DNA of 64,000 nt. It comes from Nitrospirota bacterium (GTDB lineage Bacteria; Nitrospirota; UBA9217). Positions within the stretch are counted from its first letter, which is position 1; every line of letters starts with the position of its first letter. A program made the position numbers and the translations under genes. Below, one piece after another: positions 1 through 64,000 of the stretch. Location of the stretch: contig CAVVUN010000001.1 in NCBI GenBank assembly GCA_963751455.1, positions 544,001 to 608,000 on the forward strand, given 5' to 3'. The notes under the pieces were generated by a model. The model saw only the letters and a list, made by a program, of their open reading frames with translations. It searched no databases and was not told the DNA's origin.

Positions 1-262
1 AATGGCAAGCAGAAGGATTCTGAATAAACAGAAACCGAAGGCAGCACCACAATATAAGGTTGAGATTATCGGGTCGGATGAGCGCGAGACAGGTGTAGGA
101 GCGGATGTGAATAGCGTTAACAGCAGCGAAGAATATCAGTCGAGGAATGAACCTGCCCGCAGCAAGCTATGGGTATCTTGGCTTCTAACTCGCACCTCCC
201 TTCGATGCGAGGGGACTAAGGGGAGGGTGAAGTATCCGGCGTTCGTGCTCATCCTGTAGCGC

Positions 263-976
263 TCAAGCAGATTCAAGAGCGCGTTTTTCCCACTGTTCGA
301 CGTTTACTCCCTTAATCAAAAGCCACAAGAGCAATATTAATTCCCCGATAAACGTAAACTGGGAAATTGTTATATCAAGGTCGGGCAAAAGAAACAATAC
401 AATGGAATCTATCACATAGCCAAAGCCTGCAATGACCAGCAAAATGCCCAGAATTCCCGGAAGAAAACCCGACTTGAAAACTAAATACCCCATAGGGAAT
501 AGCCAAAGACCCCAGAATATCTGGGTAATAAAAAGCCCATAATGGTGTAAGTTCAGAAAGAACATTACGTGGGAATATAACTGATCTGCACTGAATACTT
601 TCAGAGAGTCAGCGCCGTTCAATAGCAGCAAGACGGCAAAGTGGTTAAGCTCATTTAACATCGCAATAGGAGCAGCGGCCAATGCGAATACAACCATAAG
701 CACAGCATGGTTATTATTAACCGATTTGAGTAATTTATATAATAAGAGAGCTGCCAAAATAGTGACAATAGGTGTAGCCAAAGCGCACATAATACTGAGA
801 CGGAACAGCGATGAGGAAGCTATAATATTATTGGCTGTTGTCAAGGTATCCCCCGGCACAGTAAGGGAGGGAATATACATGCCGCCGAAGAAACCGAGCG
901 GAGCCAAAAGCAGATAAAGGAACCCTGCAGCTCTTGCGATCTTATTAACTGAATTCATTTTTCCTTTGGCAGTCAT
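263..976 (-). CDS. DUF4386-family multi-pass membrane protein
   Basis: ORF with ARAAGFLYL N-terminus and LWLLIKGVN C-terminus typical of DUF4386; start moved to ATG 976 behind AAGGAG RBS. Confidence 0.8.
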   Translation of the reverse strand: MTAKGKMNSVNKIARAAGFLYLLLAPLGFFGGMYIPSLTVPGDTLTTANNIIASSSLFRLSIMCALATPIVTILAALLLYKLLKSVNNNHAVLMVVFALAAAPIAMLNELNHFAVLLLLNGADSLKVFSADQLYSHVMFFLNLHHYGLFITQIFWGLWLFPMGYLVFKSGFLPGILGILLVIAGFGYVIDSIVLFLLPDLDITISQFTFIGELILLLWLLIKGVNVEQWEKRALESA

Positions 977-1027
977 CGTTTTTTCTCCTTTGACTATCCC
1001 GATATCGTCTATTTCAAGAAACAATAT

Positions 1028-1046
1028 CTGACTCTAAAGGTTTTCC
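1028..1046. repeat. Solo degenerate copy of the transposase-element end
   Basis: ctgactctaaaggttttcc resembles ttgaccctaaaggttcc at 2509-2525 and 12141-12157. Confidence 0.5.
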
Positions 1047-1090
1047 GCGGCGCGGTTTTATCGCGTTTGCTGGATTGACTTATTGATTAT
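1047..1090 (-). other. Degenerate, truncated attC-like arm
   Basis: Minus strand reads ATCAATAAGTCAATCCAGCAAACGCGATAAAACCGCGCCGCGG, similar to short attC sites but lacking the final GTT. Confidence 0.4.
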
Positions 1091-1390
1091 CCCGACAATA
1101 TGGAACAGTCCCTCAATTATCCTGAACCCGGCAGATCCGAGAGCCAGGCCTTCATTATAATTTTTTAAAACCGGATACAGAGAAATTCCAATGCCGGCGC
1201 ATGCAGCAGCCATAATGAACAGAAAAAGCGCTCCTGTTATTACCCGGTTTTCATTTCCAGAAATTTTAGCAAGATGATCCGGAGCATCTAAAACAGGTTG
1301 TGTAAAAGCAACACCAAGCATCCCCGCAACAATCGCGATGATAAATAGTACTCCCGTAATTCTTGCCGTTTTCTTGTTTGTGCTCATCAT
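1058..1390 (-). pseudogene. DUF4386-family protein, N-terminal fragment
   Basis: MSTNKKTARITGVLFI...GLALGSAGFRIIEG matches the DUF4386 start; ends after ~100 aa in an attC-like sequence. Confidence 0.7.
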
Positions 1391-1502
1391 ATTTTAGAGC
1401 CGCATTACAACGCCGACAACGATACTTACGTCGTTGTCCTCGCCGAACGCTGCATCGCTTAAGCCGATCGTTAAAATAAGCCCGATACTACTGATGACCG
1501 TT

Positions 1503-1559
1503 TTATACACGGCTGCCTCCTATCGCGGCCGGATTGAACCCTTTAACGATCAGCCATAT
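1503..1559 (-). pseudogene. C-terminal remnant of a third DUF4386 gene cut by the transposase element
   Basis: Reads IWLIVKGFNPAAIGGSRV* directly after the element end. Confidence 0.65.
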
Positions 1560-1560
1560 C

Positions 1561-2525
1561 AAAACCTTTAGAACCTTTAGAGAACCTTTAGGGTCAAGTC
1601 TTTTTTGTTGCATTTTCGTATTCACGAAGCCAGCGGCTGATCGTCGAGTAGTGGACGGCCACATGACGGGCAAGTTCACTCTGATGATAACCGTATTTTT
1701 CCACGGCCTCGGACACCTTTTTCATCAGTTTGCGATGATTGTTCATGGCCGAGTCGGGCAGCAAAACGGCAAGCGACGGTCGAGTCGAATATCGCTGACT
1801 CCGGGGAATTTCGGGAATGTCCTTGTGCTTTTTGAGATAATCCGTAAGCTTATCTACGAAATCGTCCTCACCTAAAAGCGCTTGGCCTCGCACTTCCGTC
1901 CAGATCGTCTTCTTTCCAATACCCCACTGAACGAACTGGCGATACTCTTTTTCCGCTTTATCTCGTTTTCTGCTGAATTGACCGAGCACCCAGTCCTTTG
2001 TGAGGCAGGGATGAGGTTCTGCCTTACCCGCCGTCGCAAGGTAACTGGACCACTTCCAGTCTTCCGGCGCTTCGACCATCTTTGCTCTTACCGGATTTAG
2101 AACCACATATCGGCAGACCTCAAGGAGATGACTGTCTTTCTGGATCAAGATGGCCTTATACCGGCCCTGGAATAAATGCCCGGACCTTCCGTGATACTTG
2201 TTGAAAAGTTGCGTATAGACGCCGTTCAATTGGCGCATACCGAGAGAAAGATTGCCTTCCGGGGTCTCGATAAGAAGGTGGTAATGATTTGTCATGAGGC
2301 AATACGCATGACAGATCCAATTGTACCGCTTGTTGACGTGCTGGACCGTGTTCAGGAAGTTTTCGCGGTCCTGGTCGTTTTTGAATACGGACTTCTTCTC
2401 ATTGCCACGGGATGTTACGTGATAGACCGCACCGGCATATTCTATTCTTAGAGGTCGGGCCATGGGGCGACTGTAGCAGAAATCAGAATAAAATGCAACG
2501 AAAAAGACTTGACCCTAAAGGTTCC
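1561..2525 (-). mobile_element. HUH/Y1 (RAYT-like) transposase element, copy 1, with terminal inverted repeats
   Basis: IRs 1582-1616 and 2490-2524 (35 bp, 1 mismatch); three AACCTTTAG units at 1563-1591; near-identical second copy at 11280-12157. Confidence 0.85.
1594..2463 (-). CDS. REP-associated-type tyrosine (Y1/HUH) transposase with C-terminal HTH
   Basis: MARPLR start, YHVTSRG, HUH motif NHYHL, GHLFQGRY, catalytic RYVVLNP, WSSY, C-terminal HTH (ELARHVAVHYSTISR). Confidence 0.9.
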   Translation of the reverse strand: MARPLRIEYAGAVYHVTSRGNEKKSVFKNDQDRENFLNTVQHVNKRYNWICHAYCLMTNHYHLLIETPEGNLSLGMRQLNGVYTQLFNKYHGRSGHLFQGRYKAILIQKDSHLLEVCRYVVLNPVRAKMVEAPEDWKWSSYLATAGKAEPHPCLTKDWVLGQFSRKRDKAEKEYRQFVQWGIGKKTIWTEVRGQALLGEDDFVDKLTDYLKKHKDIPEIPRSQRYSTRPSLAVLLPDSAMNNHRKLMKKVSEAVEKYGYHQSELARHVAVHYSTISRWLREYENATKKT

Positions 2526-2597
2526 GTTAGCGTTAGTAAAATTGATGGAACTAACAAAAAAATGTAAAATGCAATATCTGCCATATCATTTTTCCCG

Positions 2598-2656
2598 GTA
2601 CAGCCGCGCGGGTGAGGAGCGTGCTTTTCGCGACTCACTCGACCCGCTCGTTAACA
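2598..2656 (-). other. attC site (one core degenerate)
   Basis: Minus-strand TGTTAAC follows the stop of 2657-3238; imperfect palindrome nearly identical to the attC at 14476-14533. Confidence 0.75.
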
Positions 2657-3238
2657 TCATGTTCTTAATTGAAGTAATTGCTCCAGCGAGACCCGCAGTA
2701 TGTCAGAGTTAACAGCATGAGTAACGTCAGCGGATACGCTAATACTGTTTCGAGCCAACACAGGGAACGACCAACCATTTTTAATTAAAATTCTTATGGC
2801 TTCTTTTCGTGATGAATTGTTTAGATACCTTTTCGCTTCCTCCGGTGAATTGGAGTAAATGTTGTATTTATCAAGTTCTGGATCATTGGCAATAACTTTT
2901 TTTGCGAATAAAACTCTGCTTGGCCCTGAATAAGAAAATAATTTCAACTTGCTTTTTGAGATTGAACTGCATCTGAGTTCTAATCTGTTCGGCGGTGCAC
3001 CTTCGACACGGGTATATGTCAGCGTAAACTTACAGTCATTAAATTGCCCCGTAAAGCAAGGTTCGTCAGAAAGAAATTTTCTTGCCTCCGATAATGAACC
3101 GGGGAATTGGGTCGATAGATTTTCTAGCTTCTCATAGTAAGGCTGCATAACTCGACGATTTCTTCGGAAGAAATATGCAACCACGAATGTAAGAACAAAA
3201 ATACCGCCAATGAATGTAATATAAGGGTTCATGCTCAT
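2657..3238 (-). CDS. Gene cassette: hypothetical protein with N-terminal membrane anchor
   Basis: AT-rich ORF exactly bounded by attC sites; hydrophobic N-terminus. Confidence 0.75.
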   Translation of the reverse strand: MSMNPYITFIGGIFVLTFVVAYFFRRNRRVMQPYYEKLENLSTQFPGSLSEARKFLSDEPCFTGQFNDCKFTLTYTRVEGAPPNRLELRCSSISKSKLKLFSYSGPSRVLFAKKVIANDPELDKYNIYSNSPEEAKRYLNNSSRKEAIRILIKNGWSFPVLARNSISVSADVTHAVNSDILRVSLEQLLQLRT

Positions 3239-3244
3239 TTAGGG

Positions 3245-3300
3245 GGTTAACGCGCGCGTGTACCGCCGCGTAGCGGTCGGACACGACGCGCTGGTTGGAA
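3245..3300 (-). other. attC site
   Basis: GGTTAAC...GTTGGAA with imperfect palindrome gcgcgtgt-accgc/gcggt-acacgacgcgc; next gene starts 6 nt after the core. Confidence 0.85.
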
Positions 3301-3365
3301 TTCATCTTCTTGTCATGATGGAGAACCAGCTTGTCAATATCAAAGATTCGACCCAAGACACTCCC

Positions 3366-3390
3366 AATCAGTGCATCCGCTTGTTATGGC
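3366..3390 (-). other. Half attC (truncated)
   Basis: GCCATAACAAGCGGATGCACTGA just after the stop of 3395-6055; no partner arm. Confidence 0.5.
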
Positions 3391-3394
3391 AATC

Positions 3395-6055
3395 TTATCG
3401 TCGATCTATAGAATATGAATAAGATCCACTGGCGGAACCACAACCCATGTTGTTACAACCTATGAATCTGAGCTTAGTCCTCTTGAATTGTCCTGGATTA
3501 GCATAGTACTGAAACGTCCCCGATGGCCCGCTGATTGAACCGTCATTAGATGATGGAGTCGGTGCAGATGGCGTGCTAGGCGTACTGCCGTCATACGTGT
3601 TGACCATCGTATAATAAATTGTCGTGGCACCGCTACTGCCGACGCTGATATTCTGCGGAGATGACGTCCAGCTGCCGCTGGACGGGCTTACCGCGACACT
3701 GCCCGGCACTGTCCTTAAGTCTATCGAGTATGAGTACGATCCGCTTGCTGGTCCGCACCCCGCACTATTGCAACCTATAAACCGGAGCTTGGTTCTCTTG
3801 TGCTGATCAGAGCTTGCGTACAACTGAAACGTTCCGGAAGCTCCGCTGATTGAACCGTCGTTCGAAGAGGGTGACGGCGCATCAGGATCAGAAGGCGCAC
3901 TGCCGTCATACGTGTTGACCATCCTATAATAAATTGTCGTTGCGCCGCTACTGCCGACGCTGATATTCTGCGGAGATGACGTCCAGCTGCCGCTGGACGG
4001 GCTTACCGCGACACTGCCCGGCACTGTCCTTAAGTCTATCGAGTATGAGTACGATCCGCTTGCTGGTCCGCACCCCGCACTATTGCAACCTATAAACCGG
4101 AGCTTGGTTCTCTTGTGCTGATCAGAGCTTGCGTACAACTGAAACGTTCCGGAAGCTCCGCTGATTGAACCGTCGTTCGAAGAGGGTGACGGCGCATCAG
4201 GATCAGAAGGAGTACTGCCGTCATACGTGTTGACCATCCTATAATAAATTGTCGTTGCGCCGCTACTGCCGACGCTGATATTCTGCGGAGATGACGTCCA
4301 GCTGCCGCTGGACGGGCTTACAGATATGCCAGCCGGTATGACTTCAGAATTGACAATAACAGTGTAGTTAACAATATTACTCATCTTACCTGAACTATCC
4401 GCACCCCACCAGGTATAGGTTCCAGCCGGTCGATCCGAAGGTATCGTGTAAGTGATGGAAAACGTTCCATCTGGTTTAATACTCTGCGAAAGAGTTGGGA
4501 ACTCTGAGCCATCGGGCTTCTTAAAATGAAGCACAGCTGTGCTGTTGGGAGTGAAACCTGTGCCCCACTGCGACACTGTATCGGCCTGCTTCGCCGTCAT
4601 CGGAGTCTGAGCAACTGTCGGGGATACTGTTATGCTATCGACAACGGAAAGGACGAAATTCTTCTCTGCTTTTTGTGAATTATTATCGTAAACTTGCACT
4701 GTAAACTGATAAGTTCCGGTATTTGTGGGTATTCCTGAAATCTCACCGCTTGCACTTAAGCTTAGACCTGTTGGCACTATACCGTCAGAAAGTTTCCATG
4801 AGTATGGCCACGAGCCACCTAAAGCTGAAAAACGGAAGTAATGGTAAGCGCCGACTTTACCAACAGATAGAATCTTCGACGTTGAAATTGATATTGGAAG
4901 AGGCTGCGACAAATTGTCAACAGAGATAGCACTATCTCGCTCTGCAATATCACCACTTGAGTCGGTTACAGCTACTGTGAATTGGTAGGTGCCTTGTTGT
5001 GAAGGAGCGCCAGAAATTACACCATCCTTTGATAATGAAATCCCGGGAGGCAGATTGCCTTTAGCAATTGACCATGTATATGGTGGAGTGCCGTCAACTG
5101 CGGACAAAATAAGACTAAAAGCGTTGCCAACAATTAATGACGGGCAATATGACAAACTCCCTTCAACTATACCAACCTTAAAATTCTTATCCTTTTTCGT
5201 AACGCGCAGACCGATTGCTTGGCCACCATTACCCGGAAGCTTACCAACACGCTCCCATTCATCAAGAAAGCTTTTCCTTGTAAAACTCCGTTTATGAGCA
5301 TACGTTTCATATAGCCAGGTCCGTCCGGGATCATTAGCATAAACATAATCTTCGTCAATCCCTACAACTAGCATCCAATGTTGGACGCTCCCTTGCTTCA
5401 TTGTCCCCGGAATCGAGTTATTACCTCCTTGGGAAGAAACTACAACTAAGACAGGGTTTCCGTCTGCTAATTCAGAACGTAGCGCTTCTAATGTTGGCTT
5501 TATGTACTCAACGCTAAAATTACCCTCTTTCTCTAACAACTGTTTCATCTGTTTGTTGTCCGTATAGTCGCCGGTGTATTTATCTCTTCCATATCTTGGT
5601 GGATTATAACCGTCAATATTAGAAATATTGTCAGGATATTGGGGACCCATCCAATCGATCATATTTTTCAGATTTGACCATGCAGTGTCATGATTCGGCG
5701 CGATATCGATGTGATAATGAAATGCTTTTAGCATCAAATAGCTTGCAGGCCCACAGTTCACATTATTTCCATCCGGGCCAGATTCAAATTGAGATATATA
5801 GGGAACATCAAGCGTTTGGCTATCCTTCTTTAATGCGTGCGGCGCCAAAACGGTTTTCGAATAAGTTGAATTTGTCGCGCTATTACCAACAACAGCAACA
5901 AGATCATCATGACTGACTATAACTGCTCCCGCCAATTGAGGCCCATCATCTATAGGATCGCCACTACCGCCACCGTTATGACAAGAAATTAGCAAAAGAC
6001 CAAATAAGAGGAAAAATATGATCCTTCTAACGAGTCTATATTTTTGTCTCATCAA
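3395..6055 (-). CDS. Gene cassette: lipoprotein with C39-like cysteine peptidase domain, two He_PIG/Ig-like domains and three 105-aa repeats
   Basis: Lipobox LLISC; Q...NCGPAS...QHWMLVVG...DP; GTPPYTWS...GNLPPGISLS..G.ISG.P Ig motifs; C-terminal repeats. Confidence 0.8.
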   Translation of the reverse strand: MMRQKYRLVRRIIFFLLFGLLLISCHNGGGSGDPIDDGPQLAGAVIVSHDDLVAVVGNSATNSTYSKTVLAPHALKKDSQTLDVPYISQFESGPDGNNVNCGPASYLMLKAFHYHIDIAPNHDTAWSNLKNMIDWMGPQYPDNISNIDGYNPPRYGRDKYTGDYTDNKQMKQLLEKEGNFSVEYIKPTLEALRSELADGNPVLVVVSSQGGNNSIPGTMKQGSVQHWMLVVGIDEDYVYANDPGRTWLYETYAHKRSFTRKSFLDEWERVGKLPGNGGQAIGLRVTKKDKNFKVGIVEGSLSYCPSLIVGNAFSLILSAVDGTPPYTWSIAKGNLPPGISLSKDGVISGAPSQQGTYQFTVAVTDSSGDIAERDSAISVDNLSQPLPISISTSKILSVGKVGAYHYFRFSALGGSWPYSWKLSDGIVPTGLSLSASGEISGIPTNTGTYQFTVQVYDNNSQKAEKNFVLSVVDSITVSPTVAQTPMTAKQADTVSQWGTGFTPNSTAVLHFKKPDGSEFPTLSQSIKPDGTFSITYTIPSDRPAGTYTWWGADSSGKMSNIVNYTVIVNSEVIPAGISVSPSSGSWTSSPQNISVGSSGATTIYYRMVNTYDGSTPSDPDAPSPSSNDGSISGASGTFQLYASSDQHKRTKLRFIGCNSAGCGPASGSYSYSIDLRTVPGSVAVSPSSGSWTSSPQNISVGSSGATTIYYRMVNTYDGSAPSDPDAPSPSSNDGSISGASGTFQLYASSDQHKRTKLRFIGCNSAGCGPASGSYSYSIDLRTVPGSVAVSPSSGSWTSSPQNISVGSSGATTIYYTMVNTYDGSTPSTPSAPTPSSNDGSISGPSGTFQYYANPGQFKRTKLRFIGCNNMGCGSASGSYSYSIDRR
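3405..4322. repeat. Three 315-bp intragenic tandem repeats
   Basis: gtcatacgtgttgaccatc at 3590, 3905, 4220. Confidence 0.9.
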
Positions 6056-6112
6056 AAACCTTCCCCTTATGCAAGCATCTTACTGACGACGTAGTCTAGG
6101 CATTCAATGTTC

Positions 6113-6371
6113 AATGGGGCGATAACTCGCTGCGCCCGCAGGGCGCGTCGGGTTCATTGCCTGGTTCCAGCGGCGCTTTGTACCGCGTCTCACAGGCAAT
6201 AAGCGAGTTATCGCCCCATTCCAGCGGCGGCTGGAACGTCCCGGATGAGCGGCTGCCCCCGCAGGGGGTAAGTCCGTCTCGATCCGGTTTGATGGCTCGC
6301 GCTGGTTTCGCGCGAGACATCAGGATCGGCCGCTCATCCGGGACGATGGACCGCGCGAAGCGCGGGCCATC
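6113..6371. other. Two tandem ~108-bp structured elements (three-way junctions) plus linker hairpins
   Basis: Perfect IRs 6113-6131/6202-6220 and 6237-6253/6329-6345, each enclosing a GCA-loop hairpin and a longer bulged hairpin. Confidence 0.8.
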
Positions 6372-6422
6372 GCGCGGGTAAGCCGCGTGCTTTTCGCGGC
6401 GGACTTGACCCGCTGGTTGAAA
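6365..6422 (-). other. attC site (one core degenerate, ATC for AAC)
   Basis: gcgcgggtaagccgcgtgcttttcgcggcggacttgacccgctgGTTGAAA, same family as 2598 and 14476; 13 nt from the stop of 6436-7851. Confidence 0.7.
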
Positions 6423-6435
6423 TCCTCGCTGTGTT

Positions 6436-7851
6436 TCATTGACTGGTCAATAAAACACACGGAACGATTGCGTTGGTCATCACCGGATTATATGAGGAGC
6501 GGGTCCAAGTCACTCCGTCCGGGGATGTAGCATAACCGATGTTGTCTTGGGTTCCTACCTGATACCAATACCACATTTTGTACAGACCACCATCGAAAAT
6601 GACATTTGGAACGATTGCGTTCGTCATTACCGGATTATGCGAAGAGCGGGTCCAAGTCACTCCGTCCGGGGATGTAGCATAACCGATGTTGTCTTGGGTT
6701 CCTACCTGATACCAATACCACATTTTGTACAGACCACTATCGAAAATGACATTCGGAACGATTGCGTTCGTCATTACCGGATTATGCGAAGAGCGGGTCC
6801 AAGTCAATCCGTCCGGCGATGTAGCATAACCGATGTTGTCTTGGGTTCCTACCTGATACCAATACCACATTTTGTACAGACCACCATCGAAAATGACATT
6901 TGGAACGATTGCGTTCGTTATTACCGGATTATGCGAAGAGCGGGTCCAAGTCACTCCGTCCGGGGATGTAGCATAACCGATGTTGTCTTGGGTTCCTACC
7001 TGATACCAATACCACATTTTGTACAGACCACTATCGAAAATGACATTCGGAACGATTGCGTTCGTCATTACCGGATTATGCGAAGAGCGGGTCCAAGTCA
7101 ATCCGTCCGGCGATGTAGCATAGCCGATGTTGTCTTGGGTTCCTACCTGATACCAATACCACATACTGAAAACCTTGCCCGTAGCTTCAGGTGTGGTACT
7201 CGTCACCGTTAAGGTATAGGATGTCGTTGAATTATCAGCGGCGGTAACTGTATATAAGACCGGATTTGTGAAGTCGTTCGGCGTTGTACCACTTACCTGA
7301 ATCGCAGAACCAACTTTGACGTTTGCGCCTGTTGTCGTAAAGGTTGCGACGAGTGCGGTAACATTCGTACCATTCGGGACAGTGATGGAGATTGTCTTTG
7401 CTGTTTCATTTATCGATCCTGTTGCAGCAGGGTTTGTGAATGAGAACGCTGTAAGGGCTTTTGCTGAACTGGAGGCTATCGTCACAGTCACAGTGTATGT
7501 TGCAGTTGAGTTATCAGCGGCAGCAACCGTATATGAAACCGGATTTGTGAAGTCGTTCGGCGTTGTACCACTTACCTGAATCGCAGAACCAACTTTGACG
7601 CTTGCGCCTGTTGTCGTAAAGGTTGCGACGAGTGCGGTAACATTCGTACCATTCGGGACAGTGATGGAGATTGTCTTTGCTGTTTCGTTTATTGTTCCTG
7701 TTGCTGCAGGGCTTGTAAAAGAAAAGGCAGTGATTGTTTTTGAACTGTCCGAGTTGCCTCCTCCTGTGCTCGTATTGTTATTTCCGCTGCAAAAAGACAA
7801 AGCAACGCCAACCATTAACATAAAGAAAGCCCATACCATACGTCTAAGCAT
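6436..7851 (-). CDS. Gene cassette: secreted/lipoprotein with two Ig-like (DUF5018-like) repeats and five near-identical 49-aa repeats (five-bladed beta-propeller)
   Basis: Signal/lipobox LSFC; ITAFSF...DFTNPV.YTV.AAD repeat twice; MWY...IGYATSPDG.TW.R...NPV five times. Confidence 0.8.
   Translation of the reverse strand: MLRRMVWAFFMLMVGVALSFCSGNNNTSTGGGNSDSSKTITAFSFTSPAATGTINETAKTISITVPNGTNVTALVATFTTTGASVKVGSAIQVSGTTPNDFTNPVSYTVAAADNSTATYTVTVTIASSSAKALTAFSFTNPAATGSINETAKTISITVPNGTNVTALVATFTTTGANVKVGSAIQVSGTTPNDFTNPVLYTVTAADNSTTSYTLTVTSTTPEATGKVFSMWYWYQVGTQDNIGYATSPDGLTWTRSSHNPVMTNAIVPNVIFDSGLYKMWYWYQVGTQDNIGYATSPDGVTWTRSSHNPVITNAIVPNVIFDGGLYKMWYWYQVGTQDNIGYATSPDGLTWTRSSHNPVMTNAIVPNVIFDSGLYKMWYWYQVGTQDNIGYATSPDGVTWTRSSHNPVMTNAIVPNVIFDGGLYKMWYWYQVGTQDNIGYATSPDGVTWTRSSYNPVMTNAIVPCVLLTSQ
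6450..7165. repeat. Five 147-bp intragenic tandem repeats
   Basis: ttgggttcctacc at 6547, 6694, 6841, 6988, 7135. Confidence 0.95.
7200..7735. repeat. Two 279-bp intragenic repeats
   Basis: ccggatttgtgaagtcgttcgg at 7260 and 7539. Confidence 0.9.
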
Positions 7852-7867
7852 TTTCTGGTTCTCCTTC

Positions 7868-7936
7868 TGGAAGTTAAGCGGTCATTGTCCGCTTGTACTG
7901 CTGGTTGGCACAGAGCGGTATTTTGCCGGAGCCAAC
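7868..7936 (-). other. Gene-less 33-bp mini-cassette followed by degenerate attC
   Basis: GTTGGC-21 nt-GCCAAC then CAGCAGTACAAGCGGACAATGACCGCTTAAC; 45-bp homolog at 12159-12203. Confidence 0.55.
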
Positions 7937-7988
7937 GCGCGGGTGTGGGGCGCGGTTCGCAGCGACCCACACGACCCGCTTGTTGAAG
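7930..7988 (-). other. attC site
   Basis: AGCCAAC gcgcgggtgtgggg...cccacacgacccgctt GTTGAAG. Confidence 0.85.
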
Positions 7989-8024
7989 CGATTTTATGGG
8001 ATGCAATAAAGTTATTTTTACGCG

Positions 8025-8366
8025 TTATCCTATCGGAGAGTCCACTTTATTGAGAATTGGTCGTCGCCCATGTATACTTGTAAATTGATTTAACCAAGTT
8101 CTTTCAAGTTTAGGTAGGTTTTTTGGATTGTAGATTGCAAAGTAGAACCAAATCGCCTTACCTTCTAGTGTTGGATTTGTTTTTTCTGGATTGTCGAGGT
8201 GTTGCTGAAATCTAACGAATAAATTATCCGAAAGTCCAATATATAGGATGTCATTGTCAAACGTAGTAAGAACATAACAACCTGTCTCATTAGGTACTGA
8301 TTTAAACGATGCACGTTTAAAATGTACCTTGTCTTTTGGTAGCGGAATTAGTTCGGTGATCTTCAT
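8025..8366 (-). CDS. GIY-YIG nuclease-family protein
   Basis: GCYVL...LYIGLS...RFQQH...LE...LN motifs; ATGA-type overlap with the upstream gene. Confidence 0.8.
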   Translation of the reverse strand: MKITELIPLPKDKVHFKRASFKSVPNETGCYVLTTFDNDILYIGLSDNLFVRFQQHLDNPEKTNPTLEGKAIWFYFAIYNPKNLPKLERTWLNQFTSIHGRRPILNKVDSPIG

Positions 8367-9502
8367 AATTCCATTTCTTTTTCCGTTTTAATGTCGGATT
8401 GTTTATGAAGCGCCTTCACCATTTCGCTATTTATCTTACTTAATGCGCCAGTATTTAAACCACTTGCAGTACCACTTTTCACCCAGAAATCTGTATGGCC
8501 AACTCCAGCTCCATCACCTTCAACATTTTCAAAAACATTTTCCAATAATGACTGCATCGTTGAAACTTTATAATCGGGCATATTAACCATCTTGTTGTAA
8601 AATGGAACGCAAAATTTAGAGAATAATTCAACTCCATTGTATTTGAATAGAACTGTTGGCTCACTATCGCCGAGAATGTTGGTAATAGCCTTCCAATAGT
8701 TCATGTAAATCCTATGTTGCCTGTCTTCCTTTTCTGTGTTGCAAACAGGATTATTTGCAACTAAAACATATTTCTTAATTGCTTTCACAAAACTCTTCTG
8801 ATTAATACTTCCATCACTATTATCATCATTGGCCATTTTAATTTTATTTTGCCAAGGACTGTCTTTGTCATTGTTTAAAAAATCTACATACTGTAGAGCT
8901 TTTTCATCTTCACCTTTTTGGACTGAATTGAGAATCCATTTTGGTAAATTTGGCGTATCATCGACACCCATTGCTTTTGTTAATCTCGCTCGGATTCTCT
9001 GAGCAACGCCTTCCTCAACACTTTTTTGTGTGGTATTAACAATGAGGAAGTGACACATTTGCGCAATCTCAGAAAGATTAACTGCAATATTGACAGATAC
9101 TTCAAATTCTAGAACACGAGGATCTTTATCAGCCGCCATTTTTAAACCTTCAACACGGTGTTGACCATCAACAACATTGAATGGCCCTACTTCATCGATG
9201 TCTATTTCAATGGTGTTATTATTCGGATGGAATGCTATATTTTTATCCGTTGCAATAAAAATGCTTGTCGGCAAAAATGCATCTTTAGTTTCTTGTCCCG
9301 CAACAATATAGTCGGCAAGCTTTTTTGCTCTTGACTTGTTTAGTAACCGCTGATAACCCTTATCACTAGCATTTTCAGGGTCGAGTCTCTCTATGCTATA
9401 AAAGTTCGGAATTATTAAATCTGAAACTTTTAATGATGTAGCGTAAAGGATCAGATCTCCTTGTTTTACCAAAGAGGCAGGTCTAACGATTTTCTTACTC
9501 AT
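8363..9502 (-). CDS. DGQHR-domain (DndB/ParB-like) protein
   Basis: GYQR...VVDGQHR...INTTQKSV-like motifs; start moved to ATG 9502 behind AAGGAG. Confidence 0.85.
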   Translation of the reverse strand: MSKKIVRPASLVKQGDLILYATSLKVSDLIIPNFYSIERLDPENASDKGYQRLLNKSRAKKLADYIVAGQETKDAFLPTSIFIATDKNIAFHPNNNTIEIDIDEVGPFNVVDGQHRVEGLKMAADKDPRVLEFEVSVNIAVNLSEIAQMCHFLIVNTTQKSVEEGVAQRIRARLTKAMGVDDTPNLPKWILNSVQKGEDEKALQYVDFLNNDKDSPWQNKIKMANDDNSDGSINQKSFVKAIKKYVLVANNPVCNTEKEDRQHRIYMNYWKAITNILGDSEPTVLFKYNGVELFSKFCVPFYNKMVNMPDYKVSTMQSLLENVFENVEGDGAGVGHTDFWVKSGTASGLNTGALSKINSEMVKALHKQSDIKTEKEMEL

Positions 9503-9526
9503 ATTTTCATCTCTCCTTTTTAATGT

Positions 9527-9560
9527 GTCGGCAACAATACTTGTCTCAAAATCAACCAGT
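9527..9560 (-). other. Candidate attI crossover site
   Basis: GTTGCCG core (AAC at 9533-9535) just upstream of the first cassette RBS, between array and divergent intI. Confidence 0.45.
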
Positions 9561-9956
9561 GTTTGATGGGACGGAAACCGCCCCGCCATTTCAGAAAATT
9601 CGGTAATGGCGGGGTGAAAATTAAATATTTTTGTTCAATAATGTAAACTTCTGCAACTGCGGTTTTCGCCTTGCCAAATACTGAATTTCGGAATTGGCAG
9701 GATAAAATTTCTGCAACTTTAAATGCAAATCGAGTATATTTTATGCATTATGGCCTGTCAAGATAAAGTTGTTCAAAGTTGTTGAATATTCGGATCGGAA
9801 TACAACGCGAGAACACCTTTCCCGAATTAAGAAAAACACATGAATGAGACACTCTTATGAATACCAGCATGATGATAGCGTTCTCCTCTTGATAAGTGAA
9901 CATTTGTTCACTATATTATTGTTTATATGGTTCATGAAGCTGTCTGAAGCAACCGT

Positions 9957-11288
9957 TTGATTCTCATACGACCCGTGCAACCCATACCCAAAGATATTCT
10001 GGCTAAATTTGACGGCATTCTGAAACAACGGAATGTCCCCCTTTGCTCCCGATCCGATTACCGGAAGTGGCTGCTGTATTTTCTCGACTTCCGAGCTAAA
10101 TATCCTCTTCCGGAAGGCAAATCGGATCAAGTGAGGGCGTTCGCGGACAAGCTGCGGTCAAAGAATCAATCCTCCATGCAAATAGAGCATGCAGCTAAAG
10201 CGATTTCGCTGTTCTTTGCTTTGCAACAGGGAAAAAAGACTATTTCATCGTCGGCCGCCGCGCAGATTGCGCCTCCTGCAGCCGGGCCGCATTGCGGCCT
10301 ACAGGTAAAATACATCCAAGCACAGCAACTGTGCTCAACAACAGCGACGAAGGAATCCGAGATGGTTTGCGAGCCGCCGGCGCCCTCCGCGCCGTACACG
10401 CCCAGGATCCGGGGCGGCAAACACTACGATGAATGGCGCTGCCTCAAAAAAACCGAATCCCCGGCGTGGGACAAGGTCATTGAAAATCTTGCTGCGGAAA
10501 TAAAGCTGCGGCATTACTCTCGAAAAACGCTCAAGCATTATGCGGACTGGAGCCGCAAGTTCCAGAACTACCTGAAAGACAAACCACCTTCGGAATTGTC
10601 TCCATCGGAGGTGAAGGCGTACCTGACGTATCTGGCCGTGAACTGCAAGGTATCCTCAAGCCACCAGAACCAGGCGTTCAACGCACTCTTGTTTCTGTTC
10701 AGACATGTTTTAAAGACAGATTTCGGCATCCATAAGGACATCCCGCGCGCGAAGAAATCGAATTACATTCCCGTGGTTCTTTCCCGCGAGGAAATCGACG
10801 CTGTTTTGAGACATCTCGAATATCCATACAAGCTTGTGGCCCAACTCCAGTACGGCTGCGGGTTACGCATTTCGGAAGGCTGTAAACTGCGGGTGAAGGA
10901 TTTCAATTTTGACGCCGGCATTCTCACTGTCCGCGGAAAAGGCGATAAAACCCGCACCGTGCCTATTCCGCAAAGAATCGTGCCGGAGCTTCAGGCCCAA
11001 ATAGAGACCGTGAAAAAAATGCATGACGAGGATCTGGCAACAGGGTACGCAGGGGTTTTTCTCGATGATCAACTGGAGAAAAAATATCCACGAGCCGCGA
11101 AGGAGCTTGTCTGGCAATGGTTTCTCCCGAAGCAAACGTTAACCTTTGTTGCGGAAACGAAGGAGCGGCGGCGGTATCATCTTCATGACTCTCATGTTCA
11201 GGATGCGCTGAACGACGCCGTCAGGAGGGCAAAGCTCACTAAGCGCGTTACCTCCCACACCTTCCGTCACTCATTCGCGAACCTTTAG
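9957..11288 (+). pseudogene. intI: Integron integrase, long N-terminal form, 3'-truncated by transposase element
   Basis: IKLRHYSRKT, SSHQNQAFNALLFLF, YGCGLRISE, RGKGDK.R, IntI-specific KYPRA.KELVWQW, HTFRHSFA then immediate stop; LLGH...TMIY (catalytic Tyr) missing. Confidence 0.9.
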
Positions 11289-12157
11289 CGAACCTTTAGG
11301 AACCTTTAGGAACCTTTAGGGTCAAGTCTTTTTCGTTGCATTTTCGTATTCACGAAGCCAGCGGCTGATCGTCGAGTAGTGGACGGCCACATGGCGGGCT
11401 AGTTCACTCTGATGATAACCGTATTTTTCCACGGCCTCGGACACTTTTTTCATCAGTTTGCGATGATTGTTCATGACTGAGTCGGGCAGCAAAACGGCAA
11501 GCGACGGCCGGGTCGAATATCGCTGACTCCGGGGAATTTCGGGAATGTCGATACCCCACTGAACGAACTGGCGATACTCTTTTTCCGCTTTATCTCGTTT
11601 TCTGCTGAATTGACCGAGCACCCAGTCCTTTGTGAGGCAGGGGTGAGATTCAGCTTTACCCGCGGTCGCAAGGTAACTGGACCACTTCCAGCCTTCCGGC
11701 GCTTCGACCATCCTTGCTCTTACCGGATTTAGAACCACATATCGGCAGACCTCAAGGAGATGACTGTCTTTCTGGATCAAGATAGCCTTATACCGGCCCT
11801 GGAATAAATGCCCGGACCTGCCGTGATACTTGTTGAAAAGTTGCGTATACACGCTGTTCAATTGGCGCATACCGAGAGAAAGATTGCCTTCCGGGGTCTC
11901 GATAAGAAGGTGGTAATGATTTGTCATGAGGCAATACGCATGACAGATCCAATTGTACCGCTTGTTGACGTGCTGGACCGTGTTCAGGAAGTTTTCGCGG
12001 TCCTGGTCGTTTTTGAATACGGGCTTCTTTTCGTTACCACGAGAAGTTACGTGATAGACTGCACCGGCATATTCTATTCTTAGAGGTCGGGCCATGGGGC
12101 GACTGTAGCAGAAATCAGAATGAAATGCAACGAAAAAGACTTGACCCTAAAGGTTCC
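11280..12157 (-). mobile_element. HUH/Y1 (RAYT-like) transposase element, copy 2
   Basis: Perfect 35-bp IRs 11309-11343 / 12123-12157; four AACCTTTAG units at 11280, 11291, 11301, 11311. Confidence 0.85.
11322..12095 (-). CDS. Y1/HUH transposase, copy 2 (32-aa in-frame internal deletion)
   Basis: Near-identical to 1594-2463 but lacking GKKTIW...KKHK. Confidence 0.9.
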   Translation of the reverse strand: MARPLRIEYAGAVYHVTSRGNEKKPVFKNDQDRENFLNTVQHVNKRYNWICHAYCLMTNHYHLLIETPEGNLSLGMRQLNSVYTQLFNKYHGRSGHLFQGRYKAILIQKDSHLLEVCRYVVLNPVRARMVEAPEGWKWSSYLATAGKAESHPCLTKDWVLGQFSRKRDKAEKEYRQFVQWGIDIPEIPRSQRYSTRPSLAVLLPDSVMNNHRKLMKKVSEAVEKYGYHQSELARHVAVHYSTISRWLREYENATKKT

Positions 12158-12196
12158 CCTTGGACTGCTAGTTGGCGTAGAGCGGTATTTTGTCGG

Positions 12197-12253
12197 AGCC
12201 AACTCGCCGGTCACTCGCCGCAAGGCGAGTCGATGTGGACCGGCAGGTGATAT
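12197..12253 (-). other. attC-like site (degenerate core GGT for GTT)
   Basis: GCCAAC tcgccggtca-ctcgcc gcaa ggcgag...ggaccggca GGTGATA. Confidence 0.55.
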
Positions 12254-12312
12254 TTTTAACGCGACGCTGAGGGGCGCGTTTTCAGCGACCCTCTCGAGCG
12301 CTATGGTTAGAA
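12254..12312 (-). other. attC site
   Basis: TTTTAAC gcgacgctgaggggcgcg...cgaccctctcgagcg...GTTAGAA; nearly identical to 59180-59239. Confidence 0.85.
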
Positions 12313-12437
12313 CGCTCACAAAGAAAAAGTATTAATAAGTGATGTCTGACACTGCTACATGATCACATTGATTTGTCCTTAGAAGTTGATGTGGTGCATC
12401 TGCACCACTTTCATGGCCGCTTTGATAGAAATGGGCT

Positions 12438-14360
12438 TTACGATCTAAATCTCTCACCAACAAGATGTATCGCCAGCTTTGCAAATTCATACAGATCCGC
12501 GTTATCCCGTTCAATTAATTTTATGCCTATTTCTGTAACTTCTGGAATAAGCAAGCAGAGAAATTTCCTTTTGTTATGTGCCATATCTCTTGATAAATTA
12601 AGTGCGGCAGTAAATAATTTATTTGCTTCGCCATAATTCGCTTCCAACAAGTAACACAACGCCAAGTTGTAAGATACTAGTGCGTCAGATAAACTAACTG
12701 ATGTTTGTTTTTGCGCTTTAATTAAGTACTCCTTAGCCTCCGAAATTTTGTTTAATGATAAATAAAGGTATCCGATATTGTTTAATACAGATACACTACT
12801 TTTCTTATCGCAAAAGGTAAGCGCTTTTCCCAAGTCACTGATTACCTCAAGTCGATAACCACCGTATTTGTCATTCCCGGTTTTAGCAAGTTCAAATTTT
12901 GTTTTTGAAAGGTTGTCATATACCGTAAAGCATCCCTTCATATTTGTTGACTTGCAGATTGTTATTGCTTTTTGTAAATCTATACAAGCTTCTTCTAGCT
13001 GCCCTATGTTAGATAAAGATGCGCCTCTAGAACAAAGTGCTCCTGCATGATTTGGCTCATACGATAAAGCTTTATTGAAATATTTAATTGCCTGCGTATC
13101 GTCATCCGTTATTAGCCCCAACTGGTACCAAGCATTTGCATTATTTTCATCAAAGGATAATGCTTCGGTTAGTGCTTTTTTTGCGTAATCTTTTTGGTCT
13201 AAACTTTTCAAACAAATTGCTTTGCAGACATGATAGCTAGATTCACTGGACCTTATTTTTATTGCTTGATTAAATTGAAGCAATGCCTCTTGATAGTCAT
13301 CGTTGTCTAGAAGAAGTAATCCATAATGGAAATGGATGGAAGAACAACCGTTATTGAAATCCAGTCCTTTTTTATAGCAAATAGCAGCCTCGTCCTTTCT
13401 GCCCTGTTGCTCCAGTAGAATTGCTTTGTGATGCCATAAATATTCGTTTTTTTCATCAATTTTAATTGCATCATTTAAGCAGTTTATGGCTAAATCTTTT
13501 TCATCTTGCTGAGTAAAAATTTCTGCTTTTAAAATTAATAATTGCACGTCGGAACTATGATCTTTTATTAATTCGTCAAGAAGCTTCTTTGATTCCTCAT
13601 ATTTCTTTAAATTGACCAGTATCTGTATTTTTTGGTAATAATAAAAAGAGGTTAATGTAATATTATATTTTTTGGACGCTTTTTCTATTTCGTTCACACA
13701 GACCCGGAACTTAATTTCGTCATCTGTGGTTATCTTACTTCCACTATTTTTAAGTTCTGAAAATGTTACAAGGGACTCTTTGACTTCTTTCTCAATATAA
13801 TCTTTTTCAGGAAATACCAGTTTCATAAATGCTTCTTCAACCAGCGGCTCAACTTTCTTCAGTTCGTTAGTCAATATTTCTCTTAGATTCTTGGGATCAC
13901 TATATTTATATCTGACATACATTTGATCTTTCACGTCTGAGAAGTCCTTGTCCATGTCTATCAGTGCAACAGGAGGTTTCTTCATCGGCTCTTTCATAAA
14001 GCTCTGAATATCAATACATGCTTTTTGTTCCAGCAGCACTATACAAGGCTTGCGAAGTCCAACCAGAATTCCATATTCAAATATAACATTCGGCCTAAAA
14101 CCATCCAAAATTATGATCGCTAACGAGCATCTATTTAAAAAATCTAGAAGCTGAGAGTATTGACTGTGGCCAGGTATTCCATGGATTGAAAGTCTTTTTG
14201 TATCATATTTTCCTGTTGCTTCTAATACTGTTTCAATGGCATCAAGCGTGATCGCAATATGCGGCTCTCTAGACGAATAAACAATGAAACATGTTTTTGT
14301 TGATTCTTTATGCATGTCTAGTCGTATTTGCATGTAGTGAACAATTTTTGTTTCATCCAT
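12438..14360 (-). CDS. Gene cassette: N-terminal nucleoside 2-deoxyribosyltransferase/TIR-like domain fused to TPR array
   Basis: CFIVYS...RCSLAIIILDGFRPNVIFEYGIL..LRKPCI; many TPR motifs (AWYQLG, ALCSRG, VLNNIG). Confidence 0.7.
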   Translation of the reverse strand: MDETKIVHYMQIRLDMHKESTKTCFIVYSSREPHIAITLDAIETVLEATGKYDTKRLSIHGIPGHSQYSQLLDFLNRCSLAIIILDGFRPNVIFEYGILVGLRKPCIVLLEQKACIDIQSFMKEPMKKPPVALIDMDKDFSDVKDQMYVRYKYSDPKNLREILTNELKKVEPLVEEAFMKLVFPEKDYIEKEVKESLVTFSELKNSGSKITTDDEIKFRVCVNEIEKASKKYNITLTSFYYYQKIQILVNLKKYEESKKLLDELIKDHSSDVQLLILKAEIFTQQDEKDLAINCLNDAIKIDEKNEYLWHHKAILLEQQGRKDEAAICYKKGLDFNNGCSSIHFHYGLLLLDNDDYQEALLQFNQAIKIRSSESSYHVCKAICLKSLDQKDYAKKALTEALSFDENNANAWYQLGLITDDDTQAIKYFNKALSYEPNHAGALCSRGASLSNIGQLEEACIDLQKAITICKSTNMKGCFTVYDNLSKTKFELAKTGNDKYGGYRLEVISDLGKALTFCDKKSSVSVLNNIGYLYLSLNKISEAKEYLIKAQKQTSVSLSDALVSYNLALCYLLEANYGEANKLFTAALNLSRDMAHNKRKFLCLLIPEVTEIGIKLIERDNADLYEFAKLAIHLVGERFRS

Positions 14361-14475
14361 GGTGCATTACTCCCTTCTGGAACATAGATACTGCGTAGAT
14401 TGAGCTGAATGTTCTTTGTGAAACCCAACAAACCTTCTGAAGAAACGTTGATCAAGCTGAACCATTTTGCCCAGC

Positions 14476-14533
14476 CTACAACGCGCGCGTGAGGAGCAAG
14501 CTTTTCGCGACTCACTCGACGCGTATGTTATCT
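14476..14533 (-). other. attC site
   Basis: CTACAAC gcgcgcgtgagg...ctcactcgacgcgtat GTTATCT; overlaps the stop of 14528-15517. Confidence 0.9.
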
Positions 14534-15517
14534 TACAGCCTCTTGGAGCACCTTCAGGTGCTCTGATGTTTCTTTGCTTTTAGGGTTCAATTTCAAACTT
14601 TCCTGAATTACTTTCTCAGCCTCTGCCGACTTCCCCATTTTATGTAATATCCATCCCTTCGTATCGAGAAAATATGAATTGTCGGGTTGATGTTCTAGAG
14701 CTGCTGTTATAAGACCTACAGCTTTATTGAGGTACTTTTCGTTCTCAGCATAGTCCATCGCAAGTTCATTCATAATCATTGGATCTTTCGGATATAGAGA
14801 TTGTGCAGTTTCTAATGTTGTCAATGAGCCAGACAGATCTTTAATATCTTTCTGGAACCTAGACAGCATTATATAAATATCTGCCTTTGAAACTGTCTCT
14901 GCATCATGAGTGTCGCGTTTCATTTCTGAGATAAAACTTTTAAGAATGTTTATAGCGATATCAATATTACCTTTTACCCAATTACACATCGAGCTGATAA
15001 TTGCCTTCTTAGTTGGATCATCACATTTTGCTTCAGCTTTATGTAAATGTTCGAGAGCTTCATCTTTTCGACCCATTTTCTTCAAAATTTTAGCAGTCTC
15101 TATATGAAGCCCGATAGCGTCAGCGCCGTTTCTTAACGCTTCTTGACATGCCTGGAGAGCCATTTCGGTCTCATTGAGCGCGTCATAACATGTCCCCACT
15201 ATAAACAGGGCGAAATCATCTCGGGGATTAAGCATCAAATATTTATTAAAGTAGAAGACGGCATTTTTATAATTACCAAGATTTAAATAAGAACGCCCAA
15301 GATAGTACCAATTGTATTTTGAAAAAGTCTTGTCATTATTATGTGAACTTTCAGATTTTTCAAATTTCGATATAGCTTTTCGGTACTTTCCCAGTTCGAA
15401 AAATATATTCCCCAGATTTGCATAATGTGTTTCTTGAAGGGTAGGTATGGTCCAAAAAACAAGGTGATTCCAATATAGTTTCAGGTACAAGATCAGATAT
15501 CTTAATCGAGTAGGCAT
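14528..15517 (-). CDS. Gene cassette: TPR protein
   Basis: Repeated TPRs (YANLG, WYYLG, FLDTKGW); bounded by attC sites. Confidence 0.8.
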   Translation of the reverse strand: MPTRLRYLILYLKLYWNHLVFWTIPTLQETHYANLGNIFFELGKYRKAISKFEKSESSHNNDKTFSKYNWYYLGRSYLNLGNYKNAVFYFNKYLMLNPRDDFALFIVGTCYDALNETEMALQACQEALRNGADAIGLHIETAKILKKMGRKDEALEHLHKAEAKCDDPTKKAIISSMCNWVKGNIDIAINILKSFISEMKRDTHDAETVSKADIYIMLSRFQKDIKDLSGSLTTLETAQSLYPKDPMIMNELAMDYAENEKYLNKAVGLITAALEHQPDNSYFLDTKGWILHKMGKSAEAEKVIQESLKLNPKSKETSEHLKVLQEAVR

Positions 15518-15531
15518 AAGCTTTTTTAAAT

Positions 15532-15581
15532 TGATAACAAAGAATTGAGCGGCTAAAGGCCGCTCAAATATTTCGTTAAAT
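15532..15581 (-). other. Short attC site
   Basis: TGATAAC aaagaattgagcggc-taaag-gccgctcaaatatttc GTTAAAT. Confidence 0.75.
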
Positions 15582-15661
15582 GGTTGACTAAGTTTCTTTG
15601 CTCGACCCGGATGGTTGAGTCATCCGTCGGGTTTCATTCTACCAGACTTAATCTCGCTGTT

Positions 15662-16274
15662 CTATTGTTCACCGGTCAATAAAGCAAAGAACATTTTATC
15701 AGCTAACAAATTGTCGACAGCCATGTCAAAAGCCTTATCATATAAATCCTTTCCCAATTTTATAAATTCAGCAGAAGAAGAATAGCCTTCCGTAGTCAAT
15801 GACAGCGAAATATCTTTCTTCTTTGTGTCATAGATTTCCCATTCAAATCTGACAAATACCTCTCCTTTAGTCCCGTGGACAGAGCCACACGTATTCGCTT
15901 TCACATCGGCAATCTTTCCGCCTAATAATAGTTCAGCTTGCTTACTATAATTCTTCATTAAACGGAGAATATGCTTTCCCAATGAGAGAATAACCATGTT
16001 TATCCAATTTATTTCTAACTACGTTGGCAACGTCGGTAACTACTCTTTCGTTTCCAGACCAACGTAATTCCCCGCCGGACATACACCATACCCCCCGATA
16101 AGCCTCGCCGATAACTGTATTCGCTTCTACGGCATCAACCAATTTATTTACTGATATTGATTTTGACTTATTTTTAAGTTCAATGGGGAGCTGACGTGTT
16201 ACGTTTTTTGACAAAGGTGCCATTGTACAGCCAACAAATGATCCGCAAATAATCAAAATCAGCCATTTCTTCAT
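15662..16274 (-). pseudogene. Frameshifted lipoprotein (probable cassette gene)
   Basis: Lipobox FVGC; two overlapping ORFs joined by a one-base shift near 15950 (GAA T TAT AGT). Confidence 0.65.
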
Positions 16275-16289
16275 AACCCCTCCATATTA

Positions 16290-16317
16290 TCGGGTTTCGC
16301 ATCGCTCTACCCAGGCT
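16290..16317. repeat. REP-like palindrome remnant
   Basis: Minus strand agcctgggtagagcgatgcgaaacccg. Confidence 0.4.
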
Positions 16318-16750
16318 GGTCTGCATATATTCTATAAACGTTAACAAGTTTTATAGGGACGAATTACGGTAGCATAGATTATATGCATGGTCAAGGCGAT
16401 TTAATAAAAGTTTGGCGTAAGCCGCGGAAATCATTAGCATCCATTTGCTGACTATTCCGTTTTACCGGAATATAGCAAGTAAGATGACTAATATTCATGA
16501 TTGAATGACAGTCGGCAGAGAATGCAGTGTGCTACGACAATGATCGATACTCATGTGTCCCGACCAGAACCGCGAAGATGCTAAAATCACTGGCTTCTGA
16601 TCAGTGTACATGGCTGGTTTAGAGCAGAAAAATGTCTTCTCCACATGGCCAGAGGAAAAGTATCCGGGGGGAGAATCGACGGAATTTTTACGGCAGAACG
16701 CGCGCTCGAAAAGGTGGAAGGTTCGGAGTAGATCGGTTGTTCTTTGTCTA

Positions 16751-16960
16751 TTATTTCGTTATGAGATTTTGAAGGTCTTCCTTGCTCATGCCGCATTGAT
16801 TCAAAATCCCCATTGGCCAATCTGAATGAAGAGGAACAACTGTTTTAAATTGATCTTTCTGCAAGCTGACGTGACTCCCTTTTTTTCGCACCTCTTTGAA
16901 ACCGGCTTTTTTGAGGAGCCTAATCAGATCATCTCCTGATAAAACAGGAAGTTTAGGCAC
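16751..16960 (-). CDS. hicA: HicA-family toxin (possibly small internal deletion)
   Basis: MPKLP..SG..LIR.L...GF...R.KGSH....VVP.H. Confidence 0.8.
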   Translation of the reverse strand: MPKLPVLSGDDLIRLLKKAGFKEVRKKGSHVSLQKDQFKTVVPLHSDWPMGILNQCGMSKEDLQNLITK

Positions 16961-17174
16961 TGACAGTTACCTCCAGGGGATAGAAGAAGACCTCACCTGT
17001 GTTTTCCGGCAGGTCCTCGGTCCCGAAACTCTCGATATAGAGCTCTACGGCTTCTTTCAGGTTTTTCTGGGCCTCTTCGATCGTTGTCCCCTGGGCTACG
17101 ACGCCTAGTTCCACACAATGGGCCACATACCATTTCTCTTCTTTGGTAATAACGGCGGTAAATTTCTTCGACAT
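16953..17174 (-). CDS. hicB: HicB-family antitoxin
   Basis: WYVA.C.EL...AQG.T.EEA..NLKEAVELY. Confidence 0.85.
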   Translation of the reverse strand: MSKKFTAVITKEEKWYVAHCVELGVVAQGTTIEEAQKNLKEAVELYIESFGTEDLPENTGEVFFYPLEVTVSA

Positions 17175-17232
17175 GAAAAATGCCTCCTTAATACGTCTTG
17201 AGTTGGAGGGGTACTACAGTCTTAAACTTATA

Positions 17233-18054
17233 TTACAGCAGGATACTCTTCGCATCTGTATGCTTCAGCATGATCTTCTCGATCATCCTGACAATTCCAG
17301 TGCCAAGCGTGAAGATGAAATCTATATGGAGGTGGGATTCGGCAGTGTCGTCGAAGAACAGATGGAGTTTGGATTCCATGCCGTCTTCCGGCTTCCAGTA
17401 GCATATTAGGATCGGTACTTTCGGAAAGGGATAGAGGACTACCGATATGTCGGAATTGAAATTATTTTGGGATGAGTTTCCGCTGAACATGGTGACCAGA
17501 TCTCCGAAAAGTTCTGAATGGCTGTCCGCAATCTGCTTCAGCGGCGTTTCGCATCTCCGTTCGAAAAGCCGGCTCCAGTTCTGGCCGTTCTTCAGATCAC
17601 GAAACGGGACCCATCTACCGCTTACGTCCGTCCCCTTGCTGCTAAGAATATAGTCCAGCAGCGGTATTGAGAACCATGCATGGGTGTGGCAGTGAGATTT
17701 GACAGCGGCTTTTGGGTCGACTTCAAACTCTTTGCCAAGGCACTTGATCACTATTGCATCATTCTTGATCCCGGCCCCTATTCGTTCTGCCCGCGACAAC
17801 AGATCAATGGCCGATATTTTTTTTGCCAGATCTTTCAAGGTTTCTTCCTGGATGCTTTCCAGGTTTACCTGCTTGTCGATCTTGCCTTCAAATCCGGCCA
17901 CAAGGCTGCTGTCCAAATGCGGGCAATCCTTGAGTTGTTTTTCCTGTTTTATGACAGCCGCAGAAAAGCCGAGGCAGGTTGCAATGCCGCATTGTCCGCA
18001 GTTGGACTTCGGCAAGAGCTTATAGACATCAAGAGGGGTATTCAGAGTAGTCAT
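17233..18054 (-). CDS. Fe-S cluster domain + DUF3786-like protein
   Basis: LLPKSNCGQCG..TC..F...CP N-terminal 4Fe-4S motif; PFPKVP....W..EDG C-terminal domain. Confidence 0.7.
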   Translation of the reverse strand: MTTLNTPLDVYKLLPKSNCGQCGIATCLGFSAAVIKQEKQLKDCPHLDSSLVAGFEGKIDKQVNLESIQEETLKDLAKKISAIDLLSRAERIGAGIKNDAIVIKCLGKEFEVDPKAAVKSHCHTHAWFSIPLLDYILSSKGTDVSGRWVPFRDLKNGQNWSRLFERRCETPLKQIADSHSELFGDLVTMFSGNSSQNNFNSDISVVLYPFPKVPILICYWKPEDGMESKLHLFFDDTAESHLHIDFIFTLGTGIVRMIEKIMLKHTDAKSILL

Positions 18055-18072
18055 GTTTAAAATAGGAAACTT

Positions 18073-18177
18073 TTTGGACGCAGATTAAAGCGGATTTTCG
18101 CGGATAACCAAAAAGGAGATTCTGATTCAGACCAAGATTGTAAAAATCTGCGTTTATCCGATTTTTCCGCGTCCAAA
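18073..18177. repeat. Intergenic palindromic repeat, family A (cgcagatt iterations)
   Basis: Inverted arms of ~9-10-bp units; relatives at 20030, 48530, 50986. Confidence 0.75.
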
Positions 18178-18194
18178 TGTTCTTTTCGGTTAAA

Positions 18195-19628
18195 TCAGGC
18201 CTTTGCCTTCGTTTCGAAATCCTTCTTCATCTTCAGAAAAGTCGGAAGGCCGGTTATCAGCCTGCGCGCGCTGTCAGGCGACTTGAACATGAGCGGACCG
18301 AATTTCCTCACCCAGTTTTTCCCGGTATAGAACCGTTTTATGAACAGGTTATACAGCTCTTCGAGACGCTCTTTTGACTTTATGCCTTTGGGCACGAAAA
18401 CGAAGTTGAGGCAGTTCATCAGCTCCCAGTTTTCATTGAAGCTGCCTTCATCATGTATCGTCTGGTAGATCGGCGAACCCGGGAAGGGCGTGAACTTGGT
18501 CATGTTCATGTCGTCCAGTTCGAGCCCTGTTATGAAGTCGGTTGTTACTTTGATCGTCTCTTCGGTCTCGCCCGGCAGCCCCATGATGAACAGACCCTTT
18601 GCACGGATCCCGGCTTTCTGGATTCTCTGCACTGTTGTCTTCATCTCATTGAAGTCGACTTTGGTCTTGTGCCTGGCCAGTATCTCGGGCGCGCCTGATT
18701 CGATGCCGAGGCTCACCATCCAGCAGCCGGACGACTTCAGCATCCTGAGGAGTTCATCGTCCGCATGGCCCACGCGGACCGCGCAGTTGAACGTCATCCC
18801 GAGCGGCTTCTCGCGGAGCAGCCCGCAGAATTTTTCTATACGCTCTCGGTTGAACGTGAAAAGATCGTCGTAAAAAAACACGTGCCTGATGCCGAAATTC
18901 TTCTTCAGGAACGCCATATGCCCGTAGAGATAGTCCGGAGAATTATAGCGGAAGCTTCTGCGGTACACGGAACGGTCGCAGTACGAGCACTGGTAGGGGC
19001 ATCCCCTGCTCGATATGATCGTTGCCGAAGGAGCTTTCGGATAGTTGAACAGGGCCGCCTCGTATTGCTTCGGAAATCCATCGAGTTTATGATACGCAGG
19101 GAAAGGAAGGCTGTCCAATTCGCACATATCTGTGCGGAGACCGTTGTCCTTTATCTCGCTTCCGTCTCGATAAACCAGGCCCTGGATCGTCTCAGGTTTG
19201 GCTCCGGAAGCAAGCTCATGGATCGCCTTCTCCCCCTCGCCGGTAACGATGTAATCGACTGAAGGATATTTTTCGAGTATCCTTCCGCGCAGCGCTGATA
19301 CGTGGACCCCGCCGATCACGATGGTGGTCTTCGGCAAAATATTCTTAATGGCTTCAGCCTGCCAATACGCGTCCATGAAACTGGATGTCACGGCAGTGAA
19401 CCCGACGATGTCCGGTTCGAAGGCCGCGACGCGGGAAAGGACCTCTGCGGTTCCCGCAAGCTTGACCGGCCTGCGGCAGTTGTAAATCTCAACCTCGATC
19501 CCGCGCTGCTCAAGATATGCCGCCATTGACAATATGCCAATAGGCGCCAGACGTACAGCGGTCTCGGTCCTGTCTTCCATGCCTTCGATCCAGTTGGACC
19601 CGAAGGGATTGATAAGCAGTATTTTCAT
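18195..19628 (-). CDS. B12-binding radical SAM protein
   Basis: MKILLINP...GGVH B12 domain; SRGCPYQCSYC motif. Confidence 0.9.
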   Translation of the reverse strand: MKILLINPFGSNWIEGMEDRTETAVRLAPIGILSMAAYLEQRGIEVEIYNCRRPVKLAGTAEVLSRVAAFEPDIVGFTAVTSSFMDAYWQAEAIKNILPKTTIVIGGVHVSALRGRILEKYPSVDYIVTGEGEKAIHELASGAKPETIQGLVYRDGSEIKDNGLRTDMCELDSLPFPAYHKLDGFPKQYEAALFNYPKAPSATIISSRGCPYQCSYCDRSVYRRSFRYNSPDYLYGHMAFLKKNFGIRHVFFYDDLFTFNRERIEKFCGLLREKPLGMTFNCAVRVGHADDELLRMLKSSGCWMVSLGIESGAPEILARHKTKVDFNEMKTTVQRIQKAGIRAKGLFIMGLPGETEETIKVTTDFITGLELDDMNMTKFTPFPGSPIYQTIHDEGSFNENWELMNCLNFVFVPKGIKSKERLEELYNLFIKRFYTGKNWVRKFGPLMFKSPDSARRLITGLPTFLKMKKDFETKAKA

Positions 19629-19903
19629 GGTAATCCTTTCCCGCCCTGCCTGACACATTGCGCAATGTTTTCCGGATGCCGAAAACCATTCGATTGAAGA
19701 GAACCCGGAGTCGTCGCTTTCTGGATATCGGCAAGCACAAAATGCCCGATCGAAAGCTTTTCGAGGAGAAGCGAATGCTTCCTGTTGACGGCAATGCGGA
19801 CTTCATGACCGCGGTCAAGAAGCGCCTTGCGAATGACAAGGCACTTTGCAATATGGGAAAGCGAATTATTGCCGGGAACGAGAAGATATTTCCGAGCTCG
19901 CAT
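19625..19903 (-). pseudogene. Glycosyltransferase (GT1-like) N-terminal remnant
   Basis: SHIAKCL.I..AL..RGHEV.IA motif; ends after ~90 aa at the next gene start. Confidence 0.6.
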
Positions 19904-19972
19904 GAAAGAAAGGCTCTTTCCTTGAATATCCTAGAAGAATATCTTTACTGCCGGGTACTTTACAAACAGGGG

Positions 19973-20393
19973 TCTTTAATTTTGAGTCAATGTTTGAGAA
20001 ACAAAAAAGTACCAAATGAGTCAATAATATTATCCGCGGATTGCGCAGATTTCGTCGATTAAAACCAACGCCTGATTTAATTTGTTCTATTTAAAAATCT
20101 GCGGATATCTGCGAAATCTGCGGATAAAGCTTTTAAAAATTCCAGTTTTGCTTCATCGGTCTCAGACGTTTTCCCCGTTAAAAACCTTTACTTCGCATTA
20201 TCTTTAAATTTGAGTCAAGTTTTTGAGAAGCTAAAAAGCGTTTACCGCGAAGGCGCGAGGAGCGCGAAGGAAACCATACGACAAAATCTTATTTCTGGTT
20301 TAAACCCGTTTCAATTCCTGCTTTCCTCGCGTCCTTCGCGCCTTCGCGGTTCCAAGGTATTTTTTTCATCGGTCTGAGGCCTTGCCTCGTTAA
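19973..20393. repeat. Two tandem ~200-bp MITE-like units with shared flanks but different internal palindromes
   Basis: Shared tctttaa..ttgagtcaa..tttgagaa..aaaaag head (19973, 20201) and ttcatcggtct...gttaa tail (20152, 20365). Confidence 0.7.
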
Positions 20394-20397
20394 GCTT

Positions 20398-21444
20398 TTA
20401 ATTCCCGATCTTTTTTAGATAAATAGTTTTCTTCTCACCCGTGCAGTCGCAATCAATGCACCGTATCAGCCCTATACGGGAACTTCCCGTGGTTGAGAGC
20501 AGATGAAGTCCTCTCGGATTTTCCTGGATCGGGGAAGCATAGAGATGCTGGTTTCGGAGCATAAGAGCGCCCGCAGCCATGTTGAAAGCGCTGCTGTTCA
20601 GTGTGGTCCCGAACAGAGGCGCGTAGCCCGCCGTGGGGACGCCTGAATCGAGAGAACCGAGGTAAGCCGATTCATCAGTCATCATGCCGTCGGCCGCAAT
20701 GATGTTGAGCTCCGGCCGGGCATTGTCGTCTCCAGGCCGGGTTTCCACCCTGCAGAGCGTCCTCCCGGCCTGCTCGGTTCCCAAAAGGAAAAAGGCGGCG
20801 CCTTCGCCGGGAACATGGCATGTCGGATGAAATGAAAAGGGTGTGATCTTTCCGTCAGGCGCGGGCGATAGCTTCCGTTCCGAAGCATAACCCAGAACAT
20901 CGCCGTACTGGTCGACTGCTCCGACCAGCACGTATTCGCACCGGCCGAGAGCCAGCCATGCTTCCGCGAGCTGCAGCGCTCCGAAGAACGAAAAGCGGAA
21001 TTGCGTCACGGTGAGTGTCGGACCTTTAATGTCGAATGTCGTCGAGATGTACGAAACAGCGGCATTGTGGACCGAGTTCGAAAATAACGTCGGCGATGCA
21101 TTAGCGTCGCCGTAATCCAGGATATCGTCAATAAAGGCGAACGTCGTAACGTGGGCGCCGAACGCGGTCGCGAGAATAATTCCGATATTTTTTTTCGTGA
21201 TGTTCTCGATCCCGCTTTCGCGAAGGGCCTCTGCTGCCGCAAGAACGGACATCTGGCTCAATTTATCGGACCGCCTGATCTTTTTAAGGAGCCCCTTGTC
21301 CGGGCTTGCGTTCACGTCGACCTGGTACGCCAGGCGTTTTCCCGTTGTTTCCGCCGGAGGCTGCCATCCCTCCTTCAGCGCCTGTTCGAGCGCCGAAATC
21401 CCCGCGCCCCGTGTAAATATGATCCCGCTGCCGAGAAGATTCAC
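20398..21444 (-). CDS. Ketosynthase chain-length-factor-like protein
   Basis: RRSDKLS.M, ASPTLFSNSVHNAA; no catalytic Cys/His motifs. Confidence 0.8.
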   Translation of the reverse strand: MNLLGSGIIFTRGAGISALEQALKEGWQPPAETTGKRLAYQVDVNASPDKGLLKKIRRSDKLSQMSVLAAAEALRESGIENITKKNIGIILATAFGAHVTTFAFIDDILDYGDANASPTLFSNSVHNAAVSYISTTFDIKGPTLTVTQFRFSFFGALQLAEAWLALGRCEYVLVGAVDQYGDVLGYASERKLSPAPDGKITPFSFHPTCHVPGEGAAFFLLGTEQAGRTLCRVETRPGDDNARPELNIIAADGMMTDESAYLGSLDSGVPTAGYAPLFGTTLNSSAFNMAAGALMLRNQHLYASPIQENPRGLHLLSTTGSSRIGLIRCIDCDCTGEKKTIYLKKIGN

Positions 21445-22619
21445 GCTGCGGCCTCCCTGTCAAAAACGAGAACGGCATTATTCCCGCCGAATGCGAGCGA
21501 CGTCGAAACCGCCCACCGGCCGGAAACCGATGTTCTCTCGCGGACAGGTTCCAGAGGGATGGCCTCGTCCCGCGTTGAAAATCCGGCACTGGCCGGCACC
21601 CAACCGAGCCGAAGTCCGGCAACGGTAAAAGCGGCTTCGAGCCCCCCGGCTGCGCCCAGTGTATGGCCCGTGAAACCCTTGGTAGACAGCATGACAAGAT
21701 CGGGTCCGAAGATATCTTTGAGCACCTTTCCCTCGACCAGGTCGTTATCGCGCGTTCCCGTGCCGTGAGCGTTTACGAACGCGACCTGTCCGGAATCGGC
21801 GCCGGCCTCAGCGAGCGCCGACTTGACCGCAGCCCTCAGCCCGACGCCCTCGGGGCTCGGCGCGGTCAGATGATAGGCGTCGCTCGAGCAGCCGTATGCC
21901 GTGAGCGCAATCTCGGACGATACTCCCCTTTTGCGCGCTGCTTTCCGCGTTTCGAGAATCAGAATACCCGCCCCTTCCCCCAGGTTCAGACCTTTCCGGT
22001 CCCGGTCAAAGGGCGCGCAGAGTCCCGGGTTTACGATCCCGAGCGCATTGAAGCCACAGTACGGAATATGATTCAGTTCATCTGCTCCCCCGGCAATCGC
22101 AATGTCGCAGAGCTCGCTTTTGAGCCATGAGAGCGCAACACCAATCGCATCCGTTCCGGACGAGCACGCATTTACCACGGTAAGCCTCGGTCCGCGGGCG
22201 CCCGTTTTTGCTGCAATATAGTCGGCGAGGTTGCTCGCAAGGAACCTGTTGACAGCCGTCAGCGGAGCGTTTCCTGTTTCCCGGTAAGCGCGGTAGAATG
22301 ACAAATCGTTCAACTGGCTCGCAACGGACGTTCCGATACAGACCCCGACACGAAAGCCGGAGAGGTCCGAAAGCCGTGCATCCTTCAGCGCCTCGTCGAG
22401 AGCCATGAGCGCCAGTGAGACCGTCCTCAGCCCTTCAAGCCGGTACGCTGCCGGGACGTCTTTAACTTCGAACACGGGATTTCGCAGCGTGGTGGGAAAA
22501 AGCGTGACAGGACCTGCGTTCCGGTCAAGACGGCCAAACGAGTCGAGCGTTTCCGCGAGACCAGACCCGGCTGCCGAGACAACGCCTGAGCCGGTTATGA
22601 GTATTGTATTGTCGTTCAT
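21441..22619 (-). CDS. Beta-ketoacyl-ACP synthase (aryl polyene KS-like)
   Basis: NACSSG, NAHGTGT, KGFTGHTLG, AFGG. Confidence 0.9.
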   Translation of the reverse strand: MNDNTILITGSGVVSAAGSGLAETLDSFGRLDRNAGPVTLFPTTLRNPVFEVKDVPAAYRLEGLRTVSLALMALDEALKDARLSDLSGFRVGVCIGTSVASQLNDLSFYRAYRETGNAPLTAVNRFLASNLADYIAAKTGARGPRLTVVNACSSGTDAIGVALSWLKSELCDIAIAGGADELNHIPYCGFNALGIVNPGLCAPFDRDRKGLNLGEGAGILILETRKAARKRGVSSEIALTAYGCSSDAYHLTAPSPEGVGLRAAVKSALAEAGADSGQVAFVNAHGTGTRDNDLVEGKVLKDIFGPDLVMLSTKGFTGHTLGAAGGLEAAFTVAGLRLGWVPASAGFSTRDEAIPLEPVRERTSVSGRWAVSTSLAFGGNNAVLVFDREAAA

Positions 22620-22659
22620 CCTTATCCTTCCGGTTGCCAATGCTGCGTTCCCCGAGACC

Positions 22660-22941
22660 TCAGCGCTTCCTGTTGTCGTAAATGTAATTTGAGATCGTAT
22701 CGATCGAGTAAAAGATTTCTTTACCCTGATCCATGTTCTTGATCTCGATGCCGAAATTACGCTGCAGGAGCACGACGATCTCGACGGCGTCCAGGGAATC
22801 GAGTCCGAGGCCCTCGCCGAACAGGACTTCGTTGTCCTTGATGTCGGCCGGATTGACGTCCTGAAGCGAAAGATCCTTCACGATCATGGCCTTCAGATCT
22901 TTCCGAATTTTTGTCAGTTCCTGTTCCTTGGTATCTGCCAT
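22660..22941 (-). CDS. Acyl carrier protein
   Basis: LFGEGLGLDSLDAVE. Confidence 0.9.
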   Translation of the reverse strand: MADTKEQELTKIRKDLKAMIVKDLSLQDVNPADIKDNEVLFGEGLGLDSLDAVEIVVLLQRNFGIEIKNMDQGKEIFYSIDTISNYIYDNRKR

Positions 22942-22960
22942 ATAGTCTCCTTCAATAATT

Positions 22961-23240
22961 CAAGTTCGAAATTCTAAACTACAAATCCTAAATAATATCG
23001 AATCTCAAAAAACTCAAAATTCGAATTTGATATTTCGATATTGTTTCGAATTTAGAAATTAGTAATTAGTCAGTTACAAATCAAATTCTTCTCAAAATGG
23101 GAAAAATATTTACCGCGAAGGCGCGAAGGTCGCGAAGAAAACCTTGCAAGTCTTGAATTAAAAAACAAAATCTTTTTTTGATGTCCTTCGCGTTCTTCGC
23201 GCCTTAGCGGTTCCAAGGTTTTAGTTCCGGCTTGTCCGGG
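22961..23240. repeat. Intergenic palindromic repeats (7-mer ttcgaa iterations; family B cgcgaagg palindrome 23109-23213)
   Basis: 23109-23213 matches 20241-20351. Confidence 0.7.
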
Positions 23241-23255
23241 TTAGGATTTGATGAT

Positions 23256-24155
23256 TTACTCATTCCCCTTCCACATGTCCCTGAAGACGAACCACTGATA
23301 GGGATATTGCGCTGCGTACTCTTCCAGGATGCGGGCAAACTGCTGAATGCATTCCTGCGCTTCTTCCCGTTTCCTGGTCCGTCCGGCCGAAGGCGGATTT
23401 ATCATGTGCGATACATCGACGATATACTTGCGGGCGCTCACCTTTGCCGAAAGGAGCACCACGACCGGGCATTGCGCCGCAGCCGCTATGCTGAATGCGC
23501 CGTGAGGAAAACGGACCTCTCCGCCGAGAAACGATGCAGGCAGCGAGCTGTACCCGTAGGTACGGTCGCCCATGATCGAAACAAGATCTCCCCGGTTCAG
23601 GGCCTTCAACGCTTCCACTACGCCGCCGAGCGAATCGTCCGTGGAAAGGATCTTCACCCGTTCGTCGCTCCCTATTCCCAGCGTTGCTTTCACGGCTGCG
23701 TTATCCTCAGGCCGCATCATTAGGTAGACCGTCTTGTTGAATCTTCTGAGCGCGGTCATGGCCACTTGCCAGTTTCCCACGTGGGCGGTCAGGAGTATCA
23801 CTCCCTTGTTGCCTTCGGCAAGGTAGGTTCTGAGCGCTTCATACCCCTGTATCTGCATGCCGATCTTATCGCCGCCCGCGATGAGGTAGTAGCGATCTAT
23901 CAGACTTTTCCCCTGACTCGCGAACAGCCGATACACGTCGAATCTCCGGCGCAGGCCGCCGTGTTCCGGGAACCTCCTGCGGACATAAGCCATGCCTGTC
24001 TCGACCGCCCCGCTGTCGAACAATGCATAGTAGAGGGCGACTACATAGAGCAGGCTGTAGGCGCCGCCCAGGCCGAAAATTCCGAGTGCCGTCCGGAAAA
24101 ACCAGAACCCGAGACGATTGCCTCTCTTCCGTTCAGCAGCCGTCTTTTGCGCCAT
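23256..24155 (-). CDS. Lipid A lauroyltransferase-like (lysophospholipid) acyltransferase
   Basis: LLTAHVGNW, IMGDR, YPYQWF. Confidence 0.85.
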   Translation of the reverse strand: MAQKTAAERKRGNRLGFWFFRTALGIFGLGGAYSLLYVVALYYALFDSGAVETGMAYVRRRFPEHGGLRRRFDVYRLFASQGKSLIDRYYLIAGGDKIGMQIQGYEALRTYLAEGNKGVILLTAHVGNWQVAMTALRRFNKTVYLMMRPEDNAAVKATLGIGSDERVKILSTDDSLGGVVEALKALNRGDLVSIMGDRTYGYSSLPASFLGGEVRFPHGAFSIAAAAQCPVVVLLSAKVSARKYIVDVSHMINPPSAGRTRKREEAQECIQQFARILEEYAAQYPYQWFVFRDMWKGNE

Positions 24156-25332
24156 AGGCATACCTGGCTTTTCTGATGAGCAGGGAGCTCGCAAATACAA
24201 TCCCCCCGATCACCACGGCAAGAACCGGTCCGATGATGAGCGAACCCAGAAACCATTCGTACAACCGGGAGGAAAATTGCTCGAACACGGTCCTGAAGGA
24301 AAGATCGGTCAGCCATTGGCCGTGCCGGAGATAATACCCGGTCTCGATGCAGAGGGCCGGGACGAGCGGCGGCATGGCGATATGCTGCACATTGAGTGAA
24401 ACCACTTTGTTCAGGTTGAGCCTGAGCGAAACGTACAGGATTACGACCGTATGCAGAAATAGAAGCGGCAGCACGCCGAGAAACACTCCTATCGCTGCTG
24501 AAGCCGCAAGCCCCTCGGGAGTCGCGTTCTCCTCGAGTAGAAGCTTAAGAACCTTCCCGGGATGTTTAAGCAGGGAAAGGTCGAAAGGTCCCTTCATATC
24601 CACGAGTTGTTTATGGGGAAGCGGAATCAGGCGTCTGACCACGAGCATCGAATGGATGCACGAAAGACGGGCGTTGTCGAGAAACGGCTTGAAGCTCGAA
24701 ACACGCTCCTCGGGTTTCGGATACCGCACGGAGACCGGGACCATCCTGAGATCAAGCCCGGCCCAGGCCGCCTTTGCAAGGACCTCCGCCTCGAAGTCGT
24801 AGCGGGCGCCCCTGAAATTGAGGCGGTTGAGATACTGGACCGGATAGACGCGGAATCCGCTCTGGCAGTCGTCTACCGTAATCCCTGCCTCGACCTTCAG
24901 CCAGAAATTTGCGAATTTACGGCCGAACCTGCTGGACGCAGGAACATTTTCCGTATCGAAGTTCCTGCAGCCTATAATAAGCGCCGGTTTCCTGTCCCGC
25001 ATCTCGTCCGCGAAACGCGTGATATCGCGCGGGTCATGCTGCCCATCCGCGTCGATCGTTATCATATACACGCCGCCCCGCTCTTCTATATAACGGGACG
25101 CGGTCAGAATCGCGCGTCCCTTGCCGCGGTTCTTGTCATGTTTCAGAACGACGACATCGAGACCGGCGAGGAGCGCGGCAACGTCGGCATCTGTGCTGCC
25201 GTCATCAACCACGACGACATGTCCCACCATTGACCGGCATCCGGCCACGACCTCTTTTACGGTTGATCCGTTGTTAAAGACCGGCACCGCAACCCATATG
25301 CGGTCATCCTGCGCCGTACTATTTTGCAACAT
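24133..25332 (-). CDS. GT2 glycosyltransferase fused to DUF2062
   Basis: VPVFN, VVDDGSTD, DADGQHDP, DCQSGFRVY; C-terminal hydrophobic DUF2062-like region. Confidence 0.85.
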   Translation of the reverse strand: MLQNSTAQDDRIWVAVPVFNNGSTVKEVVAGCRSMVGHVVVVDDGSTDADVAALLAGLDVVVLKHDKNRGKGRAILTASRYIEERGGVYMITIDADGQHDPRDITRFADEMRDRKPALIIGCRNFDTENVPASSRFGRKFANFWLKVEAGITVDDCQSGFRVYPVQYLNRLNFRGARYDFEAEVLAKAAWAGLDLRMVPVSVRYPKPEERVSSFKPFLDNARLSCIHSMLVVRRLIPLPHKQLVDMKGPFDLSLLKHPGKVLKLLLEENATPEGLAASAAIGVFLGVLPLLFLHTVVILYVSLRLNLNKVVSLNVQHIAMPPLVPALCIETGYYLRHGQWLTDLSFRTVFEQFSSRLYEWFLGSLIIGPVLAVVIGGIVFASSLLIRKARYAYGAKDGC

Positions 25333-26689
25333 GCCTGACCCTTTCCCGCGGCTTCCTTTGAGGCAGAAGCAGATCCCACATCGGCCCGGTATGTCCCATT
25401 TTGTGAAGTATCTGGAGATTCGCATCCAATGCATCAGGCGGAAACACGCAGTGGCGAACGCCTTCAAACGCTTTCTTCAGCCTCTCCTCGAGCCATTTTC
25501 TGTCCACTGCCGGCGACAGATAATAGACCGGTTCGAGAAGTCCATCGTCCTGCTTGATCAATTTTTCGTTGATTGCCAGCCTGGCCAGGGGCGTACCAGG
25601 CAGTATCCGGATGCCCATGAAGATAAAGACCACGCATTTCTGGAGCCCGAGAATATTTTTTATTCCTTCCTCCACGGTCTCCGGCGTCTCTCCCGGCCCG
25701 CCGAACATGAAAAAATGCGAGGCGGCTACGTCGTGGCGCACAAAAAGTTCGGTGCACTCGCTGATGTCGCTGAAGGTGAAGCTTTTGCCCATTCTTCTGA
25801 GCGTCGTGTCGCACGCGGCGTCCGATCCGACTTCAGCTGCGGCAAATCCCGTTTTCTTCATGCGTTCGATGATAGCATCGTTCAGCCCCCGGGGTTTGAA
25901 AAAAGCCATCCAGGGGATTGTAACGTTCCGCCGCTCCATCTCATCGATCACATCGAGGTACGCCCCTTCGTCGTCGTTAAAGACCGAGTCGACGAAAAAA
26001 ATGTACTTGGTTTTGAACTTGTCTCGAAGCAGCTCGATGTCGTCGACTACAGCCCGGGGCTCCCGCCTTCTGAGCTGCGGCCCTTCGAGAACCGGGTAGG
26101 TGCAGTAGACGCATTTGTAGGAGCACCCGCGCTTTGTCTGGACCGACGCTATATTCCCGCTGTGGAGATAGAACTCGAGGAGTTTCGGATCGTACAGCGC
26201 CGACTGTATCTGGTCGCCCGACAACCGGGATTGGGGCACGATGAGCATCTCCCCGGGATAGATCCCGTTTGCGGCGTTGTTCGCAAATTGAACTGCCTGC
26301 ACTTCTCCCTCGCCGATAATGCCGTAATCAGCGCCCGTCTCTTTCAGGATGAGGTCCGGGATGAGCGAAAAACCGGCCCCGCCGAGAATAATCTTGACCT
26401 TCGATACTGTTCGTATCTTCGTTACGATGTTCTTAACATTTTGAATATAATACTGTTCGTTCATCAGGTTCACGTTGTCGATATTGCGGACGGAAATCCC
26501 GACGAGACCGGGCCCAAACTCGGCTACTGCATGCGCCATTGCATCTACAGACGTTTGCTGCTCGAGAAAATCCACCTGCCGGACTTCGTGGCCGGCCCTG
26601 GTGAGCGCAGCTGCGACCATGCTTACACCGAGCGGGTAAATCGGGTAGGGCGACAGGGTTACATTTGCCGAAATCAGCAATATCTTCAT
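25319..26689 (-). CDS. Lipid-biosynthesis B12-binding radical SAM protein
   Basis: YPIYPLG, ISVRNIDN, TKRGCSYKCVYC. Confidence 0.85.
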   Translation of the reverse strand: MKILLISANVTLSPYPIYPLGVSMVAAALTRAGHEVRQVDFLEQQTSVDAMAHAVAEFGPGLVGISVRNIDNVNLMNEQYYIQNVKNIVTKIRTVSKVKIILGGAGFSLIPDLILKETGADYGIIGEGEVQAVQFANNAANGIYPGEMLIVPQSRLSGDQIQSALYDPKLLEFYLHSGNIASVQTKRGCSYKCVYCTYPVLEGPQLRRREPRAVVDDIELLRDKFKTKYIFFVDSVFNDDEGAYLDVIDEMERRNVTIPWMAFFKPRGLNDAIIERMKKTGFAAAEVGSDAACDTTLRRMGKSFTFSDISECTELFVRHDVAASHFFMFGGPGETPETVEEGIKNILGLQKCVVFIFMGIRILPGTPLARLAINEKLIKQDDGLLEPVYYLSPAVDRKWLEERLKKAFEGVRHCVFPPDALDANLQILHKMGHTGPMWDLLLPQRKPRERVRHVAK

Positions 26690-27957
26690 CGATTCTTCCC
26701 CACGGCCTCTTCTTTCTTCCATCTCGTGCGCCTGAGCTCAGCGCCCCGGTAGGTTCCATCGGCCGTTTCCTTTTCAATGACCTTCATGAACAGCTTGGCC
26801 ATCCTCAGGTTCTGGCTGCTTTCCTGATAAAACGTATCCCAGGCATAATAATAAAGGTCCTGCAGGCGGGAGGCGGTCAGCTTCGCCGGTTGGTAAACCA
26901 CCGTGCCGCCCGTATAACGCCTCCAGTCATTCGAGAGAATTCTTCCCTCTTTCTGGAGGCTCTCGCGAATAGGCGTATGCGGGAACGGGGTGAGGATGGT
27001 GAATTCGGCCAGATCGAGGTTGATCTCGAGGAGAAAATCGACAAGCCGCTTGATATAATCCTCATCCTGTTCATCGGTCCCGAGAATGATCGTCCCCTCG
27101 ACCCCGATTCCCCGCTCCTGAAGGCGCTTCACCCGGTTTCTGATATGATCGGACGTGTCGAAGATCGCCTGGTACACGTACCAGCACCCGGCCTGGACCG
27201 CGAGATCGAGGATCTCGTCGTCATCCTTGATAGGATGGCAGACCCATTTCTTTTTAAGCGGGATCAAAGCCCTGAACAGGTCCTTCTCCCACTGGTCGTT
27301 CTGCGCCATCGAATTATCGACGAAAAACAGGCGGTTATTATCGATTGCGGCCACTTCGCGGACAACGTCATCTATCGGCCGGGGCCTGAATTCCCGCCCC
27401 CCGAGAAACGGCGTACAGCACGGGAAGCAGTTGAATCTGCAGCCTCTTGATGCATGGATCAGGTCCACCATCTGAACGCCCCGGTAGTTGTAGAGGTCCC
27501 GGTCGAGAATACTTCGCCGGGCCGGGCCGACGAACTTCATGTCGGGAAAATTCCACTGGAAATCGTATGTCTTTTTAAGTTGTCCCTTTTTGAGGTCCTC
27601 GATCACCTGCCCGAAGCGTCCCTCTGCTTCGCCGAGGAAAATAGCGTCCGCATGCCCACGGGTTTCGTCCGCATGCAGCATCGTTCCGATCCCGCCGAAA
27701 ATCACCGGAATGCCCCGCGCCCGGAAGGCGTCTGCTATTTCCCAGCCGCGCGGTATCTGGCAGGTCAGCATACAGGAGATCGCAACGAGGTCAACCTTCT
27801 CATCGAAATTGAGCGTCTGTACATGCTCGTCTATGAAGGTAAGTTCGTGTTCCGCGGGAACGGTCGCAGCAAAGCAGATGGGTCCATGCGGAGGGAGATG
27901 AAATTCTGTCTGCCGTTCGAGTTTCGGCCATTTCGGGTAAATAAGTTTAATCTTCAC
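26686..27957 (-). CDS. B12-binding radical SAM protein
   Basis: B12-like N-terminus; SRGCRFNCFPC; LTPFPHT. Confidence 0.85.
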   Translation of the reverse strand: MKIKLIYPKWPKLERQTEFHLPPHGPICFAATVPAEHELTFIDEHVQTLNFDEKVDLVAISCMLTCQIPRGWEIADAFRARGIPVIFGGIGTMLHADETRGHADAIFLGEAEGRFGQVIEDLKKGQLKKTYDFQWNFPDMKFVGPARRSILDRDLYNYRGVQMVDLIHASRGCRFNCFPCCTPFLGGREFRPRPIDDVVREVAAIDNNRLFFVDNSMAQNDQWEKDLFRALIPLKKKWVCHPIKDDDEILDLAVQAGCWYVYQAIFDTSDHIRNRVKRLQERGIGVEGTIILGTDEQDEDYIKRLVDFLLEINLDLAEFTILTPFPHTPIRESLQKEGRILSNDWRRYTGGTVVYQPAKLTASRLQDLYYYAWDTFYQESSQNLRMAKLFMKVIEKETADGTYRGAELRRTRWKKEEAVGKNR

Positions 27958-28085
27958 GGTAAAGCCTTTCTGTTTGAACTGTTTAATCCCTTACAGTGCC
28001 TATATTAAAACAATTTGCCGCAAAAATGCGCAAAAAGCGCAAAGGGAGATATTTGCTGGTCTTGGGTATTGCCTCGTTAAACAAT

Positions 28086-28751
28086 TTAATCCGTGTAAAC
28101 GGTTGTCTCCAATTTTCGTATCATGTCCGGCAAACTGATACTCGATTCTATAACAGATCGAACAGCAGTCAGCTCGGACAGAACTCCCGAGTCACGTTCT
28201 GAACTTTGCGACAGGACAAAGAAAACCGGTTCGTCCACTTCCGCGAGTCCTGCCAGGATAATCGGTGACTCGCCTGAAGCGATCATACCTGACGCGGTGT
28301 CCAGAACCCGGACAAGGGAAAGACCGCCCGCGTAATACATCGGCCCCTGCAAGCCGAAGTGAATCGCCGCTTCTCCGAGCGGGCTGGAAGGCAGCGTGTA
28401 AATAAAAAGATTCCCTCTCGACAGCTTCCTCCCGCCGTTTATATAATCACGGAAGAATTCGAGGTCCGCCCGGAGCGACCCCTCGCCGTTCGTCCCGATG
28501 ATGCCGATGTCCCGCTTTCGCTCCGGGGAATATTCGATGCCTGCATCCTGCATTGCAAGCGCAACGGCATAGGCAGTCGATCTGGAAACAGCGTCCATAC
28601 GCCCGAAATTCTTGAACGGGTGCGAAAAGATTCCCTTTTGCGGAAGCGAGTCCGCATCTTCGCCGTTCTCAAAAGCCTGCCGAAGACCGCTCCTGACGCA
28701 GCCGCAGCCCTCTTGTGTGAGCCAGCCTATTCCCCGGATGTAGATAGCCAT
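28086..28751 (-). CDS. Ketosynthase N-terminal-domain (CLF-like) protein
   Basis: FGRMD, LFIYTLPSSPLGEAAI; no catalytic motifs. Confidence 0.75.
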   Translation of the reverse strand: MAIYIRGIGWLTQEGCGCVRSGLRQAFENGEDADSLPQKGIFSHPFKNFGRMDAVSRSTAYAVALAMQDAGIEYSPERKRDIGIIGTNGEGSLRADLEFFRDYINGGRKLSRGNLFIYTLPSSPLGEAAIHFGLQGPMYYAGGLSLVRVLDTASGMIASGESPIILAGLAEVDEPVFFVLSQSSERDSGVLSELTAVRSVIESSISLPDMIRKLETTVYTD

Positions 28752-28763
28752 ATCATCTATAGG

Positions 28764-28832
28764 TGTCATTTCGAACGCAGTGAGAAATCCTTCCAGTCGA
28801 AACGATAGATTTCTCCCTTCGGTCGAAATGAC
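28764..28832. repeat. REP-like palindrome
   Basis: gtcatttcga...gagaaatc / gatttctc...tcgaaatgac. Confidence 0.7.
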
Positions 28833-28853
28833 CTTTTTTTCGAACCGTCTTCA

Positions 28854-29972
28854 TTATGCCAACACCAGCGCTGAATTTATCCCGCTGAACCCGGCATTCG
28901 TCATCAGCGCCAGGGTATTCTTCATGACCGGCCTTTGCTCAGCCGAAACCCACCCCGCTGCATCTAAGTCAGCCTCCTTCAGGTTGACGGTCGGCGGAAC
29001 AATTCCTTCCCGAAGAGCCCGGAGAGCAACGAGCATCTCAACGAGGCCCGCAGCGCCCATTGTATGACCGATGCCGCCCTTGATCGAGTAGACCGGCATT
29101 GGTGCGTCCCTGAATACGGCTTGAAACGCCCTCATCTCCATCGCGTCGTTGTACACGGTACCGGTTCCGTGGGCTCCTATAAAACCGATTCTGCCGGCGT
29201 CGACGCCTGCCGCTTTCAACGCCTTATTCACAGCCAGAATCAAGCCTTCGCTTTCGCGCGACGGACCGGTCATGTGATTTGCGTCGTCGGACAGGCCCCA
29301 TCCCGCGATTTCGCCGAGAATATTTCTCTTTTCCCTGTTTGCCCTCTCTTCGGTCATGACCAGTGCGTAGGCAGCTGCCTCGCCGACGGTGAGACCCGCC
29401 CTCTTCCTGTCGAAAGGCCTCGCAGGCTCTTTATCGAGCGCCATGAGCGAGGAGAAACCGGAAAAAATAAATTCCGTGACGCTGTCGCAGGCAACGACGA
29501 GCACGCAGTCGGCCTCGCCGCTTCTGATCATTGCCGCTGCCCTTCCCGCTGCCGCTGATGCGGATGTGCAGGCCGCGGAAACGATCATGCTCCCGCCCGC
29601 TGCCCCGCTCAGCTTCTCCACCTTTTCGAGGAGACGGCTTAAAGTCGAATCTTCCTCCGTCCCTCGCTTTTCGAGAACGTGCATTTCAAGAAGATCGATC
29701 TCGCCCTTTGTTGTAGCAAGAATCAACTTGGCGTCCCGGGGAATACCATCAGCCCTCCCGAAGAGGGTTGTCAGCATCTGGAGGACGAGAGAATCGGTCC
29801 CGTGATAGGTGAGCTCAGGAACAATTCCCGCAAACCGGGATTGGAACGCCCCGGTGTTGAATCTTGTCACCGCTGCGATGGCGGTCCTTCCCGCAGCAAT
29901 GCCCTGCCAGCAGGAGTCCGTCCCGTTTCCATACGGGGTCATCATGTCGGATGCGACAACGAGCGCTTTCAT
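28854..29972 (-). CDS. Beta-ketoacyl-ACP synthase
   Basis: AACTSA, GAHGTGT, KGGIGHTMG. Confidence 0.9.
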   Translation of the reverse strand: MKALVVASDMMTPYGNGTDSCWQGIAAGRTAIAAVTRFNTGAFQSRFAGIVPELTYHGTDSLVLQMLTTLFGRADGIPRDAKLILATTKGEIDLLEMHVLEKRGTEEDSTLSRLLEKVEKLSGAAGGSMIVSAACTSASAAAGRAAAMIRSGEADCVLVVACDSVTEFIFSGFSSLMALDKEPARPFDRKRAGLTVGEAAAYALVMTEERANREKRNILGEIAGWGLSDDANHMTGPSRESEGLILAVNKALKAAGVDAGRIGFIGAHGTGTVYNDAMEMRAFQAVFRDAPMPVYSIKGGIGHTMGAAGLVEMLVALRALREGIVPPTVNLKEADLDAAGWVSAEQRPVMKNTLALMTNAGFSGINSALVLA

Positions 29973-30454
29973 GGACTGCGATGCATTTCCCCGGCTTTCC
30001 ATCTCTTCCGGCAGCTTTCAAGCAGAGCGGGCGAAATGATATAGGGTTCGCCGGTTTTGTGATCGGTAAAAATCTGGACCATATAGGCGCTCGTTGCGAT
30101 GCTGCCGTCTTCCTTGATCAACTGATACTCGGTGTTCATACGCGCGCCCTCATGCCAGATGAGCGAAGCGCGTATCGTGAACTCCTCGTCAAGGAAGAGC
30201 GACTGAAAATAATCGATATGGAGCTCGATGATCGGAGCCCTCAGCCCGGACTCAAAAAAATCCCGGTACGAGAGTCCGCACCGCCTGCCCAGTTCCTCAG
30301 AGGCTTCCTCAAAGAATAGCGGATATCTGCCGTGCCAGACGACCGCCATGAGATCCGTTTCATTGAAATGAACCCGCCGCTTTATCTCGACGACCACAGG
30401 CTCGGGAGCGCCCGGTGTTCGTTCGAAGTATGTTGTTTTTCTCCGTGGTTTCAT
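29969..30454 (-). CDS. Hotdog acyl-CoA thioesterase (4-hydroxybenzoyl-CoA type)
   Basis: VHFNETDLMAVVWHGRY..FFE. Confidence 0.85.
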   Translation of the reverse strand: MKPRRKTTYFERTPGAPEPVVVEIKRRVHFNETDLMAVVWHGRYPLFFEEASEELGRRCGLSYRDFFESGLRAPIIELHIDYFQSLFLDEEFTIRASLIWHEGARMNTEYQLIKEDGSIATSAYMVQIFTDHKTGEPYIISPALLESCRKRWKAGEMHRSP

Positions 30455-30484
30455 ATGAAACGATTCAAGATCCTGACGACATCT

Positions 30485-31156
30485 TTACTCCCGGATCTCC
30501 TTCTGACGCACAATCAAGCGGTACCCGTGCCGGTAATTCGCGAGAATTATCCCCGCGGGATATAGTTTTCCGTTCTTGTGTTCGTAATCATAATAGGAAA
30601 CGCGCCAAACAGCCCTGTGGTCCTCCCGGTAGGTCTTTTTCAATAAGTTTCCCTCCGGCCCTGCAAATTCGTACTCGAGCGCCCCTTCACCCGCGCGCTC
30701 CCGGATAATCAGCGTATTCCTGCCGCTCCTTCTCCGCGAAACGCTCGAGGGGGTAAGATCGAGATATATCCGCTGAATGTCCTTCCCGACTGCTTCAGCT
30801 ATGTTGCCCGCCCGCGCAAGGGGCTCGATCGCGTACTGCCGGACGAGTCCGTTCCGGTCTCCCTCGAACTCGAAGAGTTTCACTCCAAGCTGGTTCATGC
30901 AGACAACCTTGTACCGGCCCCCGGCCCTGTCGATCTCTACATATCCTATTCCGGAAACAGTAAGCCAGCTGTGGTCAAACACAATGGTACTGACTAAACG
31001 AAATTGGTCGGGAACGACCGATCTGAATCGTTCGATGACCGCCTGCGGATCGGGATTATCAAGCGGCCCCGGTACCGGTTCGTTAAACGGTATACTCGTT
31101 GCGCACGCCGAAAGAACGCATACGGCGAAGCCTGCGAGCAGAAACGTCCTCATCAC
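30485..31156 (-). CDS. Lipoprotein, DUF3261/LolB-like
   Basis: Lipobox LSAC; position next to lolA-like gene in aryl polyene cluster. Confidence 0.6.
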   Translation of the reverse strand: MMRTFLLAGFAVCVLSACATSIPFNEPVPGPLDNPDPQAVIERFRSVVPDQFRLVSTIVFDHSWLTVSGIGYVEIDRAGGRYKVVCMNQLGVKLFEFEGDRNGLVRQYAIEPLARAGNIAEAVGKDIQRIYLDLTPSSVSRRRSGRNTLIIRERAGEGALEYEFAGPEGNLLKKTYREDHRAVWRVSYYDYEHKNGKLYPAGIILANYRHGYRLIVRQKEIRE

Positions 31157-31343
31157 GTCCCTTTCGACTCCTTCATTCCGCCGGGGCCGTGCGCGGGAAC
31201 CTGCGCCAACCCGGCGAAGCCGGACGATTCAGTGATCGCATCGATCGATCCTGCAATCAGTTCGGTAATCCCAAGGGGCTCCCTGGGGGAGGAGGACGGC
31301 AAAACTGATAACTGCACGGGAAACGGGCAGGCAAACAGGCCCG

Positions 31344-32045
31344 TCATCTTTGGGAACTCCGGGCTCTCACAGGCTTGACTTCAAAAGCGGCGTTTTCGAG
31401 CGGGACGTTCAGCAAGGTATTATTAAAATGTATCGTGGTAACGTCTCCCCCGACTTCCCTGATCCGGATCTGCTTCAGATACTTCTGGTCCTCTCGGAAC
31501 GTGATCGTAATGTTCTTGACGACTTTTTTGACGGCGTTTTTCTCGTTCGGGGAAAATTCAATTTCGAGCGGATCGCTGTTGATCCGGCGAATATCGTTCC
31601 CGGCAAGGAGCGAATTGTAGTCGCCGGAGAACCAGACCGTGAGCTGATTCAGAATGTTTTGAAAAACCGGATTCTTTCCGAGCGACAGCTCCTGTACTTT
31701 ATCGGTGTCTTCGTCCCATTGCCGTATAAGCTTGTCGGTGACAAGAATCGAGTATCGGACCGGAGAATCGACATGCCATGCGATCCTGTCCGGCTTCCGA
31801 AGATAGAGTCTTCCCTTCATGACGAGTTTATCCTTGAAGAGGGCCATTTCCTTTTCCTGGACAAACTCGGCTTTGAGCGTCGTGAAATCCGAAACTTTTT
31901 TCCCGAGCGCGATCAGAAAGGCCGACATGTCTTCGGATTCCTTCGAGCCCGCTTCGGAAGCAGTCCCTGGCCGGCCGGGCGCACAAAGGACCGCAAGAAC
32001 GGCGACCAGCAGATAAACGAGGCATTTTCCTGCAATCCGGGTCAT
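31344..32045 (-). CDS. LolA-family lipid/lipoprotein carrier
   Basis: Signal peptide; A.FVQEK...G.L...KPD...W....P; GD.T.I.F. Confidence 0.85.
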   Translation of the reverse strand: MTRIAGKCLVYLLVAVLAVLCAPGRPGTASEAGSKESEDMSAFLIALGKKVSDFTTLKAEFVQEKEMALFKDKLVMKGRLYLRKPDRIAWHVDSPVRYSILVTDKLIRQWDEDTDKVQELSLGKNPVFQNILNQLTVWFSGDYNSLLAGNDIRRINSDPLEIEFSPNEKNAVKKVVKNITITFREDQKYLKQIRIREVGGDVTTIHFNNTLLNVPLENAAFEVKPVRARSSQR

Positions 32046-33532
32046 TTAGCCACCGTGCCCGGAGCAGCCTGAATCACTTTTACCTTGCCCCGCGCGATCA
32101 GATCGGTCCCGCGATAAACTTCACCGTTGACGGTGCCGTAATCGCCGTTTTTTGCAATCTTCACTACCTTTATCTGCAGGACGTCCCCTATCCGGGCAGT
32201 CCCCAGGATCTCGAGCTTTTTCACTTCGGTCTCAAATCCTTCCGGTTTCGGATCACGGCTTCCGAGCTTGCGGAACCCCTCCTGTGCGGCGAGCGCCTGG
32301 GAAAAGAGCTCGGGATAGGAGGCTTCGACCAAAGTCCCGGTTCCGTTGACGAACCGCGAACCGGCTTTGACCGTCATCTCGGAAACGGAGGCACGCTCCT
32401 TCATTTCAATCAGCCGGTCGATCATAAGCAGCGGCGGTTTGTGCGGCACGAGCCGCGAAGCTTCTACGGGCAGAAAGAGTATCTCCTTCTTCTTATCGAT
32501 ATTCTTCCAGCAGAGAGGGTCCGAGGCCAGGTAATCGCCGGTCAACTGGTAAGCGGCCCCCCGGCATCCATAGCATTCGTCAAGATCTTTACAGGAAGCG
32601 CAGGGCCCCTTGATCATATGGCGGTAGCGCTTCAAGTCCTGGACGACCTCGCTGTTGCCGAGTATATCCTTCAGTTTATTGTCGCGGACGTTCCCGATCG
32701 GGATCGTCACGCCGACGCACGGCTGCACATTGCCTTCGGAGCTTACCGCGCAGGAAAACTGGTGCCTGAGGCAGACTCCCCCTACGAGCGGCGGTCTCGG
32801 GTCCCAGTGGTTCCCGTATTTTCTGCTGTCGATTTCCGCTATTTTGTGGAAAAACGCTTCCGCCTGTTTCGTATTGATATCAAGGGCCAGGTTTTCTTTT
32901 GCCCCTCCCTGGGGCGTTATCATCTCGAAATACGGCGCAATGTTCTGGTCCCGCAGCCATTCCCACATCCGGGGGAGTTCTTCGATGTTCTGCTGGCAGA
33001 TGATTGTGCTTACGCCCATGAAGCGGTCTACCGAAGGATACCCTGCTTGCTTCAGGTTCGCGAATGCATGGTGTATCTGTGCATAGGCCCCGGTTCTGCC
33101 TGAAAGCATGTCCTGCATCTTTTCATCGAAGCTGTTCATCTTGAGGACGACCCGGACTTTATAGTCATGGAGTGTTCGCGCCATATCGGCAGTGATCCCG
33201 GTCCCGTTCGTGAAAAGTTCAATCTCCATGCCCAGGCTTCTGATGAACTCTATCATTTCCATGATCGAGGGATAGAGCATCGGCTCGCCGCCGAGAATGA
33301 TGATCTTGCGGGCCCCGAGATTCTTCGCCTGGGTGATGACGTCCTTGAATTGGTCCTTGGTCAGCTCGTTCCGCCGATTTCCGTTCTCTGAGGCGTAACA
33401 GTAGATGCAGTGAAAATTGCAAACACTGTTGAACTCTATCTCCATCGAGAGCAGCCTGCCGTTCCGGACGGCATCCGCTATTTCGGCGGCTGAGAATTCC
33501 GCCGCATAAATTCTGGTCTGGCAACTATTCAT
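32042..33532 (-). CDS. Radical SAM/SPASM protein fused to C-terminal hotdog (dehydratase-like) domain
   Basis: CNFHCIYC, GGEP; SPASM C..C..G.V.PC...GN...C..C.....C.GC...DPLC; LVPHKPPLLMID hotdog. Confidence 0.85.
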   Translation of the reverse strand: MNSCQTRIYAAEFSAAEIADAVRNGRLLSMEIEFNSVCNFHCIYCYASENGNRRNELTKDQFKDVITQAKNLGARKIIILGGEPMLYPSIMEMIEFIRSLGMEIELFTNGTGITADMARTLHDYKVRVVLKMNSFDEKMQDMLSGRTGAYAQIHHAFANLKQAGYPSVDRFMGVSTIICQQNIEELPRMWEWLRDQNIAPYFEMITPQGGAKENLALDINTKQAEAFFHKIAEIDSRKYGNHWDPRPPLVGGVCLRHQFSCAVSSEGNVQPCVGVTIPIGNVRDNKLKDILGNSEVVQDLKRYRHMIKGPCASCKDLDECYGCRGAAYQLTGDYLASDPLCWKNIDKKKEILFLPVEASRLVPHKPPLLMIDRLIEMKERASVSEMTVKAGSRFVNGTGTLVEASYPELFSQALAAQEGFRKLGSRDPKPEGFETEVKKLEILGTARIGDVLQIKVVKIAKNGDYGTVNGEVYRGTDLIARGKVKVIQAAPGTVAK

Positions 33533-34871
33533 GGCTTTTCCTCTTATCGACGAATCTGATCAGCTTCCGGGCATTCCCGGGATAAACCTGTTTTCGCACC
33601 TGTTCCGCGCTCTCTATCATTACCGGAGGACGGACGCGTAAACGGGTCTGCAGCTTGTCCATGATCATCCCCGGGGTATAGGTATCGTCCTTGACCGCGA
33701 CCGTGACCGTTATAATGTCGGACAGGTCGTAATCATTTGTTGCGGTAACGTAATAATCGGTGACCGAGGGAACCGCATCCAGCACCTCGTAAACCGCGTT
33801 CGGGTACAGTGTCGTTCCCCGGAACTTGATCATCTGCTTTTTCCTCCCGAGGATAGGTCCCAGCCTCGGCGAGAAACGGCCGCAGGAACAAGGTTCGTCG
33901 GTCAGAAAGCTGACGTCTCCGGTCCTGAAGCGGATGAGCGGCATGCCCTCGATCCGGAGCGGGGTCACGACGACCTCGCCGTCTGCTCCCGGCGCTGCTC
34001 TTTTCCCGCTGTCATCCACGATCTCGACAACCGCGAGATCGGGATGGAGGTGCCCTCCCTGCTGCGCGGTGCACTCGCAAAAAGAGGTTATCGTCTCTGA
34101 AGACGCGTAGGTCGAGTAAATCTTTGCGCCCCACACTTCCTCAAGAGCTTCTCCGAGTTTTATAAACCGGAGGCTTCTGTCTCTGATCGGCTCGCCGATG
34201 CAGATCAGCTTCCGAATGCCCGTCTGACGGGGATCGGTTTGCTGAGACTGCAGATGCCGCCCGAGTTTCAGCAGAAATGACGGCACACCCACGAGGGCGG
34301 TCGGTTTAAGCCTCTGGATGATCTCGAAATGGCTCTCGACGCTGCTTAAACCGTTCCTGATCGCGGCGGCCCCCAGCCGCCGGACACCCGAGAAGTACGC
34401 GAGGCCTGCAATGAAGCACCGGTCCATCGTGCAGGTCAGGAGCACTACGTCATCCCGCGTCATGCCGCAGCTGCTGAAGGAAATCTCCTCATTATACGCA
34501 AGGCGCTCGAGGTCGTTTCCGGTGTACATCATCGTTGTCGGCTTGCCTGTCGTGCCTGATGAAAGGACTATATCGGAGATGTCCGGTCGTGGAACCGCCA
34601 GAAAATCTTCATTGTACTGCCCGAATTCCGACTTGTCCGTAAGGGGCAGCTGCTGAAGAGAGTCCAACGTTACGGCTGCGGCGTCTATCCCGTGCTTTTG
34701 AAAAAGCCTCCGATAATAGGGAGAACGCGCGGCTGCATACTGTATATGGCTCTGAAGCAGGGCTTCCTGGATTTTCTTTATCTCTTCAGGACGGGAGAAC
34801 TCAAGTTTTCTGTTCCTGTCGAATTCTGTCGCACTCATAAGTGATACGCTGAAGCCCTTTCTCGTTGCCAC
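33525..34871 (-). CDS. Phenylacetate-CoA ligase-family adenylating enzyme
   Basis: SSGTTGKP, YASSE, PLIRFRTGD, GR. Confidence 0.85.
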   Translation of the reverse strand: MATRKGFSVSLMSATEFDRNRKLEFSRPEEIKKIQEALLQSHIQYAAARSPYYRRLFQKHGIDAAAVTLDSLQQLPLTDKSEFGQYNEDFLAVPRPDISDIVLSSGTTGKPTTMMYTGNDLERLAYNEEISFSSCGMTRDDVVLLTCTMDRCFIAGLAYFSGVRRLGAAAIRNGLSSVESHFEIIQRLKPTALVGVPSFLLKLGRHLQSQQTDPRQTGIRKLICIGEPIRDRSLRFIKLGEALEEVWGAKIYSTYASSETITSFCECTAQQGGHLHPDLAVVEIVDDSGKRAAPGADGEVVVTPLRIEGMPLIRFRTGDVSFLTDEPCSCGRFSPRLGPILGRKKQMIKFRGTTLYPNAVYEVLDAVPSVTDYYVTATNDYDLSDIITVTVAVKDDTYTPGMIMDKLQTRLRVRPPVMIESAEQVRKQVYPGNARKLIRFVDKRKSHE

Positions 34872-34905
34872 GGATTATACTCAAAAACGGGGGTAGTAAG
34901 CAATA

Positions 34906-37323
34906 TTAAATCCTGACTTTAACGCGGTCGGGGCCCTCCTTGCTTTCTTTCAGCTCGATGCCCCGTTCCAGGACACTGCACATGGACGGAATGACAATTA
35001 CAGCCGAAACATATCCTGTAACGGTGCAAATAACCATGGCAAGGCCGGTTGAAAACAAAGCCGGGTGTTTCGCCAACAGCAGAACGCCGGCGCCCAGAAC
35101 ATTCGTGACTGCGGAAAGCGTTATGGCGACGACAGTCCCGGTTCGGAGATTGTTCCGGTATTCATACGTGACGCCCAGGCCGTAATCCACAATAACGCCG
35201 ATCATGACGATGAGAGCAATCATGTTTACAATGTTGAAACTGAGTTTAAAGAGGGCCATGATGCCGATCAGCCAGACGACCCCCGTCAGCACCGGAACCA
35301 GCGCGATGAAAGCCTCTTTCCAGTTTCTGAAGAAAAAGACAGCCGGGAGGACATTGAGCAGGACGGCAATAGGAGCGAGAATTTTCATCTCACGCGACGA
35401 GAAACGGGATATCGCAGATGACATTTCCCTGCCCGAGACAATGAACGTACCCGGGTATTTCTTTGCTACGAGCTTAAGCGCATCAACCGTCTGCTGTTCT
35501 TCGGGAAAGAATGACAGTATACCGGCCCCGTCTGCCTTCAGAACAACAAAACGCTCATGGAGTTTTGATATCATTCCGTCGGCAGTTTTGCCGGCGTCAT
35601 CATGTTCATACAGCCCTTCGAAAAAAGGGGTAAAGGCCTTGTCGGAAAAGCCATGCCGGGGAGAAAGCTCCCGAATCAGCCCTTTCAGCTTCCGTTCCCG
35701 GCCCTCTTTCCAGAAGCGGTCCCAGTGTATGCTATTTTCCTTCCTCACTTTTTCAGAAGGCCAGAAATAAGCGAGACTCGTGAAATTTTCCTGCCCTACG
35801 GCACTGGTTGCGTCACGGTACACGAGGTCATTCTTCTCTGTCGCCTCTTCATAGGTTTTCCCCTGTACGACGAAAATTGCCTGGTTGCTCTTTCCGCCCC
35901 ATATATCGTGAAACTCCTCCTGATCAGCCAGCACCTTTGGGTCACTGCCGTCCAACTTTTTAAGATCGCTGTCGAAGTGAACGGTAAAGGCAAAAAACAG
36001 GAGAATGAGGGTCGATACTGCCCAAATGCCGATATTAATCCCGGCCCATCCATGGAATTTTTGAAGCCGGTCTCCCCCGGGAGGCAGGAACGTAGCGGAG
36101 TCGCGCGGACGCAGTACGAGAGGCAGCACGAACAGGGCAAAAAGGAGGCTGACAACCACACACAGGATCGAGAACGAGGCCAGCTGATGGTACCCGCGAA
36201 TCACCGAGAAATAAAGGGCCGCGAAACTGAAGATGGTCGTGGCTGCGTCTATCATAATGAGTTTTGCCACCTTCACCGTCCGCATCGTATCTACCCCGCT
36301 TCTCAGCGCTATGTAGACAAGCAGGCCGAAATCAGTCGAGATTCCGGCGATGGCCGTTCCAAGCCCGATTACCAGGTATGAGAGCCTGCCTTCAAGGCCG
36401 GTGCCGATAATAATGGCCCAGGTTACGGCTGCAGCCGGTATCAGAAAAACGAAGATCGCCCGAAAATCGCGAAACGCCAGAACGAAAAGCAGGAGGAATG
36501 CCGCCGAAGCGATCACCGAAGCGACCTTGATGTCCCGCTTGATTACCCGCTCGTTGCTGACTGTATGGAAATGACCGCTGACCATTGCGGCGGAAACGTA
36601 AGGCGGCAGCTGGCTGATCCGGTCCTGAACCGCCTGCACGACCGCAGCGCTCCCCTGTCCGTCGAGCATCGAGACCGGTGTCTGTACAATCAGCATCGTA
36701 TGCAGTCCGTCCCTGCTCATGAAATGACCGTCCTCGACAGCGACGTCATATCCCATGGAAGCAGGCAAGGCGCGCAGCTTGCCGAAAATGAGAAGTTTAA
36801 TGCCCAAAGGATCGGTCCGCGAGAGAGCAGACAGGAATATGCTTTCCGGCCGGAGGGACTGACGGAAGATCGTCCGCATCTGCTCATTAACGCTTTCCGG
36901 ACTGATTTTCCGGTCAAGGGCCGTGTAATCTTCTTCGTTCAATATCTGCGGTCCGTATCGGAGTACCGAGAACTCCTCCATCATATCGGCCGGCGAGAAA
37001 CCGGAAATGACCCTGGTAAAAAGCGGCGGGGTCAAGGCGGCGGCAAGCTGGTCGGCTGCAAAAAACAATTCTTTTTTGCTTTTTGAGGGGTCAGTCAGTC
37101 CCAGGGATATGATGATTTTATCCGAAAGGCTCGAGTCCCGGAGAGTGGCCAGGCTGCGGCTGATTTCAGGGTCGGGTGGGAGCATCACATCGATGCTGCT
37201 GTCGTAGCGGATAAACCAGAGGGCTCCGGCAGCGGCCGCTGTTGCGGAAAGAACGATCGCCAGGACCGCCCTTTTGTGGTCCCTGATCGCCTGAAACAGA
37301 TATAACAATAACGCGTCAAACAT
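34906..37323 (-). CDS. MMPL/RND-like exporter
   Basis: Two TM bundles with GIS.DFG and GVIVDYG motifs. Confidence 0.85.
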   Translation of the reverse strand: MFDALLLYLFQAIRDHKRAVLAIVLSATAAAAGALWFIRYDSSIDVMLPPDPEISRSLATLRDSSLSDKIIISLGLTDPSKSKKELFFAADQLAAALTPPLFTRVISGFSPADMMEEFSVLRYGPQILNEEDYTALDRKISPESVNEQMRTIFRQSLRPESIFLSALSRTDPLGIKLLIFGKLRALPASMGYDVAVEDGHFMSRDGLHTMLIVQTPVSMLDGQGSAAVVQAVQDRISQLPPYVSAAMVSGHFHTVSNERVIKRDIKVASVIASAAFLLLFVLAFRDFRAIFVFLIPAAAVTWAIIIGTGLEGRLSYLVIGLGTAIAGISTDFGLLVYIALRSGVDTMRTVKVAKLIMIDAATTIFSFAALYFSVIRGYHQLASFSILCVVVSLLFALFVLPLVLRPRDSATFLPPGGDRLQKFHGWAGINIGIWAVSTLILLFFAFTVHFDSDLKKLDGSDPKVLADQEEFHDIWGGKSNQAIFVVQGKTYEEATEKNDLVYRDATSAVGQENFTSLAYFWPSEKVRKENSIHWDRFWKEGRERKLKGLIRELSPRHGFSDKAFTPFFEGLYEHDDAGKTADGMISKLHERFVVLKADGAGILSFFPEEQQTVDALKLVAKKYPGTFIVSGREMSSAISRFSSREMKILAPIAVLLNVLPAVFFFRNWKEAFIALVPVLTGVVWLIGIMALFKLSFNIVNMIALIVMIGVIVDYGLGVTYEYRNNLRTGTVVAITLSAVTNVLGAGVLLLAKHPALFSTGLAMVICTVTGYVSAVIVIPSMCSVLERGIELKESKEGPDRVKVRI

Positions 37324-37384
37324 CGGCTATAGTCTTATCCCCGGAGCAAACTCAAAATTGAATTCATCAAGCTTGAAAAGGTCT

Positions 37385-38254
37385 TCATGTCTTAAGAACT
37401 TTCCTTGTCTTCATGATGAAGCTGCCGGCCGATTTTCCTTCAATGGTCAGTCCGGCTTTTATGGTGAAGCTGTCATCATCGCGCACGACTTTCACTTCAG
37501 CCGCTACCTGATCGCCGGGCAAGACCTGCCTCGAGAATTTCGCTCTATCAACCGCCGACAGGACCATCGGACAGGAACTCGCTTGTTCAGCCAATACCAA
37601 CGTCAAATGGAGCAGAGCCACTCCCGGAACGATGGGATATCCGGGGAAGTGGCCGCGGAAACCCGGGAAATCATGATCGAACGAGATTTTTCCGCGGACA
37701 AGTCCGTCCTGGGTGGACTCCATTCCGGAGATCTTGCTGCGAAAATAATTATGGACAAGGGTTTCACCAGGAAGCTCATTTTCCGCAGAACAGCCCGCTG
37801 TGGCCGGATCATAGGCTTTTTTTAGCGGCGACGGGTTATCGAACACAAAGAGCTTCAGGTTTCCTTTTGCCAGAAGGTCCTTGCCCCGGTAAACGTCGCC
37901 TTCTACTATAGTGAAATTGTTCAGCTGCATCCCTTTTCGCAATTTCAAGTCCAGTTCGTCGCCGGCAACCGCTTTTCCCATTACCATGAAGTCATTGACC
38001 CCGGCAAGAAAACCGCTTCTGACCGGCTTGCCCGCCTTTGTCGATTCATAGCCGTCGCCGGCAGCGGCCAATTGCGCAAGGAGTTCCACAAAACAAGCTG
38101 CGTCAAGGCCGCGGGAGCTGATGAAAATATTTCCGGGCTTGATGACTGTTTTTCCTTCCATAAAATCCGAACTGCTGGCACAGAGTTTATCGAGAAGAAG
38201 CATTGATTCCCTGTGGGGAATAATGTCTTTTGCATCAACCGGGAATTGCATCAT
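37385..38254 (-). CDS. Double-hotdog 3-hydroxyacyl-ACP dehydratase
   Basis: IPHRESMLLLD and FRGHFPGYPIVPGV. Confidence 0.85.
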   Translation of the reverse strand: MMQFPVDAKDIIPHRESMLLLDKLCASSSDFMEGKTVIKPGNIFISSRGLDAACFVELLAQLAAAGDGYESTKAGKPVRSGFLAGVNDFMVMGKAVAGDELDLKLRKGMQLNNFTIVEGDVYRGKDLLAKGNLKLFVFDNPSPLKKAYDPATAGCSAENELPGETLVHNYFRSKISGMESTQDGLVRGKISFDHDFPGFRGHFPGYPIVPGVALLHLTLVLAEQASSCPMVLSAVDRAKFSRQVLPGDQVAAEVKVVRDDDSFTIKAGLTIEGKSAGSFIMKTRKVLKT

Positions 38255-38291
38255 GTCATCGTCCTTGCTGATAGCAGTCGAACGCCCCGTT

Positions 38292-39032
38292 CTACCCGTC
38301 CAGGCGTCCCCTTATTACTGCTTCAACATGCTTTTTTAATTTGATCGCCCGGCGCTCTTCGGGAAATGAAGATGGATGCACAGGCGGAAGAATTTCCATT
38401 TTGACCGTTGCGCGCCTCACCAGGTGGTCTTTCATGGGTAAAAATTTTTCAGTCCCGGTCATGCAGACCGGAACCACAGGAATGTTCAATTCGGCTGCGA
38501 GCAGGAATGCCCCTGAACGGAAAACCTGCAGCCTGCCGTCGCGCGAGCGGTGTCCTTCCGGAAAAAAAAGAAACGAAGCGGCCCGTTCCCGAAGGGCCTT
38601 GCCGTGTCCCGCAACAAACTCCCTGACGTCCGTTTTCTCAATATCGACATACCCGGCCCTTTTCATGAACCAGCTGAGCACCCAGAGCCTGAAGGGCCAT
38701 GACCGAACAAATACGACCGTATTCGACGGTGTAAAAAACGGCGCAAAGAAAATATCCGCAGTGGAACGGTGATTGACGACGATAACGCATGCACTGCCGA
38801 CCGGTATGTTTTCTCTTCCCGCCGATACTATCTTCAGGAGCGGACGCGATGAACGGACCAGAAAACGGCCGTATAACCTGTTGAAGACCCGGAGCGCGTC
38901 GTCGATCATGCCCTTGTATATCAACCGATGCCCGATGATGATGAAGGGCGTCATTAACCCGTAGAGAGCCGTAGCGAGAACAAGATAAAAGAGATAAACT
39001 ACGGTGACTACGGTAAGCGAAATTTTTATCAT
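38292..39032 (-). CDS. PlsC-like acyltransferase
   Basis: NHRSTAD, FPEGHRS, FRSGAF. Confidence 0.9.
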   Translation of the reverse strand: MIKISLTVVTVVYLFYLVLATALYGLMTPFIIIGHRLIYKGMIDDALRVFNRLYGRFLVRSSRPLLKIVSAGRENIPVGSACVIVVNHRSTADIFFAPFFTPSNTVVFVRSWPFRLWVLSWFMKRAGYVDIEKTDVREFVAGHGKALRERAASFLFFPEGHRSRDGRLQVFRSGAFLLAAELNIPVVPVCMTGTEKFLPMKDHLVRRATVKMEILPPVHPSSFPEERRAIKLKKHVEAVIRGRLDG

Positions 39033-39050
39033 GTGTTTATACGGCCGGGA

Positions 39051-39311
39051 TTAAATACTTTTCTGCTTCTCGATGATGAAGCCATACACATCGCTCAAGG
39101 TTCGAATAGCCCGGATCTTTGCTTCATCCGTGTTTCTCGATATTTTAAAGTTGAATTCGTGCTCCAGCGCGACGACGAGATCGACACTGTCCAGACTGTC
39201 CAGCCCAAGCTCCTCGTACAGATTGGCCCCGGGCTTGAGCATTTCTTCGTTAAGTTCAAACTCCTGCACCAGGATTTTCTTAACGCGTTCGGCGATCTCC
39301 TGTTCGGTCAT
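39051..39311 (-). CDS. Acyl carrier protein
   Basis: LGLDSLDSVD. Confidence 0.9.
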   Translation of the reverse strand: MTEQEIAERVKKILVQEFELNEEMLKPGANLYEELGLDSLDSVDLVVALEHEFNFKISRNTDEAKIRAIRTLSDVYGFIIEKQKSI

Positions 39312-39318
39312 GTTGTTT

Positions 39319-40557
39319 TTAAAACCTCCTTAGAATAAGTACGGAATTTATGCCCCCGAAGGCAAAGCTGTTTTTTATGACGGTATTGATTCTGTTGTTC
39401 GCCTGACCGTTCACATGGGAGACGATGTCGCAGCCTTCCCCCGGGTTCTTCAGATTAAGGGTGGGGATTAATTTTCCGCGATGCATCATCTGAACCGAAG
39501 CTGCAAGCTCCAGCGCTCCGCTCGCGCCCAAGGTGTGTCCCATGTGACCTTTGAGACTGCTTACCGGCACTTTTTTCTCTCCGAAAACCTCGCGTATGGC
39601 TTCCGCTTCAGCCTGATCCCCGAGGAGTGTTCCCGTCGCATGGGCATTGATATAATCCACGGCATCCGGACCGATTTCTGCGTTTGTGAGTGCGTCCTTT
39701 ATGCACCGGGCGATCGAGGCGCTGTGGGGCTGGGCGAGATGGGTCCCGTCTGACGAAGTCGAAAAGCCGGTTATCTCCGCGAGAATGACTGCGCCCCGCT
39801 CCCGTGCGCTCTCTACGGATTCGAGAACGATGCATCCGGCGCCTTCGCCGCAGACGGTCCCGTCCCGTTCGCTGTCAAACGGCCGCGGAGTTTCCCGGGG
39901 ATTGTCGTTATATTTGCATGACGTGGCGTTCAGCAGATCGAACGAACCGCACACAAGAGCATCGAGTTCATCCGCCCCCCCGCAGATCATGATGTCCTGA
40001 AGCCCGTACCGTATAGCCTCATACCCGAGGCCGATTGCCTGCGCCGAAGAAGAGCAGGCCGAATCCGGAGATATTACCCTGCCGGATATGTTCAACGCGT
40101 GGGCGATATTTGCAGCGCACGTATGGCTCATCACCTGGAAAAAAGCGCCGGACGATATATTCCGAAGCGAACCGGTCGTGAGATACTCCTTGAAATATTC
40201 GGTCAGAGATTCGGCGCTTCCCATGGATGACGAAAAACTCACTCCCGTCCTGCCCGACGAAAAGCAGGCTTCCGGAAGCCGCGCTTCCCGAATTGCTTCC
40301 TGCGCGGCATGCAGGGCCATCATCGCGGTGAGCCCCATGGTGCGCCGGTATTTTCTCGGAATCGCTTTCGGCGGAAGCGGCCCCTTGAGCGGAGCTCCCA
40401 CCCAGCAGTTCAGATCATGGATGCGGCTCTCCCATTTCTCTTTTTGAGAAACAACCGCTGACTCGCCGGCATACAGGCCGTCGATCATCGGCTTCATGCC
40501 TATTCCGAAAGGCGAAACCGCTCCCATTCCCGTAATAACGACTTTTTTTACCTGCAT
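39319..40557 (-). CDS. Beta-ketoacyl-ACP synthase (FabF-like)
   Basis: SACSSS, NAHATGT, KGHMGHTLG. Confidence 0.9.
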   Translation of the reverse strand: MQVKKVVITGMGAVSPFGIGMKPMIDGLYAGESAVVSQKEKWESRIHDLNCWVGAPLKGPLPPKAIPRKYRRTMGLTAMMALHAAQEAIREARLPEACFSSGRTGVSFSSSMGSAESLTEYFKEYLTTGSLRNISSGAFFQVMSHTCAANIAHALNISGRVISPDSACSSSAQAIGLGYEAIRYGLQDIMICGGADELDALVCGSFDLLNATSCKYNDNPRETPRPFDSERDGTVCGEGAGCIVLESVESARERGAVILAEITGFSTSSDGTHLAQPHSASIARCIKDALTNAEIGPDAVDYINAHATGTLLGDQAEAEAIREVFGEKKVPVSSLKGHMGHTLGASGALELAASVQMMHRGKLIPTLNLKNPGEGCDIVSHVNGQANNRINTVIKNSFAFGGINSVLILRRF

Positions 40558-41996
40558 TTTATTATCTCGTTCCAGAGGGTCTTGGCATCGAGGATCATAA
40601 ACGCCGCTAAAAACCCTGAAATCATGCTGCTCATCACGCCGGGGACCAGGATGCTCTGCCCGGCGAGGTAAAGCCCTTTGACCGGTGTGGCCTGCGATAA
40701 TTGCGCCTGATCGATCGACTGCTTTACTCCATACATCGAACCCCCGGGTGTACCCGTATATCTCTCATACGTAAACCGTGTCGCGCTGTCCGCGACTTTG
40801 CACTTTCCCCTGAATCCGGGGAATATCTCCAAAAACTGGCTCATGGATTTTTCGGTCTCCCACGCCTTATACTCGAGGTATCGCTCGGAGCGCCACTGAA
40901 CGTCCCGCAATTCCGGGGGAACATCGTCCGTCCCGGATTCGCGCAGAACGCAGAGCGCCTTTTTGTTGCCTGCATCGGTATTCGGTCCGCATGCCATGAT
41001 CGAGATGGGCGGCTTTCCCGATTTCCCAAACGAGTGATAATTGGTCCCGACCAGTTCTGCGGGAACATGATCGGTTTGAAGAAATACCGCAAAAGCCGAA
41101 GTCGTATTCTCGATCCGTTTGAGCCGGGATATATAGGCCGGGCGGACCGCTTCGCGGGGCAGGATATCGCGCAACAGAGCAGGATGCATCGTGCTTACGC
41201 AATGGCTGCACTCGAGCAGCTCTCCCCCGGAGATGCGAACACCGGTGAGCCGCCGCCCCTCGCCAGCCTCGATCCCGGTCGCCGTTTTGCCGCAGAGAAT
41301 CTCCACGCCCTCCTGTTTGAGCCGGGAAGAAAAAGCAGTCACGAGCTCGTCTCCGCCGTGGACAAGCGTTTGAGGAGAGCGGTAAAAAGTGCCCATGACC
41401 ATCGCGTGAAGGTAAAACGGTATTTCGCGTCCGGGTGATCCATAGAGAAACTGGCCGTATGCCCCGAGCAATTGCACAAGCGCCTCTTCGGCGCCCCGCT
41501 GGCGTAAAAAAACGTCGAGAGACTCGTTGCAGGTCGGGTCCGTCGGGACTTCGTTATAATTGAGGCTGAAATTTAAAAAGGCGGTCGATCCGAGCACGTA
41601 CTCGATCTTGCTGATATATTCATCGATCGCGTGTTTGCTTTTCGGGAAGCTGCCGGACAACGCGTCCCGGATATTCTCAATCCCGGCCGGGAACACGACT
41701 TCCTGCTCGCCGTTGCGTAAGACGTCGTATCCGTTCTCGTTCATCGGAACCGGGTTTATCTTGTCCCGCATTCTGAGATAGCGGAAAATAACCGACATGG
41801 TTCCCGATTCTTCGAACCCGCCTGTATAATGAAAACCCGGGTCACACCAGAAATCTCCGCGTTTAAACCTGCGGATCAAGGGAGCTATGCGGCTGCTTCT
41901 TTCGATGAGGGCAACGCGCTGTCCGTTTTGTGCGAGAACCAGGGCGGAGGTCAATCCGCTCATCCCGGATCCGATGACTACCGTATCATAACGCAC
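40548..41996 (-). CDS. Phytoene-desaturase-like FAD oxidoreductase
   Basis: VIGSGMSG, D.GFHY.G, GSMYG, GLYLAGQ. Confidence 0.85.
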   Translation of the reverse strand: MRYDTVVIGSGMSGLTSALVLAQNGQRVALIERSSRIAPLIRRFKRGDFWCDPGFHYTGGFEESGTMSVIFRYLRMRDKINPVPMNENGYDVLRNGEQEVVFPAGIENIRDALSGSFPKSKHAIDEYISKIEYVLGSTAFLNFSLNYNEVPTDPTCNESLDVFLRQRGAEEALVQLLGAYGQFLYGSPGREIPFYLHAMVMGTFYRSPQTLVHGGDELVTAFSSRLKQEGVEILCGKTATGIEAGEGRRLTGVRISGGELLECSHCVSTMHPALLRDILPREAVRPAYISRLKRIENTTSAFAVFLQTDHVPAELVGTNYHSFGKSGKPPISIMACGPNTDAGNKKALCVLRESGTDDVPPELRDVQWRSERYLEYKAWETEKSMSQFLEIFPGFRGKCKVADSATRFTYERYTGTPGGSMYGVKQSIDQAQLSQATPVKGLYLAGQSILVPGVMSSMISGFLAAFMILDAKTLWNEIIKCR

Positions 41997-43212
41997 TATT
42001 TGTTCCTATCAGGAGGCAGGAGTTTGTGCCGCCGAATCCGGCCGCATTGCATAATATGATCCCCGGCTTTTGATCGATGGTTTCCGCTGCAAGCCTTAAC
42101 GGCGAAGCGTCTTGTTCCTGTCCGGACAAATTAATGTTCGGCGCGATGAAACCGTCCATTCCCATAATCACCGAGTAGACCACCTGAGCGCCCCCCGCCA
42201 TCCACATCTCATGACCGGTCATCGACTTGGTCGACGATACCCATGGCGTTTTCCCGCCGAACACCTCGTAGATCGAACGCGCTTCGGCCGCGTCTCCTAC
42301 AGGAGTCGAGGTCGCGTGCGCACAAACGTAATCCACTTTGTCCGGAGAAGCTCCGCCTCTCTGAAGACATTCCTTCATACAGCGTTTGATGCCTTCGCCC
42401 GAGGGAACAGCGAGTTTCGATCCGTCGGAGCTGAACGCATAGGCCAGGATCTTTCCCAGAATCTGCGCTCCCCTTTTTTTTGCGAGCTCGTACCGCTCAA
42501 GCGCTACGATTGCCGCTCCTCCGCTCGGCACGAGACCGTCCCTGTCCTTGTCAAACGGCCGGGAGGCCCGTTCCGGGTCGTCCTGCCGGAGGGAAAAAGC
42601 ATTGGTTGCATCGAAGCTGGAAACGGATTCCCAACTGATTTCCTGGGCTCCTCCGCAGAGCACCCTGTCCTGGCGACCGAGCGCGATCAGGTCTCCCCCC
42701 TGGCCTATGGCATGGCTCCCGCTTGCGCAAGCTCCGCTGATCGTCCAGGAGGCTCCGAGAATGCCGAGTATTGTGCTCAGGTTCATTGAAACGGTGGAGT
42801 TCAGCGCCTGGAAAACAAGGCCGGCTCCGATGGGGAAGGTGCTTTTTTCTGCCAGAGTGGTCCGAACCTGCTGAAAATTGGCGATCGTCGAGGAATCGTT
42901 GCCGATGATGAGGCCGGTCCGATCGCTTTGCACGTCGCCGTCGGTCCATCCGGCCATCTGGATCGCTTCACGCGCAGCCGCATAAGTCCAGAGGCCGAAG
43001 TCGGTCATCGTGCGGCATTTTTTACGGTCCAGCTCGCGAGGAACAACAAAATCGCCGATGTGGCCCGTGAGCGCGCTGCGAAACCCAAGCTCTTTCCGGA
43101 CAGGGTCGAATTTGATCCCCGAGCGGCCGTTTTGAAGAGATGCTTTAACTTTTGCTCTGCCGGTGCCAAGGCTCGATACGATACCGATGCCTGTTATCGC
43201 TATTTCATACAT
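41986..43212 (-). CDS. Beta-ketoacyl-ACP synthase (FabB-like)
   Basis: GACASG, AHATSTPVGD, KSMTGHE. Confidence 0.9.
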   Translation of the reverse strand: MYEIAITGIGIVSSLGTGRAKVKASLQNGRSGIKFDPVRKELGFRSALTGHIGDFVVPRELDRKKCRTMTDFGLWTYAAAREAIQMAGWTDGDVQSDRTGLIIGNDSSTIANFQQVRTTLAEKSTFPIGAGLVFQALNSTVSMNLSTILGILGASWTISGACASGSHAIGQGGDLIALGRQDRVLCGGAQEISWESVSSFDATNAFSLRQDDPERASRPFDKDRDGLVPSGGAAIVALERYELAKKRGAQILGKILAYAFSSDGSKLAVPSGEGIKRCMKECLQRGGASPDKVDYVCAHATSTPVGDAAEARSIYEVFGGKTPWVSSTKSMTGHEMWMAGGAQVVYSVIMGMDGFIAPNINLSGQEQDASPLRLAAETIDQKPGIILCNAAGFGGTNSCLLIGTNSAL

Positions 43213-43245
43213 AAAGATTCAATGTAAAACGGACGAACATCCGTC

Positions 43246-43983
43246 TCACATATATATGCCCCCATTGATGCCGATGACTTGACCGACGATATATGATGCG
43301 TTGTCGGAACAAAGAAATTCGACCACTGCCGCAACCTCATCAGGCTTACCGAAGCGCCCGGCTGGAATAGAGGGCAATATTCTGTCGACCGGGAGGTCTT
43401 TCGTCATATCGGTCTCAATAAAACCCGGCGCAACGCAATTAACAATAATGCCCCGTTTGCAGACTTCGGCGGCAAGCGACTTTGTGGCGCCGATCAGCCC
43501 TGCCTTGGCTGCGGAATAGTTTACTTGCCCGGCAAGGCCGCTTTGTCCGGCTGTAGAAGCGATATTAATAATGCGGCCCGAACGCCTTTTCATCATCCCT
43601 ACCAGGACGGCCTTGGTCACGAAAAAAAAACCGAGAAGATTTACATTCGTGACGCTTTCCCAATCCTGGCGCGTCATCCACATCATGAGCGTATCCTTGG
43701 TAAGACCGGCATTATTGACGAGGACATTGGGAACGGACTTGGCAAGCATGGGTTCCAGGGTTTCAAAGACGCTTTTCTCATCGCAAACGTCGAATGGAAG
43801 CAGAACACATTCCCTTCCCAGGCCGTTTATTTCTTCCTGTATCTTTTTTGCTGCTTCGTGGTTACTGTGATAATTGACCCAGATATCATAGCCCGCCCTG
43901 GCAAGACGCAGAGCGATGGCGGCGCCAAGCCCCCTGCTGGCGCCTGTAATAAGTGCTGTTCGGCGATGGTTGTCTTCGCTCAT
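43246..43983 (-). CDS. fabG: 3-oxoacyl-ACP reductase
   Basis: TGASRGLG, NNAG, YSAAK; start moved to ATG 43983. Confidence 0.9.
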   Translation of the reverse strand: MSEDNHRRTALITGASRGLGAAIALRLARAGYDIWVNYHSNHEAAKKIQEEINGLGRECVLLPFDVCDEKSVFETLEPMLAKSVPNVLVNNAGLTKDTLMMWMTRQDWESVTNVNLLGFFFVTKAVLVGMMKRRSGRIINIASTAGQSGLAGQVNYSAAKAGLIGATKSLAAEVCKRGIIVNCVAPGFIETDMTKDLPVDRILPSIPAGRFGKPDEVAAVVEFLCSDNASYIVGQVIGINGGIYM

Positions 43984-44488
43984 TATTCCCCCGGATCTGA
44001 GACGTCCTTGCAACTTACTTCGACAAGTACAACGTCGTCCATTACAAAGGTCCTGATCTGTCACAAAGGCGTATAAATTGAAACAAATTGAAACCTTATA
44101 ATACCTTCATCACCATATTTTTGTCAATTCATATTTTCCAAAGGATATTAAGTTGACTTTACTCTGAGGCTTCAAAGGAGGCGTAATGAAAAGTTTTATG
44201 AACGTTGCACGAATTTTCAACGTCATCACAATAATGTTTAGACATATTCGCAGTCTGATAAGCTCATATTTACTTTCGTCCGCTATTCAATTCACTAGAT
44301 TTCAGTCATCCACGGGTTCTTCAACCCCGGCTATTGGGACCGTTTATAATTATTTGACAAACCGATCCGGACAAATTATTATCATCCGGATTTGAAAGAA
44401 TAGGGACTGACCCCTTTATACCTTCTTGCAAACGCGTTCGCGAATATATATATATGTAAACCTCGATCGGTAACAAAGCGAATACGTA

Positions 44489-44519
44489 TTGCACTTTTTT
44501 TCAATAAATGCTATATAAT
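44489..44519 (+). promoter_or_regulatory. Candidate sigma70 promoter for dar operon
   Basis: TTGCAC-17 nt-TATATA(AT) with TG extension; implies the real darA start lies downstream of 44508. Confidence 0.45.
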
Positions 44520-45533
44520 TTCGATTGCAGATGGAAGGTGGATTGGCCTGTGCCCCGGTCGGGATTCGATTCTAAGTCAAAATATAAAAAACGCGTTCTT
44601 GTCTTACATTATTCCCAAACCGGTCAGCTTAATTCAGCCCTGCGCAAGATGATGACGCCGCTGGAGGAGCTGCCTGATCTAGAGCTGATTTGGGAAGAGC
44701 TTAAGCCTGTCAAGCCATACCCCTTTCCCTGGCCTGTTTTCGATTTTTTCGAGGTATTCCCCGAATCCGTGCATATGGATGCGCCGGACCTGCAGCCTGT
44801 TGCCTTTGATCCGGACGGGAGGTTCGACCTCGTGATCATGGCCTATCAGGTATGGTTTTTGTCCCCGTCATTGCCTGTGACCGGCTTTCTTAAATCCGGG
44901 GCAGCGCGGGTCCTTCAAGGAAAGCCTGTCGTTACCCTTATCGTATGCAGGAACATGTGGCTTACGGCCCAGGAAAAGATGAAGGGCCTGATTGCATCAA
45001 ATGGCGGACATCTTATAGACAATGTGGTTCTTGTGGACCGGGGCGCACCGTGGACCACGTTTGTAACAACTCCGCGCTGGCTGTTGACCGGAAAGAAAAA
45101 CGGCTTTTGGGGTATATTCCCTCCCGCAGGAGTAAGCCGGGAAGACATTGACGGTGCGGCAAGGTTCGGCAGGGCGCTTGCGGATGGGCTCAGCAAACTG
45201 GAGGGAAGGCCTCCTTATGCATCTTTACTGAACGGTCTCGGCGCTGTCCGGGTAAACCCCGGGTATATCATGGGTGAAAAGATAGCCCACAGGAGTTTCT
45301 ATATCTGGGGGAAGCTGCTTAAGAGCGTGGGTGGTCCGGGTACTCTGCGGCGAAGGATTATGCTTCTGGTGTATATTGTCTTCCTGGTAACTATGATACT
45401 TACCGTGCTTCCGTTGAGCATAGTTGTCCGGGCTGTTTTAAGGCCTTTTTTTCGCCGAAAACTCGACGCGGAGGTTGCAAGGCTGGAGGGTCCATCAGGT
45501 TCTTCTCTCGAGCGTATAATTTTGTATGAATAA
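44508..45533 (+). CDS. darA: Dialkylresorcinol-condensing enzyme
   Basis: VLVLHYSQTGQL, PYPFPW..F...FPE, YQVWFLSPSLP, CRNMW..AQ; precedes KAS III; exact start uncertain. Confidence 0.85.
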   Translation: MLYNFDCRWKVDWPVPRSGFDSKSKYKKRVLVLHYSQTGQLNSALRKMMTPLEELPDLELIWEELKPVKPYPFPWPVFDFFEVFPESVHMDAPDLQPVAFDPDGRFDLVIMAYQVWFLSPSLPVTGFLKSGAARVLQGKPVVTLIVCRNMWLTAQEKMKGLIASNGGHLIDNVVLVDRGAPWTTFVTTPRWLLTGKKNGFWGIFPPAGVSREDIDGAARFGRALADGLSKLEGRPPYASLLNGLGAVRVNPGYIMGEKIAHRSFYIWGKLLKSVGGPGTLRRRIMLLVYIVFLVTMILTVLPLSIVVRAVLRPFFRRKLDAEVARLEGPSGSSLERIILYE

Positions 45534-46695
45534 TGAAAACTGTTTGACGAATAAAGTTTTTATTGCAGATATAGCGTCCTTTTTGCCGAATGCGCCGGTC
45601 GTGAACGACAAGATTGAGGATGTCCTCGGCATGGTTGACGGGCAGAAGTCGCGCTCTCGCAGGATTGTCCTCAGGAGCAACGGGATAATAACGCGCCATT
45701 ATGCCATTGATCCGACATCCGGAAAATTCACTCACAACAACGCAAAGATGACCGCTGAGGCTGTGCGCGAATTATTAAAAAAAAGCAGTGTCAGGCTGGA
45801 TGAAATAGATTGCCTCAGTTGCGGAACTTCGAGTCCCGATCAGTTGCAGCCCGCGCACGGCTGCATGGTCCAGGGCGAGCTCTCCATGCCGCCAACAGAG
45901 GTTGCGACGACATCGGGCGTCTGTCTTTCCGGGATCACGGCAATGAAGTATGCGTACACGAGCATAGCATCAGGGATGACCGGCTCCGCTGTCGCAACCG
46001 GGTCGGAGTTTGCGTCGAGCGCAATGCGGTCTTCATACTTCGAAACAGATGACCCGGCAAAGTACGAAGAGTTGAAAAATAAACCGTCCCTTGCCTTTGA
46101 AAAAGACTTCCTCAGATGGATGCTCTCCGACGGCGCCGGCGCAGCGCTTTTGACGAACAAACCGAACTCCGGCCGCACCTCTCTTCGCATAGACTGGATC
46201 GACATCCTTTCTTTTTCAGGAAACCTGCCGGTGTGCATGTATGCCGGCGGCGTCAAACGTGAAGACGGCTCCTTCGAAGGAATGCGTGAAGTTGACGATC
46301 CCCAAAAGCTGCTGAAGGAGCATTACCTCGTATTGAAGCAGGATGCACGCATCCTTGACGAGCATATTCTACCCGTGTCGGCACAAACCCTTGTGACTAT
46401 TGCGGCAAAACGAGGTCTCCAACCGGACGAAATCACGTGGTTCCTGCCGCACTATTCGTCGGAATATTTCAGGACAGGGCTTCATGACGCATTTGCGGAT
46501 GGCGGTTTCCCTATTCCGTTCGAAAAATGGTTCACCAATCTTCCCGTAAAAGGGAATGTGGGGGCCGCCTCTATCTATCTTATCATTGAAGAACTTTTTT
46601 ACTCGGGACGCCTCAAACCGGGGGACCGTCTTCTCTGCTACATCCCGGAGAGCGCCCGCTTTTCTATCGGATACATGTTGTTGACGGTAGTATAA
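45526..46695 (+). CDS. darB: DarB-type beta-ketoacyl-ACP synthase III
   Basis: GVCLSG, FEKDFLRWMLSDGAGA, PHYSS, GNVG.AS, PESARF. Confidence 0.85.
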   Translation: MNNENCLTNKVFIADIASFLPNAPVVNDKIEDVLGMVDGQKSRSRRIVLRSNGIITRHYAIDPTSGKFTHNNAKMTAEAVRELLKKSSVRLDEIDCLSCGTSSPDQLQPAHGCMVQGELSMPPTEVATTSGVCLSGITAMKYAYTSIASGMTGSAVATGSEFASSAMRSSYFETDDPAKYEELKNKPSLAFEKDFLRWMLSDGAGAALLTNKPNSGRTSLRIDWIDILSFSGNLPVCMYAGGVKREDGSFEGMREVDDPQKLLKEHYLVLKQDARILDEHILPVSAQTLVTIAAKRGLQPDEITWFLPHYSSEYFRTGLHDAFADGGFPIPFEKWFTNLPVKGNVGAASIYLIIEELFYSGRLKPGDRLLCYIPESARFSIGYMLLTVV

Positions 46696-46719
46696 AAATA
46701 AGAAACCAGGAAACGAGAG

Positions 46720-47133
46720 ATGAAAGCCAAAGACGTGCCTCAGGAAGAATGGATTACAGGTCACGGCCGCCGGGCGTGCTATGCCGAGGATGACAGCGGC
46801 AGATATGTCGTTGTGCCGAGCAAGGGATGGGAGGTCGAGAAAATCGTCAATGCCCAGGCCCATGCTGAAATCCAGCGCAGGCTTGAAGAGGTGAAGCGAG
46901 AAGTGGCTGCGGGCAAGGCAAGTCCCCTGAAATATCACATGGAAAATAACATGATGGACGTCGCCCTCCTTGCCGCGACATCCGGGTTCTGGAAATGCCA
47001 GGTCAGAAGGCATCTTCAGCCCGGGCGTTTTAACGCTCTTGACAACAAGTCCTTGGAGCTTTACGCAAAGATCTTTCGCATTTCAGTAGCGGACCTTCGG
47101 AAACTCCCTTCCGGAGAAGGGAGTTCATCATAA
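46720..47133 (+). CDS. Conserved hypothetical protein of dar/flexirubin-type clusters
   Basis: YA.D..G.Y....S.GWE...SPL.YHM...MD...LA pattern; operon position. Confidence 0.65.
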   Translation: MKAKDVPQEEWITGHGRRACYAEDDSGRYVVVPSKGWEVEKIVNAQAHAEIQRRLEEVKREVAAGKASPLKYHMENNMMDVALLAATSGFWKCQVRRHLQPGRFNALDNKSLELYAKIFRISVADLRKLPSGEGSSS

Positions 47134-48135
47134 TTGTCTAAAACCTTTGAACACCGCCATTCCGGACACTGTGAATCCGGGGCGCTGTCCGCCCTTCTCA
47201 GGGACAGAGGCCTTGATCTGAGCGAGCCGATGGTCTTCGGACTCTCCGGAGGCGTCTTTTTTGTGCACGTCCCCTTCCTCAAGATGGGCGGTATACCGCT
47301 GACGGCTTACCGGGACGCCCCCGGCGCCATTGTAAAAAAAGCCTGCAAGCGGCTTGCTATCGGAGTGAAGACGATGCGTTTCCGCGATGAGGCTGAAGGA
47401 ATGGAAACACTCGATTCCCTGCTGGCGAATGGGATGTCGGTCGGACTCAGGACCAACGTGTATTGGCTTCCGTATTTCCCGAGAGAAATGCGCTTTCAGT
47501 TTAACGCCCACCATCTCGTTGTGTTCGGCAAGGAAGGCGACGATTACCTGATAAGCGATCCGGTCTTTGACCACATCGTGAAGTGCCCGGCCGCCGATCT
47601 TAGGCGGGCGCGTTTTGCGAAAGGCATCTTTGCGCCGAAGGGCCATCTGTTCTATCCTGTTTCCATTCCGGCCTCGTTCGACATGAAAACTGCAGTCAGG
47701 AAGAGCTTGCGCGAAAGCTGCAAACGCATGACCTCGATACCCCTCCCGTTTTTCGGGATCCGGGGCATGCACTACCTGGCGCGCGAGTTCAGGAGATGGC
47801 CGGTAAAAATGGACGCTGCAAAGGCCGTCCTTAATGTCGGTTCAGTGGTTCGCATGCAGGAAGAGATCGGCACCGGCGGGGCGGGCTTCCGTTTCATGTA
47901 TGCCGCTTTTTTGCAGGAGGCCTCGGAGACCATGGGCCTCCCTGCGCTAAAAGAAGCCTCCAAAATGATGGGTGAGACCGGGGACCGCTGGAGGGCCTTT
48001 GCCGTAAAAGGCGCCCAACTCTGCAAAGGCCACATCAGCGGGAACGAAGTTTTCAATGAACTTTCCGATATGCTGAAAGATTGCGCGGACAGGGAAAAGA
48101 AAATCTACGCTCTTATACTCAAGATGATCGCATGA
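47134..48135 (+). CDS. BtrH-like (peptidase-fold, DUF4872) protein
   Basis: HCESG, FNAHH.VV.G, SDP, EEIGTGGAGFR. Confidence 0.8.
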   Translation: MSKTFEHRHSGHCESGALSALLRDRGLDLSEPMVFGLSGGVFFVHVPFLKMGGIPLTAYRDAPGAIVKKACKRLAIGVKTMRFRDEAEGMETLDSLLANGMSVGLRTNVYWLPYFPREMRFQFNAHHLVVFGKEGDDYLISDPVFDHIVKCPAADLRRARFAKGIFAPKGHLFYPVSIPASFDMKTAVRKSLRESCKRMTSIPLPFFGIRGMHYLAREFRRWPVKMDAAKAVLNVGSVVRMQEEIGTGGAGFRFMYAAFLQEASETMGLPALKEASKMMGETGDRWRAFAVKGAQLCKGHISGNEVFNELSDMLKDCADREKKIYALILKMIA

Positions 48136-48139
48136 CCGG

Positions 48140-48406
48140 TTATCCCGGCTGAATCGCGTCCGCAAGGGCGTTCACGGATTTTATGATCCGCATGGCCTCC
48201 TTGCTGTCGTGTATCTGCAGGCCGTATTCCAGCTTCAACGCCACGCACAATTCGAGGGTGTCCAGGGAGTCAAGGCCCAGGACTGAATCCTGGCCTAAAA
48301 GGGGCAAGTCGTCCTGCACGGATTCGGGAGCGGCATCGATCCGGCATGTTTGTAAAATCAGCTTCTTTATCTTCAGCTTAAATTCAGTATCCTGCGAACC
48401 CTTCAT
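48140..48406 (-). CDS. Acyl carrier protein (DarC candidate)
   Basis: LGLDSLDTLE. Confidence 0.85.
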   Translation of the reverse strand: MKGSQDTEFKLKIKKLILQTCRIDAAPESVQDDLPLLGQDSVLGLDSLDTLELCVALKLEYGLQIHDSKEAMRIIKSVNALADAIQPG

Positions 48407-48472
48407 TACTGTAAAACCTCCTCATTTTTGCGATTCTCGCAATACGCCTTACCACAAAGCACACACGCAATC

Positions 48473-48667
48473 TTCGTAATATTCAGCTTCTTTCAGAGCG
48501 ACCTTAAGACAAATCTGAGAAAAAACTTCTATCCGCAGATTTCACAGATGGACGCAGATTTTAAAACCAGAGTTCGGGTTTTGTTTTGCCTTGCGAAATC
48601 TGCCTGCACCCGGCGCTTACGAGTGCCCGCGCGAGTGCAGGGTGCGTAATCTCTGGATAAAAAAATG
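48473..48667. repeat. MITE-like family A repeat with nested 42-bp palindrome
   Basis: Direct repeat of 50925-51079 plus insertion ctgcac...gtgcagggtgc. Confidence 0.75.
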
Positions 48668-48704
48668 ACCTGAGTAGTTAGAAATCTTCAAGCATTAAAT
48701 AACA

Positions 48705-49952
48705 TCAGGAACGGCTCGTGATGGTCCTGAACCGCCAGACCGCGACGGACGCACAAACAACGGAAAAAGCGATAAGGGCCAGCGCCTCCGGCATTACGTC
48801 CCGTACGGTTCCGTTGCGTACGAAAATATCAAGGAAGCCCTCAAGTCCCCAGGACATCGGAGATATTACGCTCAACTTTTGCATGAAAGACGGCATCTCG
48901 AACGTGGGTACCATCACCCCGCCGAGCGCCCCGAAGATAATGGAGGAAGTCCCGCCAAAGGTAGTGGCCTGCTCAACGGTTTTGCAAAAGGTGGAAACCA
49001 TGAGGCCGTAGCTTACGGCCGCAACGCTTGCGCCGCAGGCAAGGACCGCCAGCGCCCCCGGAGAGTTCCCTATGACCAGCGATTCCCCGCCCAAAAGAGG
49101 CACAATATACATTCCGACAAAGAGCATCAGTATCAGCTGGGCCTGGTTTATGAAGAAGAAGGGAATGGCCTTGCCCATCACTATTGCCCATGCAGGCACA
49201 GGCATGGACATGACCCTGACCAGGCTTCCCTGCTGACGTTCCTTGATAAAGGCCACGGAAAGAGGGATTACTATAAAAAACATCGCAAAGAGAGACCAGC
49301 CCGGCACACTTTGCTGGACCGAAGTCGGCATCTCCGCGTTTTCCCCTGAAATGTTTTCCGCCTTCAAGTCGGCAAATATGCGGGTCTTTTTAATGTCCTG
49401 CGCCACGGCGGAATTTCCAAAAGGCATTGCTGCCGCGACTGAAATCAGTCTGTCGGCCAGGAGCTTCAATTCCACTCCCAGGACTGTCTGGTTGACGACC
49501 GAGATTATGAGGTTTCGGTGGTCGGCCCGCATCGCGGGGTCAACGAGCACGCGCACGTTTACGGTCTGCAATCCCGCTTTCGGCGACTTTCCACCCATTT
49601 CCCGGCCTGCGGTCCGGGTGGACCCCTCCGGGATAATGATCCCGAACTTGTATACGCCGGCGGCTATGTCTTTCTTTATTTGGGCCTCGTCAATGCCCTC
49701 GGCCTTTTTCACATTTATGTTTTTGACTTCGGAAACCCCTTTGACAATGGCCTTCCCCACCTTGCCGCCGTCCAAATCCAGTATTGCTCCGTTGAAGACA
49801 GCACCGCCGCCCTTTTCCTTGAAAACGTTCTGAAGGGCCAGGGACATGATGAGCACAAAGGCAAGAGGCATGGCAAACAGGATCAGAAGTGCCTCCCTGT
49901 CCCTGAAAATGATCTTTACTTCCTTTGTTATCGATGCCAGGAGTTTTTCCAC
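48705..49952 (-). CDS. ABC-2 exporter permease
   Basis: KE....RD...L..LF.MP; VPGW.LF.MFF; GALGG.MVP. Confidence 0.9.
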   Translation of the reverse strand: MEKLLASITKEVKIIFRDREALLILFAMPLAFVLIMSLALQNVFKEKGGGAVFNGAILDLDGGKVGKAIVKGVSEVKNINVKKAEGIDEAQIKKDIAAGVYKFGIIIPEGSTRTAGREMGGKSPKAGLQTVNVRVLVDPAMRADHRNLIISVVNQTVLGVELKLLADRLISVAAAMPFGNSAVAQDIKKTRIFADLKAENISGENAEMPTSVQQSVPGWSLFAMFFIVIPLSVAFIKERQQGSLVRVMSMPVPAWAIVMGKAIPFFFINQAQLILMLFVGMYIVPLLGGESLVIGNSPGALAVLACGASVAAVSYGLMVSTFCKTVEQATTFGGTSSIIFGALGGVMVPTFEMPSFMQKLSVISPMSWGLEGFLDIFVRNGTVRDVMPEALALIAFSVVCASVAVWRFRTITSRS

Positions 49953-49961
49953 TGCAAGCCC

Positions 49962-50915
49962 CTATTCGCGAACGACCGTTCCCGTGAGCGACATGAAGAA
50001 TTGTTCGAGATTCGCCGCACCGTGCACAAGCGACAGTATGCCTATGCCGCGGTGTTCAAACAGCGCTATAACGTCCGCAATGGTCCTGGTCGGCGCACGG
50101 CTTATCAACGTGAGCGTCTTGTCTTTACATCCAACCATGGATACGCTGGGCAGGGCCATGAGCTGCTTCTCCACTGCTTCTGAAATCCGTGCGTCGGTCT
50201 TTATTTCTATAACGCCTTGCCCATGACGTGCGAGAAGTTCAGCTACCTTTCCCGTCGAGATAATCTTTCCCCTGTCCATGATGGCTATCTCTTCGCACAG
50301 ATATTCGACCTCTTCCATATAATGGCTCGTGTATACGATGGTCATCCCGTCCGCGTTCATATGCTTCAGGCTTTCATAAATGAAGTGCCTGGACTGGGGG
50401 TCTATGCCGACCGTGGGCTCATCAAGAAAAAGTATCTGCGGGCTGTGAATGAGGCCGACCGCAAGGCTCAAGCGGCGTTTTAACCCGCCGGAGAAGGTGT
50501 CGACGCGTTTTTCCGCCAGGTTGTTCATGTTGGCTACATCAAGGCAGCAATCAATTCTTTCGCTGAGGTAAGCGCCCTTTAGTCCCTGCATTTTTCCGAA
50601 AAATTTCAGGTTCTCACGAGCGGTCAGTGTGGGATACAAGGCTATGTCCTGCGGCACATACCCTATTGTCCCCTTGATCTTTGCTATGCCGTCTTTTGTA
50701 GAAATGCCGGATATGAAAACGTCTCCTGAGTCCGGTCTGAGCAGGGTGCAGAGGATCGACAACATCGTCGTCTTTCCCGCGCCGTTGGGGCCGAGAAGGC
50801 CGAAGAAGCTGCCTTTCCGCACGGAAAGGGTTATTCCATCCACAGCTGGCTTGTCGGACCCTGTGTACGTCTTGTAGACGGATGATATCTCTATTATGTT
50901 TTGCGAATTAAACAT
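49962..50915 (-). CDS. ABC-2 exporter ATP-binding protein
   Basis: GPNGAGKT, FSGG, LDEPT. Confidence 0.95.
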   Translation of the reverse strand: MFNSQNIIEISSVYKTYTGSDKPAVDGITLSVRKGSFFGLLGPNGAGKTTMLSILCTLLRPDSGDVFISGISTKDGIAKIKGTIGYVPQDIALYPTLTARENLKFFGKMQGLKGAYLSERIDCCLDVANMNNLAEKRVDTFSGGLKRRLSLAVGLIHSPQILFLDEPTVGIDPQSRHFIYESLKHMNADGMTIVYTSHYMEEVEYLCEEIAIMDRGKIISTGKVAELLARHGQGVIEIKTDARISEAVEKQLMALPSVSMVGCKDKTLTLISRAPTRTIADVIALFEHRGIGILSLVHGAANLEQFFMSLTGTVVRE

Positions 50916-50924
50916 CTATATAAA

Positions 50925-51079
50925 TTCGTAACCATTCAGCTTCTTTTCAGAACGGCATTAAGACAAATCTGAGAAAAAACCCTTCTATCCGCAGATTTCG
51001 CAGATTTACGCAGATTTTAACCGGAATTCTGGTTTTGTTTTTATCTGCGAAATCTGCGTAATCTGCGGATAAAAAAATG
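50925..51079. repeat. MITE-like family A repeat
   Basis: tatccgcagatttcgcagattt.../...aatctgcgtaatctgcggata inverted arms. Confidence 0.75.
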
Positions 51080-51171
51080 CAGCGCTGCTTATTGTACCTC
51101 ACGAGGGTCATGGGCGTCAACTTTGCGTTCGCGAGGTAAGAACCGGACAGAGTACGTTTCGGCTGCACGCA

Positions 51172-51747
51172 TTAACTACGAATTTTCTTAAGCAGCCAGC
51201 TCATATTCTTACCGAGGTTTTTCATCGTTTGCACGCCTTCCGTATCGTTGTTCACCTCGCCCGGCTGGCGACCGATGCCGATATTCCAGTATGTCGACCC
51301 GGGAATGATCATTCCGCTTATCGAGAAAAAATAATTGAGAGAATTAAAAACATTGATGGCTCCGGCGCGCCTCACCGCGACAACCGCTGCTCCTGCTTTT
51401 CGGGTGTACATATCGGTATTCGCTCGGCCGACCATGCCGGCCCGTTCAATAAGCGCCTTCATGGACGCCGAAACATCGGCAAAGTACGTCGGTGAACCGA
51501 GCAAAATGCCGTCGGCATCGATCATTTTTTCGATGCACTCATTCACGATGTCTTTTTCCACGTTGCACCGCTGGTTCTTTTTCTCGAAGCACTTGAAGCA
51601 TCCGATGCAACCCTGGATCGGTTTTCCCGCCAGGCTGTACAGCTCCGTCTCGACACCTTCGTTCTTCAGTTCATCCAGAACGAGATTGAGCAGAATAGCG
51701 GTGTTCCCCTCTTTCCGCGCGCTGCCGTTAAATGCAATTACCTTCAT
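51172..51747 (-). CDS. Iron-sulfur flavoprotein / NADPH-dependent FMN reductase family
   Basis: NGSARKEGNT, CIGCFKC....C, GSPTY. Confidence 0.9.
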   Translation of the reverse strand: MKVIAFNGSARKEGNTAILLNLVLDELKNEGVETELYSLAGKPIQGCIGCFKCFEKKNQRCNVEKDIVNECIEKMIDADGILLGSPTYFADVSASMKALIERAGMVGRANTDMYTRKAGAAVVAVRRAGAINVFNSLNYFFSISGMIIPGSTYWNIGIGRQPGEVNNDTEGVQTMKNLGKNMSWLLKKIRS

Positions 51748-52019
51748 ATGACGTCCTCCTTCGGTTACCTTAAAAGCAATCGATACAAACCGGATATCAA
51801 GTCATTCCCCGGGGCTTTCTCGGGAATATCGTTTAAACCGGGTCCTTCTTGACGCCCTTCCCGGCTGTTGCCAAAACGCCGGGTCAGCCGGGATGACTGA
51901 AGGCCTGCGACTTGTGGCTGGAATCAGAACAAACTGCCACGTTATAACATAAATGTGCGTTTTTTGAAACAGACTTCTCAGCAGTGAAATCAATGAGGTT
52001 GAACGTGGAAAAAATATCG

Positions 52020-52067
52020 TTGACAAATACCGCTCGAATAACTATATTTTTAATGACCGACCGGTCA
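52020..52067 (+). promoter_or_regulatory. Sigma70 promoter with TetR-type operator
   Basis: TTGACA-17 nt-TATATT followed by palindrome TGACCG-AC-CGGTCA (52054-52067). Confidence 0.75.
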
Positions 52068-52088
52068 GTCAAATTTTAAGGAGCGGAC

Positions 52089-52685
52089 ATGTCGCCCAAG
52101 GTCGTGGATAAGGAAGAAAAGAAAAAAACGATCCTGAACGCAGCCAGGGCGGTATTTGCCCGGAAAGGGATCGCATCTGCCAAGATGGAGGATGTCTCCG
52201 TTGAAGCCGGAATCGGCAAAGGCACGATTTACGAATATTTCCGGAGCAAGGACGATATCTTTTTTGCCCTCTTCGAACAGATGAAGATCGAACTGCACCG
52301 GCGGATTTTTGAAGTGGACAGGACCCTGCCGCCCCGGGAAAAGCTGCACCTCCTTATCAGGTCAGCGCTTCTCGCCTTCGAGCAGTGGCGCGACTTCGGG
52401 TATATCCTGCTGGATTTCTGGGCCATGCATAAAGGCGGGTCGTCCACCAGAATACGGTTCGACGAAATTTACGATGATGCCCGCTCCATCCTTTCTGCCC
52501 TGATCAGGGAGGGCATCAAAACCGGGGACTTTAAAAAAGTAAATCCTGCGAATGCCGCATCGGCGATTATTGCGATATTTGACGGGCTGCTCCTTCAATG
52601 GATATTCAATCCCAAAAGCTTTTCCCTGAAAACAATCGCCGATACGGTTTCGGATATGATTTCGGTCGGCATAGAAATAGACTAA
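52089..52685 (+). CDS. TetR-family regulator
   Basis: AGIGKGTIYEYF.SK HTH. Confidence 0.95.
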   Translation: MSPKVVDKEEKKKTILNAARAVFARKGIASAKMEDVSVEAGIGKGTIYEYFRSKDDIFFALFEQMKIELHRRIFEVDRTLPPREKLHLLIRSALLAFEQWRDFGYILLDFWAMHKGGSSTRIRFDEIYDDARSILSALIREGIKTGDFKKVNPANAASAIIAIFDGLLLQWIFNPKSFSLKTIADTVSDMISVGIEID

Positions 52686-52695
52686 GAGGTCGCTG

Positions 52696-53379
52696 ATGAT
52701 TACGATTAAGAACGCCGGCAAAACCTATCACCAGGGCGCCAAGGAGATCCAGGCGCTCAGGAATGTTTCGCTTACGATCGGGAAAGGAGAGTTCCTGAGC
52801 ATCATGGGACCCTCTGGTTCGGGAAAAAGCACGCTTCTGAATCTCATCGGCGGGCTCGATCAGCCCACAACGGGCGAAATCTTCATCGACGGCAAACCGC
52901 TGCACGGCATTTCCGACGACGAGCTCACGCTGACGCGCCGAAGAAAGGTCGGATTCATCTTTCAATTCTTCAACCTTTTGCCGATCCTGACCGCGGCCGA
53001 GAATGTGGCGCTGCCGCTTTTGCTCGAAGGCATCCCCTTTTCGAAAGTGAAGCCGAAGGCGGAAGCGCTTCTGCATAAAGCCGGGCTCGGCGGCCGTATC
53101 GAGCACCGTCCGGAGCAGCTTTCAGGCGGTGAGATGCAGCGCGTCGCGATCGCCCGGGCATTGATCGCCAATCCGGCAGTGCTCCTTGCGGACGAGCCTA
53201 CCGGGAACCTGGATTCCCATACCAGCGAGGAAATATTCCGGCTCCTCGAGGGGCTCCATGCGGACGGACAGACGATCGTGATGGTGACCCACGATGACAA
53301 GGCGGCATTGCACGGTACGCGAACCATAATGCTCAAGGACGGCTGTATCGCGGAGGACAAGGCGACGAGATGCCGTTAG
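52696..53379 (+). CDS. LolD/MacB-type ABC ATP-binding protein
   Basis: GPSGSGKST, LSGGE, ADEPTGNLD. Confidence 0.95.
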   Translation: MITIKNAGKTYHQGAKEIQALRNVSLTIGKGEFLSIMGPSGSGKSTLLNLIGGLDQPTTGEIFIDGKPLHGISDDELTLTRRRKVGFIFQFFNLLPILTAAENVALPLLLEGIPFSKVKPKAEALLHKAGLGGRIEHRPEQLSGGEMQRVAIARALIANPAVLLADEPTGNLDSHTSEEIFRLLEGLHADGQTIVMVTHDDKAALHGTRTIMLKDGCIAEDKATRCR

Positions 53380-53386
53380 AACTGAA

Positions 53387-53492
53387 ATGCATTGCATATT
53401 GCATGTTGCAAACTTCAAATTGTAAATTTGTTTATATCCTGGCGGCTTAAAATATTTTTTCAGTTTGCAATTTACATTTTGCAATATGCAAT
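53387..53492. repeat. Intergenic palindrome of 7-mer (ttgcaa-type) iterations
   Basis: cattgcatattgca.../...tgcaatatgcaatg. Confidence 0.65.
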
Positions 53493-53504
53493 GATCTTTT
53501 TCCT

Positions 53505-56096
53505 ATGAACCTTCTTAATCTCGTAAAACACATCAGCCTGCGCCGTATCCGCCTTCAGAAGGTGCACACCCTCATGACGATTTCCGGCATTTGTCTTGGT
53601 GTGGCCGCCATCATCTCTATCGGGATCGTCAATAAAAGCGTGCTGCGCTCTTTCGAGGACTCTATTAACCGCGTAACCGGCCGGGCGGCGCTCCAGGTCA
53701 CCGCAGCCGCTTCCGGCTTCCCCGAGAGCGTGATTGACCGGGTTCAGAATGTACCGGGTGTCGAGTATGCGGTCCCGGTCATCGATACCCAGGGAATCCT
53801 GGTCGGAGCAAAAGAGCCGAGCCTGATGATCCTCGGCGTTGACGTTCTGCAGGACGGTAATATCCGGGATTATAAGCTTTCGGAAGAGAACGCCGATATC
53901 CCGGACCCCCTCCTCTTCCTCGCGCGTCCCGACTCGATTATCCTGACCAAGGAACTTGCCGAGCGCGAAGGCATCAAAATCGACCAGACAATAGAGGTGC
54001 AGACGGTCCGGGGCATCAGGACTTTCCGCGTGCGGGGCTTGCTCAATCCGGAAGGCCCGGCAAGGACGATGGGCGGGAACATTGCGATCATGGATTATCC
54101 TGCCGCCCAGATGGCGTTCGGGAAGGAAGGGCGGATCGACCGGATCGATGTCAGCCTGCTTGGCGGCGAAGACCTCGAGACCGTGCGCGACCGGATCAAA
54201 AAGGCCGTGCCCGAAGGATACAACGTCGTGACTCCCGAAGGCAGGACCAGGCAGGTCGAGCTTCTCGTATCCAATTTTCAGAAGAACATCAACCTTATCA
54301 GCTTCATCGCGGTCTTCGTAGGGATGTACCTGATATACAACGCCGTCTCAATCTCGGTTGTCCAGAGAAGAAAAGAGATAGGCATTCTCCGGGCACTCGG
54401 CACGACCCGCAAAGAGATCATCTCGCTTTTTCTCGGCGAAACGTTTGTTCTGGCGATCATCGGATCCGCGATCGGGGTGGGCGTCGGCATATTTTTCGCC
54501 CGTTCCGCCATGGGCGCGGTCACCGATGCCGTTTCGGAACTGTATGTCCGTACTTCGGTTACGGAGATAGCAATCTCCTGGCCCAATCTGGTCATAGGCT
54601 TTGTGACCGGCATCATCGCCAGCCTCGGGGCGGCCCTATTCCCTGCTGTCACAAGCACCCGCATCAGCCCGATCTCGGCCATCCGGTCCGTCCCTTACTC
54701 GGACGACGGGTTCCTGTCGCACGCGAAGCTCAGGTTGACCTCTCTCCTGTTTGTTTCCTGCGCCCTTGTCCTTCTTTTCCTTTATACAACCTTTCCGTCC
54801 TCGCGCCTTCTGCATACCACGACAACCATGTTCACGGCGACAATACTGCTGCTGCTCGGCATTTCGCTGGCCATGCCGACCGTGCTCCAGGTTTTCCTCG
54901 TATTTTTCCGGTATGCGCTCTCGTCGCGCGTCGGAGCGGCGGGAAGACTCGCCGGTCTCAATCTCCAGAAGAACATCGGAAGGAACTCGGTCGCGGCCGC
55001 GGCAATATTCTACGGGATATCGGTATTTGTCAGTTCGGCAGGAATCATCTACAGCACGAAAACATCAGTGATCGAATGGATAGACTCCTATGTGCGCGGA
55101 GACATCATCGTAACCTCAGGCCATCCCGTCGCGTCGACGGGGGCCCAGAACATCCCCATGCCGGTCGAAATGTGGAAAGCTATTGAAAAAGTGCCGGGTG
55201 TCCTCTCAGCCGATCCGTTCAGAAAAATCTGGGTGGACTATCGCGCCAGAAGGATCCTGCTCCTGGCCCTTGACGTCCCGAGGAGGATGGAATACAGCCC
55301 ATTCCTGACAGCCAGGGGAACCCGGGCAGACATGAAGCGGCTGCTGCCGAGCGGGGACTACATAGCAATGAATGAGGCCCTTTCCCGCCAGGAGCACCTC
55401 AAGCCCGGCGATACAATCATGCTCCCGACGCCGCAGGGCCCGGTTGCTTTTGCCATAGCCGTGATCAATGTTGATTACAGCTCCGATTCCGGCTCGATCC
55501 TCATGGATATCCATACCTACCAGCGTTACTGGAAAGAGTACCTCGCGGATTCCTTTTCGGTAAAGGTAAAGCCGGGAGAAAGCGTACAGACCGTCCGGGA
55601 TGAGCTCGTGAGCAGGTTTGGAAAGGACCGTAAACTGTTCGCGCTCCCTTCAAAGGAATTCCGGGACGAGATCCGGAAGATCATCGACCAGGGATTTGCC
55701 GTAAACCATGCGGTCAACGCGATCACGCTGCTCATTGCCGGTCTCGGCATCATCGTCACGCTTCTCGCGTCCGTGCTCGAGCGGACCCGCGAGATCGGGA
55801 TTCTCAGATCGATCGGAATGCTCCGTGGTCAGGTTTCTGGCGTCGTCGTGGTCGAATCAATTCTTCTCGGCATCATCGGGGGCTCGCTCGGCGCGTGCGC
55901 CGGAATGATCATCGGATGGATGAGCCTTGAAGGCTTTCTGCGGGGCGACTACGGCGCGAGCCTGCGCTATCATGTCGACTTTGTTTCTATCGGCTGGGCA
56001 CTGGTCTTATCGATGCTGCTCGCCGTCCTTGCCGGGCTCTATCCTGCCCGGCGGGCGGCAAAGACCAATATCGTGGAGGCGCTGTCGTATGAATGA
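53505..56096 (+). CDS. FtsX-like duplicated ABC permease
   Basis: Two R..EIGILR.LG motifs, MacB-like periplasmic domains. Confidence 0.9.
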   Translation: MNLLNLVKHISLRRIRLQKVHTLMTISGICLGVAAIISIGIVNKSVLRSFEDSINRVTGRAALQVTAAASGFPESVIDRVQNVPGVEYAVPVIDTQGILVGAKEPSLMILGVDVLQDGNIRDYKLSEENADIPDPLLFLARPDSIILTKELAEREGIKIDQTIEVQTVRGIRTFRVRGLLNPEGPARTMGGNIAIMDYPAAQMAFGKEGRIDRIDVSLLGGEDLETVRDRIKKAVPEGYNVVTPEGRTRQVELLVSNFQKNINLISFIAVFVGMYLIYNAVSISVVQRRKEIGILRALGTTRKEIISLFLGETFVLAIIGSAIGVGVGIFFARSAMGAVTDAVSELYVRTSVTEIAISWPNLVIGFVTGIIASLGAALFPAVTSTRISPISAIRSVPYSDDGFLSHAKLRLTSLLFVSCALVLLFLYTTFPSSRLLHTTTTMFTATILLLLGISLAMPTVLQVFLVFFRYALSSRVGAAGRLAGLNLQKNIGRNSVAAAAIFYGISVFVSSAGIIYSTKTSVIEWIDSYVRGDIIVTSGHPVASTGAQNIPMPVEMWKAIEKVPGVLSADPFRKIWVDYRARRILLLALDVPRRMEYSPFLTARGTRADMKRLLPSGDYIAMNEALSRQEHLKPGDTIMLPTPQGPVAFAIAVINVDYSSDSGSILMDIHTYQRYWKEYLADSFSVKVKPGESVQTVRDELVSRFGKDRKLFALPSKEFRDEIRKIIDQGFAVNHAVNAITLLIAGLGIIVTLLASVLERTREIGILRSIGMLRGQVSGVVVVESILLGIIGGSLGACAGMIIGWMSLEGFLRGDYGASLRYHVDFVSIGWALVLSMLLAVLAGLYPARRAAKTNIVEALSYE

Positions 56097-56143
56097 TTTC
56101 CCATTGCGGATTGCGGATCTCGAATTGCGGAATAAAGCGCAGA

Positions 56144-57213
56144 CTAGAGCAGGTACTCCACGTATTCGTTCTCGCACGGCGGTCCGAAGGAAATAAGCAT
56201 TCTCCCCTCTCCTGGAATCATAATAAGGGAACACAAGGACATACTCGCGAACATGGCCGGCTTCGCGGGATCGACATGCGTGCAGATGGATTTGGGATGG
56301 CCTGCATGGTCCGATAAAGATTCCATCATGACTTCCGGCGTGATGGAGCCGTGGGCGCCGTCGATGAGAGCCCGGAGACGGTCTGCGCGATGGAATGAAT
56401 CCTGGATATAGGTATATGCTCCGTCGGTTTTCTTGTACTTCTCGGTCTCATAATGATTAGCATGGACGAGCACGCCGTCCCGCGGCTCGACGATGGCATA
56501 ATCGTCGTACACGCTCTCGATGCCGGACAGAAACCCTGTGCGGTCTCCGATATGGATGTAACCGACGCCCCGCGATGCTTTCAGAGAACGTCCATTGCCT
56601 CCTTCGCGCTCCTTCGGCGCATTGCAGTGTACAGGTAGAATGCGAACGGCACATGCTTCCTCACAGGTGCGGATGGGCAAAGCGTCATGTTCGCGCAGCT
56701 TCCCATCCCGTTTGAAGTCAGATAATAGGCCCCGTATCCGTTGAGAAAGAGACCGAACATTCGGCTTCCGTCATTGCACTCGATTCGGAGCAGATCGAGC
56801 GTGGCATCGGGATGCCAGTCCACGTTCTGGCCGAGGATGGTCACCCCGCCCTTTGTTGCCTCATCGGCCACGCCGAAAGACGTGCACATCCCGGCCAAAC
56901 CGGGATAGTTGACGAACAACTCGCTGTAGCATTGCAGGGCGAAGAGCTCTTTAAACGATATTTCCGCGCCGTCCGCCATCCCTTTCACTCGCTCCAGCGC
57001 CCCAGGGTCAAAGGCTCGAACGTTGTCTAAGAACTTTCGGGCGGCAGCAGTCACAGCGTCTTCCTCCGCCCGATACGGCATGTGCTTCATGGTCGAGAAC
57101 ATCAAGGCCACGGACTTCCGGAGATGCTCCTGCGCCTGCTCCCCGTACTGCCTCCCGATTTCGTACTCGCTCCCGCTGCATTCGATGATTTGAAGTACCT
57201 TTCGCATCTTCAT
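56144..57213 (-). pseudogene. C45 (Ntn) autoproteolytic acyltransferase/peptidase, frameshifted
   Basis: GMCTSF, GQNVDW, VHANH; one-base shift near 56585 splits the ORF. Confidence 0.75.
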
Positions 57214-57222
57214 GAATCACCC

Positions 57223-58092
57223 TCAGTGTTTGGCCAGAAAATCAAGCACCGTGCTGTTGAACTGTTCGGGCTTTTCTACATTCACCATATGGCCCGCACC
57301 CGGTATGATCACCTTTTTCGCCCCGGGAATGTTTTTTTCAAGAGTCTCCACTATCTTTGTGATCATCGGAACATCGCGATTCCCTCTGATCAAAAGTGTT
57401 GGAACGCGGATTTCAGCCAGGCGCTGAACGGCCAACGGAAAAGGCGGACGGGGGAAAAAGATGTTGATCAGCCATACCCGGGAATTTTCAATGGCAATGG
57501 GCCGCAGTTTTGCCGCGACCTCGGGGTTCTCCATGGCAGCCGCATTATACGCGCTCCGGAGCCATGCTTCCCCTGCGGGGGTCCCATCGTCGTTCTGGAT
57601 CGACCAGATGATCTTCATCAGCTCGATCGTATCCTCTGGCGTAAAGGGAAAGCCGCTCAATCCCGGCGCAACCGGGACCAGCGTGGCGACCATATCGGGA
57701 TGGGCGAGACCGAAATCGATGGCGATTCTTCCACCCATGGACAAGCCAATGATATGCGCTTTGCTGACCTTGAGGTATGAGAGCAGCTGGTACAGGTCTT
57801 CGTCGTCGGAATAGGGCTTTGTCGGCGCAGGAGACTTACCGTAGCCCCGCACGTCGTAGCGGATCACCGTATACCGGTCCGAGAAAGCGGAGAACTGGTC
57901 GTCCCAGGTCCTGCGGTCAAAACCGCCCGAGTGGATAAAGACGATGGCCGGCCCGTTCCCTTTCATCTCGTAGTACAGTTTTGTGCCATTTACTTCCGCA
58001 AAACCTGATTTCATTTCCCCTCCATTCCCCGCGGCCGGAAGCGTAAAAACTCCGACCAATACCAGTGCGAGAATTGTGCGCAGATCGAACAT
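57223..58092 (-). CDS. Alpha/beta hydrolase with signal peptide
   Basis: YDVRGYGKS, GLSMG nucleophile elbow, GAGH. Confidence 0.9.
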   Translation of the reverse strand: MFDLRTILALVLVGVFTLPAAGNGGEMKSGFAEVNGTKLYYEMKGNGPAIVFIHSGGFDRRTWDDQFSAFSDRYTVIRYDVRGYGKSPAPTKPYSDDEDLYQLLSYLKVSKAHIIGLSMGGRIAIDFGLAHPDMVATLVPVAPGLSGFPFTPEDTIELMKIIWSIQNDDGTPAGEAWLRSAYNAAAMENPEVAAKLRPIAIENSRVWLINIFFPRPPFPLAVQRLAEIRVPTLLIRGNRDVPMITKIVETLEKNIPGAKKVIIPGAGHMVNVEKPEQFNSTVLDFLAKH

Positions 58093-58180
58093 TGATTTTC
58101 TCCTTCCTGATTTTATTTATGGAGGATTCTATCAGAAAGGGCTTGCGGTGTATTGTAAAAATGCGACACGATGGATTGAC

Positions 58181-58921
58181 TCAGATCTCGCCGGGAGATG
58201 TTTGCATCAGCGATTTAAAATCCCGGATGAAGTGGGATTGGTCGGCATAGCCCCACTCGCAGGCAAGATCGGCGAGGTTCGCCCTGGCCGCGCCGGAGCG
58301 GAGCTGCGACAGGACGTTCTGGAACCGGATGAGTCGGATGAATTTTTTCGGCGACATGCCGGCATGTTCGCGGAACATCCGCTCCAGGGTCCTGGTCGTG
58401 ACGCCCAGGTTTTCCGCGAGCCCGTCCACCCTGATCATTCCACGTGACGACTCGACGAGTTCCGCTGCGCCGCGATATATCCCCTTCGGCGTAACTGACG
58501 CCAAACCGGCTTTATGGAAAAAATCTTCCATGAAACTCCGTTTCGCATCAAGATTACCGGCACGAGAAAGCCGCTCGCCCAGCTCGTCGATGTTTGTGCC
58601 GAGCACCCTCGGCAGGTCCGCCCAACCGTCCACCAGGTCGCCGGGTGCGACATCCGCCACGCGCGGCATGATCCCCGGACGGAACCACACGCAGAAGTAG
58701 TCACAGTTGTTGAACATAGGGATATGCTTCGGCTTGGTGAAGGGACCGACGTAAAGGACCTTACAGCGCGATCCGGCAAGGATGAACACGAGGTCGAAGC
58801 TGCCGTCCGGCGGCGCGTCGAGAAGCCACTGGCCGGCCCTTCCCTTACGCGGCATCAGCCAGAACTTTTCGATCAGCCCGCGGAATTCTTTTCCCGGGCG
58901 CTGTTCGATTCGATGGAGCAT
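58181..58921 (-). CDS. AraC-family regulator (DUF6597-like N-terminus)
   Basis: PDG..DL; RTLER.F....G.SPK; GYADQSHF.RDFK. Confidence 0.9.
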   Translation of the reverse strand: MLHRIEQRPGKEFRGLIEKFWLMPRKGRAGQWLLDAPPDGSFDLVFILAGSRCKVLYVGPFTKPKHIPMFNNCDYFCVWFRPGIMPRVADVAPGDLVDGWADLPRVLGTNIDELGERLSRAGNLDAKRSFMEDFFHKAGLASVTPKGIYRGAAELVESSRGMIRVDGLAENLGVTTRTLERMFREHAGMSPKKFIRLIRFQNVLSQLRSGAARANLADLACEWGYADQSHFIRDFKSLMQTSPGEI

Positions 58922-58959
58922 GAAGACCTCCAGCCTTGAAAAGGTCCTGTTGCAGCTTA

Positions 58960-59151
58960 TTATTGTTTATTTTTTTCTTTATTCCATGCGCGGTCGTAGA
59001 CAGCTTTCTCTTCATTGTCCTTTGGCGGACTATATGCACTGAATTTAGCGTTTGTAACGTATCCAAGAGTGTTAAGATCGACAAAACACTTGTCCCACTT
59101 CGCGTCATCTTTCGCGAACACCTCAATTACTCTTTCACGTAATTTATCCAT
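58960..59151 (-). CDS. Short cassette ORF, probably truncated
   Basis: GAGGAG RBS after attC 59180; no downstream attC seen. Confidence 0.5.
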   Translation of the reverse strand: MDKLRERVIEVFAKDDAKWDKCFVDLNTLGYVTNAKFSAYSPPKDNEEKAVYDRAWNKEKNKQ

Positions 59152-59179
59152 ATGAACTCCTCTTTATCCCGGGGCTTAT

Positions 59180-59239
59180 TCGCAACGCGACGCTGAGGGG
59201 CGCGGTTTTCAGCGACCCTCTCGAGCGTTTTCGTTAGAA
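59180..59239 (-). other. attC site
   Basis: TCGCAAC...GTTAGAA; nearly identical to 12254-12312. Confidence 0.9.
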
Positions 59240-59249
59240 ATCTTCGATG

Positions 59250-59444
59250 TCATTTGTTCCTTGACATCTCTTCGATTGATATACAGTCAGTGCATACCCA
59301 TTTTGTTTCGAGCTTCATTTTCTTTCCGATTTGCTTGAGATGTTTGCGGCAAGTGGCTTTATTACATAGAGAGCATATACCGCCCCTCGACGTATCGAAC
59401 TCGCTGCGACAAATATGACATTTCCAAGGTACGAAGTCTTTCAA
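59250..59444 (-). CDS. Small Cys-rich zinc-finger-like protein
   Basis: CxxC...CxxC...CxxH...CxxC; RBS GAGGCGG. Confidence 0.65.
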   Translation of the reverse strand: MKDFVPWKCHICRSEFDTSRGGICSLCNKATCRKHLKQIGKKMKLETKWVCTDCISIEEMSRNK

Positions 59445-59474
59445 TGATGAGACCCGCCTCTTTAGAATCAGAAT

Positions 59475-60134
59475 TTACCAAAACATACCGTGCCCGCTAA
59501 AGTAGTATCGAGAGAATAATTGAACAACAGAAAAAATAATCGTGATCAGCGCCACAATCCTGAAATGTTTCGCATTGGTCCATGAAAAGGATTTGCTATA
59601 CATCAGTCGGACGCATTCAACTGCAATGATGGCAAAAATGAGATTGTAAAATATGGTTTGTCCAGCGTCTTGAATAAATTCGGCTTGGGTCGCAAATCTT
59701 ATTTTTCTTAGTGTTACTTGTAAATCTGTCGGGATGACTTGAGAGCGCAGAATATGAATTGTATCAATTACCAGGGCGACAAAGAAAGCTATTTTCCTTG
59801 GTAGGTTTGCTGATTCAGAGAAAAAAAGATTCTTGTCGGAAACGACGCCTTCTTTTCTTAACTCAAAGAATACTCGCCAGTAATAATAGGTATTGATGTA
59901 AAGTGCAATCAGGAATAAGCCGTAAATCACACGGAATACCGCAAATAGATTACCGAATGTATCGTATCCGTTATAGAAAAATGGTGAAATGGAGTTAATC
60001 GATAAACCGACAGCTACAAACGTAGAAATGGAGTGGAGTTTATAAGGCGTCGGGGCGCTTAAATTCTGGCGGTAATGCTTTCGAACAAATGTCAGAATTC
60101 TATCGTCAGCCTTTTTTAATGTCTGTTCTATCAT
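59475..60134 (-). CDS. Gene cassette: multi-pass membrane protein
   Basis: Several hydrophobic segments; starts just after attC. Confidence 0.7.
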   Translation of the reverse strand: MIEQTLKKADDRILTFVRKHYRQNLSAPTPYKLHSISTFVAVGLSINSISPFFYNGYDTFGNLFAVFRVIYGLFLIALYINTYYYWRVFFELRKEGVVSDKNLFFSESANLPRKIAFFVALVIDTIHILRSQVIPTDLQVTLRKIRFATQAEFIQDAGQTIFYNLIFAIIAVECVRLMYSKSFSWTNAKHFRIVALITIIFSVVQLFSRYYFSGHGMFW

Positions 60135-60145
60135 AGAACCTCATG

Positions 60146-60204
60146 GACTAACGCCGACGTGAGGAACGCGGTTGTCAGCGTTTCTCTCGACGGCGAGGTT
60201 AAAA
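60146..60204 (-). other. attC site
   Basis: GACTAAC gccgacgtgaggaacgcg...cgtttctctcgacggc..GTTAAAA. Confidence 0.9.
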
Positions 60205-60249
60205 AACTGATTTTATCTCAGCTTTACTGAATTCGACCAGAAAGTGCAT

Positions 60250-61047
60250 CTATTTTATCTCTGACATTAACATAGCCCGGAACGTAGGTTCCCAAGTATC
60301 CTTAGGCAACTCAATTAATTTGCTTCTCACATCTGCTATATTAGCGGCGGTAAGTTCGTTGAATTTTAAGCGCGAGAGGTCAGATGTAACATCAACCATT
60401 GGCATGGTTTTAAGATCAGCCCGCCAGCTTTTTTGAACGCGGGTGAGAAATCTGGTTGCGAGTGGTTTCCCAGTTGGACCATCTATAACTACAACGGTAG
60501 CAACGAGATGAAGGATTGAGAAGCCCGTAGAATCACCCATTCCTCGTGAATAAAAACCTGCTCCTCTCATAACTTGACCAAGAGCTCCCGTAAAGAAATC
60601 ACCTATTTCACCCTTGATAACAAGAACGATAGCATCAAGTGAATTGACTCTGGCGAAATCGCGTAGTTTCTCTTCCACTGCGCTCCATTTAGGAGTTCGG
60701 AATGCGGGAGCATCCCACGGGCCGTTCAGGTCATATACCGGGTAAAATTGGCTTCGATCATGAGAGACGTGAACTACTTGAAAAAGTCCTAGTTTTTCTA
60801 AAGCGCCTTGTATTTGTAAATCGTATTCGTCATCGACTTTCCATGTTGAGATATCCTGTTTCTCGAATTCGTTTCCAAAGACTGTAAGACCTGTATGGCG
60901 ACGTTGAAAATCATGGGCAGTCAGTGAGATTGCGCCCACTCTCTTCATTTTAGCTATTGCATCAGCATCGACCCTTAAGGTAGCGCAACCAGTAAGAATA
61001 GCAAGCAATGACACTGCCGCAACTAACAATCGTAAATGAAATAACAT
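60250..61047 (-). CDS. Gene cassette: lipoprotein
   Basis: Lipobox LTGC; bounded by attC sites. Confidence 0.8.
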   Translation of the reverse strand: MLFHLRLLVAAVSLLAILTGCATLRVDADAIAKMKRVGAISLTAHDFQRRHTGLTVFGNEFEKQDISTWKVDDEYDLQIQGALEKLGLFQVVHVSHDRSQFYPVYDLNGPWDAPAFRTPKWSAVEEKLRDFARVNSLDAIVLVIKGEIGDFFTGALGQVMRGAGFYSRGMGDSTGFSILHLVATVVVIDGPTGKPLATRFLTRVQKSWRADLKTMPMVDVTSDLSRLKFNELTAANIADVRSKLIELPKDTWEPTFRAMLMSEIK

Positions 61048-61067
61048 AAATCCTCCAATGCCTCGGA

Positions 61068-61126
61068 CTTTAACGCGGCGCTGACGCGCCGCCTTTGGCG
61101 CGTCGCAGTCGAGCGCCAGGTTGGAA
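61068..61126 (-). other. attC site
   Basis: CTTTAAC gcggcgctgacgcgcc...ggcgcgtc..cagtcgagcgcc..GTTGGAA. Confidence 0.9.
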
Positions 61127-61153
61127 TACTCTGCATTCGTACTGCAAGTGAAT

Positions 61154-62149
61154 TTAAGAAATCAGCTTATGTTTTACAAGATACGCACGACCGGCATGAT
61201 CTATAGACCACATCGTTTGATAATTAACCTTGCTGCATTCTATCATGCGTCTGTCTACGAGTTCTTGCAAATGGTAAAGCACAATTTGCTCAGAAAGACC
61301 GCAATCAGACATAATTGTATAAAGAGGAATATAAGTAGAGCCACAGGCTGCGAGGTATTTAAGAATGTTTATTTGTGTCTCATCAAGATCAACTGGCTTA
61401 GGCAGTTTTTTCGATGTAGCGGGTAAAACAAGGGAATTATCTTTTGATTTATTAGAATTATTCGTCCAAATAAAATATATGTTCAGCTCTGCCTCTTTCT
61501 TGGTTGGGTTGATATGGTCAACGTAACATCGGAAAAAGAATTCGCCGTCATCAACGTGTTCGGTTTTAAAGAAGAATACAGAGTACCGATCTTCCTCGTC
61601 GTTTTCGATCTTGCTCATGTCATAGCAGTATTCGTCGAAGAGCGGCGAGGTTTCGACTTTCTTTATACGGGCGCCATGAGTGAGCATAAATCCATGACTG
61701 AATCCGACCGTAGCCACGTCAGTCATAATTTCTTCTGGCATGTGATCTGATTCATAGGGTGGAGGCATCTTTTTTCGAGAAACATCTTTGAGGGTTATTC
61801 GGAAGAATTGTTTACCGTGCTTGGTTAAAACATCATGATAGGAGTCTAATTCGAGTGATATTTTGTCGTGGTATTTCCAAGGAAAAGTGGAAGGAGTCGG
61901 TTGGTTATCGGAAATATTCGTTTTGTGTTGTCCTTTAAGATCGAGTACCCAATATGAAAGACCTAATATTAATAAGCTGGCGAGGCCAAATGTTATTCGC
62001 AGTAGGTTTTGTGGCTGTGTTTCTTTTGGCCAAGTGGATAATAATTGCAGGATACGAACTTCAAAAATTAAATAAAGAGTGGCCATTGTACCTGTTGCTA
62101 TTAAGGGTATTAGAAATCGGAGTAATTTTTTCATTGTATCTTCTCGCAT
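61154..62149 (-). CDS. Gene cassette: two N-terminal TM helices, unknown middle domain, C-terminal winged-HTH
   Basis: QINILKYL...LSEQIVLYHLQEL....I...W.I...GR.YL wHTH pattern. Confidence 0.7.
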   Translation of the reverse strand: MREDTMKKLLRFLIPLIATGTMATLYLIFEVRILQLLSTWPKETQPQNLLRITFGLASLLILGLSYWVLDLKGQHKTNISDNQPTPSTFPWKYHDKISLELDSYHDVLTKHGKQFFRITLKDVSRKKMPPPYESDHMPEEIMTDVATVGFSHGFMLTHGARIKKVETSPLFDEYCYDMSKIENDEEDRYSVFFFKTEHVDDGEFFFRCYVDHINPTKKEAELNIYFIWTNNSNKSKDNSLVLPATSKKLPKPVDLDETQINILKYLAACGSTYIPLYTIMSDCGLSEQIVLYHLQELVDRRMIECSKVNYQTMWSIDHAGRAYLVKHKLIS

Positions 62150-62161
62150 CAGGTTTATTGA

Positions 62162-62220
62162 ATCTAACGCCGACGTGAGGAACGCGGTTCTCAGCGTTTC
62201 TCTCGACGGAGTTGTTATGA
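62162..62220 (-). other. attC site
   Basis: ATCTAAC...GTTATGA; near-identical to 60146-60204; overlaps stop of 62215-62634. Confidence 0.9.
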
Positions 62221-62634
62221 TCGTACTTTTTTTCGGGTTAACAAATCAGCAGTATAAGCACCAAAGAAAGCAAACAGTGGCGGATATGCATATGTAAAAA
62301 AGAAATTTATTTTATCAGCGATATCGGCATCAGCGGTGAACGAGGTTTTATTTGTCAGTATTCTTATCAAGGAATCAATAAGCCCCACCGATATCGGCCA
62401 TATGTGTGGGAATTTTGAATCGAAAATGAAGTAGGCTGATATGCCAATTAACAAGAAAATTAGCATTACCGGTATTTGTTCTACTAATAAATTTGTGTTA
62501 ATCCCTGCAGCGTCTGTAAAAATTCGCTTCTCTATGAAAAGCGCAAACCATGTTCGCCAAATGGCACTATGGAGTAAAAATGCTAAATAAGCTAGGCCCA
62601 GAGCCGATGTTATCTTTTTCATAGTAGTCATCAT
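62215..62634 (-). CDS. Small multi-TM membrane protein (second gene of AbiV cassette)
   Basis: Hydrophobic ORF 18 nt downstream of AbiV-like gene with no attC between. Confidence 0.7.
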   Translation of the reverse strand: MMTTMKKITSALGLAYLAFLLHSAIWRTWFALFIEKRIFTDAAGINTNLLVEQIPVMLIFLLIGISAYFIFDSKFPHIWPISVGLIDSLIRILTNKTSFTADADIADKINFFFTYAYPPLFAFFGAYTADLLTRKKVRS

Positions 62635-62652
62635 GAGTACTCACGATTTGGT

Positions 62653-63234
62653 TCATTTTGGCTTTTTCAGATTGAAATACGAATTCTCGACCTTAATGAA
62701 AAAACGTTTTGCTTTAGCACGCGAAGCTGCATTAGACCAACAGTCAAATCCGTTAAACCCGAGATCACCGACTTCCTTAAATTTACGAAACACAATTGTT
62801 AGCTCCGAGTACGCCTTCCTTGAACTGAGCATCATTGGAGTGCGAATTCGGCGCTTATGATAGCCGACGTAGATAGCGTTTTGCTTAGCCCGATCCAGAA
62901 CGCCATCAGAAATATCTTTGAGCCTCTTTTTCTTGTAATTACGCATCGGATCGGATGCCCACATTTGCTTATTCTTATGATTGAAAAACATCGGACCTGA
63001 AAAAAGATGGTCTAAAAATTCTTGACCATTGACGTGACGATTAAGAGAGATATCGTCGCAAATATGATCAACCATTTCAAGTTTGCCCAGTTCCTCAAGT
63101 GATAAGATGGCAAACGCAAATGCTGACGGATAGGATCGCCTCTCGAAGAGCGAGCATGCGTCGGCGAACAGCCGGACCGCGTTGATATAAACTTGTTCTT
63201 TGAGTTTGCTTAGTGTTTTCTCTCTTGGGACCAT
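62653..63234 (-). CDS. AbiV-family (HEPN-like) abortive infection protein
   Basis: NA.RL..DA..L....SY.SA...AILSLEELGK, H..KQ, KQ..IYV motifs. Confidence 0.75.
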   Translation of the reverse strand: MVPREKTLSKLKEQVYINAVRLFADACSLFERRSYPSAFAFAILSLEELGKLEMVDHICDDISLNRHVNGQEFLDHLFSGPMFFNHKNKQMWASDPMRNYKKKRLKDISDGVLDRAKQNAIYVGYHKRRIRTPMMLSSRKAYSELTIVFRKFKEVGDLGFNGFDCWSNAASRAKAKRFFIKVENSYFNLKKPK

Positions 63235-63254
63235 AGCTATGCTCGATATTTAAA

Positions 63255-63316
63255 AAATAACACGCGGCTGAGGAGCCGGGCGGCTTTCCCGGCCTCATTC
63301 GAGCCGCATGTTATGA
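63255..63316 (-). other. attC site
   Basis: AAATAAC acgcggctgaggagccggg...cccggcctcattcgagccgcat GTTATGA. Confidence 0.85.
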
Positions 63317-63325
63317 CATCTCAAA

Positions 63326-64000
63326 TTAGGTGTATAGTTCATCCCAATCCTCTCCGAGAACCCATCGAAGTGCTGACAATTTACCGTTCATCATTCCCCA
63401 GTCAAAATCATCATACGGCCCGAGATTATCCTTTCCGTATTTTTCTTCGACTTTTTTGGCGGACGCTAGAGCACCTTTCCATATTTCTGAATTGACCTTC
63501 TCTTTTCCTTCCTCAATCCGTTCCCGCAATACCAAATGCCTGTTATACCAAACCTTCGTGGTGAGCTCTTCTTCGACCGCCAAAATTTCCTTTATTGTCC
63601 GTTCCGGTATTCCAACTAAATCGTACTTTCTTAAAAGGCGCCTTTTTGGTGAGGCCATCTTTTCTAAATTGGGTTTCTCCCAATACTTAATGCGAAATGG
63701 TGGCTTTCGATTTCTTTGGTAATCTTCCAAATAGTCTTTTGCTGCATTAGCAAGAAAGCTTGAAGCAATAATTAGAATTGTATGAGGTCTCTCTGCCTCG
63801 GCCCAAGCTAAGATACCTTGCAGTTTTTCAGGAGGCACGCCTTTTTCGTAGTGTTTGCACTCGACAAACCATTTTTCAAAGTGTTTGCTTTCATCTACGT
63901 CGACATGTTCGTACTCGCAAACGATGTCCCTTCCACGATCCGCTGGGCTTGTGGATAATCCTGTTCCTTTTCGCCAATCAATATTTACAAATCCAATTTC
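63326..64000 (-). CDS. Gene cassette (5' end outside window): Mrr-like PD-(D/E)xK restriction endonuclease
   Basis: Frame stays open to the window edge: ...PADRGRDI...WFVECKHY...; followed by attC. Confidence 0.75.
   Translation of the reverse strand, partial: EIGFVNIDWRKGTGLSTSPADRGRDIVCEYEHVDVDESKHFEKWFVECKHYEKGVPPEKLQGILAWAEAERPHTILIIASSFLANAAKDYLEDYQRNRKPPFRIKYWEKPNLEKMASPKRRLLRKYDLVGIPERTIKEILAVEEELTTKVWYNRHLVLRERIEEGKEKVNSEIWKGALASAKKVEEKYGKDNLGPYDDFDWGMMNGKLSALRWVLGEDWDELYT

Follow-up and report, generated by a model that had tools for sequence, protein, structure and literature searches.

The stretch of DNA analysed here, a window of 64,000 nt (C1:544001-608000 of the source genome; C1, C3, C12 and C15 are contigs of that genome, and L-numbers are loci of relatives), holds two copies of a Y1 (HUH) transposase gene set between long terminal inverted repeats (TIRs), and the tip of one repeat in each copy is built of short tandem units. 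The question raised by this locus is what these units record: the growth of an end, a footprint of the enzyme, or an accident of replication or sequencing. Both genes lie on the minus strand and are ~96.6% identical. The features of the two copies and of their immediate surroundings are as follows.

1503..1560, minus strand: 3' remnant of a gene truncated by copy 1, DUF4386-like as judged by eye from neighbouring DUF4386 genes
1561..1591, plus strand: iterated downstream end of copy 1, two perfect tandem duplications, of 9 bp and then of 11 bp, each of which stops at the core's first G
1582..1616, plus strand: downstream TIR of copy 1, 35 bp, one mismatch against its partner; core GGGTCAAGTC from 1591; covers the stop and last codons
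1594..2463, minus strand: TIRYT gene of copy 1, 289 aa, a Y1_Tnp domain with NHYH and YxxxNP followed by a C-terminal HTH
2490..2524, minus strand: upstream TIR of copy 1, 35 bp, without iteration
2526..2586, minus strand: 5' remnant, left by copy 1, of a cassette-like ORF that lies behind an attC-like repeat (2605-2658)
9957..11280, plus strand: integron integrase gene intI, which copy 2 cuts short after HSFA, without the LLGH and TMIY motifs found in its paralogues
11278..11319, plus strand: iterated downstream end of copy 2, one 11-bp duplication with intI base(s) and two 10-bp duplications
11309..11343, plus strand: downstream TIR of copy 2, 35 bp, perfect
11322..12095, minus strand: TIRYT gene of copy 2, 257 aa; the linker joining the catalytic domain to the HTH has lost 96 nt in frame
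12123..12157, minus strand: upstream TIR of copy 2, without iteration, adjoined by the attC-like repeats of a cassette array

The inverted repeat covers the last codons of the reading frame because the stop codon is the TCA of the repeat core. These coordinates and the stop within the core bear out the earlier note's description, made from the sequence alone, of two Y1 copies with 35-bp repeats (perfect in copy 2) overlapping the last codons; the in-frame deletion of copy 2 was absent from it. At the downstream ends, AACCTTTAG occurs three times in copy 1 (1563, 1572 and 1583) and four times in copy 2 (11280, 11291, 11301 and 11311), and once at each upstream end. The 11-bp duplication of copy 2, as had been claimed, does contain sequence of the interrupted intI, comprising at least one base when judged from the paralogues (HSF/Y-A-T-H-L, codons GCN ACN).

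Family assignment and copies in the genome

In a profile search, the window protein matched PF01797 (Y1_Tnp) and HTH_28/HTH_23, and NF047646 was matched with 92 bits against a cut-off of 80. The HTH_28 score was 25.5 bits for copy 1 and 24.2 bits for copy 2 (cut-off 25), and the predicted model shows a helical tail. The motifs NHYH, FQ, YVVLNP and WSSY are present in the protein, and alignment places the catalytic tyrosine at Y119 of the 289-aa form. The closest named relatives occur in Nitrospirota assemblies, and long inverted terminal repeats bracket the gene in both window copies and in most relatives.

The window elements are TIRtrons, that is, a RAYT-like gene between long inverted repeats. 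The TIRtron/TIRYT has been described as a RAYT-like tyrosine transposase gene with long TIRs that may overlap the gene, a GGGGWSAS-like core and solo TIRs in the same genome (Di Nocera, De Gregorio, Rocco 2013, PMC3733652), and the gene, the overlapping TIRs and the solo TIR elements of the genome are shared with the window elements. The GGGGWSAS motif is reported there for many TIRs, not for all; the core found here, AGGGTCAA, agrees with it at 6/8 positions, and the exact motif is found, as GGGGTCAG, in relatives at ~50% protein identity. With its architecture already published (PMC3733652), the element as such is not new. The earlier note had regarded the TIR architecture as a novelty that a published family of the same design would remove, and since this design, a RAYT-like gene with a long inverted repeat on either side, was described in 2013 as the TIRtron/TIRYT, that part of its reading falls away.

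TIRtron/TIRYT is equated with TnpA-Y1 subclass 2.1 by Quentin 2018 (PMC6006769), according to which these enzymes are found in ~15% of strains. Group 2.1.2 of this subclass corresponds to RAYT Group 1 of Bertels 2017, which shows the highest duplication rate among the true RAYT groups (PMC5581495). As described by Quentin 2018, subclass 2.1.2 has NH[YF]H, FQ, YxxLNP and SS motifs, a C-terminal domain of the HTH_23/HTH_28/Bac_DnaA_C type and no REPs (PMC6006769); the motifs, the HTH_23/HTH_28 tail and the lack of REPs are common to the window elements, with YVVLNP one position off Y[IV]HLNP. Whereas the subclass averages 1.9 copies at 49% identity (PMC6006769), the window sub-family is represented in this genome by 5 near-full and 2 partial copies at 95.7-99.0% identity, which is more insertion-sequence-like. 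Codon changes between sub-family copies are mostly synonymous (14:4 and 28:7 codons). Present-day activity of the element is likely.

Other identities were considered. IS200/IS605 peel-and-paste elements have subterminal hairpins, a YxxxQ motif, precise ends and no HTH tail. The Y1_Tnp fold and the lack of target duplication are in common with them, but this identity is ruled out by a YxxxNP motif in place of YxxxQ and by ends that fold no better than shuffled sequence (six end strands, z from -1.17 to +0.61), in which they differ from REP ends as well. No GTAG-tagged palindromes lie at the ends, which rules out a REPtron (RAYT groups 2 and 3), and a classical DDE insertion sequence with TIRs is rejected for lack of a target-site duplication (TSD): at 64 two-ended elements, TSD-like matches were no more frequent than in random pairings. 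IS91/ISCR elements have HUH chemistry, the lack of target duplication and one-ended events with a variable far end in common with the elements described here, but they are reported with two unlike ends (ori and ter) and tetranucleotide targets (PMC13181058); here the two ends are equivalent inverted copies and both iterate, so this identity is also ruled out. Replitrons (Craig 2023, PMC10288648) are likewise Y1 HUH transposons, with fuzzy ends that include a few bases of the flank, but as described they are eukaryotic, use a Rep-class enzyme and have direct rather than inverted terminal repeats. E. coli TnpA-REP has the nearest solved fold (4ER8, the top Foldseek match of the predicted model), but it is characterized by recognition of GTAG hairpins, cuts at CT, a single-copy gene and, in the published descriptions, no HTH tail (PMC3333891, PMC8266576).

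Several other TIRtron sub-families and solo TIR elements are present in the same genome. Gene-less TIR elements of ~50-100 bp with end duplications occur at C12:204451-215240 and in L196-L199 and L206. Two element copies are interrupted, one by an IS200-like gene (C1:505645-506259) and one by a reverse-transcriptase-like ORF (C3:359909-361800), both judged by eye. Tail-to-tail TIR junctions resembling circle or dimer junctions were seen at L058:4943-4969 and L064:5860-5894.

Duplications at the element ends

To describe the iteration beyond the window, all gene-associated ends whose core could be recognised and for which 70 nt of flank were available were collected from the genome and 130 other loci, giving 189 ends, or 179 after removal of duplicates and N-containing sequences. 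A perfect tandem duplication touching the core was present at 29/94 upstream and 20/85 downstream ends (49/179 in total), counts that are descriptive only because relatives are not independent samples. At random positions the same feature was found in 106/19,990 cases (0.5%), and when the anchor was moved by -40, -30, -20 and +20 nt, duplications were found at 1/133, 4/159, 5/171 and 9/179 positions, respectively. Iteration at the ends is far above chance. The units mostly copy each end's own outer sequence and share no motif, and the two ends of an element usually differ. Among the 64 two-ended elements, both ends were iterated in 4, only the upstream end in 18, only the downstream end in 10 and neither in 32.

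In viral contigs, where classes were assigned by eye, 3/16 ends of solo TIR elements were iterated, all three on one contig. A metagenome motif scan gave 3/21 scored ends with iteration, many of the matches having no TIR context, and phylum-wide motif loci, a mixture of true ends and chance matches, gave 4/30. Two independent Rhodospirillum plasmid records were identical to each other and without iteration. An origin of the arrays in errors of sequencing or assembly at a G-rich motif is very improbable, given that they occur in 40/93 loci, in both assembly groups sorted by record name (9/22 and 15/61 ends) and on the complete isolate plasmid NZ_CP086112, and are absent at motif-only matches.

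The geometry of 72 duplication events was then examined with positions counted from the first G of the GGGTCA core. The outer boundary overlapped -13 to -7 in 70/72 events and showed no dinucleotide preference. The inner boundary had two peaks, one at the core edge and one at +5, and lay just before GGTC or GGGT in 26 of the 31 unambiguous cases; the core contains two GGTC-like repeats (GGTCA-GGTC, in direct orientation), at which these preferred boundaries fall. On average, the outer boundary lay at -9.2 where the event ended at the core edge (n=44) and at -9.3 where it ended 5 nt deeper (n=23; p=0.58). Since both classes of inner stop have the same outer boundary, the latter is anchored to the core and not to the unit length. 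Most events ended at the core, with a few longer ones of 26-902 bp that began at the same outer boundary; several of 26-51 bp were found in several loci, and a 902-bp tandem duplication without internal mismatch lies in a sister sub-family (C1:184288-186135). Zero microhomology was observed in 31/72 events, against 34.6 expected by simulation, and mean microhomology was slightly high (1.18 against 0.84 simulated). Homology is not required for the duplication.

The earlier note had read the iterations as a telomere-like extension of the gene-downstream end. The order of events is readable in 6/19 adjacent pairs, which force the newest unit to be innermost; the other 13/19 are order-free, and the parse is blind to the reverse order. 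In copy 1, the 11-bp event reuses the end of the earlier 9-bp unit, so that the newer unit is the inner one. New units thus arise beside the core and older ones are pushed outward, the units being templated copies of local DNA, and the growth is not telomere-like. That the outermost unit of copy 2 holds intI sequence suggests that it was duplicated in situ once the gene had been truncated. The restriction of iteration to the downstream end holds inside the window but not in the genome, where 4/13 ends of the sub-family are iterated, three downstream and one upstream (C3:359716), and 3/6 downstream ends are without iteration, nor among relatives, in which both ends iterate. Of the earlier interpretation as a whole, a multi-copy Y1 element with repeatedly re-joined ends and flanks that look deleted is retained, while TIR novelty, end-specificity and the telomere analogy are not.

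Tip duplications, adjacent deletions and cut positions do not appear in the text of the 2013 TIRtron paper (PMC3733652) that was compared. A search of the accessible literature found no report of the end-duplication footprint, and the quantified footprint of TIRtrons is provisionally regarded as apparently new.

How the duplications may arise

The tip duplications are likely to be scars of where the enzyme cuts and rejoins DNA. The reading that we favour, at a probability of about 0.5, is that the units are small perfect duplications arising from a Y1 nick ~9 nt outside the GGGTCA core, inward copying by a polymerase and resealing. The HTH would bind the core, the Y1 enzyme would nick one strand ~9 nt outside it, and the catalytic tyrosine would take up the 5' end of the strand that reads inward. 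A host polymerase would extend the flank inward by strand displacement, usually stalling at the protein-bound core, and attack of the stalled 3'-OH on the phosphotyrosine would reseal the strand and leave a short duplication. Such a duplication would be an aborted rolling-circle start, each TIR acting as its own start. Synthesis going further would give a long tandem duplication, and joining of the 5' end to a 3'-OH farther out in the flank would delete adjacent DNA and so account for the truncation of intI and of the cassette genes. The three kinds of junction, those of the short duplication, the long duplication and the adjacent deletion, have one invariant partner in common: the inward 5' end of the element, ~9 nt outside the core. 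A nick at this place is the simplest reading. Long-range junctions in the genome, read by eye, had no GGTC context, which fits an acceptor 3'-OH not cut by the enzyme.

The chemistry has precedents. HUH enzymes keep the 5' end on the tyrosine and pass it to a 3'-OH (PMC3333891, PMC8266576), a nick-extend-rejoin model has been proposed for tandem BIME amplification (PMC3333891), and E. coli TnpA-REP performs strand transfer in vitro (PMC3333891). Characterised Y1 enzymes, however, are described as picking their sites through guide pairing (PMC8266576); a distance-defined, sequence-blind nick would therefore be unusual, which counts against the model, as does the slightly raised mean microhomology. 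Moreover, a nick fixed at -9 would lose the outer units on moving, so that the 9+11 array shared by copy 1 and C15:1292506, which have different flanks, needs either occasional outer cuts or convergence. The cut strand is ambiguous from sequence. A C↓T cleavage rule modelled on the E. coli RAYT was rejected, being at odds with the exact junctions found at the core edge. In favour of the nick model, a contig of 141 nt, taken from an unrelated run, joins an upstream end and 2 further nt to a site 419 nt inside; adapter sequence lies on both sides of it, and it may represent one molecule or a chimera of the library.

Possible, although in our view doubtful, is a scheme with two cuts, in which a sequence-specific nick after GACC on the outward strand primes outward synthesis and the 3'-OH used for joining comes from a second cut ~9 nt beyond the core, or in which staggered nicks, one per strand, are filled and resealed. 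The inner boundaries are sharply sequence-linked (the 26/31 cases above), and the bases that Y1 enzymes usually read lie 5' of the cut, both of which favour this scheme. Further in its favour, GACC↓T is known as a weak site of E. coli TnpA-REP, and the two-cut BIME scheme of Ton-Hoang 2012 gives the same products as a single nick (PMC3333891); in L058, the outward GACC is joined directly to a 7-nt outer segment. However, the long duplications and the deletion junctions are mostly without GACC/GGTC context, and two tyrosines would be needed for the 9-bp product.

That the duplications stem, without Y1 catalysis, from slippage during replication or from repair at a TIR that is paired or bound by protein deserves little credence. 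One unit is repeated several times in some arrays (L016, L065 and copy 2), and the slight excess of microhomology would also suit it, but first duplications without any homology are common (31/72), unit length changes within an array while the outer boundary stays fixed, the ends fold no better than shuffles (z about -1.2 to +0.6), and none of 16 chance core matches without TIR context in the viral contigs (classes by eye) was iterated. No better placed is the idea that the units are footprints of repeated insertion into, and excision from, existing TIR ends, which we consider improbable. TIRtrons in this genome are often nested in other TIRtrons, and C12:235565 is a chimeric end with the outer unit of the window sub-family outside the core of another sub-family, as self-targeting would predict. 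In most relatives, however, the unit is an exact copy of the end's own unique outer sequence and usually unlike at the two ends, whereas an incoming element would bring its own.

Under the favoured nick-and-reseal reading, and tentatively, at somewhat less than even odds, TIRtrons may represent a distinct active class of HUH transposon, in which both inverted ends would be rolling-circle origins cut by distance from an HTH-bound core, with no guide; aborted starts would record the cuts at the tips, longer runs would duplicate the element, and one-ended joins would delete neighbours such as integron integrases. The footprint fixes both junction positions within a few bases, and whether and how TIRtrons move is therefore testable with a handful of oligonucleotides. 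The literature search found no activity test of subclass 2.1 Y1 enzymes and no biochemical test of any TIRYT.

Flanks, neighbouring genes and the integron

The absence of a target duplication and the truncation of neighbouring genes, with the missing parts not on the far side, had been pointed out before and were both confirmed for the window copies. Copy 1 is flanked by two gene stubs unrelated to each other, and intI is without ~45 C-terminal residues that its paralogues have (including LLGH and TMIY). Elsewhere in the genome assembly, neither the lost part of intI nor that of the DUF4386-like gene was found. Integron-integrase remnants exist at C1:32070-32236 and C12:96275-96810, with no TIR beside them and with sequences that differ from the missing part of intI. 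Of 26 flank pairs in which each side had an open frame of 45 aa or more (51 distinct frames), none matched one Pfam family on both sides as a clean insertion would, this being a weak test, and no empty site or clean insertion of a whole element was found in the genome or the relatives. Several TIRtron ends in the genome are joined to the interior of other TIRtrons. The lack of TSD excess, the lost gene parts and the ends joined inside TIRtrons fit a process in which each end is reset independently by one-ended joining, and the flanks of the window copies look deleted. The footprint indicates that TIRtrons actively rearrange variable regions, here apparently inactivating an integron integrase, and are not domesticated genes.

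Targeting of integrons as a family trait was rejected, as an integrase match within 5 kb was found in only 6/79 loci. Three of the six abut the upstream TIR (L008:2071-2265, L011:4432-4938 and L029:4710-4919), and at least two of these genes are apparently truncated, like the window intI.

The integron itself extends over 2605-15517 of the window, with minus-strand attC-like cassettes on both sides of the truncated intI, and the cassette array to the right of copy 2 does not form the natural continuation of intI. The first cassettes of the integron (8025-9589) carry genes for a DGQHR/DndB-like and a GIY-YIG protein, which may form a defence pair. At 3395-7851, cassettes encode two proteins that look secreted and contain internal repeats, with periods of 315 bp and 147 bp; one of the two has a C39 peptidase-like domain. 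Elsewhere in the window, two families of short, partly palindromic, REP-like intergenic repeats occur at 20090-20361, 23102-23222, 48491-48603 and 50945-51084, and two ORF pairs of equal lengths (289 + 246 aa), perhaps a duplicated pair, lie at 37385-39032 and 57223-58921.

Follow-up and report, generated by a model that had tools for sequence, protein, structure and literature searches.

Gene-less integron cassettes composed of an attC site and its inverted copy: a mobile family predicted to mask its own recombination site

The window, by which we mean the whole stretch of 64,000 nt analysed here, contains two adjacent short elements that are almost certainly IntI cassettes. One structured unit together with the hairpin that trails it makes up a single gene-less integron cassette of ~128 bp, with its ends at the integrase crossovers. 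We favour the view, with a probability of about 0.6, that such an element is a selfish cassette that locks itself in, going into an array more easily than it comes out. A preliminary description had seen a new structured module in the pair. That proposal stands insofar as the element is conserved, covarying, rich in homologues and absent from Rfam, but it does not constitute a separate new kind, as it is a variant of the integron cassette and not a new RNA. Among the roles then offered, single-stranded DNA recombination substrate was the right one.

The region is an integron, with attCs on the + strand and cassette genes on the − strand. Its integrase gene (intI; 9957–11288, + strand) is cut short before the C-terminal part; it ends beyond the RHS motif, at the border with a RAYT/Y1 gene. 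The two other long intI genes of the genome carry a ~105-bp insert with a stop (G000:C2:447005-448669) and a frameshift (G000:C3:356533-358123); all three look interrupted, and the arrays may be frozen. The cassette region holds two near-identical RAYT/Y1_Tnp-HTH genes (1594–2463 and, at the intI break, 11322–12095), both of which end in several short tandem repeats of an 8–10-nt word. The attI-like junction of the array probably lies at 9554–9556, and its sequence recurs after the C3 copy of the element. The first cassette behind this junction (8025–9589) consists of a DndB/GmrSD_N-like gene and a small GIY-YIG gene, possibly a defence pair. Downstream of the two mini-cassettes, and outside the element, lies an 886-aa gene (3395–6055, − strand; cassette begins at 6114) with C39 peptidase-like and Ig domains and an apparent half attC near its end (3372–3392). 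Upstream is a 471-aa cassette whose ORF (6436–7851, − strand) is DUF5018 lipoprotein-like, and both mini-cassettes sit behind its ordinary attC (6369–6422, + strand). Both neighbours are exceptionally long for cassette genes and contain internal tandem repeats (units of 315 bp and of 147/279 bp). The genome also contains a separate dispersed 107-bp inverted-repeat family, MITE- or REP-like, with near-identical copies on several contigs (G000:C1:1141-1247, 326912-327017, window 20244-20350 and others).

The structures at 6113–6220 and 6237–6345 are as initially described, with perfect closing stems of 19 and 17 bp and GCA triloops, and they are followed by small hairpins (6219–6236 and 6346–6370) and then by the attC at 6369–6422. 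The natural units are nevertheless 6115–6236 and 6237–6370, trailing hairpins included. In bottom-strand reading, an attC takes up the 5′ half of each unit, its core triplet set off from L′ by a 5–6-nt spacer and the GCA hairpin and linker making its terminal loop; the 3′ half is the reverse complement of the attC arms, lacking the attC loop and the unpaired spacer. The order is R′-L′-loop-L″-R″, hairpin loop, anti-R″/L″/L′/R′ and closing hairpin, whose last bases are the AA (or AT) of the core of the following attC.

Cassette 1 (6115–6236, 122 bp) has its top strand on the − strand and its recombining bottom strand on the + strand, with crossovers at 6114/6115 (left, AA|T) and 6236/6237 (right, AA|C). 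Its attC (6113–6170, + strand) is formed by R′ AAT (6113–6115), L′ GATAACT (6121–6127), the terminal-loop hairpin GCGCCC-GCA-GGGCGC (6132–6146), L″ (6151–6158) and R″ GTTCCAG (6164–6170). The GATAAC/GTTATC motifs previously taken for the attC cores of this unit are the L′ box and its inverted copy, the true R″ being the GTTCCAG at 6164. R″ (GTTCCAGC) agrees with the cassette's own start, TTCCAGC, at 7/7 positions after the first base. The extrahelical base at 6155 is C here and G in the close relatives L038, L040 and L046. The inverted copy of the arms (6193–6220, + strand; anti-L″ 6193–6202, anti-L′/R′ 6202–6220), without terminal loop and unpaired spacer, builds the 19-bp closing stem and the outer part of the long hairpin. 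The closing hairpin (6219–6236, + strand; 7-bp stem, 4-nt loop) is a shortened form of the GAA hairpin of the family and includes the AA of the next attC's R box.

Cassette 2 (6237–6370, − strand, 134 bp) is a GAT/ATC core variant with its right crossover, AT|C, at 6370/6371. It was thought to be without attC cores, but it does hold an attC (6235–6297, + strand), with GAT in place of GTT as its core. Here R′ AAC (6235–6237) and L′ GATGAGC (6244–6250) precede the hairpin CCCCC-GCA-GGGGG (6256–6268), an extrahelical G (6281) and R″ GATGGCT (6291–6297); the L boxes read GATGAG/CTC-G-ATC, and R″ (GATGGCTC) agrees with the cassette's own start. The inverted copy of the arms (6312–6345, + strand) comprises anti-R″/L″ (6312–6328) and anti-L′/R′ (6329–6345), the latter being the 17-bp closing stem, and the closing hairpin (6346–6370, + strand) carries a C-GAA-G triloop at 6357–6359. 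In neither unit does the outer stem fit the site of a single long attC, as the outer stems are perfect 19- and 17-bp duplexes without extrahelical bases or spacer. The idea that the stems diverge while remaining paired is borne out by covariation in the family, but the units are 58% identical across the whole cassette and are, as judged from this similarity, diverged relatives and not unrelated sequences. Two ORFs, 6111–6320 (−) and 6157–6381 (+), span both units and could not be conserved in single copies; we take them as shadows.

An nhmmer search seeded with nine copies gave 15 matches in the genome, 11 near-full and four partial. A covariance model, limited to seven of these 11 copies because the MAFFT rows were out of register, retrieved many further homologues, with matches in 19 of 60 relatives (17 of 36 within the same family) and in other phyla. 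Furthermore, a pattern scan of species genomes returned 88 stretches; 80 were listed, among which 51 had a model match and the 29 without one were dropped. Because the end, the GTT core and the GAA loop were built into the scan pattern, its loci are selected for these features. According to their record names, the pattern loci with a model match come from Nitrospirota, Deltaproteobacteria/Desulfobacteria, Nitrospinota, Ca. Brocadia, Ca. Methylomirabilis, Patescibacteria and Pseudomonadota, labels that stem mostly from metagenome bins, so that single assignments may be wrong. One genome (G061) contains 22 matches, interspersed with ordinary cassettes, and matches also occur in eight of 120 further genomes from its phylum. 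The statistics below rest on an alignment of 94 matches. These came from 84 sources, namely the window and 83 of 128 loci, after duplicates, loci without a match and partial copies had been left out; with unit 1 added, 88 distinct sequences were kept, 71 of them intact. The elements are 117–139 bp long, with a pairwise identity of 70% (median; minimum 54%), at which layout and exact junction register persist. The tandem arrangement, once regarded as a property of the module, is incidental, the window having the only directly adjacent full-length pair among 95 copies examined. No pattern match was found in viral contigs and no element in phages; plasmids gave three partial Streptomyces matches over 21% of the query, taken as chance; a second family member had no plasmid match. 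No Rfam family reaches its gathering threshold in the window, and the three weak matches within 6000–6500 are at chance level (best 21.4 bits against a threshold of 37.6).

Decayed and deleted copies are common, and a metagenome scan with a unit-2-type pattern found two stretches, both being the same decayed copy fused to an attC arm. Some remnants consist of the closing hairpin only, or of both ends (G000:C1:299296-299326, L029, L138, L153, L161, L163), and stand in front of an attC or an attI-like site; the palindrome of the element thus appears, from such sequences, to decay by internal deletion. A 78-nt form, L047 (G024:C3:90583-90662), consists of an attC and the closing hairpin at an attI-like junction and is unmasked; it may be either an ancestor or a deletion product of the family. 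It is the one unmasked form among 39 matches in relatives, and 16 new hairpin-only pattern matches contained no other, the model itself favouring the masked form. Longer variants are L172 (G061:C71:1031-1185; ~155 nt, GAT core, long terminal loop) and L173 (G063:C99:22528-22686; ~159 nt, extra hairpin in the middle loop). L104:851-974 lacks the closing hairpin, and 11 nt of its left flank have been drawn into the inverted repeat, the outcome expected of template switching. Truncation at a top-strand crossover was also considered; two of 18 inspected copies (L007, L104) are suggestive, which does not establish it.

The ends and the internal anatomy of these elements are those of integron cassettes. 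With our attC descriptor, the element's own attC scores ≥14 in 76 of the 88 distinct copies. An attC begins precisely at the right junction in at least 50 of 87 copies, compared with 6 of 600 control positions; the junction counts are minimum values, since the descriptor misses some visible attCs. About 18 of 95 copies end, as read by eye, at an AT-rich attI-like junction, and in six of these an intI reading frame starts 115–187 nt beyond it. The elements are oriented as the array and lie at the crossover of an attI or attC. Among the 71 intact copies, the core-to-L-box spacing is 8/8, 9/8 or 9/9, the R″ core is GTT in 61 and GAT in 10, and an extrahelical G stands on the arm opposite AAC in 68, window unit 1 having C. 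R″ positions 4–7 match the element's own start at all four positions in 53 of 71 copies, a match partly selected by the scan pattern, and the neighbour's start in none of 71. The cores covary: an R″ GAT goes with AT| in 10/10 copies and an R″ GTT with AA| in 60/61, and one copy (L041) has a GCT/AGC variant. The second core position was indeed reported to be tolerant (Frumerie 2010, PMC2811028). The first exchanged base, the third of R′, is T in 46 and C in 25 intact copies; among the candidate attCs of the genome (n = 57), 38 have AAC and 2 AAT. A T here makes a G-T wobble in the attC fold where the partners should match. At five of 71 right junctions, the ordinary attC behind the element also has T for C at the first base, as if copied from the element during exchange.

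The element moves as a unit, as near-identical copies have unrelated flanks and an independent soil contig leaves the element at the crossover. In all 84 pairs that are at least 94% identical, including pairs of 97–100% from records of different phyla, the left flanks are unrelated; right flanks are common in only three of the 84, which sit at similar attI. The soil contig matches 6270–6371 with two differences and turns attI-like exactly after the predicted crossover. Comparison of sequences thus shows the anatomy, the crossover ends, the independence of the flanks, the independent mobility and the high copy number. A fixed neighbour gene with which the element hitch-hikes is rejected by the unrelated flanks, and insertion into attCs whose R′ and R″ still match is clear in one copy (C1:28338) and not general. 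In one DNA run and one contig, we saw no excised circle, empty site or end-to-start joint, and a sequencing-run look-up listed no RNA run as holding the element. An intI above the family cut-off occurs in 10 of 19 element-bearing relatives compared with 8 of 41 without the element, kin that are not independent, and is missing from the other nine element-bearing ones.

On either strand, both units give a three-way junction when folded, with z = −7.8 to −10.5 for RNA and −7.5 to −9.8 for DNA, and none of 200 shuffles of 6113–6220 or 6237–6345 is as stable. In the family, this fold is 91.8% paired with 553 double changes (149 in shuffles), and the closing stem is 97% paired with double changes at 15/15 pairs, the alignment being fitted to the fold in both cases. 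The attC and R″/end pairs were left out of the covariance model, so that the alignment is not fitted to them; they are 87.5% paired with 189 double changes (55 in shuffles; slid controls 33–63% paired), the number of pairs with a double change not being above shuffles (82/500). RNAalifold, run on the first alignment, returned the attC fold with R″/end pairing rather than the three-way junction. C-GNA-G loops lie on the attC bottom strand 253 times, compared with 20 for the reverse complement, and are of a stable DNA mini-hairpin type (PMC13037366, PMC3201870). Together with the lack of any ORF above 30 aa (the longest complete ATG ORF is 0–30 aa in 88 units), this strand bias points to a DNA rather than an RNA element.

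Modelling predicts that the element hides its own attC and part of the neighbouring attC, its R box. With DNA energies, the median probability of the attC pairs is 0.49 for the isolated site but drops to 1.5e-9 once the element is integrated and to 3e-11 when it is circular; it is below 0.001 in 70 of 71 full elements and above 0.1 in 67 of 71 attCs taken alone. Forcing the attC pairs costs a median of 13.0 kcal/mol (integrated) and 15.7 kcal/mol (circle), junction energies from ViennaRNA being rough, and the attC is not the favoured bottom-strand fold of the element in this model. For the upstream attC beside an element, the median R-box pairing is 0.0015 (n = 24; 2/24 above 0.1), compared with 0.61 for ordinary attCs (n = 32; 24/32 above 0.1), and the same 24 sites reach 0.28 when folded in isolation. 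When the bottom strand is grown 5′ to 3′, the attC fold dominates up to ~72–96 nt and then collapses (four copies). Circles joined at the crossover form a dumbbell with a side hairpin in 10 of 11 genome copies, the eleventh keeping the attC fold, and the helix is continuous over the circle junction in 66 of 71 copies.

We propose that IntI would move the element through the attC fold. This fold may be available to the integrase for a limited time on the lagging-strand template, a kinetic window, or integrase binding may impose it. The lagging-strand window would presumably follow from helicase polarity. Two folds would then compete, the attC fold and a masked fold that is 13–16 kcal/mol more stable in the model and that, joined at the crossover, would form a closed dumbbell with its helix running across the junction. 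After release, branch migration into the masked fold would remove the attC, and the closing hairpin would capture the AA of the R box belonging to the upstream attC. Such refolding would act as a ratchet against re-excision, and in the masked state the free circle would be protected from nucleases and single-strand binding protein. Low folding probability has been tied to low excision, which drops or vanishes at attC folding probabilities of 1e-5 and lower (Loot 2017, PMC5371416). This link supports the lock, but it makes the evident mobility a puzzle: the predicted equilibrium attC fold is far below the values of Loot, so that mobility would need the kinetic window or integrase-driven refolding. 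The T at the first exchanged base would pair with A in the masked fold and wobble with G in the attC fold, and could thereby prevent the masked duplex from serving as a partner, the attC fold remaining functional. Perfect inverted repeats can also stay matched by template switching without selection. A more far-reaching version, which we put forward tentatively and regard as doubtful, is a gene-less integron parasite whose free form would be a closed 120–140-nt single-stranded dumbbell, in which the switch between an integrase-readable attC and the locked fold would be a one-way ratchet freezing neighbouring cassettes; it would travel between phyla as a stable molecule and, by leaving attCs behind genes before itself decaying, may feed new cassettes.

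Other explanations differ in who benefits from the masking, if anyone, and in which form recombines. The element could be a brake or insulator useful to the host, because masking two attCs would freeze useful neighbours or because 128 untranslated structured bases would lower downstream expression. The predicted masking of both attCs fits this, as do reports that attC sites of low folding probability slow cassette loss (PMC5371416), that poorly translated cassettes cut downstream expression (PMC11511950) and that gene-less Vibrio cassettes have promoter (regulatory) activity (10.1101/2023.11.21.568050). We nonetheless consider it unlikely, since the element has no fixed partner gene, a top-strand run of five T is absent from all 88 units, and up to 22 matches per genome with near-identical copies across phyla fit selfish spread; nor was there a sigma-70 promoter or terminator match in 6040–6460, a type of scan described as predicting gene-less cassettes poorly (10.1101/2023.11.21.568050). 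Masking might instead have no selected function, if an empty attC-plus-hairpin cassette was duplicated inverted, perhaps repeatedly, by top-strand recombination or fold-back replication, and its arms were kept matched by template switching. In favour, the element has the look of a minimal cassette dimerised in inverted orientation, the unmasked L047 exists, the repeat is extended in L104, the L-box classes of elements overlap those of ordinary attCs, and loss of extrahelical bases was reported to permit top-strand recombination (PMC5027507). Such a neutral origin is improbable given that masked copies far outnumber unmasked ones, that layout and register are kept despite the divergence of the family, and that all 10 tested element attC bodies are closest to another element (83–100%) rather than to an ordinary genome attC (60–75%).

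That the dumbbell is itself the recombining form, its duplex across the junction acting as a double-stranded attG- or attI-like site that inserts into folded attCs, would accord with its place as the predicted equilibrium fold of the circle, with the crossover lying within a continuous helix in 66/71 copies, with most copies standing directly behind an attC, and with the recombination by IntI of double-stranded GWT attG with attC (10.1101/2022.09.11.507474). It is distinctly improbable: the ~18 of 95 copies at attI-like junctions would need duplex-by-duplex recombination, reported as 3–4 orders less frequent (PMC4792948), the A-T first pair in 46/71 would lower recombination with standard sites 1e3–1e4-fold (PMC2811028), and this route would not need the kept extrahelical G or the L′/L″ pairing. 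Very unlikely is a structured RNA (an sRNA, a protein decoy or a cis-regulator of the 886-aa gene) or a REP/REPIN-like RAYT substrate. Some element hairpins resemble what we take to be REP-like motifs, this array has two RAYT genes, covariation is strong, both strands fold as well as RNA, and an sRNA cassette is known in Xanthomonas (10.1101/2025.06.18.660453). Against this, Rfam gives no match at gathering level, the ends coincide with integrase crossovers and the triloops on the attC bottom strand are of DNA type. The suggested regulation of the 886-aa gene finds no support, near-identical family members having unrelated neighbours, nor does the suggested HUH/Y1 substrate, with a RAYT match in 1 of 136 loci compared with intI matches in 11 of 136; neither RAYT gene of the window adjoins a copy.

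Integron cassettes are taken to be a gene plus a recombination tag, and this family is the tag alone with a built-in switch. If masking works as predicted, the self-locking cassette would be a natural portable off-switch for attC recombination that could fix cassette order, would allow replication-fork folding kinetics to be tested against equilibrium folding in attC use, and would be evidence for the old idea of selfish non-coding cassettes. The element can be tested directly, since nature supplies GTT, GAT and GCT cores, either C or T at the exchanged base, and both masked and unmasked forms; attC finders may mis-score or miss its sites.

By every sequence test except the favoured fold, the element is of the attC-cassette kind. 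It shares with described attC cassettes (PMC5027507, PMC2811028, PMC5371416) the R′/R″ cores, the L boxes, the extrahelical G, the spacer and the bottom-strand terminal loop, as well as an R″ complementary to its own start, a place behind attI or attC and a variable second core base. It differs in having no gene, in carrying an inverted copy of its own attC as cargo, in a first exchanged base that is mostly T, and in a predicted attC folding probability of ~1e-9, whereas most sites exceed 0.1 and the lowest reported lie at 1e-5 to 1e-7 (PMC5371416). In the literature searched, which included few subscription papers, we found no cassette carrying an inverted duplicate of its own attC. ORF-less cassettes have been described as non-coding families in Vibrio, for which a selfish nature was raised (PMC1382264), as promoter cassettes in Vibrionaceae and Treponema (10.1101/2023.11.21.568050; PMC8876359), as the 'empty' SuezGC14.1, which has an attC only (PMC3146285), and as a recurrent 'empty' cassette in Xanthomonas (10.1101/2025.06.18.660453). 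Like these, the element has no ORF and often occurs in several copies per genome; unlike them, it is short and nearly all paired, has no promoter motif, crosses phyla and carries an anti-attC. From the Suez and Xanthomonas cassettes it is set apart by their descriptions, not their sequences, and it could be identical to them. With attG/SALIN (10.1101/2022.09.11.507474), where IntI acts on double-stranded GWT sites, it has in common isolated cassettes outside full integrons, but the element makes the core-bearing duplex itself and most of its copies lie within arrays. It resembles REP/REPIN and MITEs in being short, non-autonomous, multi-copy hairpin DNA dependent on a recombinase in trans. Those are likewise moved by a trans-acting single-strand recombinase, RAYT in the case of REP/REPIN, which have a conserved terminal tetranucleotide, are cleaved by RAYT and occur in copies that flank the RAYT gene. 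The ends of the present element are instead IntI crossovers, and linkage of its loci is to intI and attC rather than to RAYT; in its behaviour it is comparable to a non-autonomous hairpin parasite.

Follow-up and report, generated by a model that had tools for sequence, protein, structure and literature searches.

A gene for a DGQHR-domain protein and a gene for a stand-alone GIY-YIG nuclease together form a true integron gene cassette in the analysed window (the whole stretch of 64,000 nucleotides), and this pair is a real, tightly conserved, mobile and translationally coupled two-gene unit in which both sets of motifs are intact. Judged from sequence and genomic setting, the pair is probably a defence system, a reading which is supported by the conservation, mobility and coupling of the unit, its intact motifs and its position near defence genes. 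We further lean towards the view that the pair represents an undescribed two-gene anti-phage system of wide distribution. In it, the DGQHR protein would be an NTP switch whose N-terminal DNA sensors can be exchanged, and it would license the free GIY-YIG nuclease in trans.

The two genes fill one cassette of 1.6 kb in the first slot of the array (Table 1), and the stop codon of the DGQHR gene overlaps the start codon of the nuclease gene by 4 nt (ATGA). The upstream boundary is marked by a block of about 60-100 bp, which is common to eight genomic stretches and ends at the GTT triplet (9556-9554). As all eight copies diverge immediately past this triplet, we assigned it as the attI crossover; a conserved inverted repeat lies just upstream of it in all attI copies. 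At the other end, the attC site forms a bottom-strand hairpin (z = -3.2; equal stability in 0 of 200 shuffles) and belongs to a family of repeats along the array, with related repeats at 2605, 3278, 6371, 12260 and 14482. In an independent sediment run, one contig of 1685 bp spans precisely positions 7934-9556, with 42 differences (97% identity), indicating that the cassette has the same boundaries elsewhere. The GC content of the pair is 0.36 compared with about 0.51 for the genome. Taken together, the crossover, the attC hairpin and the sediment contig bear out the initial annotation, which had proposed a single cassette beside a predicted attI, and its description of an AT-rich, coupled pair of a DGQHR gene and a 113-aa GIY-YIG gene agrees with the ATGA overlap, the low GC content and profile scores above the cut-offs of both families.

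Table 1. Features of the cassette and of the adjoining integrase region, in positions of the window.
Feature	Position	Strand	Support
DGQHR (ParB/Srx-fold) protein gene, 379 aa	9502->8363	-	TIGR03187, PF14072
Stand-alone GIY-YIG nuclease gene, 113 aa	8366->8025	-	PF01541
attI crossover triplet GTT, cassette start	9554..9556	-	Eight genomic copies; independent contig ends at 9556
attC closing the cassette, R'' 7982-7988, R' 7930-7936	7930..7988	-	Hairpin; independent contig ends at 7934
Candidate Pc promoter TTGACA-17-TATACT, pointing into the array	9733..9761	-	Consensus match
Integron integrase, C-terminally truncated	9957..11288	+	TIGR02249 292 bits, positions 2-269 of 315
RAYT-type (Y1) transposase element, 35-bp inverted repeats	11309..12157	-	NF047646 over cut-off

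Only 52 nt separate attI from the start codon of the DGQHR gene. An alternative in-frame start at 9589, upstream of 9502, is unlikely, since most relatives are 377-379 aa long, a ribosome-binding site precedes 9502 and the attI crossover would fall inside the extra part. The candidate Pc promoter is located ~180 bp upstream of attI and represents the best site of the region (11/12 consensus positions), as a pattern match alone. Directly after the attC of the pair, a gene-less mini-cassette occupies 7860-7936 (GTTGGC...GCCAAC together with a weak hairpin), and similar copies are found at 12155-12211 and on contigs C1 and C15.

The integrase gene adjoining the cassette stops after HTFRHSFA, a truncation that the initial annotation had overlooked, and is devoid of the C-terminal His/Tyr catalytic segment (LLGH...IYTH) of its paralogs; its C-terminus is cut off by a RAYT-type element that exists in many copies genome-wide. 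The adjacent IntI is thus not intact and has less than the full RHRHY catalytic set of a complete active integron. Two other near-complete integrase copies are interrupted as well, by a short insertion with a stop (C2) and by a short insertion together with a frameshift (C3), and no intact integron integrase was found in the assembly, despite at least eight attI-like sites on contigs C1, C2, C3 and C15. Because the integrase is broken, little can be concluded from the first position as to current selection, and it may just record the last capture. The earlier view of the first position as the best-expressed slot therefore holds for the position itself and less for what was read from it. In Vibrio, shifting a cassette to the first position can switch on defence, as described in bioRxiv 2024.07.02.601686. 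RAYT-type elements at 1563-2525 and 11279-12157 sit within the cassette arrays, bounded by 35-bp terminal inverted repeats and each flanked on one side by short AACCTTTAG repeats in tandem, and the integrase-truncating element abuts an attC-like site (12155-12211).

By its sequence, the first protein is a member of the DGQHR domain family: it scores 113.4 bits against TIGR03187 (cut-off 58.85) and 56.2 against PF14072 (cut-off 29.1), and it carries the QR (51-52), DGQHR (112-116) and FxxxN (152-156) motifs, which vary little or not at all among 67 relatives. The same three motifs are described for the ParB/DUF262/DGQHR group in PMC4619093 and PMC12065111. The protein consists of a nucleotide-binding-type domain (~1-160) and a helical C-terminal domain. 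Support for the predicted fold is middling: the structural model (mean pLDDT 75, pTM 0.50) matched best to the N-domains of ParB, Noc, PadC and KorB with middling Z scores of 5.6-6.9 (VIA-align, best Z 6.9), Foldseek returned no match at E<=0.001 for this model of pTM 0.50, and no DGQHR relative was found in a sequence search of solved structures. The host genome (100% complete, 5.4% contaminated) contains this single gene of the DndB family, and paralogs of either gene of the pair were not detected in it by tblastn.

Among the best 120 DGQHR matches, 19 carry N-terminal extensions. Six types were distinguished in proteins and loci together (counted without L067 and L072), which occur in separate parts of the tree and require 10 changes by parsimony. 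Eight sequences carry Mrr_N, in one case together with DUF4268; two have DUF5655, which scores at the cut-off, and two share a domain with PADLOC PDC-S11 that is EVE/HNH-like as a lead only. The other three types are uncharacterised. For the extension of L008, the Atlas gave a lead to EVE/HNH clusters (0.86), and a 95-aa N-terminal domain (residues 1-95 of P0012 and seven relatives) had no match in Pfam or the Atlas. An 850-aa extension of L079 was dropped as a probable artefact of a GC-rich frame. NsnA of Menshen shares this layout: Mrr_N may be present or not, and its add-ons are interpreted as additional DNA sensors (PMC12065111). DUF4268 accompanies GmrSD (PMC4619093). Since DNA-binding-type domains appear to have been gained repeatedly at the N-terminus, sensing of DNA with the nucleoside triphosphate as a switch is favoured, and the nucleotide-sensing sensor that had been suggested from the sequence is left as one option.

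The second protein belongs to the GIY-YIG superfamily by both fold and Tyr-Tyr-Arg-His-Glu-Asn active site. It passes the cut-off of PF01541 (32.5 versus 22.6), and its model (pLDDT 94) was matched by Foldseek to the GIY-YIG domains of GrxS16 and UvrC. Residues Y31, Y42, R52, H56, E88 and N106 are invariant in 88/88 and 120/120 close relatives and nearly invariant in 115 distant relatives; their catalytic roles are assigned by analogy to UvrC and I-TevI and from the alignment with UvrC. A conserved N-terminal arm of ~24 aa precedes the catalytic core, and the 113 aa leave no room for a recognition domain, which suggests that specificity or control must come from elsewhere. A word search yielded 416 relatives of the nuclease. 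At E<=1e-10, 187 clusters at 50% identity were obtained, and every representative of the best 150 of these clusters is at most 187 aa long. A fused DGQHR-GIY-YIG protein was found neither among these 150 representatives nor, in a weak search, among longer proteins. The broad nuclease profile detected nothing in 400 genomes of the host phylum, and distant nucleases share 29-45% identity. The sole partner-less nucleases that we found stem from three Rhizobium plasmid records representing one locus. All three lack the N-terminal arm, and Gly replaces the invariant Arg52 in each, combined with a frameshift in the third record.

For the DGQHR protein, 1953 relatives were collected at E<=1e-10, with the best 120 at 79-100% identity. 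We fetched 86 loci, taking in 80 of 326 confirmed metagenome matches; the genome-contig search with a single protein gave one locus, and named genomes are under-sampled in this set. The nuclease gene directly follows the DGQHR gene in all 78 loci whose downstream sequence exceeds 100 nt, down to 52% identity, while the other 8 of the 86 loci ended at a contig edge. The conservation across genomes that had been put forward as a check was thus confirmed. At the junction, a 4-nt overlap is present in 62 of these loci, a 1-nt overlap in 9 and a gap of 3-10 nt in 5, and the DGQHR frame is broken in the remaining 2; after removal of near-duplicates, 69 of 73 full pairs are distinct. No third conserved gene belongs to the unit, as none recurs in more than 4/89 loci. 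Both genes are under purifying selection, with median dN/dS values of 0.09 (366/2346 unsaturated pairs) and 0.17 (508/2346). The distances of the two proteins correlate (rho 0.79, 0/999 permutations), which shared descent alone would yield, and of 19 strong splits in the nuclease tree 10 are common to the DGQHR tree and 6 are in conflict with it.

The pair occurs in Panacibacter (89% identity), Chitinophaga, Bacteroidales, Patescibacteria and Deltaproteobacteria, on plasmids of Sinorhizobium, Rhizobium and Cupriavidus and also on viral contigs. It was detected neither in 400 other genomes of the host phylum nor, by blastn, in 5,426 E. coli genomes, nor did 50,697 phage records contain a close relative. 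The GC content of the pair is below that of its flanks in most loci. Hairpins similar to attC follow the pair in 9/65 loci compared with 0/195 shuffles, three of the nine being one lineage and one (L083) doubtful. Because the scanner recovered the attC of the cassette itself but only 3/5 of the other sites in the window, this number is a lower bound, and it points to cassette life as one of several modes. On a Providencia plasmid (L093:3959-5829), a distant relative of the DGQHR gene (25%) lies between umuD and umuC and has a different gene, of 294 aa, behind it. Therefore, the pairing with GIY-YIG appears to belong to the DGQHR clade described here, and the Providencia genes are possibly another DGQHR two-gene system.

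To describe the genomic setting, 110 immediate neighbours of at least 100 aa from 67 loci were scanned (L002, L026 and the plasmid loci set aside). Restriction-modification domains (types I, II, ISP and Vsr) were detected in 12/110 neighbours at E<=1e-12 and in 15 at 1e-5, two of them probably from one locus. The control of 121 ORFs in 20 fixed stretches of the host genome, which is host chromosome and not matched mobile DNA, contained 0 restriction-modification domains at 1e-12 and one toxin-antitoxin toxin. About 4 in 5 neighbours are not recognisable as defence genes. Adjacent or second neighbours include AbiE, AbiH, AbiL, Lit, SIR2, TIR, Shango-like and WYL genes, the second neighbours also type IIG enzymes and HerA, and some neighbours are helicases. 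In three loci (L001, L052 and L063), the pair is placed behind restriction-modification operons with gaps of 25-55 nt. As the neighbouring methylases vary between loci, no methylase belongs to the unit. In four further loci (L073, L078, L082 and L083), the pair stands beside a DUF2460 gene, within tail regions that resemble those of phages or gene transfer agents, and in L083 it borders the tape measure gene.

To our reading of the features analysed, the pair is not a member of the DndB, DpdB, GmrSD or Menshen systems. PADLOC 2.0 (2023) has no model for a DGQHR and GIY-YIG pair and returned only weak DpdB and DndB matches for the pair and a UzuA match for the nuclease (E=0.019), in line with the proviso that it should not be an already named system. 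No description was found in open main texts; neither the main text of bioRxiv 2024.07.02.601686 nor a term search of 2024.07.02.601719 gave a mention of GIY, DndB or ParB. A pairing of a ParB fold with GIY-YIG was thus not found in print, and it may have been named before. The proposal of a candidate anti-phage system is therefore partly supported by computation, through conservation, the proximity to defence genes and the missing PADLOC 2.0 match.

The DGQHR protein shares its family (PF14072, TIGR03187) with DndB and DpdB and differs from both in having a fixed nuclease partner. It reaches 25 of the 328 bits needed for DndB (52 of 450 for TIGR04172) and 57 versus 300 bits for DpdB. The absence of dnd genes, initially stated for the window, extends to dndC and dndD in the entire host genome, and DpdA, DpdC and DpdD had no matches among 94 proteins of related loci or 9 nearby proteins of the window. 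Within the same 94 proteins, Dnd and Dpd searches gave just generic helicase matches and weak DpdB scores, the latter from the DGQHR proteins.

GmrSD, BrxU and SspE resemble the pair in a ParB/Srx-fold NTP-binding-type domain with QR/DGQxR/FxxxN, a helical domain and a coupled DNase; GmrSD moreover works without a cognate methylase, and the first GmrSD consisted of two proteins (PMC4619093 and PMC10952713). In contrast, the pair belongs to the DGQHR clade, has GIY-YIG instead of the DUF1524 HNH domain and is encoded by two genes in every locus seen, whereas GmrSD is mostly fused. Unlike in SspE or Dnd-type settings, there are no ssp or dnd modification genes. Membership in GmrSD/BrxU was rejected on both domains: PF03235 (GmrSD_N, DUF262) scored 21.2 versus a cut-off of 33.2, and there was no DUF1524 match, with GIY-YIG as the partner in 78/78 loci. 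The structural similarity of the DGQHR model to BrxU (Z 4.3) and SspE (Z 4.0) is in the background range.

The DUF262-containing Menshen NsnA, Dazbog and PD-T4-2 systems likewise have a ParB-like sensor gene in first place, with optional N-terminal sensors including Mrr_N (PMC12065111). The pair differs from these systems in having no ABC ATPase (NsnB) and no inPIN-RNase or HEPN partner, and the PADLOC models of all three matched neither protein. Menshen was rejected, as the NsnB ABC ATPase and the NsnC effector are absent and no third gene is conserved. GIY-YIG is also the presumed effector of PD-T4-3, PD-lambda-1 and Uzume (bioRxiv 2024.10.26.620412 and PMC10952713); these are listed as single-gene systems, while the minimal nuclease described here is tied to a DGQHR gene. 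GIY-YIG (URI) nucleases near Dnd clusters, as noted in PMC10853773, represent a different setting.

By analogy to these systems, a split GmrSD/SspE-like sensor-NTPase and nuclease directed against foreign DNA is the best-supported mechanism, with a probability that falls somewhat short of even. The DGQHR protein would bind DNA and a nucleoside triphosphate, with NTP binding and hydrolysis expected from its family, and DNA would be recognised by its helical domain together with the optional N-terminal add-ons. Through physical contact, it may then switch on the GIY-YIG partner, so that foreign DNA is nicked or cut. Foreign DNA would presumably be told apart by phage base modification or structure and not by a self-methylation mark. 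The pair would thereby work like a split GmrSD/BrxU/SspE, with GIY-YIG replacing the HNH domain. NTP hydrolysis is described to license the nuclease in GmrSD, BrxU and SspE (PMC10952713 and PMC13251355), and in SspE it is coupled to nuclease activation (PMC13251355).

The strongest competitor, which we regard as rather unlikely, is a guard in the manner of toxin-antitoxin-like abortive infection: the DGQHR protein would bind and silence a sequence-unspecific nuclease, which would be set free by a phage protein or by an NTP level that shifts upon infection, and host and phage DNA would be destroyed together. The fixed order with the putative antitoxin first, the coupling and a 113-aa nuclease without a DNA-recognition domain are in agreement with it, and the armless Rhizobium nucleases with Arg52->Gly fit a guard at least as well as the split sensor-nuclease. 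However, these orphans represent one evolutionary event and could reflect decay after loss of the partner, and in L028 an intact nuclease is found beside a DGQHR gene with a premature stop at codon 340, which could be an assembly error. The DNA-binding-type add-ons of the DGQHR protein moreover point to DNA sensing. The toxin-antitoxin-like pair considered in the initial annotation is thus weakly supported, by a single lineage of partner-less nucleases without the catalytic Arg.

That the pair is a selfish module for addiction or array stabilisation and plays no part against phages is improbable. Such a module would explain the patchy distribution with signs of transfer, such as the absence from 400 genomes of the host phylum next to 89% identity to the Panacibacter protein, as well as the attC-like sites behind some pairs. 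In contrast, the 52 nt between attI and start codon are too short for a promoter of its own, which toxin-antitoxin cassettes carry according to bioRxiv 2024.07.02.601686, and the pair is also found behind restriction-modification operons. Slightly less probable still is a DndB/DpdB-like ATP-modulated repressor confined to transcriptional control, either of the nuclease gene or of restriction genes next to the pair. The best library matches are indeed DpdB and DndB, and DndB is described as an ATP-dependent repressor in PMC10853773 and PMC12704722, but the scores are far under the cut-offs of both and the cassette form appears to lack a promoter. That the protein acts purely as a repressor is unlikely because no shared operator was found, no 8-mer or palindrome upstream being shared more widely among 53 loci than in shuffled sequence (best in 6; shuffles 4-8), and because the cassette leader measures only 52 nt. 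Least probable of all is an accessory of DNA repair or recombination with UvrC-like or Slx1-like incision and no relation to conflict, for which GrxS16 and UvrC as nearest solved structures and some helicase neighbours speak, and against which the patchy presence, the GC content under that of the flanks in most loci and the restriction-modification neighbours stand.

DGQHR proteins are annotated everywhere, and their role is disputed between repressor, NTPase and nuclease. Should the split sensor-nuclease reading be true, they would have an independent function beyond Dnd and Dpd. If protective, the pair would add a defence system that extends across Bacteroidota, Pseudomonadota, Patescibacteria, plasmids and viral contigs. 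As a minimal unit of 1.5 kb with two genes, intact motifs and no accessory genes, it lets the control of a separate nuclease by a ParB-fold switch be studied, and the N-terminal add-ons already present in nature can be compared to find out what the system senses.

A second same-strand cassette stretch with TPR proteins lies past the broken integrase (12200-16274), with attC-like sites at 12200-12250, 12260-12313 and 14482-14535 and a 640-aa protein that has a weak N-terminal nucleoside-deoxyribosyltransferase/TIR-like match. Between cassettes at 6100-6430, strong hairpins rich in GC are clustered, with z as low as -6.8. Two genes for large predicted surface proteins, one at 3395-6055 with a C39 peptidase, Ig domains and 315-nt repeats and the other at 6436-7851 with DUF5018 and 147-nt repeats, are of unusual length for cassettes.

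Follow-up and report, generated by a model that had tools for sequence, protein, structure and literature searches.

Within the window (the whole 64,000-nucleotide stretch of DNA that was analysed), profile searches of the open reading frames recovered every gene that a preliminary description had listed between positions 18195 and 50915, with motifs intact, and a DUF3261 gene was added to that list (Table 1). The catalytic Cys and second His motifs were found in all four intact ketosynthases (KS), the first His motif being read from the translations, and two further KS-like proteins without catalytic motifs are CLF-like. All three ACPs carry the DSL motif and all four radical SAM enzymes CX3CX2C; the cluster ORFs that remain are all full length. 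Two genes previously called 'hyp' and 'btrH' are indeed present and their names could be refined to DarG family and DarH. Named close homologs are from Nitrospirota. The genome carrying the window (G000) has a completeness of 100% and a contamination estimate of 5.37%, and shows occasional frameshifts, which split dsrA and a C45 gene. It possesses dsrAB and also an aa3-type oxidase above cut-off, so that the earlier assignment to an anaerobe holds only in part.

Table 1. Features of the locus with window positions, strand and basis of assignment; kin are relatives of the host, and paired numbers are match score and cut-off.
Feature	Position	Strand	Basis or remark
B12-binding radical SAM 'a', accessory, native arm	18195..19628	-	PF02310+PF04055; CPYQCSYC; 67-80% identity to kin
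GT1 glycosyltransferase stub, first 87 of 408 codons	19625..19903	-	scar of ~9-kb deletion relative to G011
CLF-like inactive KS, partner of KS1; ApeC-like by position	20398..21444	-	family matches, motif check
KS1, intact	21441..22619	-	best NCBIfam PRK09185; motifs
ACP1	22660..22941	-	PF00550; PRK09184 above cut-off
LpxL-like acyltransferase; longest ORF, real start probably ~24160	23256..24200	-	PF03279
GT2-DUF2062 glycosyltransferase	24133..25332	-	PF00535+PF09835
B12 radical SAM, TIGR04072 rSAM_ladder_B12 member	25319..26689	-	623.7 bits vs cut-off 360
B12 radical SAM 'c'	26686..27957	-	most conserved cluster gene: 81-87% kin, 61-67% Desulfobacterota-type clusters
Short CLF-like inactive KS	28086..28769	-	family match, motif check
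KS2, intact	28854..29972	-	family matches, motifs
4HBT-type thioesterase, ApeK-like	29969..30454	-	PF13279
DUF3261-like lipoprotein, ApeN/LolB-like	30485..31156	-	weak PF11659 match, E 4e-5; position conserved
LolA-like carrier	31344..32045	-	PF03548; NF053544 103 < 125
Radical SAM/SPASM fused to ApeP-like hot-dog domain	32042..33532	-	ammonia-lyase slot between ligase and apeP
FlxY/phenylacetate-CoA-ligase-like aryl-acid ligase (putative substrate)	33525..34871	-	best match NF053551 476 < 520
MMPL/RND exporter	34906..37323	-	native, position shifted relative to kin
Double hot-dog dehydratase, ApeP-like + ApeI-like	37385..38254	-	family matches
PlsC-like acyltransferase, ApeD-like; foreign-type arm	38292..39032	-	family match, identities
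ACP2; foreign-type arm	39051..39311	-	family match, identities
KS3, intact	39319..40557	-	best NCBIfam PRK09116; groups with G031/G091/G127, not kin
CrtI-like FAD oxidoreductase	40548..41996	-	PF01593
KS4, FabB-like, intact	41986..43212	-	missing from kin clusters examined; motifs
FabG/FlxB-like ketoreductase	43246..43983	-	NF053542 314 < 340; FabG above cut-off
Divergent sigma-70-like promoter pair	44098..44382	.	both TTGACA...TATTAT, 11/12; consensus match only, 8 sites vs 7.6 expected overall
DarA-like aromatase; likely start GTG 44550	44508..45533	+	position, identity, weak profile match
DarB/StlD ring-forming ketosynthase, intact	45526..46695	+	PRK06816 543 > 450; StlD E 6e-120
DarG-family protein	46720..47133	+	NF053536 149 > 70
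DarH, BtrH-related acyltransferase	47134..48135	+	NF053550 449 > 300
ACP3, dar-module ACP	48140..48406	-	family match; travels with dar module
ABC-2 permease, dar module	48705..49952	-	family match; travels with dar module
ABC ATPase, dar module	49962..50915	-	family match; travels with dar module

The cluster is a recombined copy of a widespread, chemically unstudied, sulfate-reducer-like cluster type. Judged by sequence comparison, its left arm is native to the host family and the host is likely a member of Nitrospirota, whereas the genes from fabG to plsC and darABGH group with Desulfobacterota-type clusters. In the KS3 tree the window falls with G031/G091/G127 (support 100) and a clade of window plus kin is rejected (p-AU 0.0006), and in the DarB tree it falls with L001/G091/G127 (support 99); the elongation arm and the dar arm therefore likely arrived together. 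One contig of G127 (G127:C99) carries nearly the whole gene set of the window, including darABGH, in a single operon. On either side of the foreign block the flanking DNA resembles that of kin and is syntenic with it, the FMN reductase-TetR-ABC genes (75-85%) adjoining fabG in G011 and G014. The GT1 stub is 55% identical to a 408-aa glycosyltransferase and abuts the last radical SAM gene directly, indicating a deletion scar; up to six native accessory genes were deleted from the window. The earlier count of four radical SAM enzymes was correct but does not represent a full set, since kin carry five to seven. DarB was found in none of 40 relatives of the host, and 11 of 24 same-family genomes have the KS/radical SAM block, all without DarB; evidently, the native arm is retained even without a resorcinol. 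The combination of polyene and dar genes in this host is thus a local acquisition.

DarA matches no Pfam or NCBIfam model and was assigned by its position, its 38-66% identity to genes preceding darB and a flavodoxin-like profile match (E 2e-4). In 15 of 30 loci the DarA slot is held by a B12-radical SAM gene, a swap not present in the window. ACP3 and the ABC-2 pair accompany the dar module. The closest complete dar modules, those of G198 and G407, have a KS/CLF pair between darH and the ACP that the window lacks. In a sample of 401 genomes from the phylum of G042 (Desulfobacterota), in which related genomes are not independent, DarB occurs in 17 of the 24 that carry a member of the >540-bit TIGR04072 subgroup and in 14 of the 377 others. 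The proposed co-occurrence of darB with the KS block was borne out in eight other genomes (TIGR04072 within 30 kb of darB in 8 of 31 DarB genomes) but not in the kin of the host, an outcome that the preliminary description had named as refuting its reading, and some dar modules (G258, G196) are separate from KS clusters.

At its C terminus the SPASM enzyme has an ApeP-like hot-dog domain (PF22817). As the preliminary description had noticed, there is no ammonia-lyase gene: PF00221 gave no match anywhere in G000, and controls matched in 5 of 14. Twenty-three genomes carry the FlxY-like ligase; in 16 of them the SPASM gene lies directly downstream and there is no ammonia-lyase, six have a lyase and no SPASM gene, and one has neither; such a ligase-linked exchange was not found in the published literature. 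The gene order is ligase-SPASM::apeP-lolA-mmpL in kin, ligase-lyase-apeP-lolA-mmpL in G232 and lyase-apeP-lolA-mmpL in G030, where the contig ends. Ligase, lyase and SPASM gene are missing together from G041, G042 and G230, and G423 likewise has no ligase at all. In G382 a 36% SPASM homolog lies upstream of a 4-coumarate-CoA-ligase-like gene. UbiC was found in none of the five SPASM genomes searched; G000 gave no match. As the SPASM enzyme sits in the slot of the aromatic-starter enzyme of related clusters, it may do that job. However, an ortholog clade (support 99, 54-58% identity to the window protein; G196, G405 and ten metagenome loci) lacks a neighbouring FlxY gene, its members lying next to plsC or the dar genes, and this argues against a SPASM-for-lyase replacement. 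As 12 of the 16 SPASM genomes come from one family and one label change suffices on the FlxY tree (support 78), the pattern may reflect a single event. The fusion to ApeP is not universal (unfused in G310, G359, G198 and G407). No closely related solved structure indicating function was found for the SPASM enzyme, and the B12 enzymes gave only family-level matches. A role of the SPASM enzyme in making a cinnamoyl-type starter, whether it deaminates an aromatic amino acid by radical chemistry or dehydrogenates an arylpropionate at the α,β position, is tentative and the weakest step of the pathway considered below.

Among known systems, flexirubin clusters (flx + dar; Chitinophaga pinensis, Flavobacterium johnsoniae), as outlined in PMC3992019, share with the window the FlxY-like ligase, FlxB-like reductase, several KS, dehydratases, thioesterase, acyltransferase, LolA, glycosyltransferase, exporter and DarA/B/G/H, with the DarA-like gene directly upstream of DarB and with DarG and DarH above cut-off. 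Their product is a hydroxyphenyl-polyene-DAR ester that shifts colour in alkali. They differ from the window, which adds four radical SAM enzymes, in having FlxA (ammonia-lyase, PAL-HAL domain), a recognisable FlxW and a deacetylase; the window proteins all match the flexirubin models FlxY, FlxB, LolA2 and DarB below cut-off. No FlxW-type linker candidate was found among the cluster ORFs (Pfam, NCBIfam). FlxW is presumably linked to peptidase C45, and the C45 gene 5 kb from the cluster is split and not co-distributed with it. 'Ladderane-like' FASII clusters were described in Desulfotalea, Geobacter, Pelobacter and Kuenenia (Rattray 2009, PMC2649909); according to that description the window shares with them the TIGR04072 B12 radical SAM in a FASII-like cluster, further radical SAM enzymes, a phytoene-dehydrogenase-like gene, a phenylacetate-CoA-ligase-like gene, dead FabF paralogues and a glycosyltransferase, but carries a dar module in a likely Nitrospirota host. 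The true ladderane pathway is that of anammox bacteria that produce ladderane lipids. Table S7 of Schöner 2014 (PMC3949708) lists adjacent polyene (DaAHT2_1113-1137) and DAR (1139-1144) clusters in the sulfur-cycling anaerobe Desulfurivibrio alkaliphilus AHT2 and assigns them no PAL/HAL or chorismatase type. With the APE/APEL clusters of E. coli and Xenorhabdus, as presented in PMC8253772 and bioRxiv 2020.12.19.423268, the window has in common KS, CLF, ACPs, ApeI/P-type dehydratase, KR, thioesterase, two acyltransferase activities, GT2, RND (ApeM) exporter and Lol homologues, a likeness of family homology and not of orthology to Ape proteins. It has a different ligase family and extra KS pairs, radical SAM enzymes and the dar module, but no UbiC for a 4-hydroxybenzoate starter and no ApeB-type SAM methyltransferase (no methyltransferase match among the cluster ORFs, Pfam). 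Arcuflavin and xanthomonadin clusters, as treated in PMC3949708, show the same polyene + DAR logic and a non-lyase starter route, but no XanB2/YjgF-like chorismatase gave a Pfam match among the cluster ORFs. The cluster kind is thus, by these listings, already in print but orphan: the preliminary description was right about APE-like machinery and Dar with radical SAM enzymes and about the likeness to 'ladderane-like' clusters of anaerobes, and its 'undescribed' applies to the product but not to the architecture (Rattray 2009; Schöner 2014, Table S7; TIGR04072).

The cluster type likely makes a flexirubin-type membrane pigment-lipid. For the window, we regard as evenly poised the reading that the locus is one recombined biosynthetic unit, likely for a flexirubin-like outer-membrane lipid, with SPASM possibly replacing the lyase; the likeliest product is a methylated aryl-polyene–resorcinol ester, predicted to join an aryl-polyene acid to a dialkylresorcinol by an ester bond and likely to be C-methylated through the cobalamin radical SAM enzymes. 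By analogy with APE and flexirubin pathways, the ligase would load an aryl acid, possibly supplied by the SPASM enzyme, onto ACP, and two KS/CLF pairs, two further KS, FabG and the ApeI/P-type dehydratase would extend the polyene. DarB would condense a β-ketoacyl and an enoyl chain to a carboxy-cyclohexanedione, DarA would aromatise it, and MMPL/LolA/DUF3261 together with the ABC-2 pair would export the product. With less support, DarH may transfer the polyene to the resorcinol, the GT2, LpxL-like and PlsC-like enzymes may also build an APEL-type glycolipid anchor, and the three B12 enzymes may methylate. Radical methylation, as first suggested, follows only from the B12-radical SAM class, and cyclisation found no specific support. 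Family matches, motifs, the linkage of DarB with TIGR04072, the G127 operon, the KS3 and DarB trees, the SPASM-lyase pattern and the twin divergent promoter-like sites count for this reading, whereas the DarB-free kin blocks, the missing FlxW-type gene and KS/CLF pair, the deleted accessory genes and, for the starter step, the ligase-less SPASM clade count against it.

The likeliest rival, though itself unlikely, holds that two separate products are made, the native arm yielding an APEL-type aryl-polyene glyco/phospholipid and the gained dar block a free, unjoined dialkylresorcinol (signal or antioxidant). Kin do have the KS/radical SAM/GT2/acyltransferase/export set without darB, dar modules of G258 and G196 stand away from KS clusters, and the genes for anchor and export, ApeD/J/K/L/M/N, reported in PMC8253772 and bioRxiv 2020.12.19.423268 have counterparts in the window; yet darB is strongly linked to the cluster type both physically and at genome level, the elongation genes likely came together with the dar block, and the presence of DarH, ACP3 and the ABC pair implies that an acyl group is transferred and that a larger product is exported. 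Quite improbable is a non-aromatic polyunsaturated or cyclised (ladderane-like) lipid, with SPASM::ApeP and the B12 enzymes acting on an ACP-bound chain and the ligase loading a simple acid. The above-cut-off TIGR04072 member, a CrtI-like gene, a ligase and dead FabF paralogues like those that Rattray 2009 (PMC2649909) described, the SPASM-dehydratase fusion, the ligase-less SPASM clade beside KS3/plsC and the ligase-free G041, G042, G230 and G423 speak for it, but Rattray 2009 detected no ladderanes in Desulfotalea, aromatic ammonia-lyases accompany this ligase in sister clusters, and the fusion is not universal and is explicable by a SPASM gene that occupies the lyase slot upstream of apeP. 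More improbable still is that the locus is a patchwork, the result of decay or misassembly, without a single product: the scar, lost kin genes, moved MMPL gene, contamination estimate and split dsrA and C45 genes are outweighed by intact full-length ORFs, by kin-like syntenic flanks on both sides of the foreign block, which a single chimeric join would not give, and by the lack of splitting in 40 of 40 kin-matched loci (mostly window region).

The window illustrates whole-module swapping of such clusters between phyla, and the product of non-anammox 'ladderane-like' clusters has been a question since 2009. The comparison yields two simple questions: does SPASM stand in for tyrosine ammonia-lyase, and does a 431-aa B12 enzyme stand in for DarA? 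A radical version of flexirubin biosynthesis, slot for slot, is a rather doubtful extension: SPASM would be a novel type of aryl-starter enzyme, a radical tyrosine/phenylalanine deaminase or arylpropionate desaturase replacing the MIO lyase, the B12 enzyme of sister clusters would be a new aromatase replacing DarA, and the product would be a methylated polyene-resorcinol lipid in the membranes of sulfate reducers, syntrophs and Nitrospirota. If either replacement were true, it would be new radical SAM chemistry, and the radical version, if true, would explain the long-orphan 'ladderane-like' clusters.

In genome G000 (5.7 Mb, 15 contigs), in which the window is C1:544001-608000, Pfam and NCBIfam scans of open reading frames (ORFs) bore out each gene that the preliminary description had named from the sequence alone. 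Motif reading of the window ORFs showed that the catalytic motifs are intact in four ketosynthases (KS) and absent from two KS-like proteins, that the DSL motif is present in three ACPs and CX3CX2C in four radical SAM enzymes, and that catalytic Cys, His and Asn motifs are all preserved in the ring-forming ketosynthase DarB. One radical SAM enzyme belongs to TIGR04072 (623.7 bits, cut-off 360), and DarG and DarH also score above the cut-offs of their NCBIfam models; the flexirubin-specific models for FlxY, FlxB, LolA2 and DarB gave best or near-best matches, all below cut-off. Neither an aromatic ammonia-lyase (PF00221 search) nor a chorismate lyase was found in the G000 genome. At its C-terminus the SPASM enzyme carries an ApeP-like domain (PF22817), which weakly matches 6QSR_B (E 0.017). 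The window has an ordinary DarA, for which a single-sequence structure model (pLDDT 43) was unusable; its gene lacks an ATG where the closest homologs begin, and the reading frame is open further upstream. The split C45 gene was considered as FlxW and rejected, not being co-distributed.

Features of the window cluster, its surroundings and related loci
Feature	Sequence	Position (strand)	Remark
TIGR04072 gene	window	25319..26689 (-)	rSAM_ladder_B12 family
SPASM enzyme	window	32042..33532 (-)	radical SAM/SPASM fused to ApeP-like domain
FlxY-like ligase	window	33525..34871 (-)	
darA	window	44508..45533 (+)	no ATG in 44508-44600; GTG at 44550 preceded by Shine-Dalgarno-like sequence
darB	window	45526..46695 (+)	
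GT1 stub	window	19625-19903	codons 1-87 of a GT1 of 408 aa (55%); stops 18 bases ahead of next gene
Palindromic repeats	window	18055-18194, 19904-20397, 22942-23255, 48407-48704, 50916-51171	imperfect, intergenic; at least two families
IS200-like/REP-type transposases	window	1594-2463, 11322-12095	
DndB-like (DGQHR) gene	window	8363-9589	
Phage-integrase-family gene	window	9957-11288	possibly truncated
Peptidase C45 family gene	window	56144-57213	spread over two frames by a frameshift, genuine or from a sequencing error; intact paralog on contig C6
AbiV/HEPN gene	window	62653-63234	
dsrA-dsrB	G000:C2	327037-329219	dsrA broken by frameshift beside dsrB
Second TIGR04072-like gene	G000:C2	638379-639719	lower-scoring (310 bits)
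Kin accessory module missing from window	L051 (G011:C11)	3852-11650	alpha/beta-hydrolase::radical SAM/SPASM fusion, ACP, 440-aa protein without Pfam match, FAD oxidoreductase, HpnR-like B12 radical SAM, acyl-CoA ligase
431-aa cobalamin radical SAM family	L010	8713-10002	directly before darB, darA absent
Same family	L022	8707-10002	as L010
Same family	L091-L103, L105, L114, L135-L214		as L010
228-aa gene	L001	1823-2509	candidate for ~230-aa DarA-N-terminus-like family
Syntrophus locus	L070-L071 (G042:C5)	28.6-42.5 kb	two darB copies, three darG-darH pairs

Comparison with the clusters of 7 same-family genomes (kin) and 10 others indicates that a block of ~13.5 kb (37.4-50.9 kb) took the place of the native fabG-plsC arm and carried in the dar module, with the direction of transfer unrooted. 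This replacement is indicated by sequence identities, by trees and by gene position. From the first radical SAM gene through MMPL, most of the window's genes share 46-87% identity with kin and 23-67% with the other clusters, with DUF3261 within this native arm at 36-59% to kin; plsC, ACP2, KS3, crtI and fabG show 29-56% identity to kin versus 45-82% to G031, G091 and G127. KS4 was absent from the kin stretches compared. The window KS3 clusters with these same three genomes (support 100) and a grouping with kin was rejected (p-AU 0.0006), the TIGR04072 gene nests inside the kin clade (support 100), and DarB groups with locus L001, G091 and G127 (support 99; a tree of 57 rows, with three duplicate loci left out). 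FMN-reductase-TetR-ABC genes, which follow the ABC pair in the window, lie directly beside fabG in G011 and G014 (75-85%). Among 41 genomes including G000, 19 had a TIGR04072 match above cut-off (11/24 among same-family genomes), and DarB was found in none of the 40 relatives searched. On the left, at the position of the GT1 stub, the relative G011 has ~9 kb more than the window; a search with the five enzymes of this module (ACP left out) found no ortholog elsewhere in G000. The module was lost from the window, and the four radical SAM enzymes are therefore a reduced set. The palindromic repeats, REP/MITE-like and with tens to ~190 blastn matches each in the G000 genome, lie in some cases close to the deletion scar and the right junction, and the transposase, integrase, DndB-like and AbiV/HEPN genes lie mostly in low-GC stretches around the cluster.

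The polyene/radical SAM plus dar hybrid is a recurring type. In a sample of 401 genomes from the phylum of the Syntrophus MAG G042, which served as seed and among which kin are not independent, DarB was detected in 31 and TIGR04072 above cut-off in 80, 24 of them in a window-like, high-scoring subgroup (>540 bits). DarB was present in 17 of these 24 genomes versus 14 of the remaining 377. Of the 31 genomes with DarB, 8 have the TIGR04072 gene and darB no more than 30 kb apart, and contig G127:C99 carries nearly the whole window gene set plus darABGH in a single run. Scores of TIGR04072 in Desulfobacterota are bimodal (>540 versus 360-440 bits), which suggests two subfamilies. A 600-aa beta-lactamase-fold hydrolase lies inside the dar module of G042, as it does in G041.

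To compare the ammonia-lyase slot between clusters, 51 genomes picked for DarB or TIGR04072, plus G000, were searched for PF00221 and for homologs of the FlxY-like ligase and of the SPASM enzyme. The ligase was detected in 23 genomes: in 16 the SPASM gene directly follows it and lyase is absent, six (G030, G031, G091, G127, G232 and G242) carry a lyase and lack a SPASM ortholog, and one, which is fragmented, has neither. Across all 52 genomes, a lyase occurred in 0/18 with a SPASM ortholog of at least 45% versus 10/34 others. Gene order is plsC-ligase-lyase-apeP-lolA-mmpL-DUF3261-apeI-TE in G232 and plsC-ligase-SPASM::apeP-lolA-mmpL-DUF3261-apeI-TE in kin; G041, G042 and G230 are devoid of ligase, lyase and SPASM alike and show plsC-apeP-lolA. 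The cluster lyases scored below the cut-off of every lyase model. This distribution raises the possibility, which we regard as rather doubtful, that the SPASM enzyme fills the aryl-starter role. Against it, a well-supported SPASM clade (G196, G405 and 10 metagenome loci) has no adjacent ligase and is nearer the window than the G310 type, one family supplies 12 of the 16 SPASM-type genomes, one change is enough to explain the FlxY tree, on which repeated exchange is thus not demonstrable, and G382 carries a 36% SPASM homolog together with lyases; these lyases resemble HutH and the homolog sits before a coumarate-ligase-like gene. The G399 ligase family did not supply a second independent lyase/SPASM contrast, as neither G196 nor G405 has an ortholog of it. 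As a rival to the starter role, the enzyme might act on the ACP-bound chain instead. An ESM atlas search returned generic SPASM clusters only, and a literature search found no publication on the lyase/SPASM exchange.

A second exchange concerns DarA in related loci. From the 31 DarB genomes, 30 darB loci were extracted (G129, where a fragment of DarA lies at the end of a contig, was left out), and the gene directly upstream of darB was darA in 15 and a 431-aa cobalamin radical SAM gene in 15. Genome-wide, orthologs of the latter (at least 48%) occurred in all 15 radical-SAM-type genomes and in none of the rest, and full-length DarA occurred in the 15 darA-type genomes and no others. Named homologs of the 431-aa enzyme come from Geoalkalibacter halelectricus and Desulfuromonas versatilis. 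Weak matches only (22-31%) to the DarA N-terminus were seen in 13 genomes, 4 of radical-SAM type; a flavodoxin-like, ~230-aa family resembling this N-terminus occurs with and without darB (13 genomes). Of 330 confirmed metagenome loci for the 431-aa enzyme, 80 were kept; darB was the next gene in all 74 with at least 350 bases downstream and was also visible in one of the 6 shorter ones, and darA was found in 0/80. In the DarB tree, 18 radical-SAM-type sequences fall in one group of 20 (support 98) and a single clade was not rejected (p-AU 0.13), so that the exchange probably had one origin. A link to oxygen was unsupported, with aa3-/cbb3-type oxidases in 5/15 DarA-type versus 8/15 radical-SAM-type genomes. 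The predicted structure of the replacing enzyme (pLDDT 90) matches TsrM, OxsB, MgmA, AprD4, CysS and TokK about equally, and therefore the fold does not tell a methylase from an oxidase.

The host had been presumed to be an anaerobe. Named close homologs of the window SPASM enzyme are from Nitrospirota, which makes this the likely phylum of the host. The dsrAB genes of G000 agree with the presumed anaerobiosis, but an aa3-type oxidase scores above cut-off beside several more heme-copper-family genes, and strict anaerobiosis does not follow.

DarB is described as forming a carboxy-cyclohexanedione from a beta-keto and an enoyl thioester, a product which DarA-type enzymes then aromatise (PMC6836626), FlxA/FlxY as beginning the flexirubin polyene (PMC3992019), and ApeD/J/K/L/M/N as anchoring and exporting APE lipids (PMC8253772; bioRxiv 2020.12.19.423268). 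By analogy, the window cluster would start, anchor and export a polyene in these ways, with DarB condensation and DarA-type aromatisation providing the ring. The best reading of the product, to which we give about an even chance, would be a methylated aryl-polyene-resorcinol ester. Two separate products, an APEL-type lipid plus a free resorcinol, seem unlikely though still a serious contender. A non-aromatic or cyclised lipid appears improbable, and a non-functional or mis-assembled patchwork is the least probable. KS/CLF heterodimers are likewise reported for the anammox cluster (bioRxiv 2026.05.19.726425). Desulfotalea, which with Geobacter and Pelobacter is reported to have the same gene mix, yielded no ladderanes (Rattray 2009, PMC2649909). 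Desulfurivibrio alkaliphilus AHT2 is listed with adjacent polyene and DAR clusters, for which Table S7 gives no type (Schöner 2014, PMC3949708). A search of open-access papers found no publication describing the product. Expression of such clusters by Cariaco Basin MAGs is reported, with function given as unknown (bioRxiv 2022.12.20.521206). The window cluster resembles flexirubin clusters in working logic but lacks the lyase, and its sequence features are those of the ladderane-like kind.

The window cluster is real and coherent and belongs to an already known orphan kind, of which it is not the cleanest representative because it is recombined and partly deleted and because its genome has no listed sequencing runs (window 40001-49900). 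Its worth lies in suggesting, for radical SAM families not yet characterised, particular functions that can be tested.
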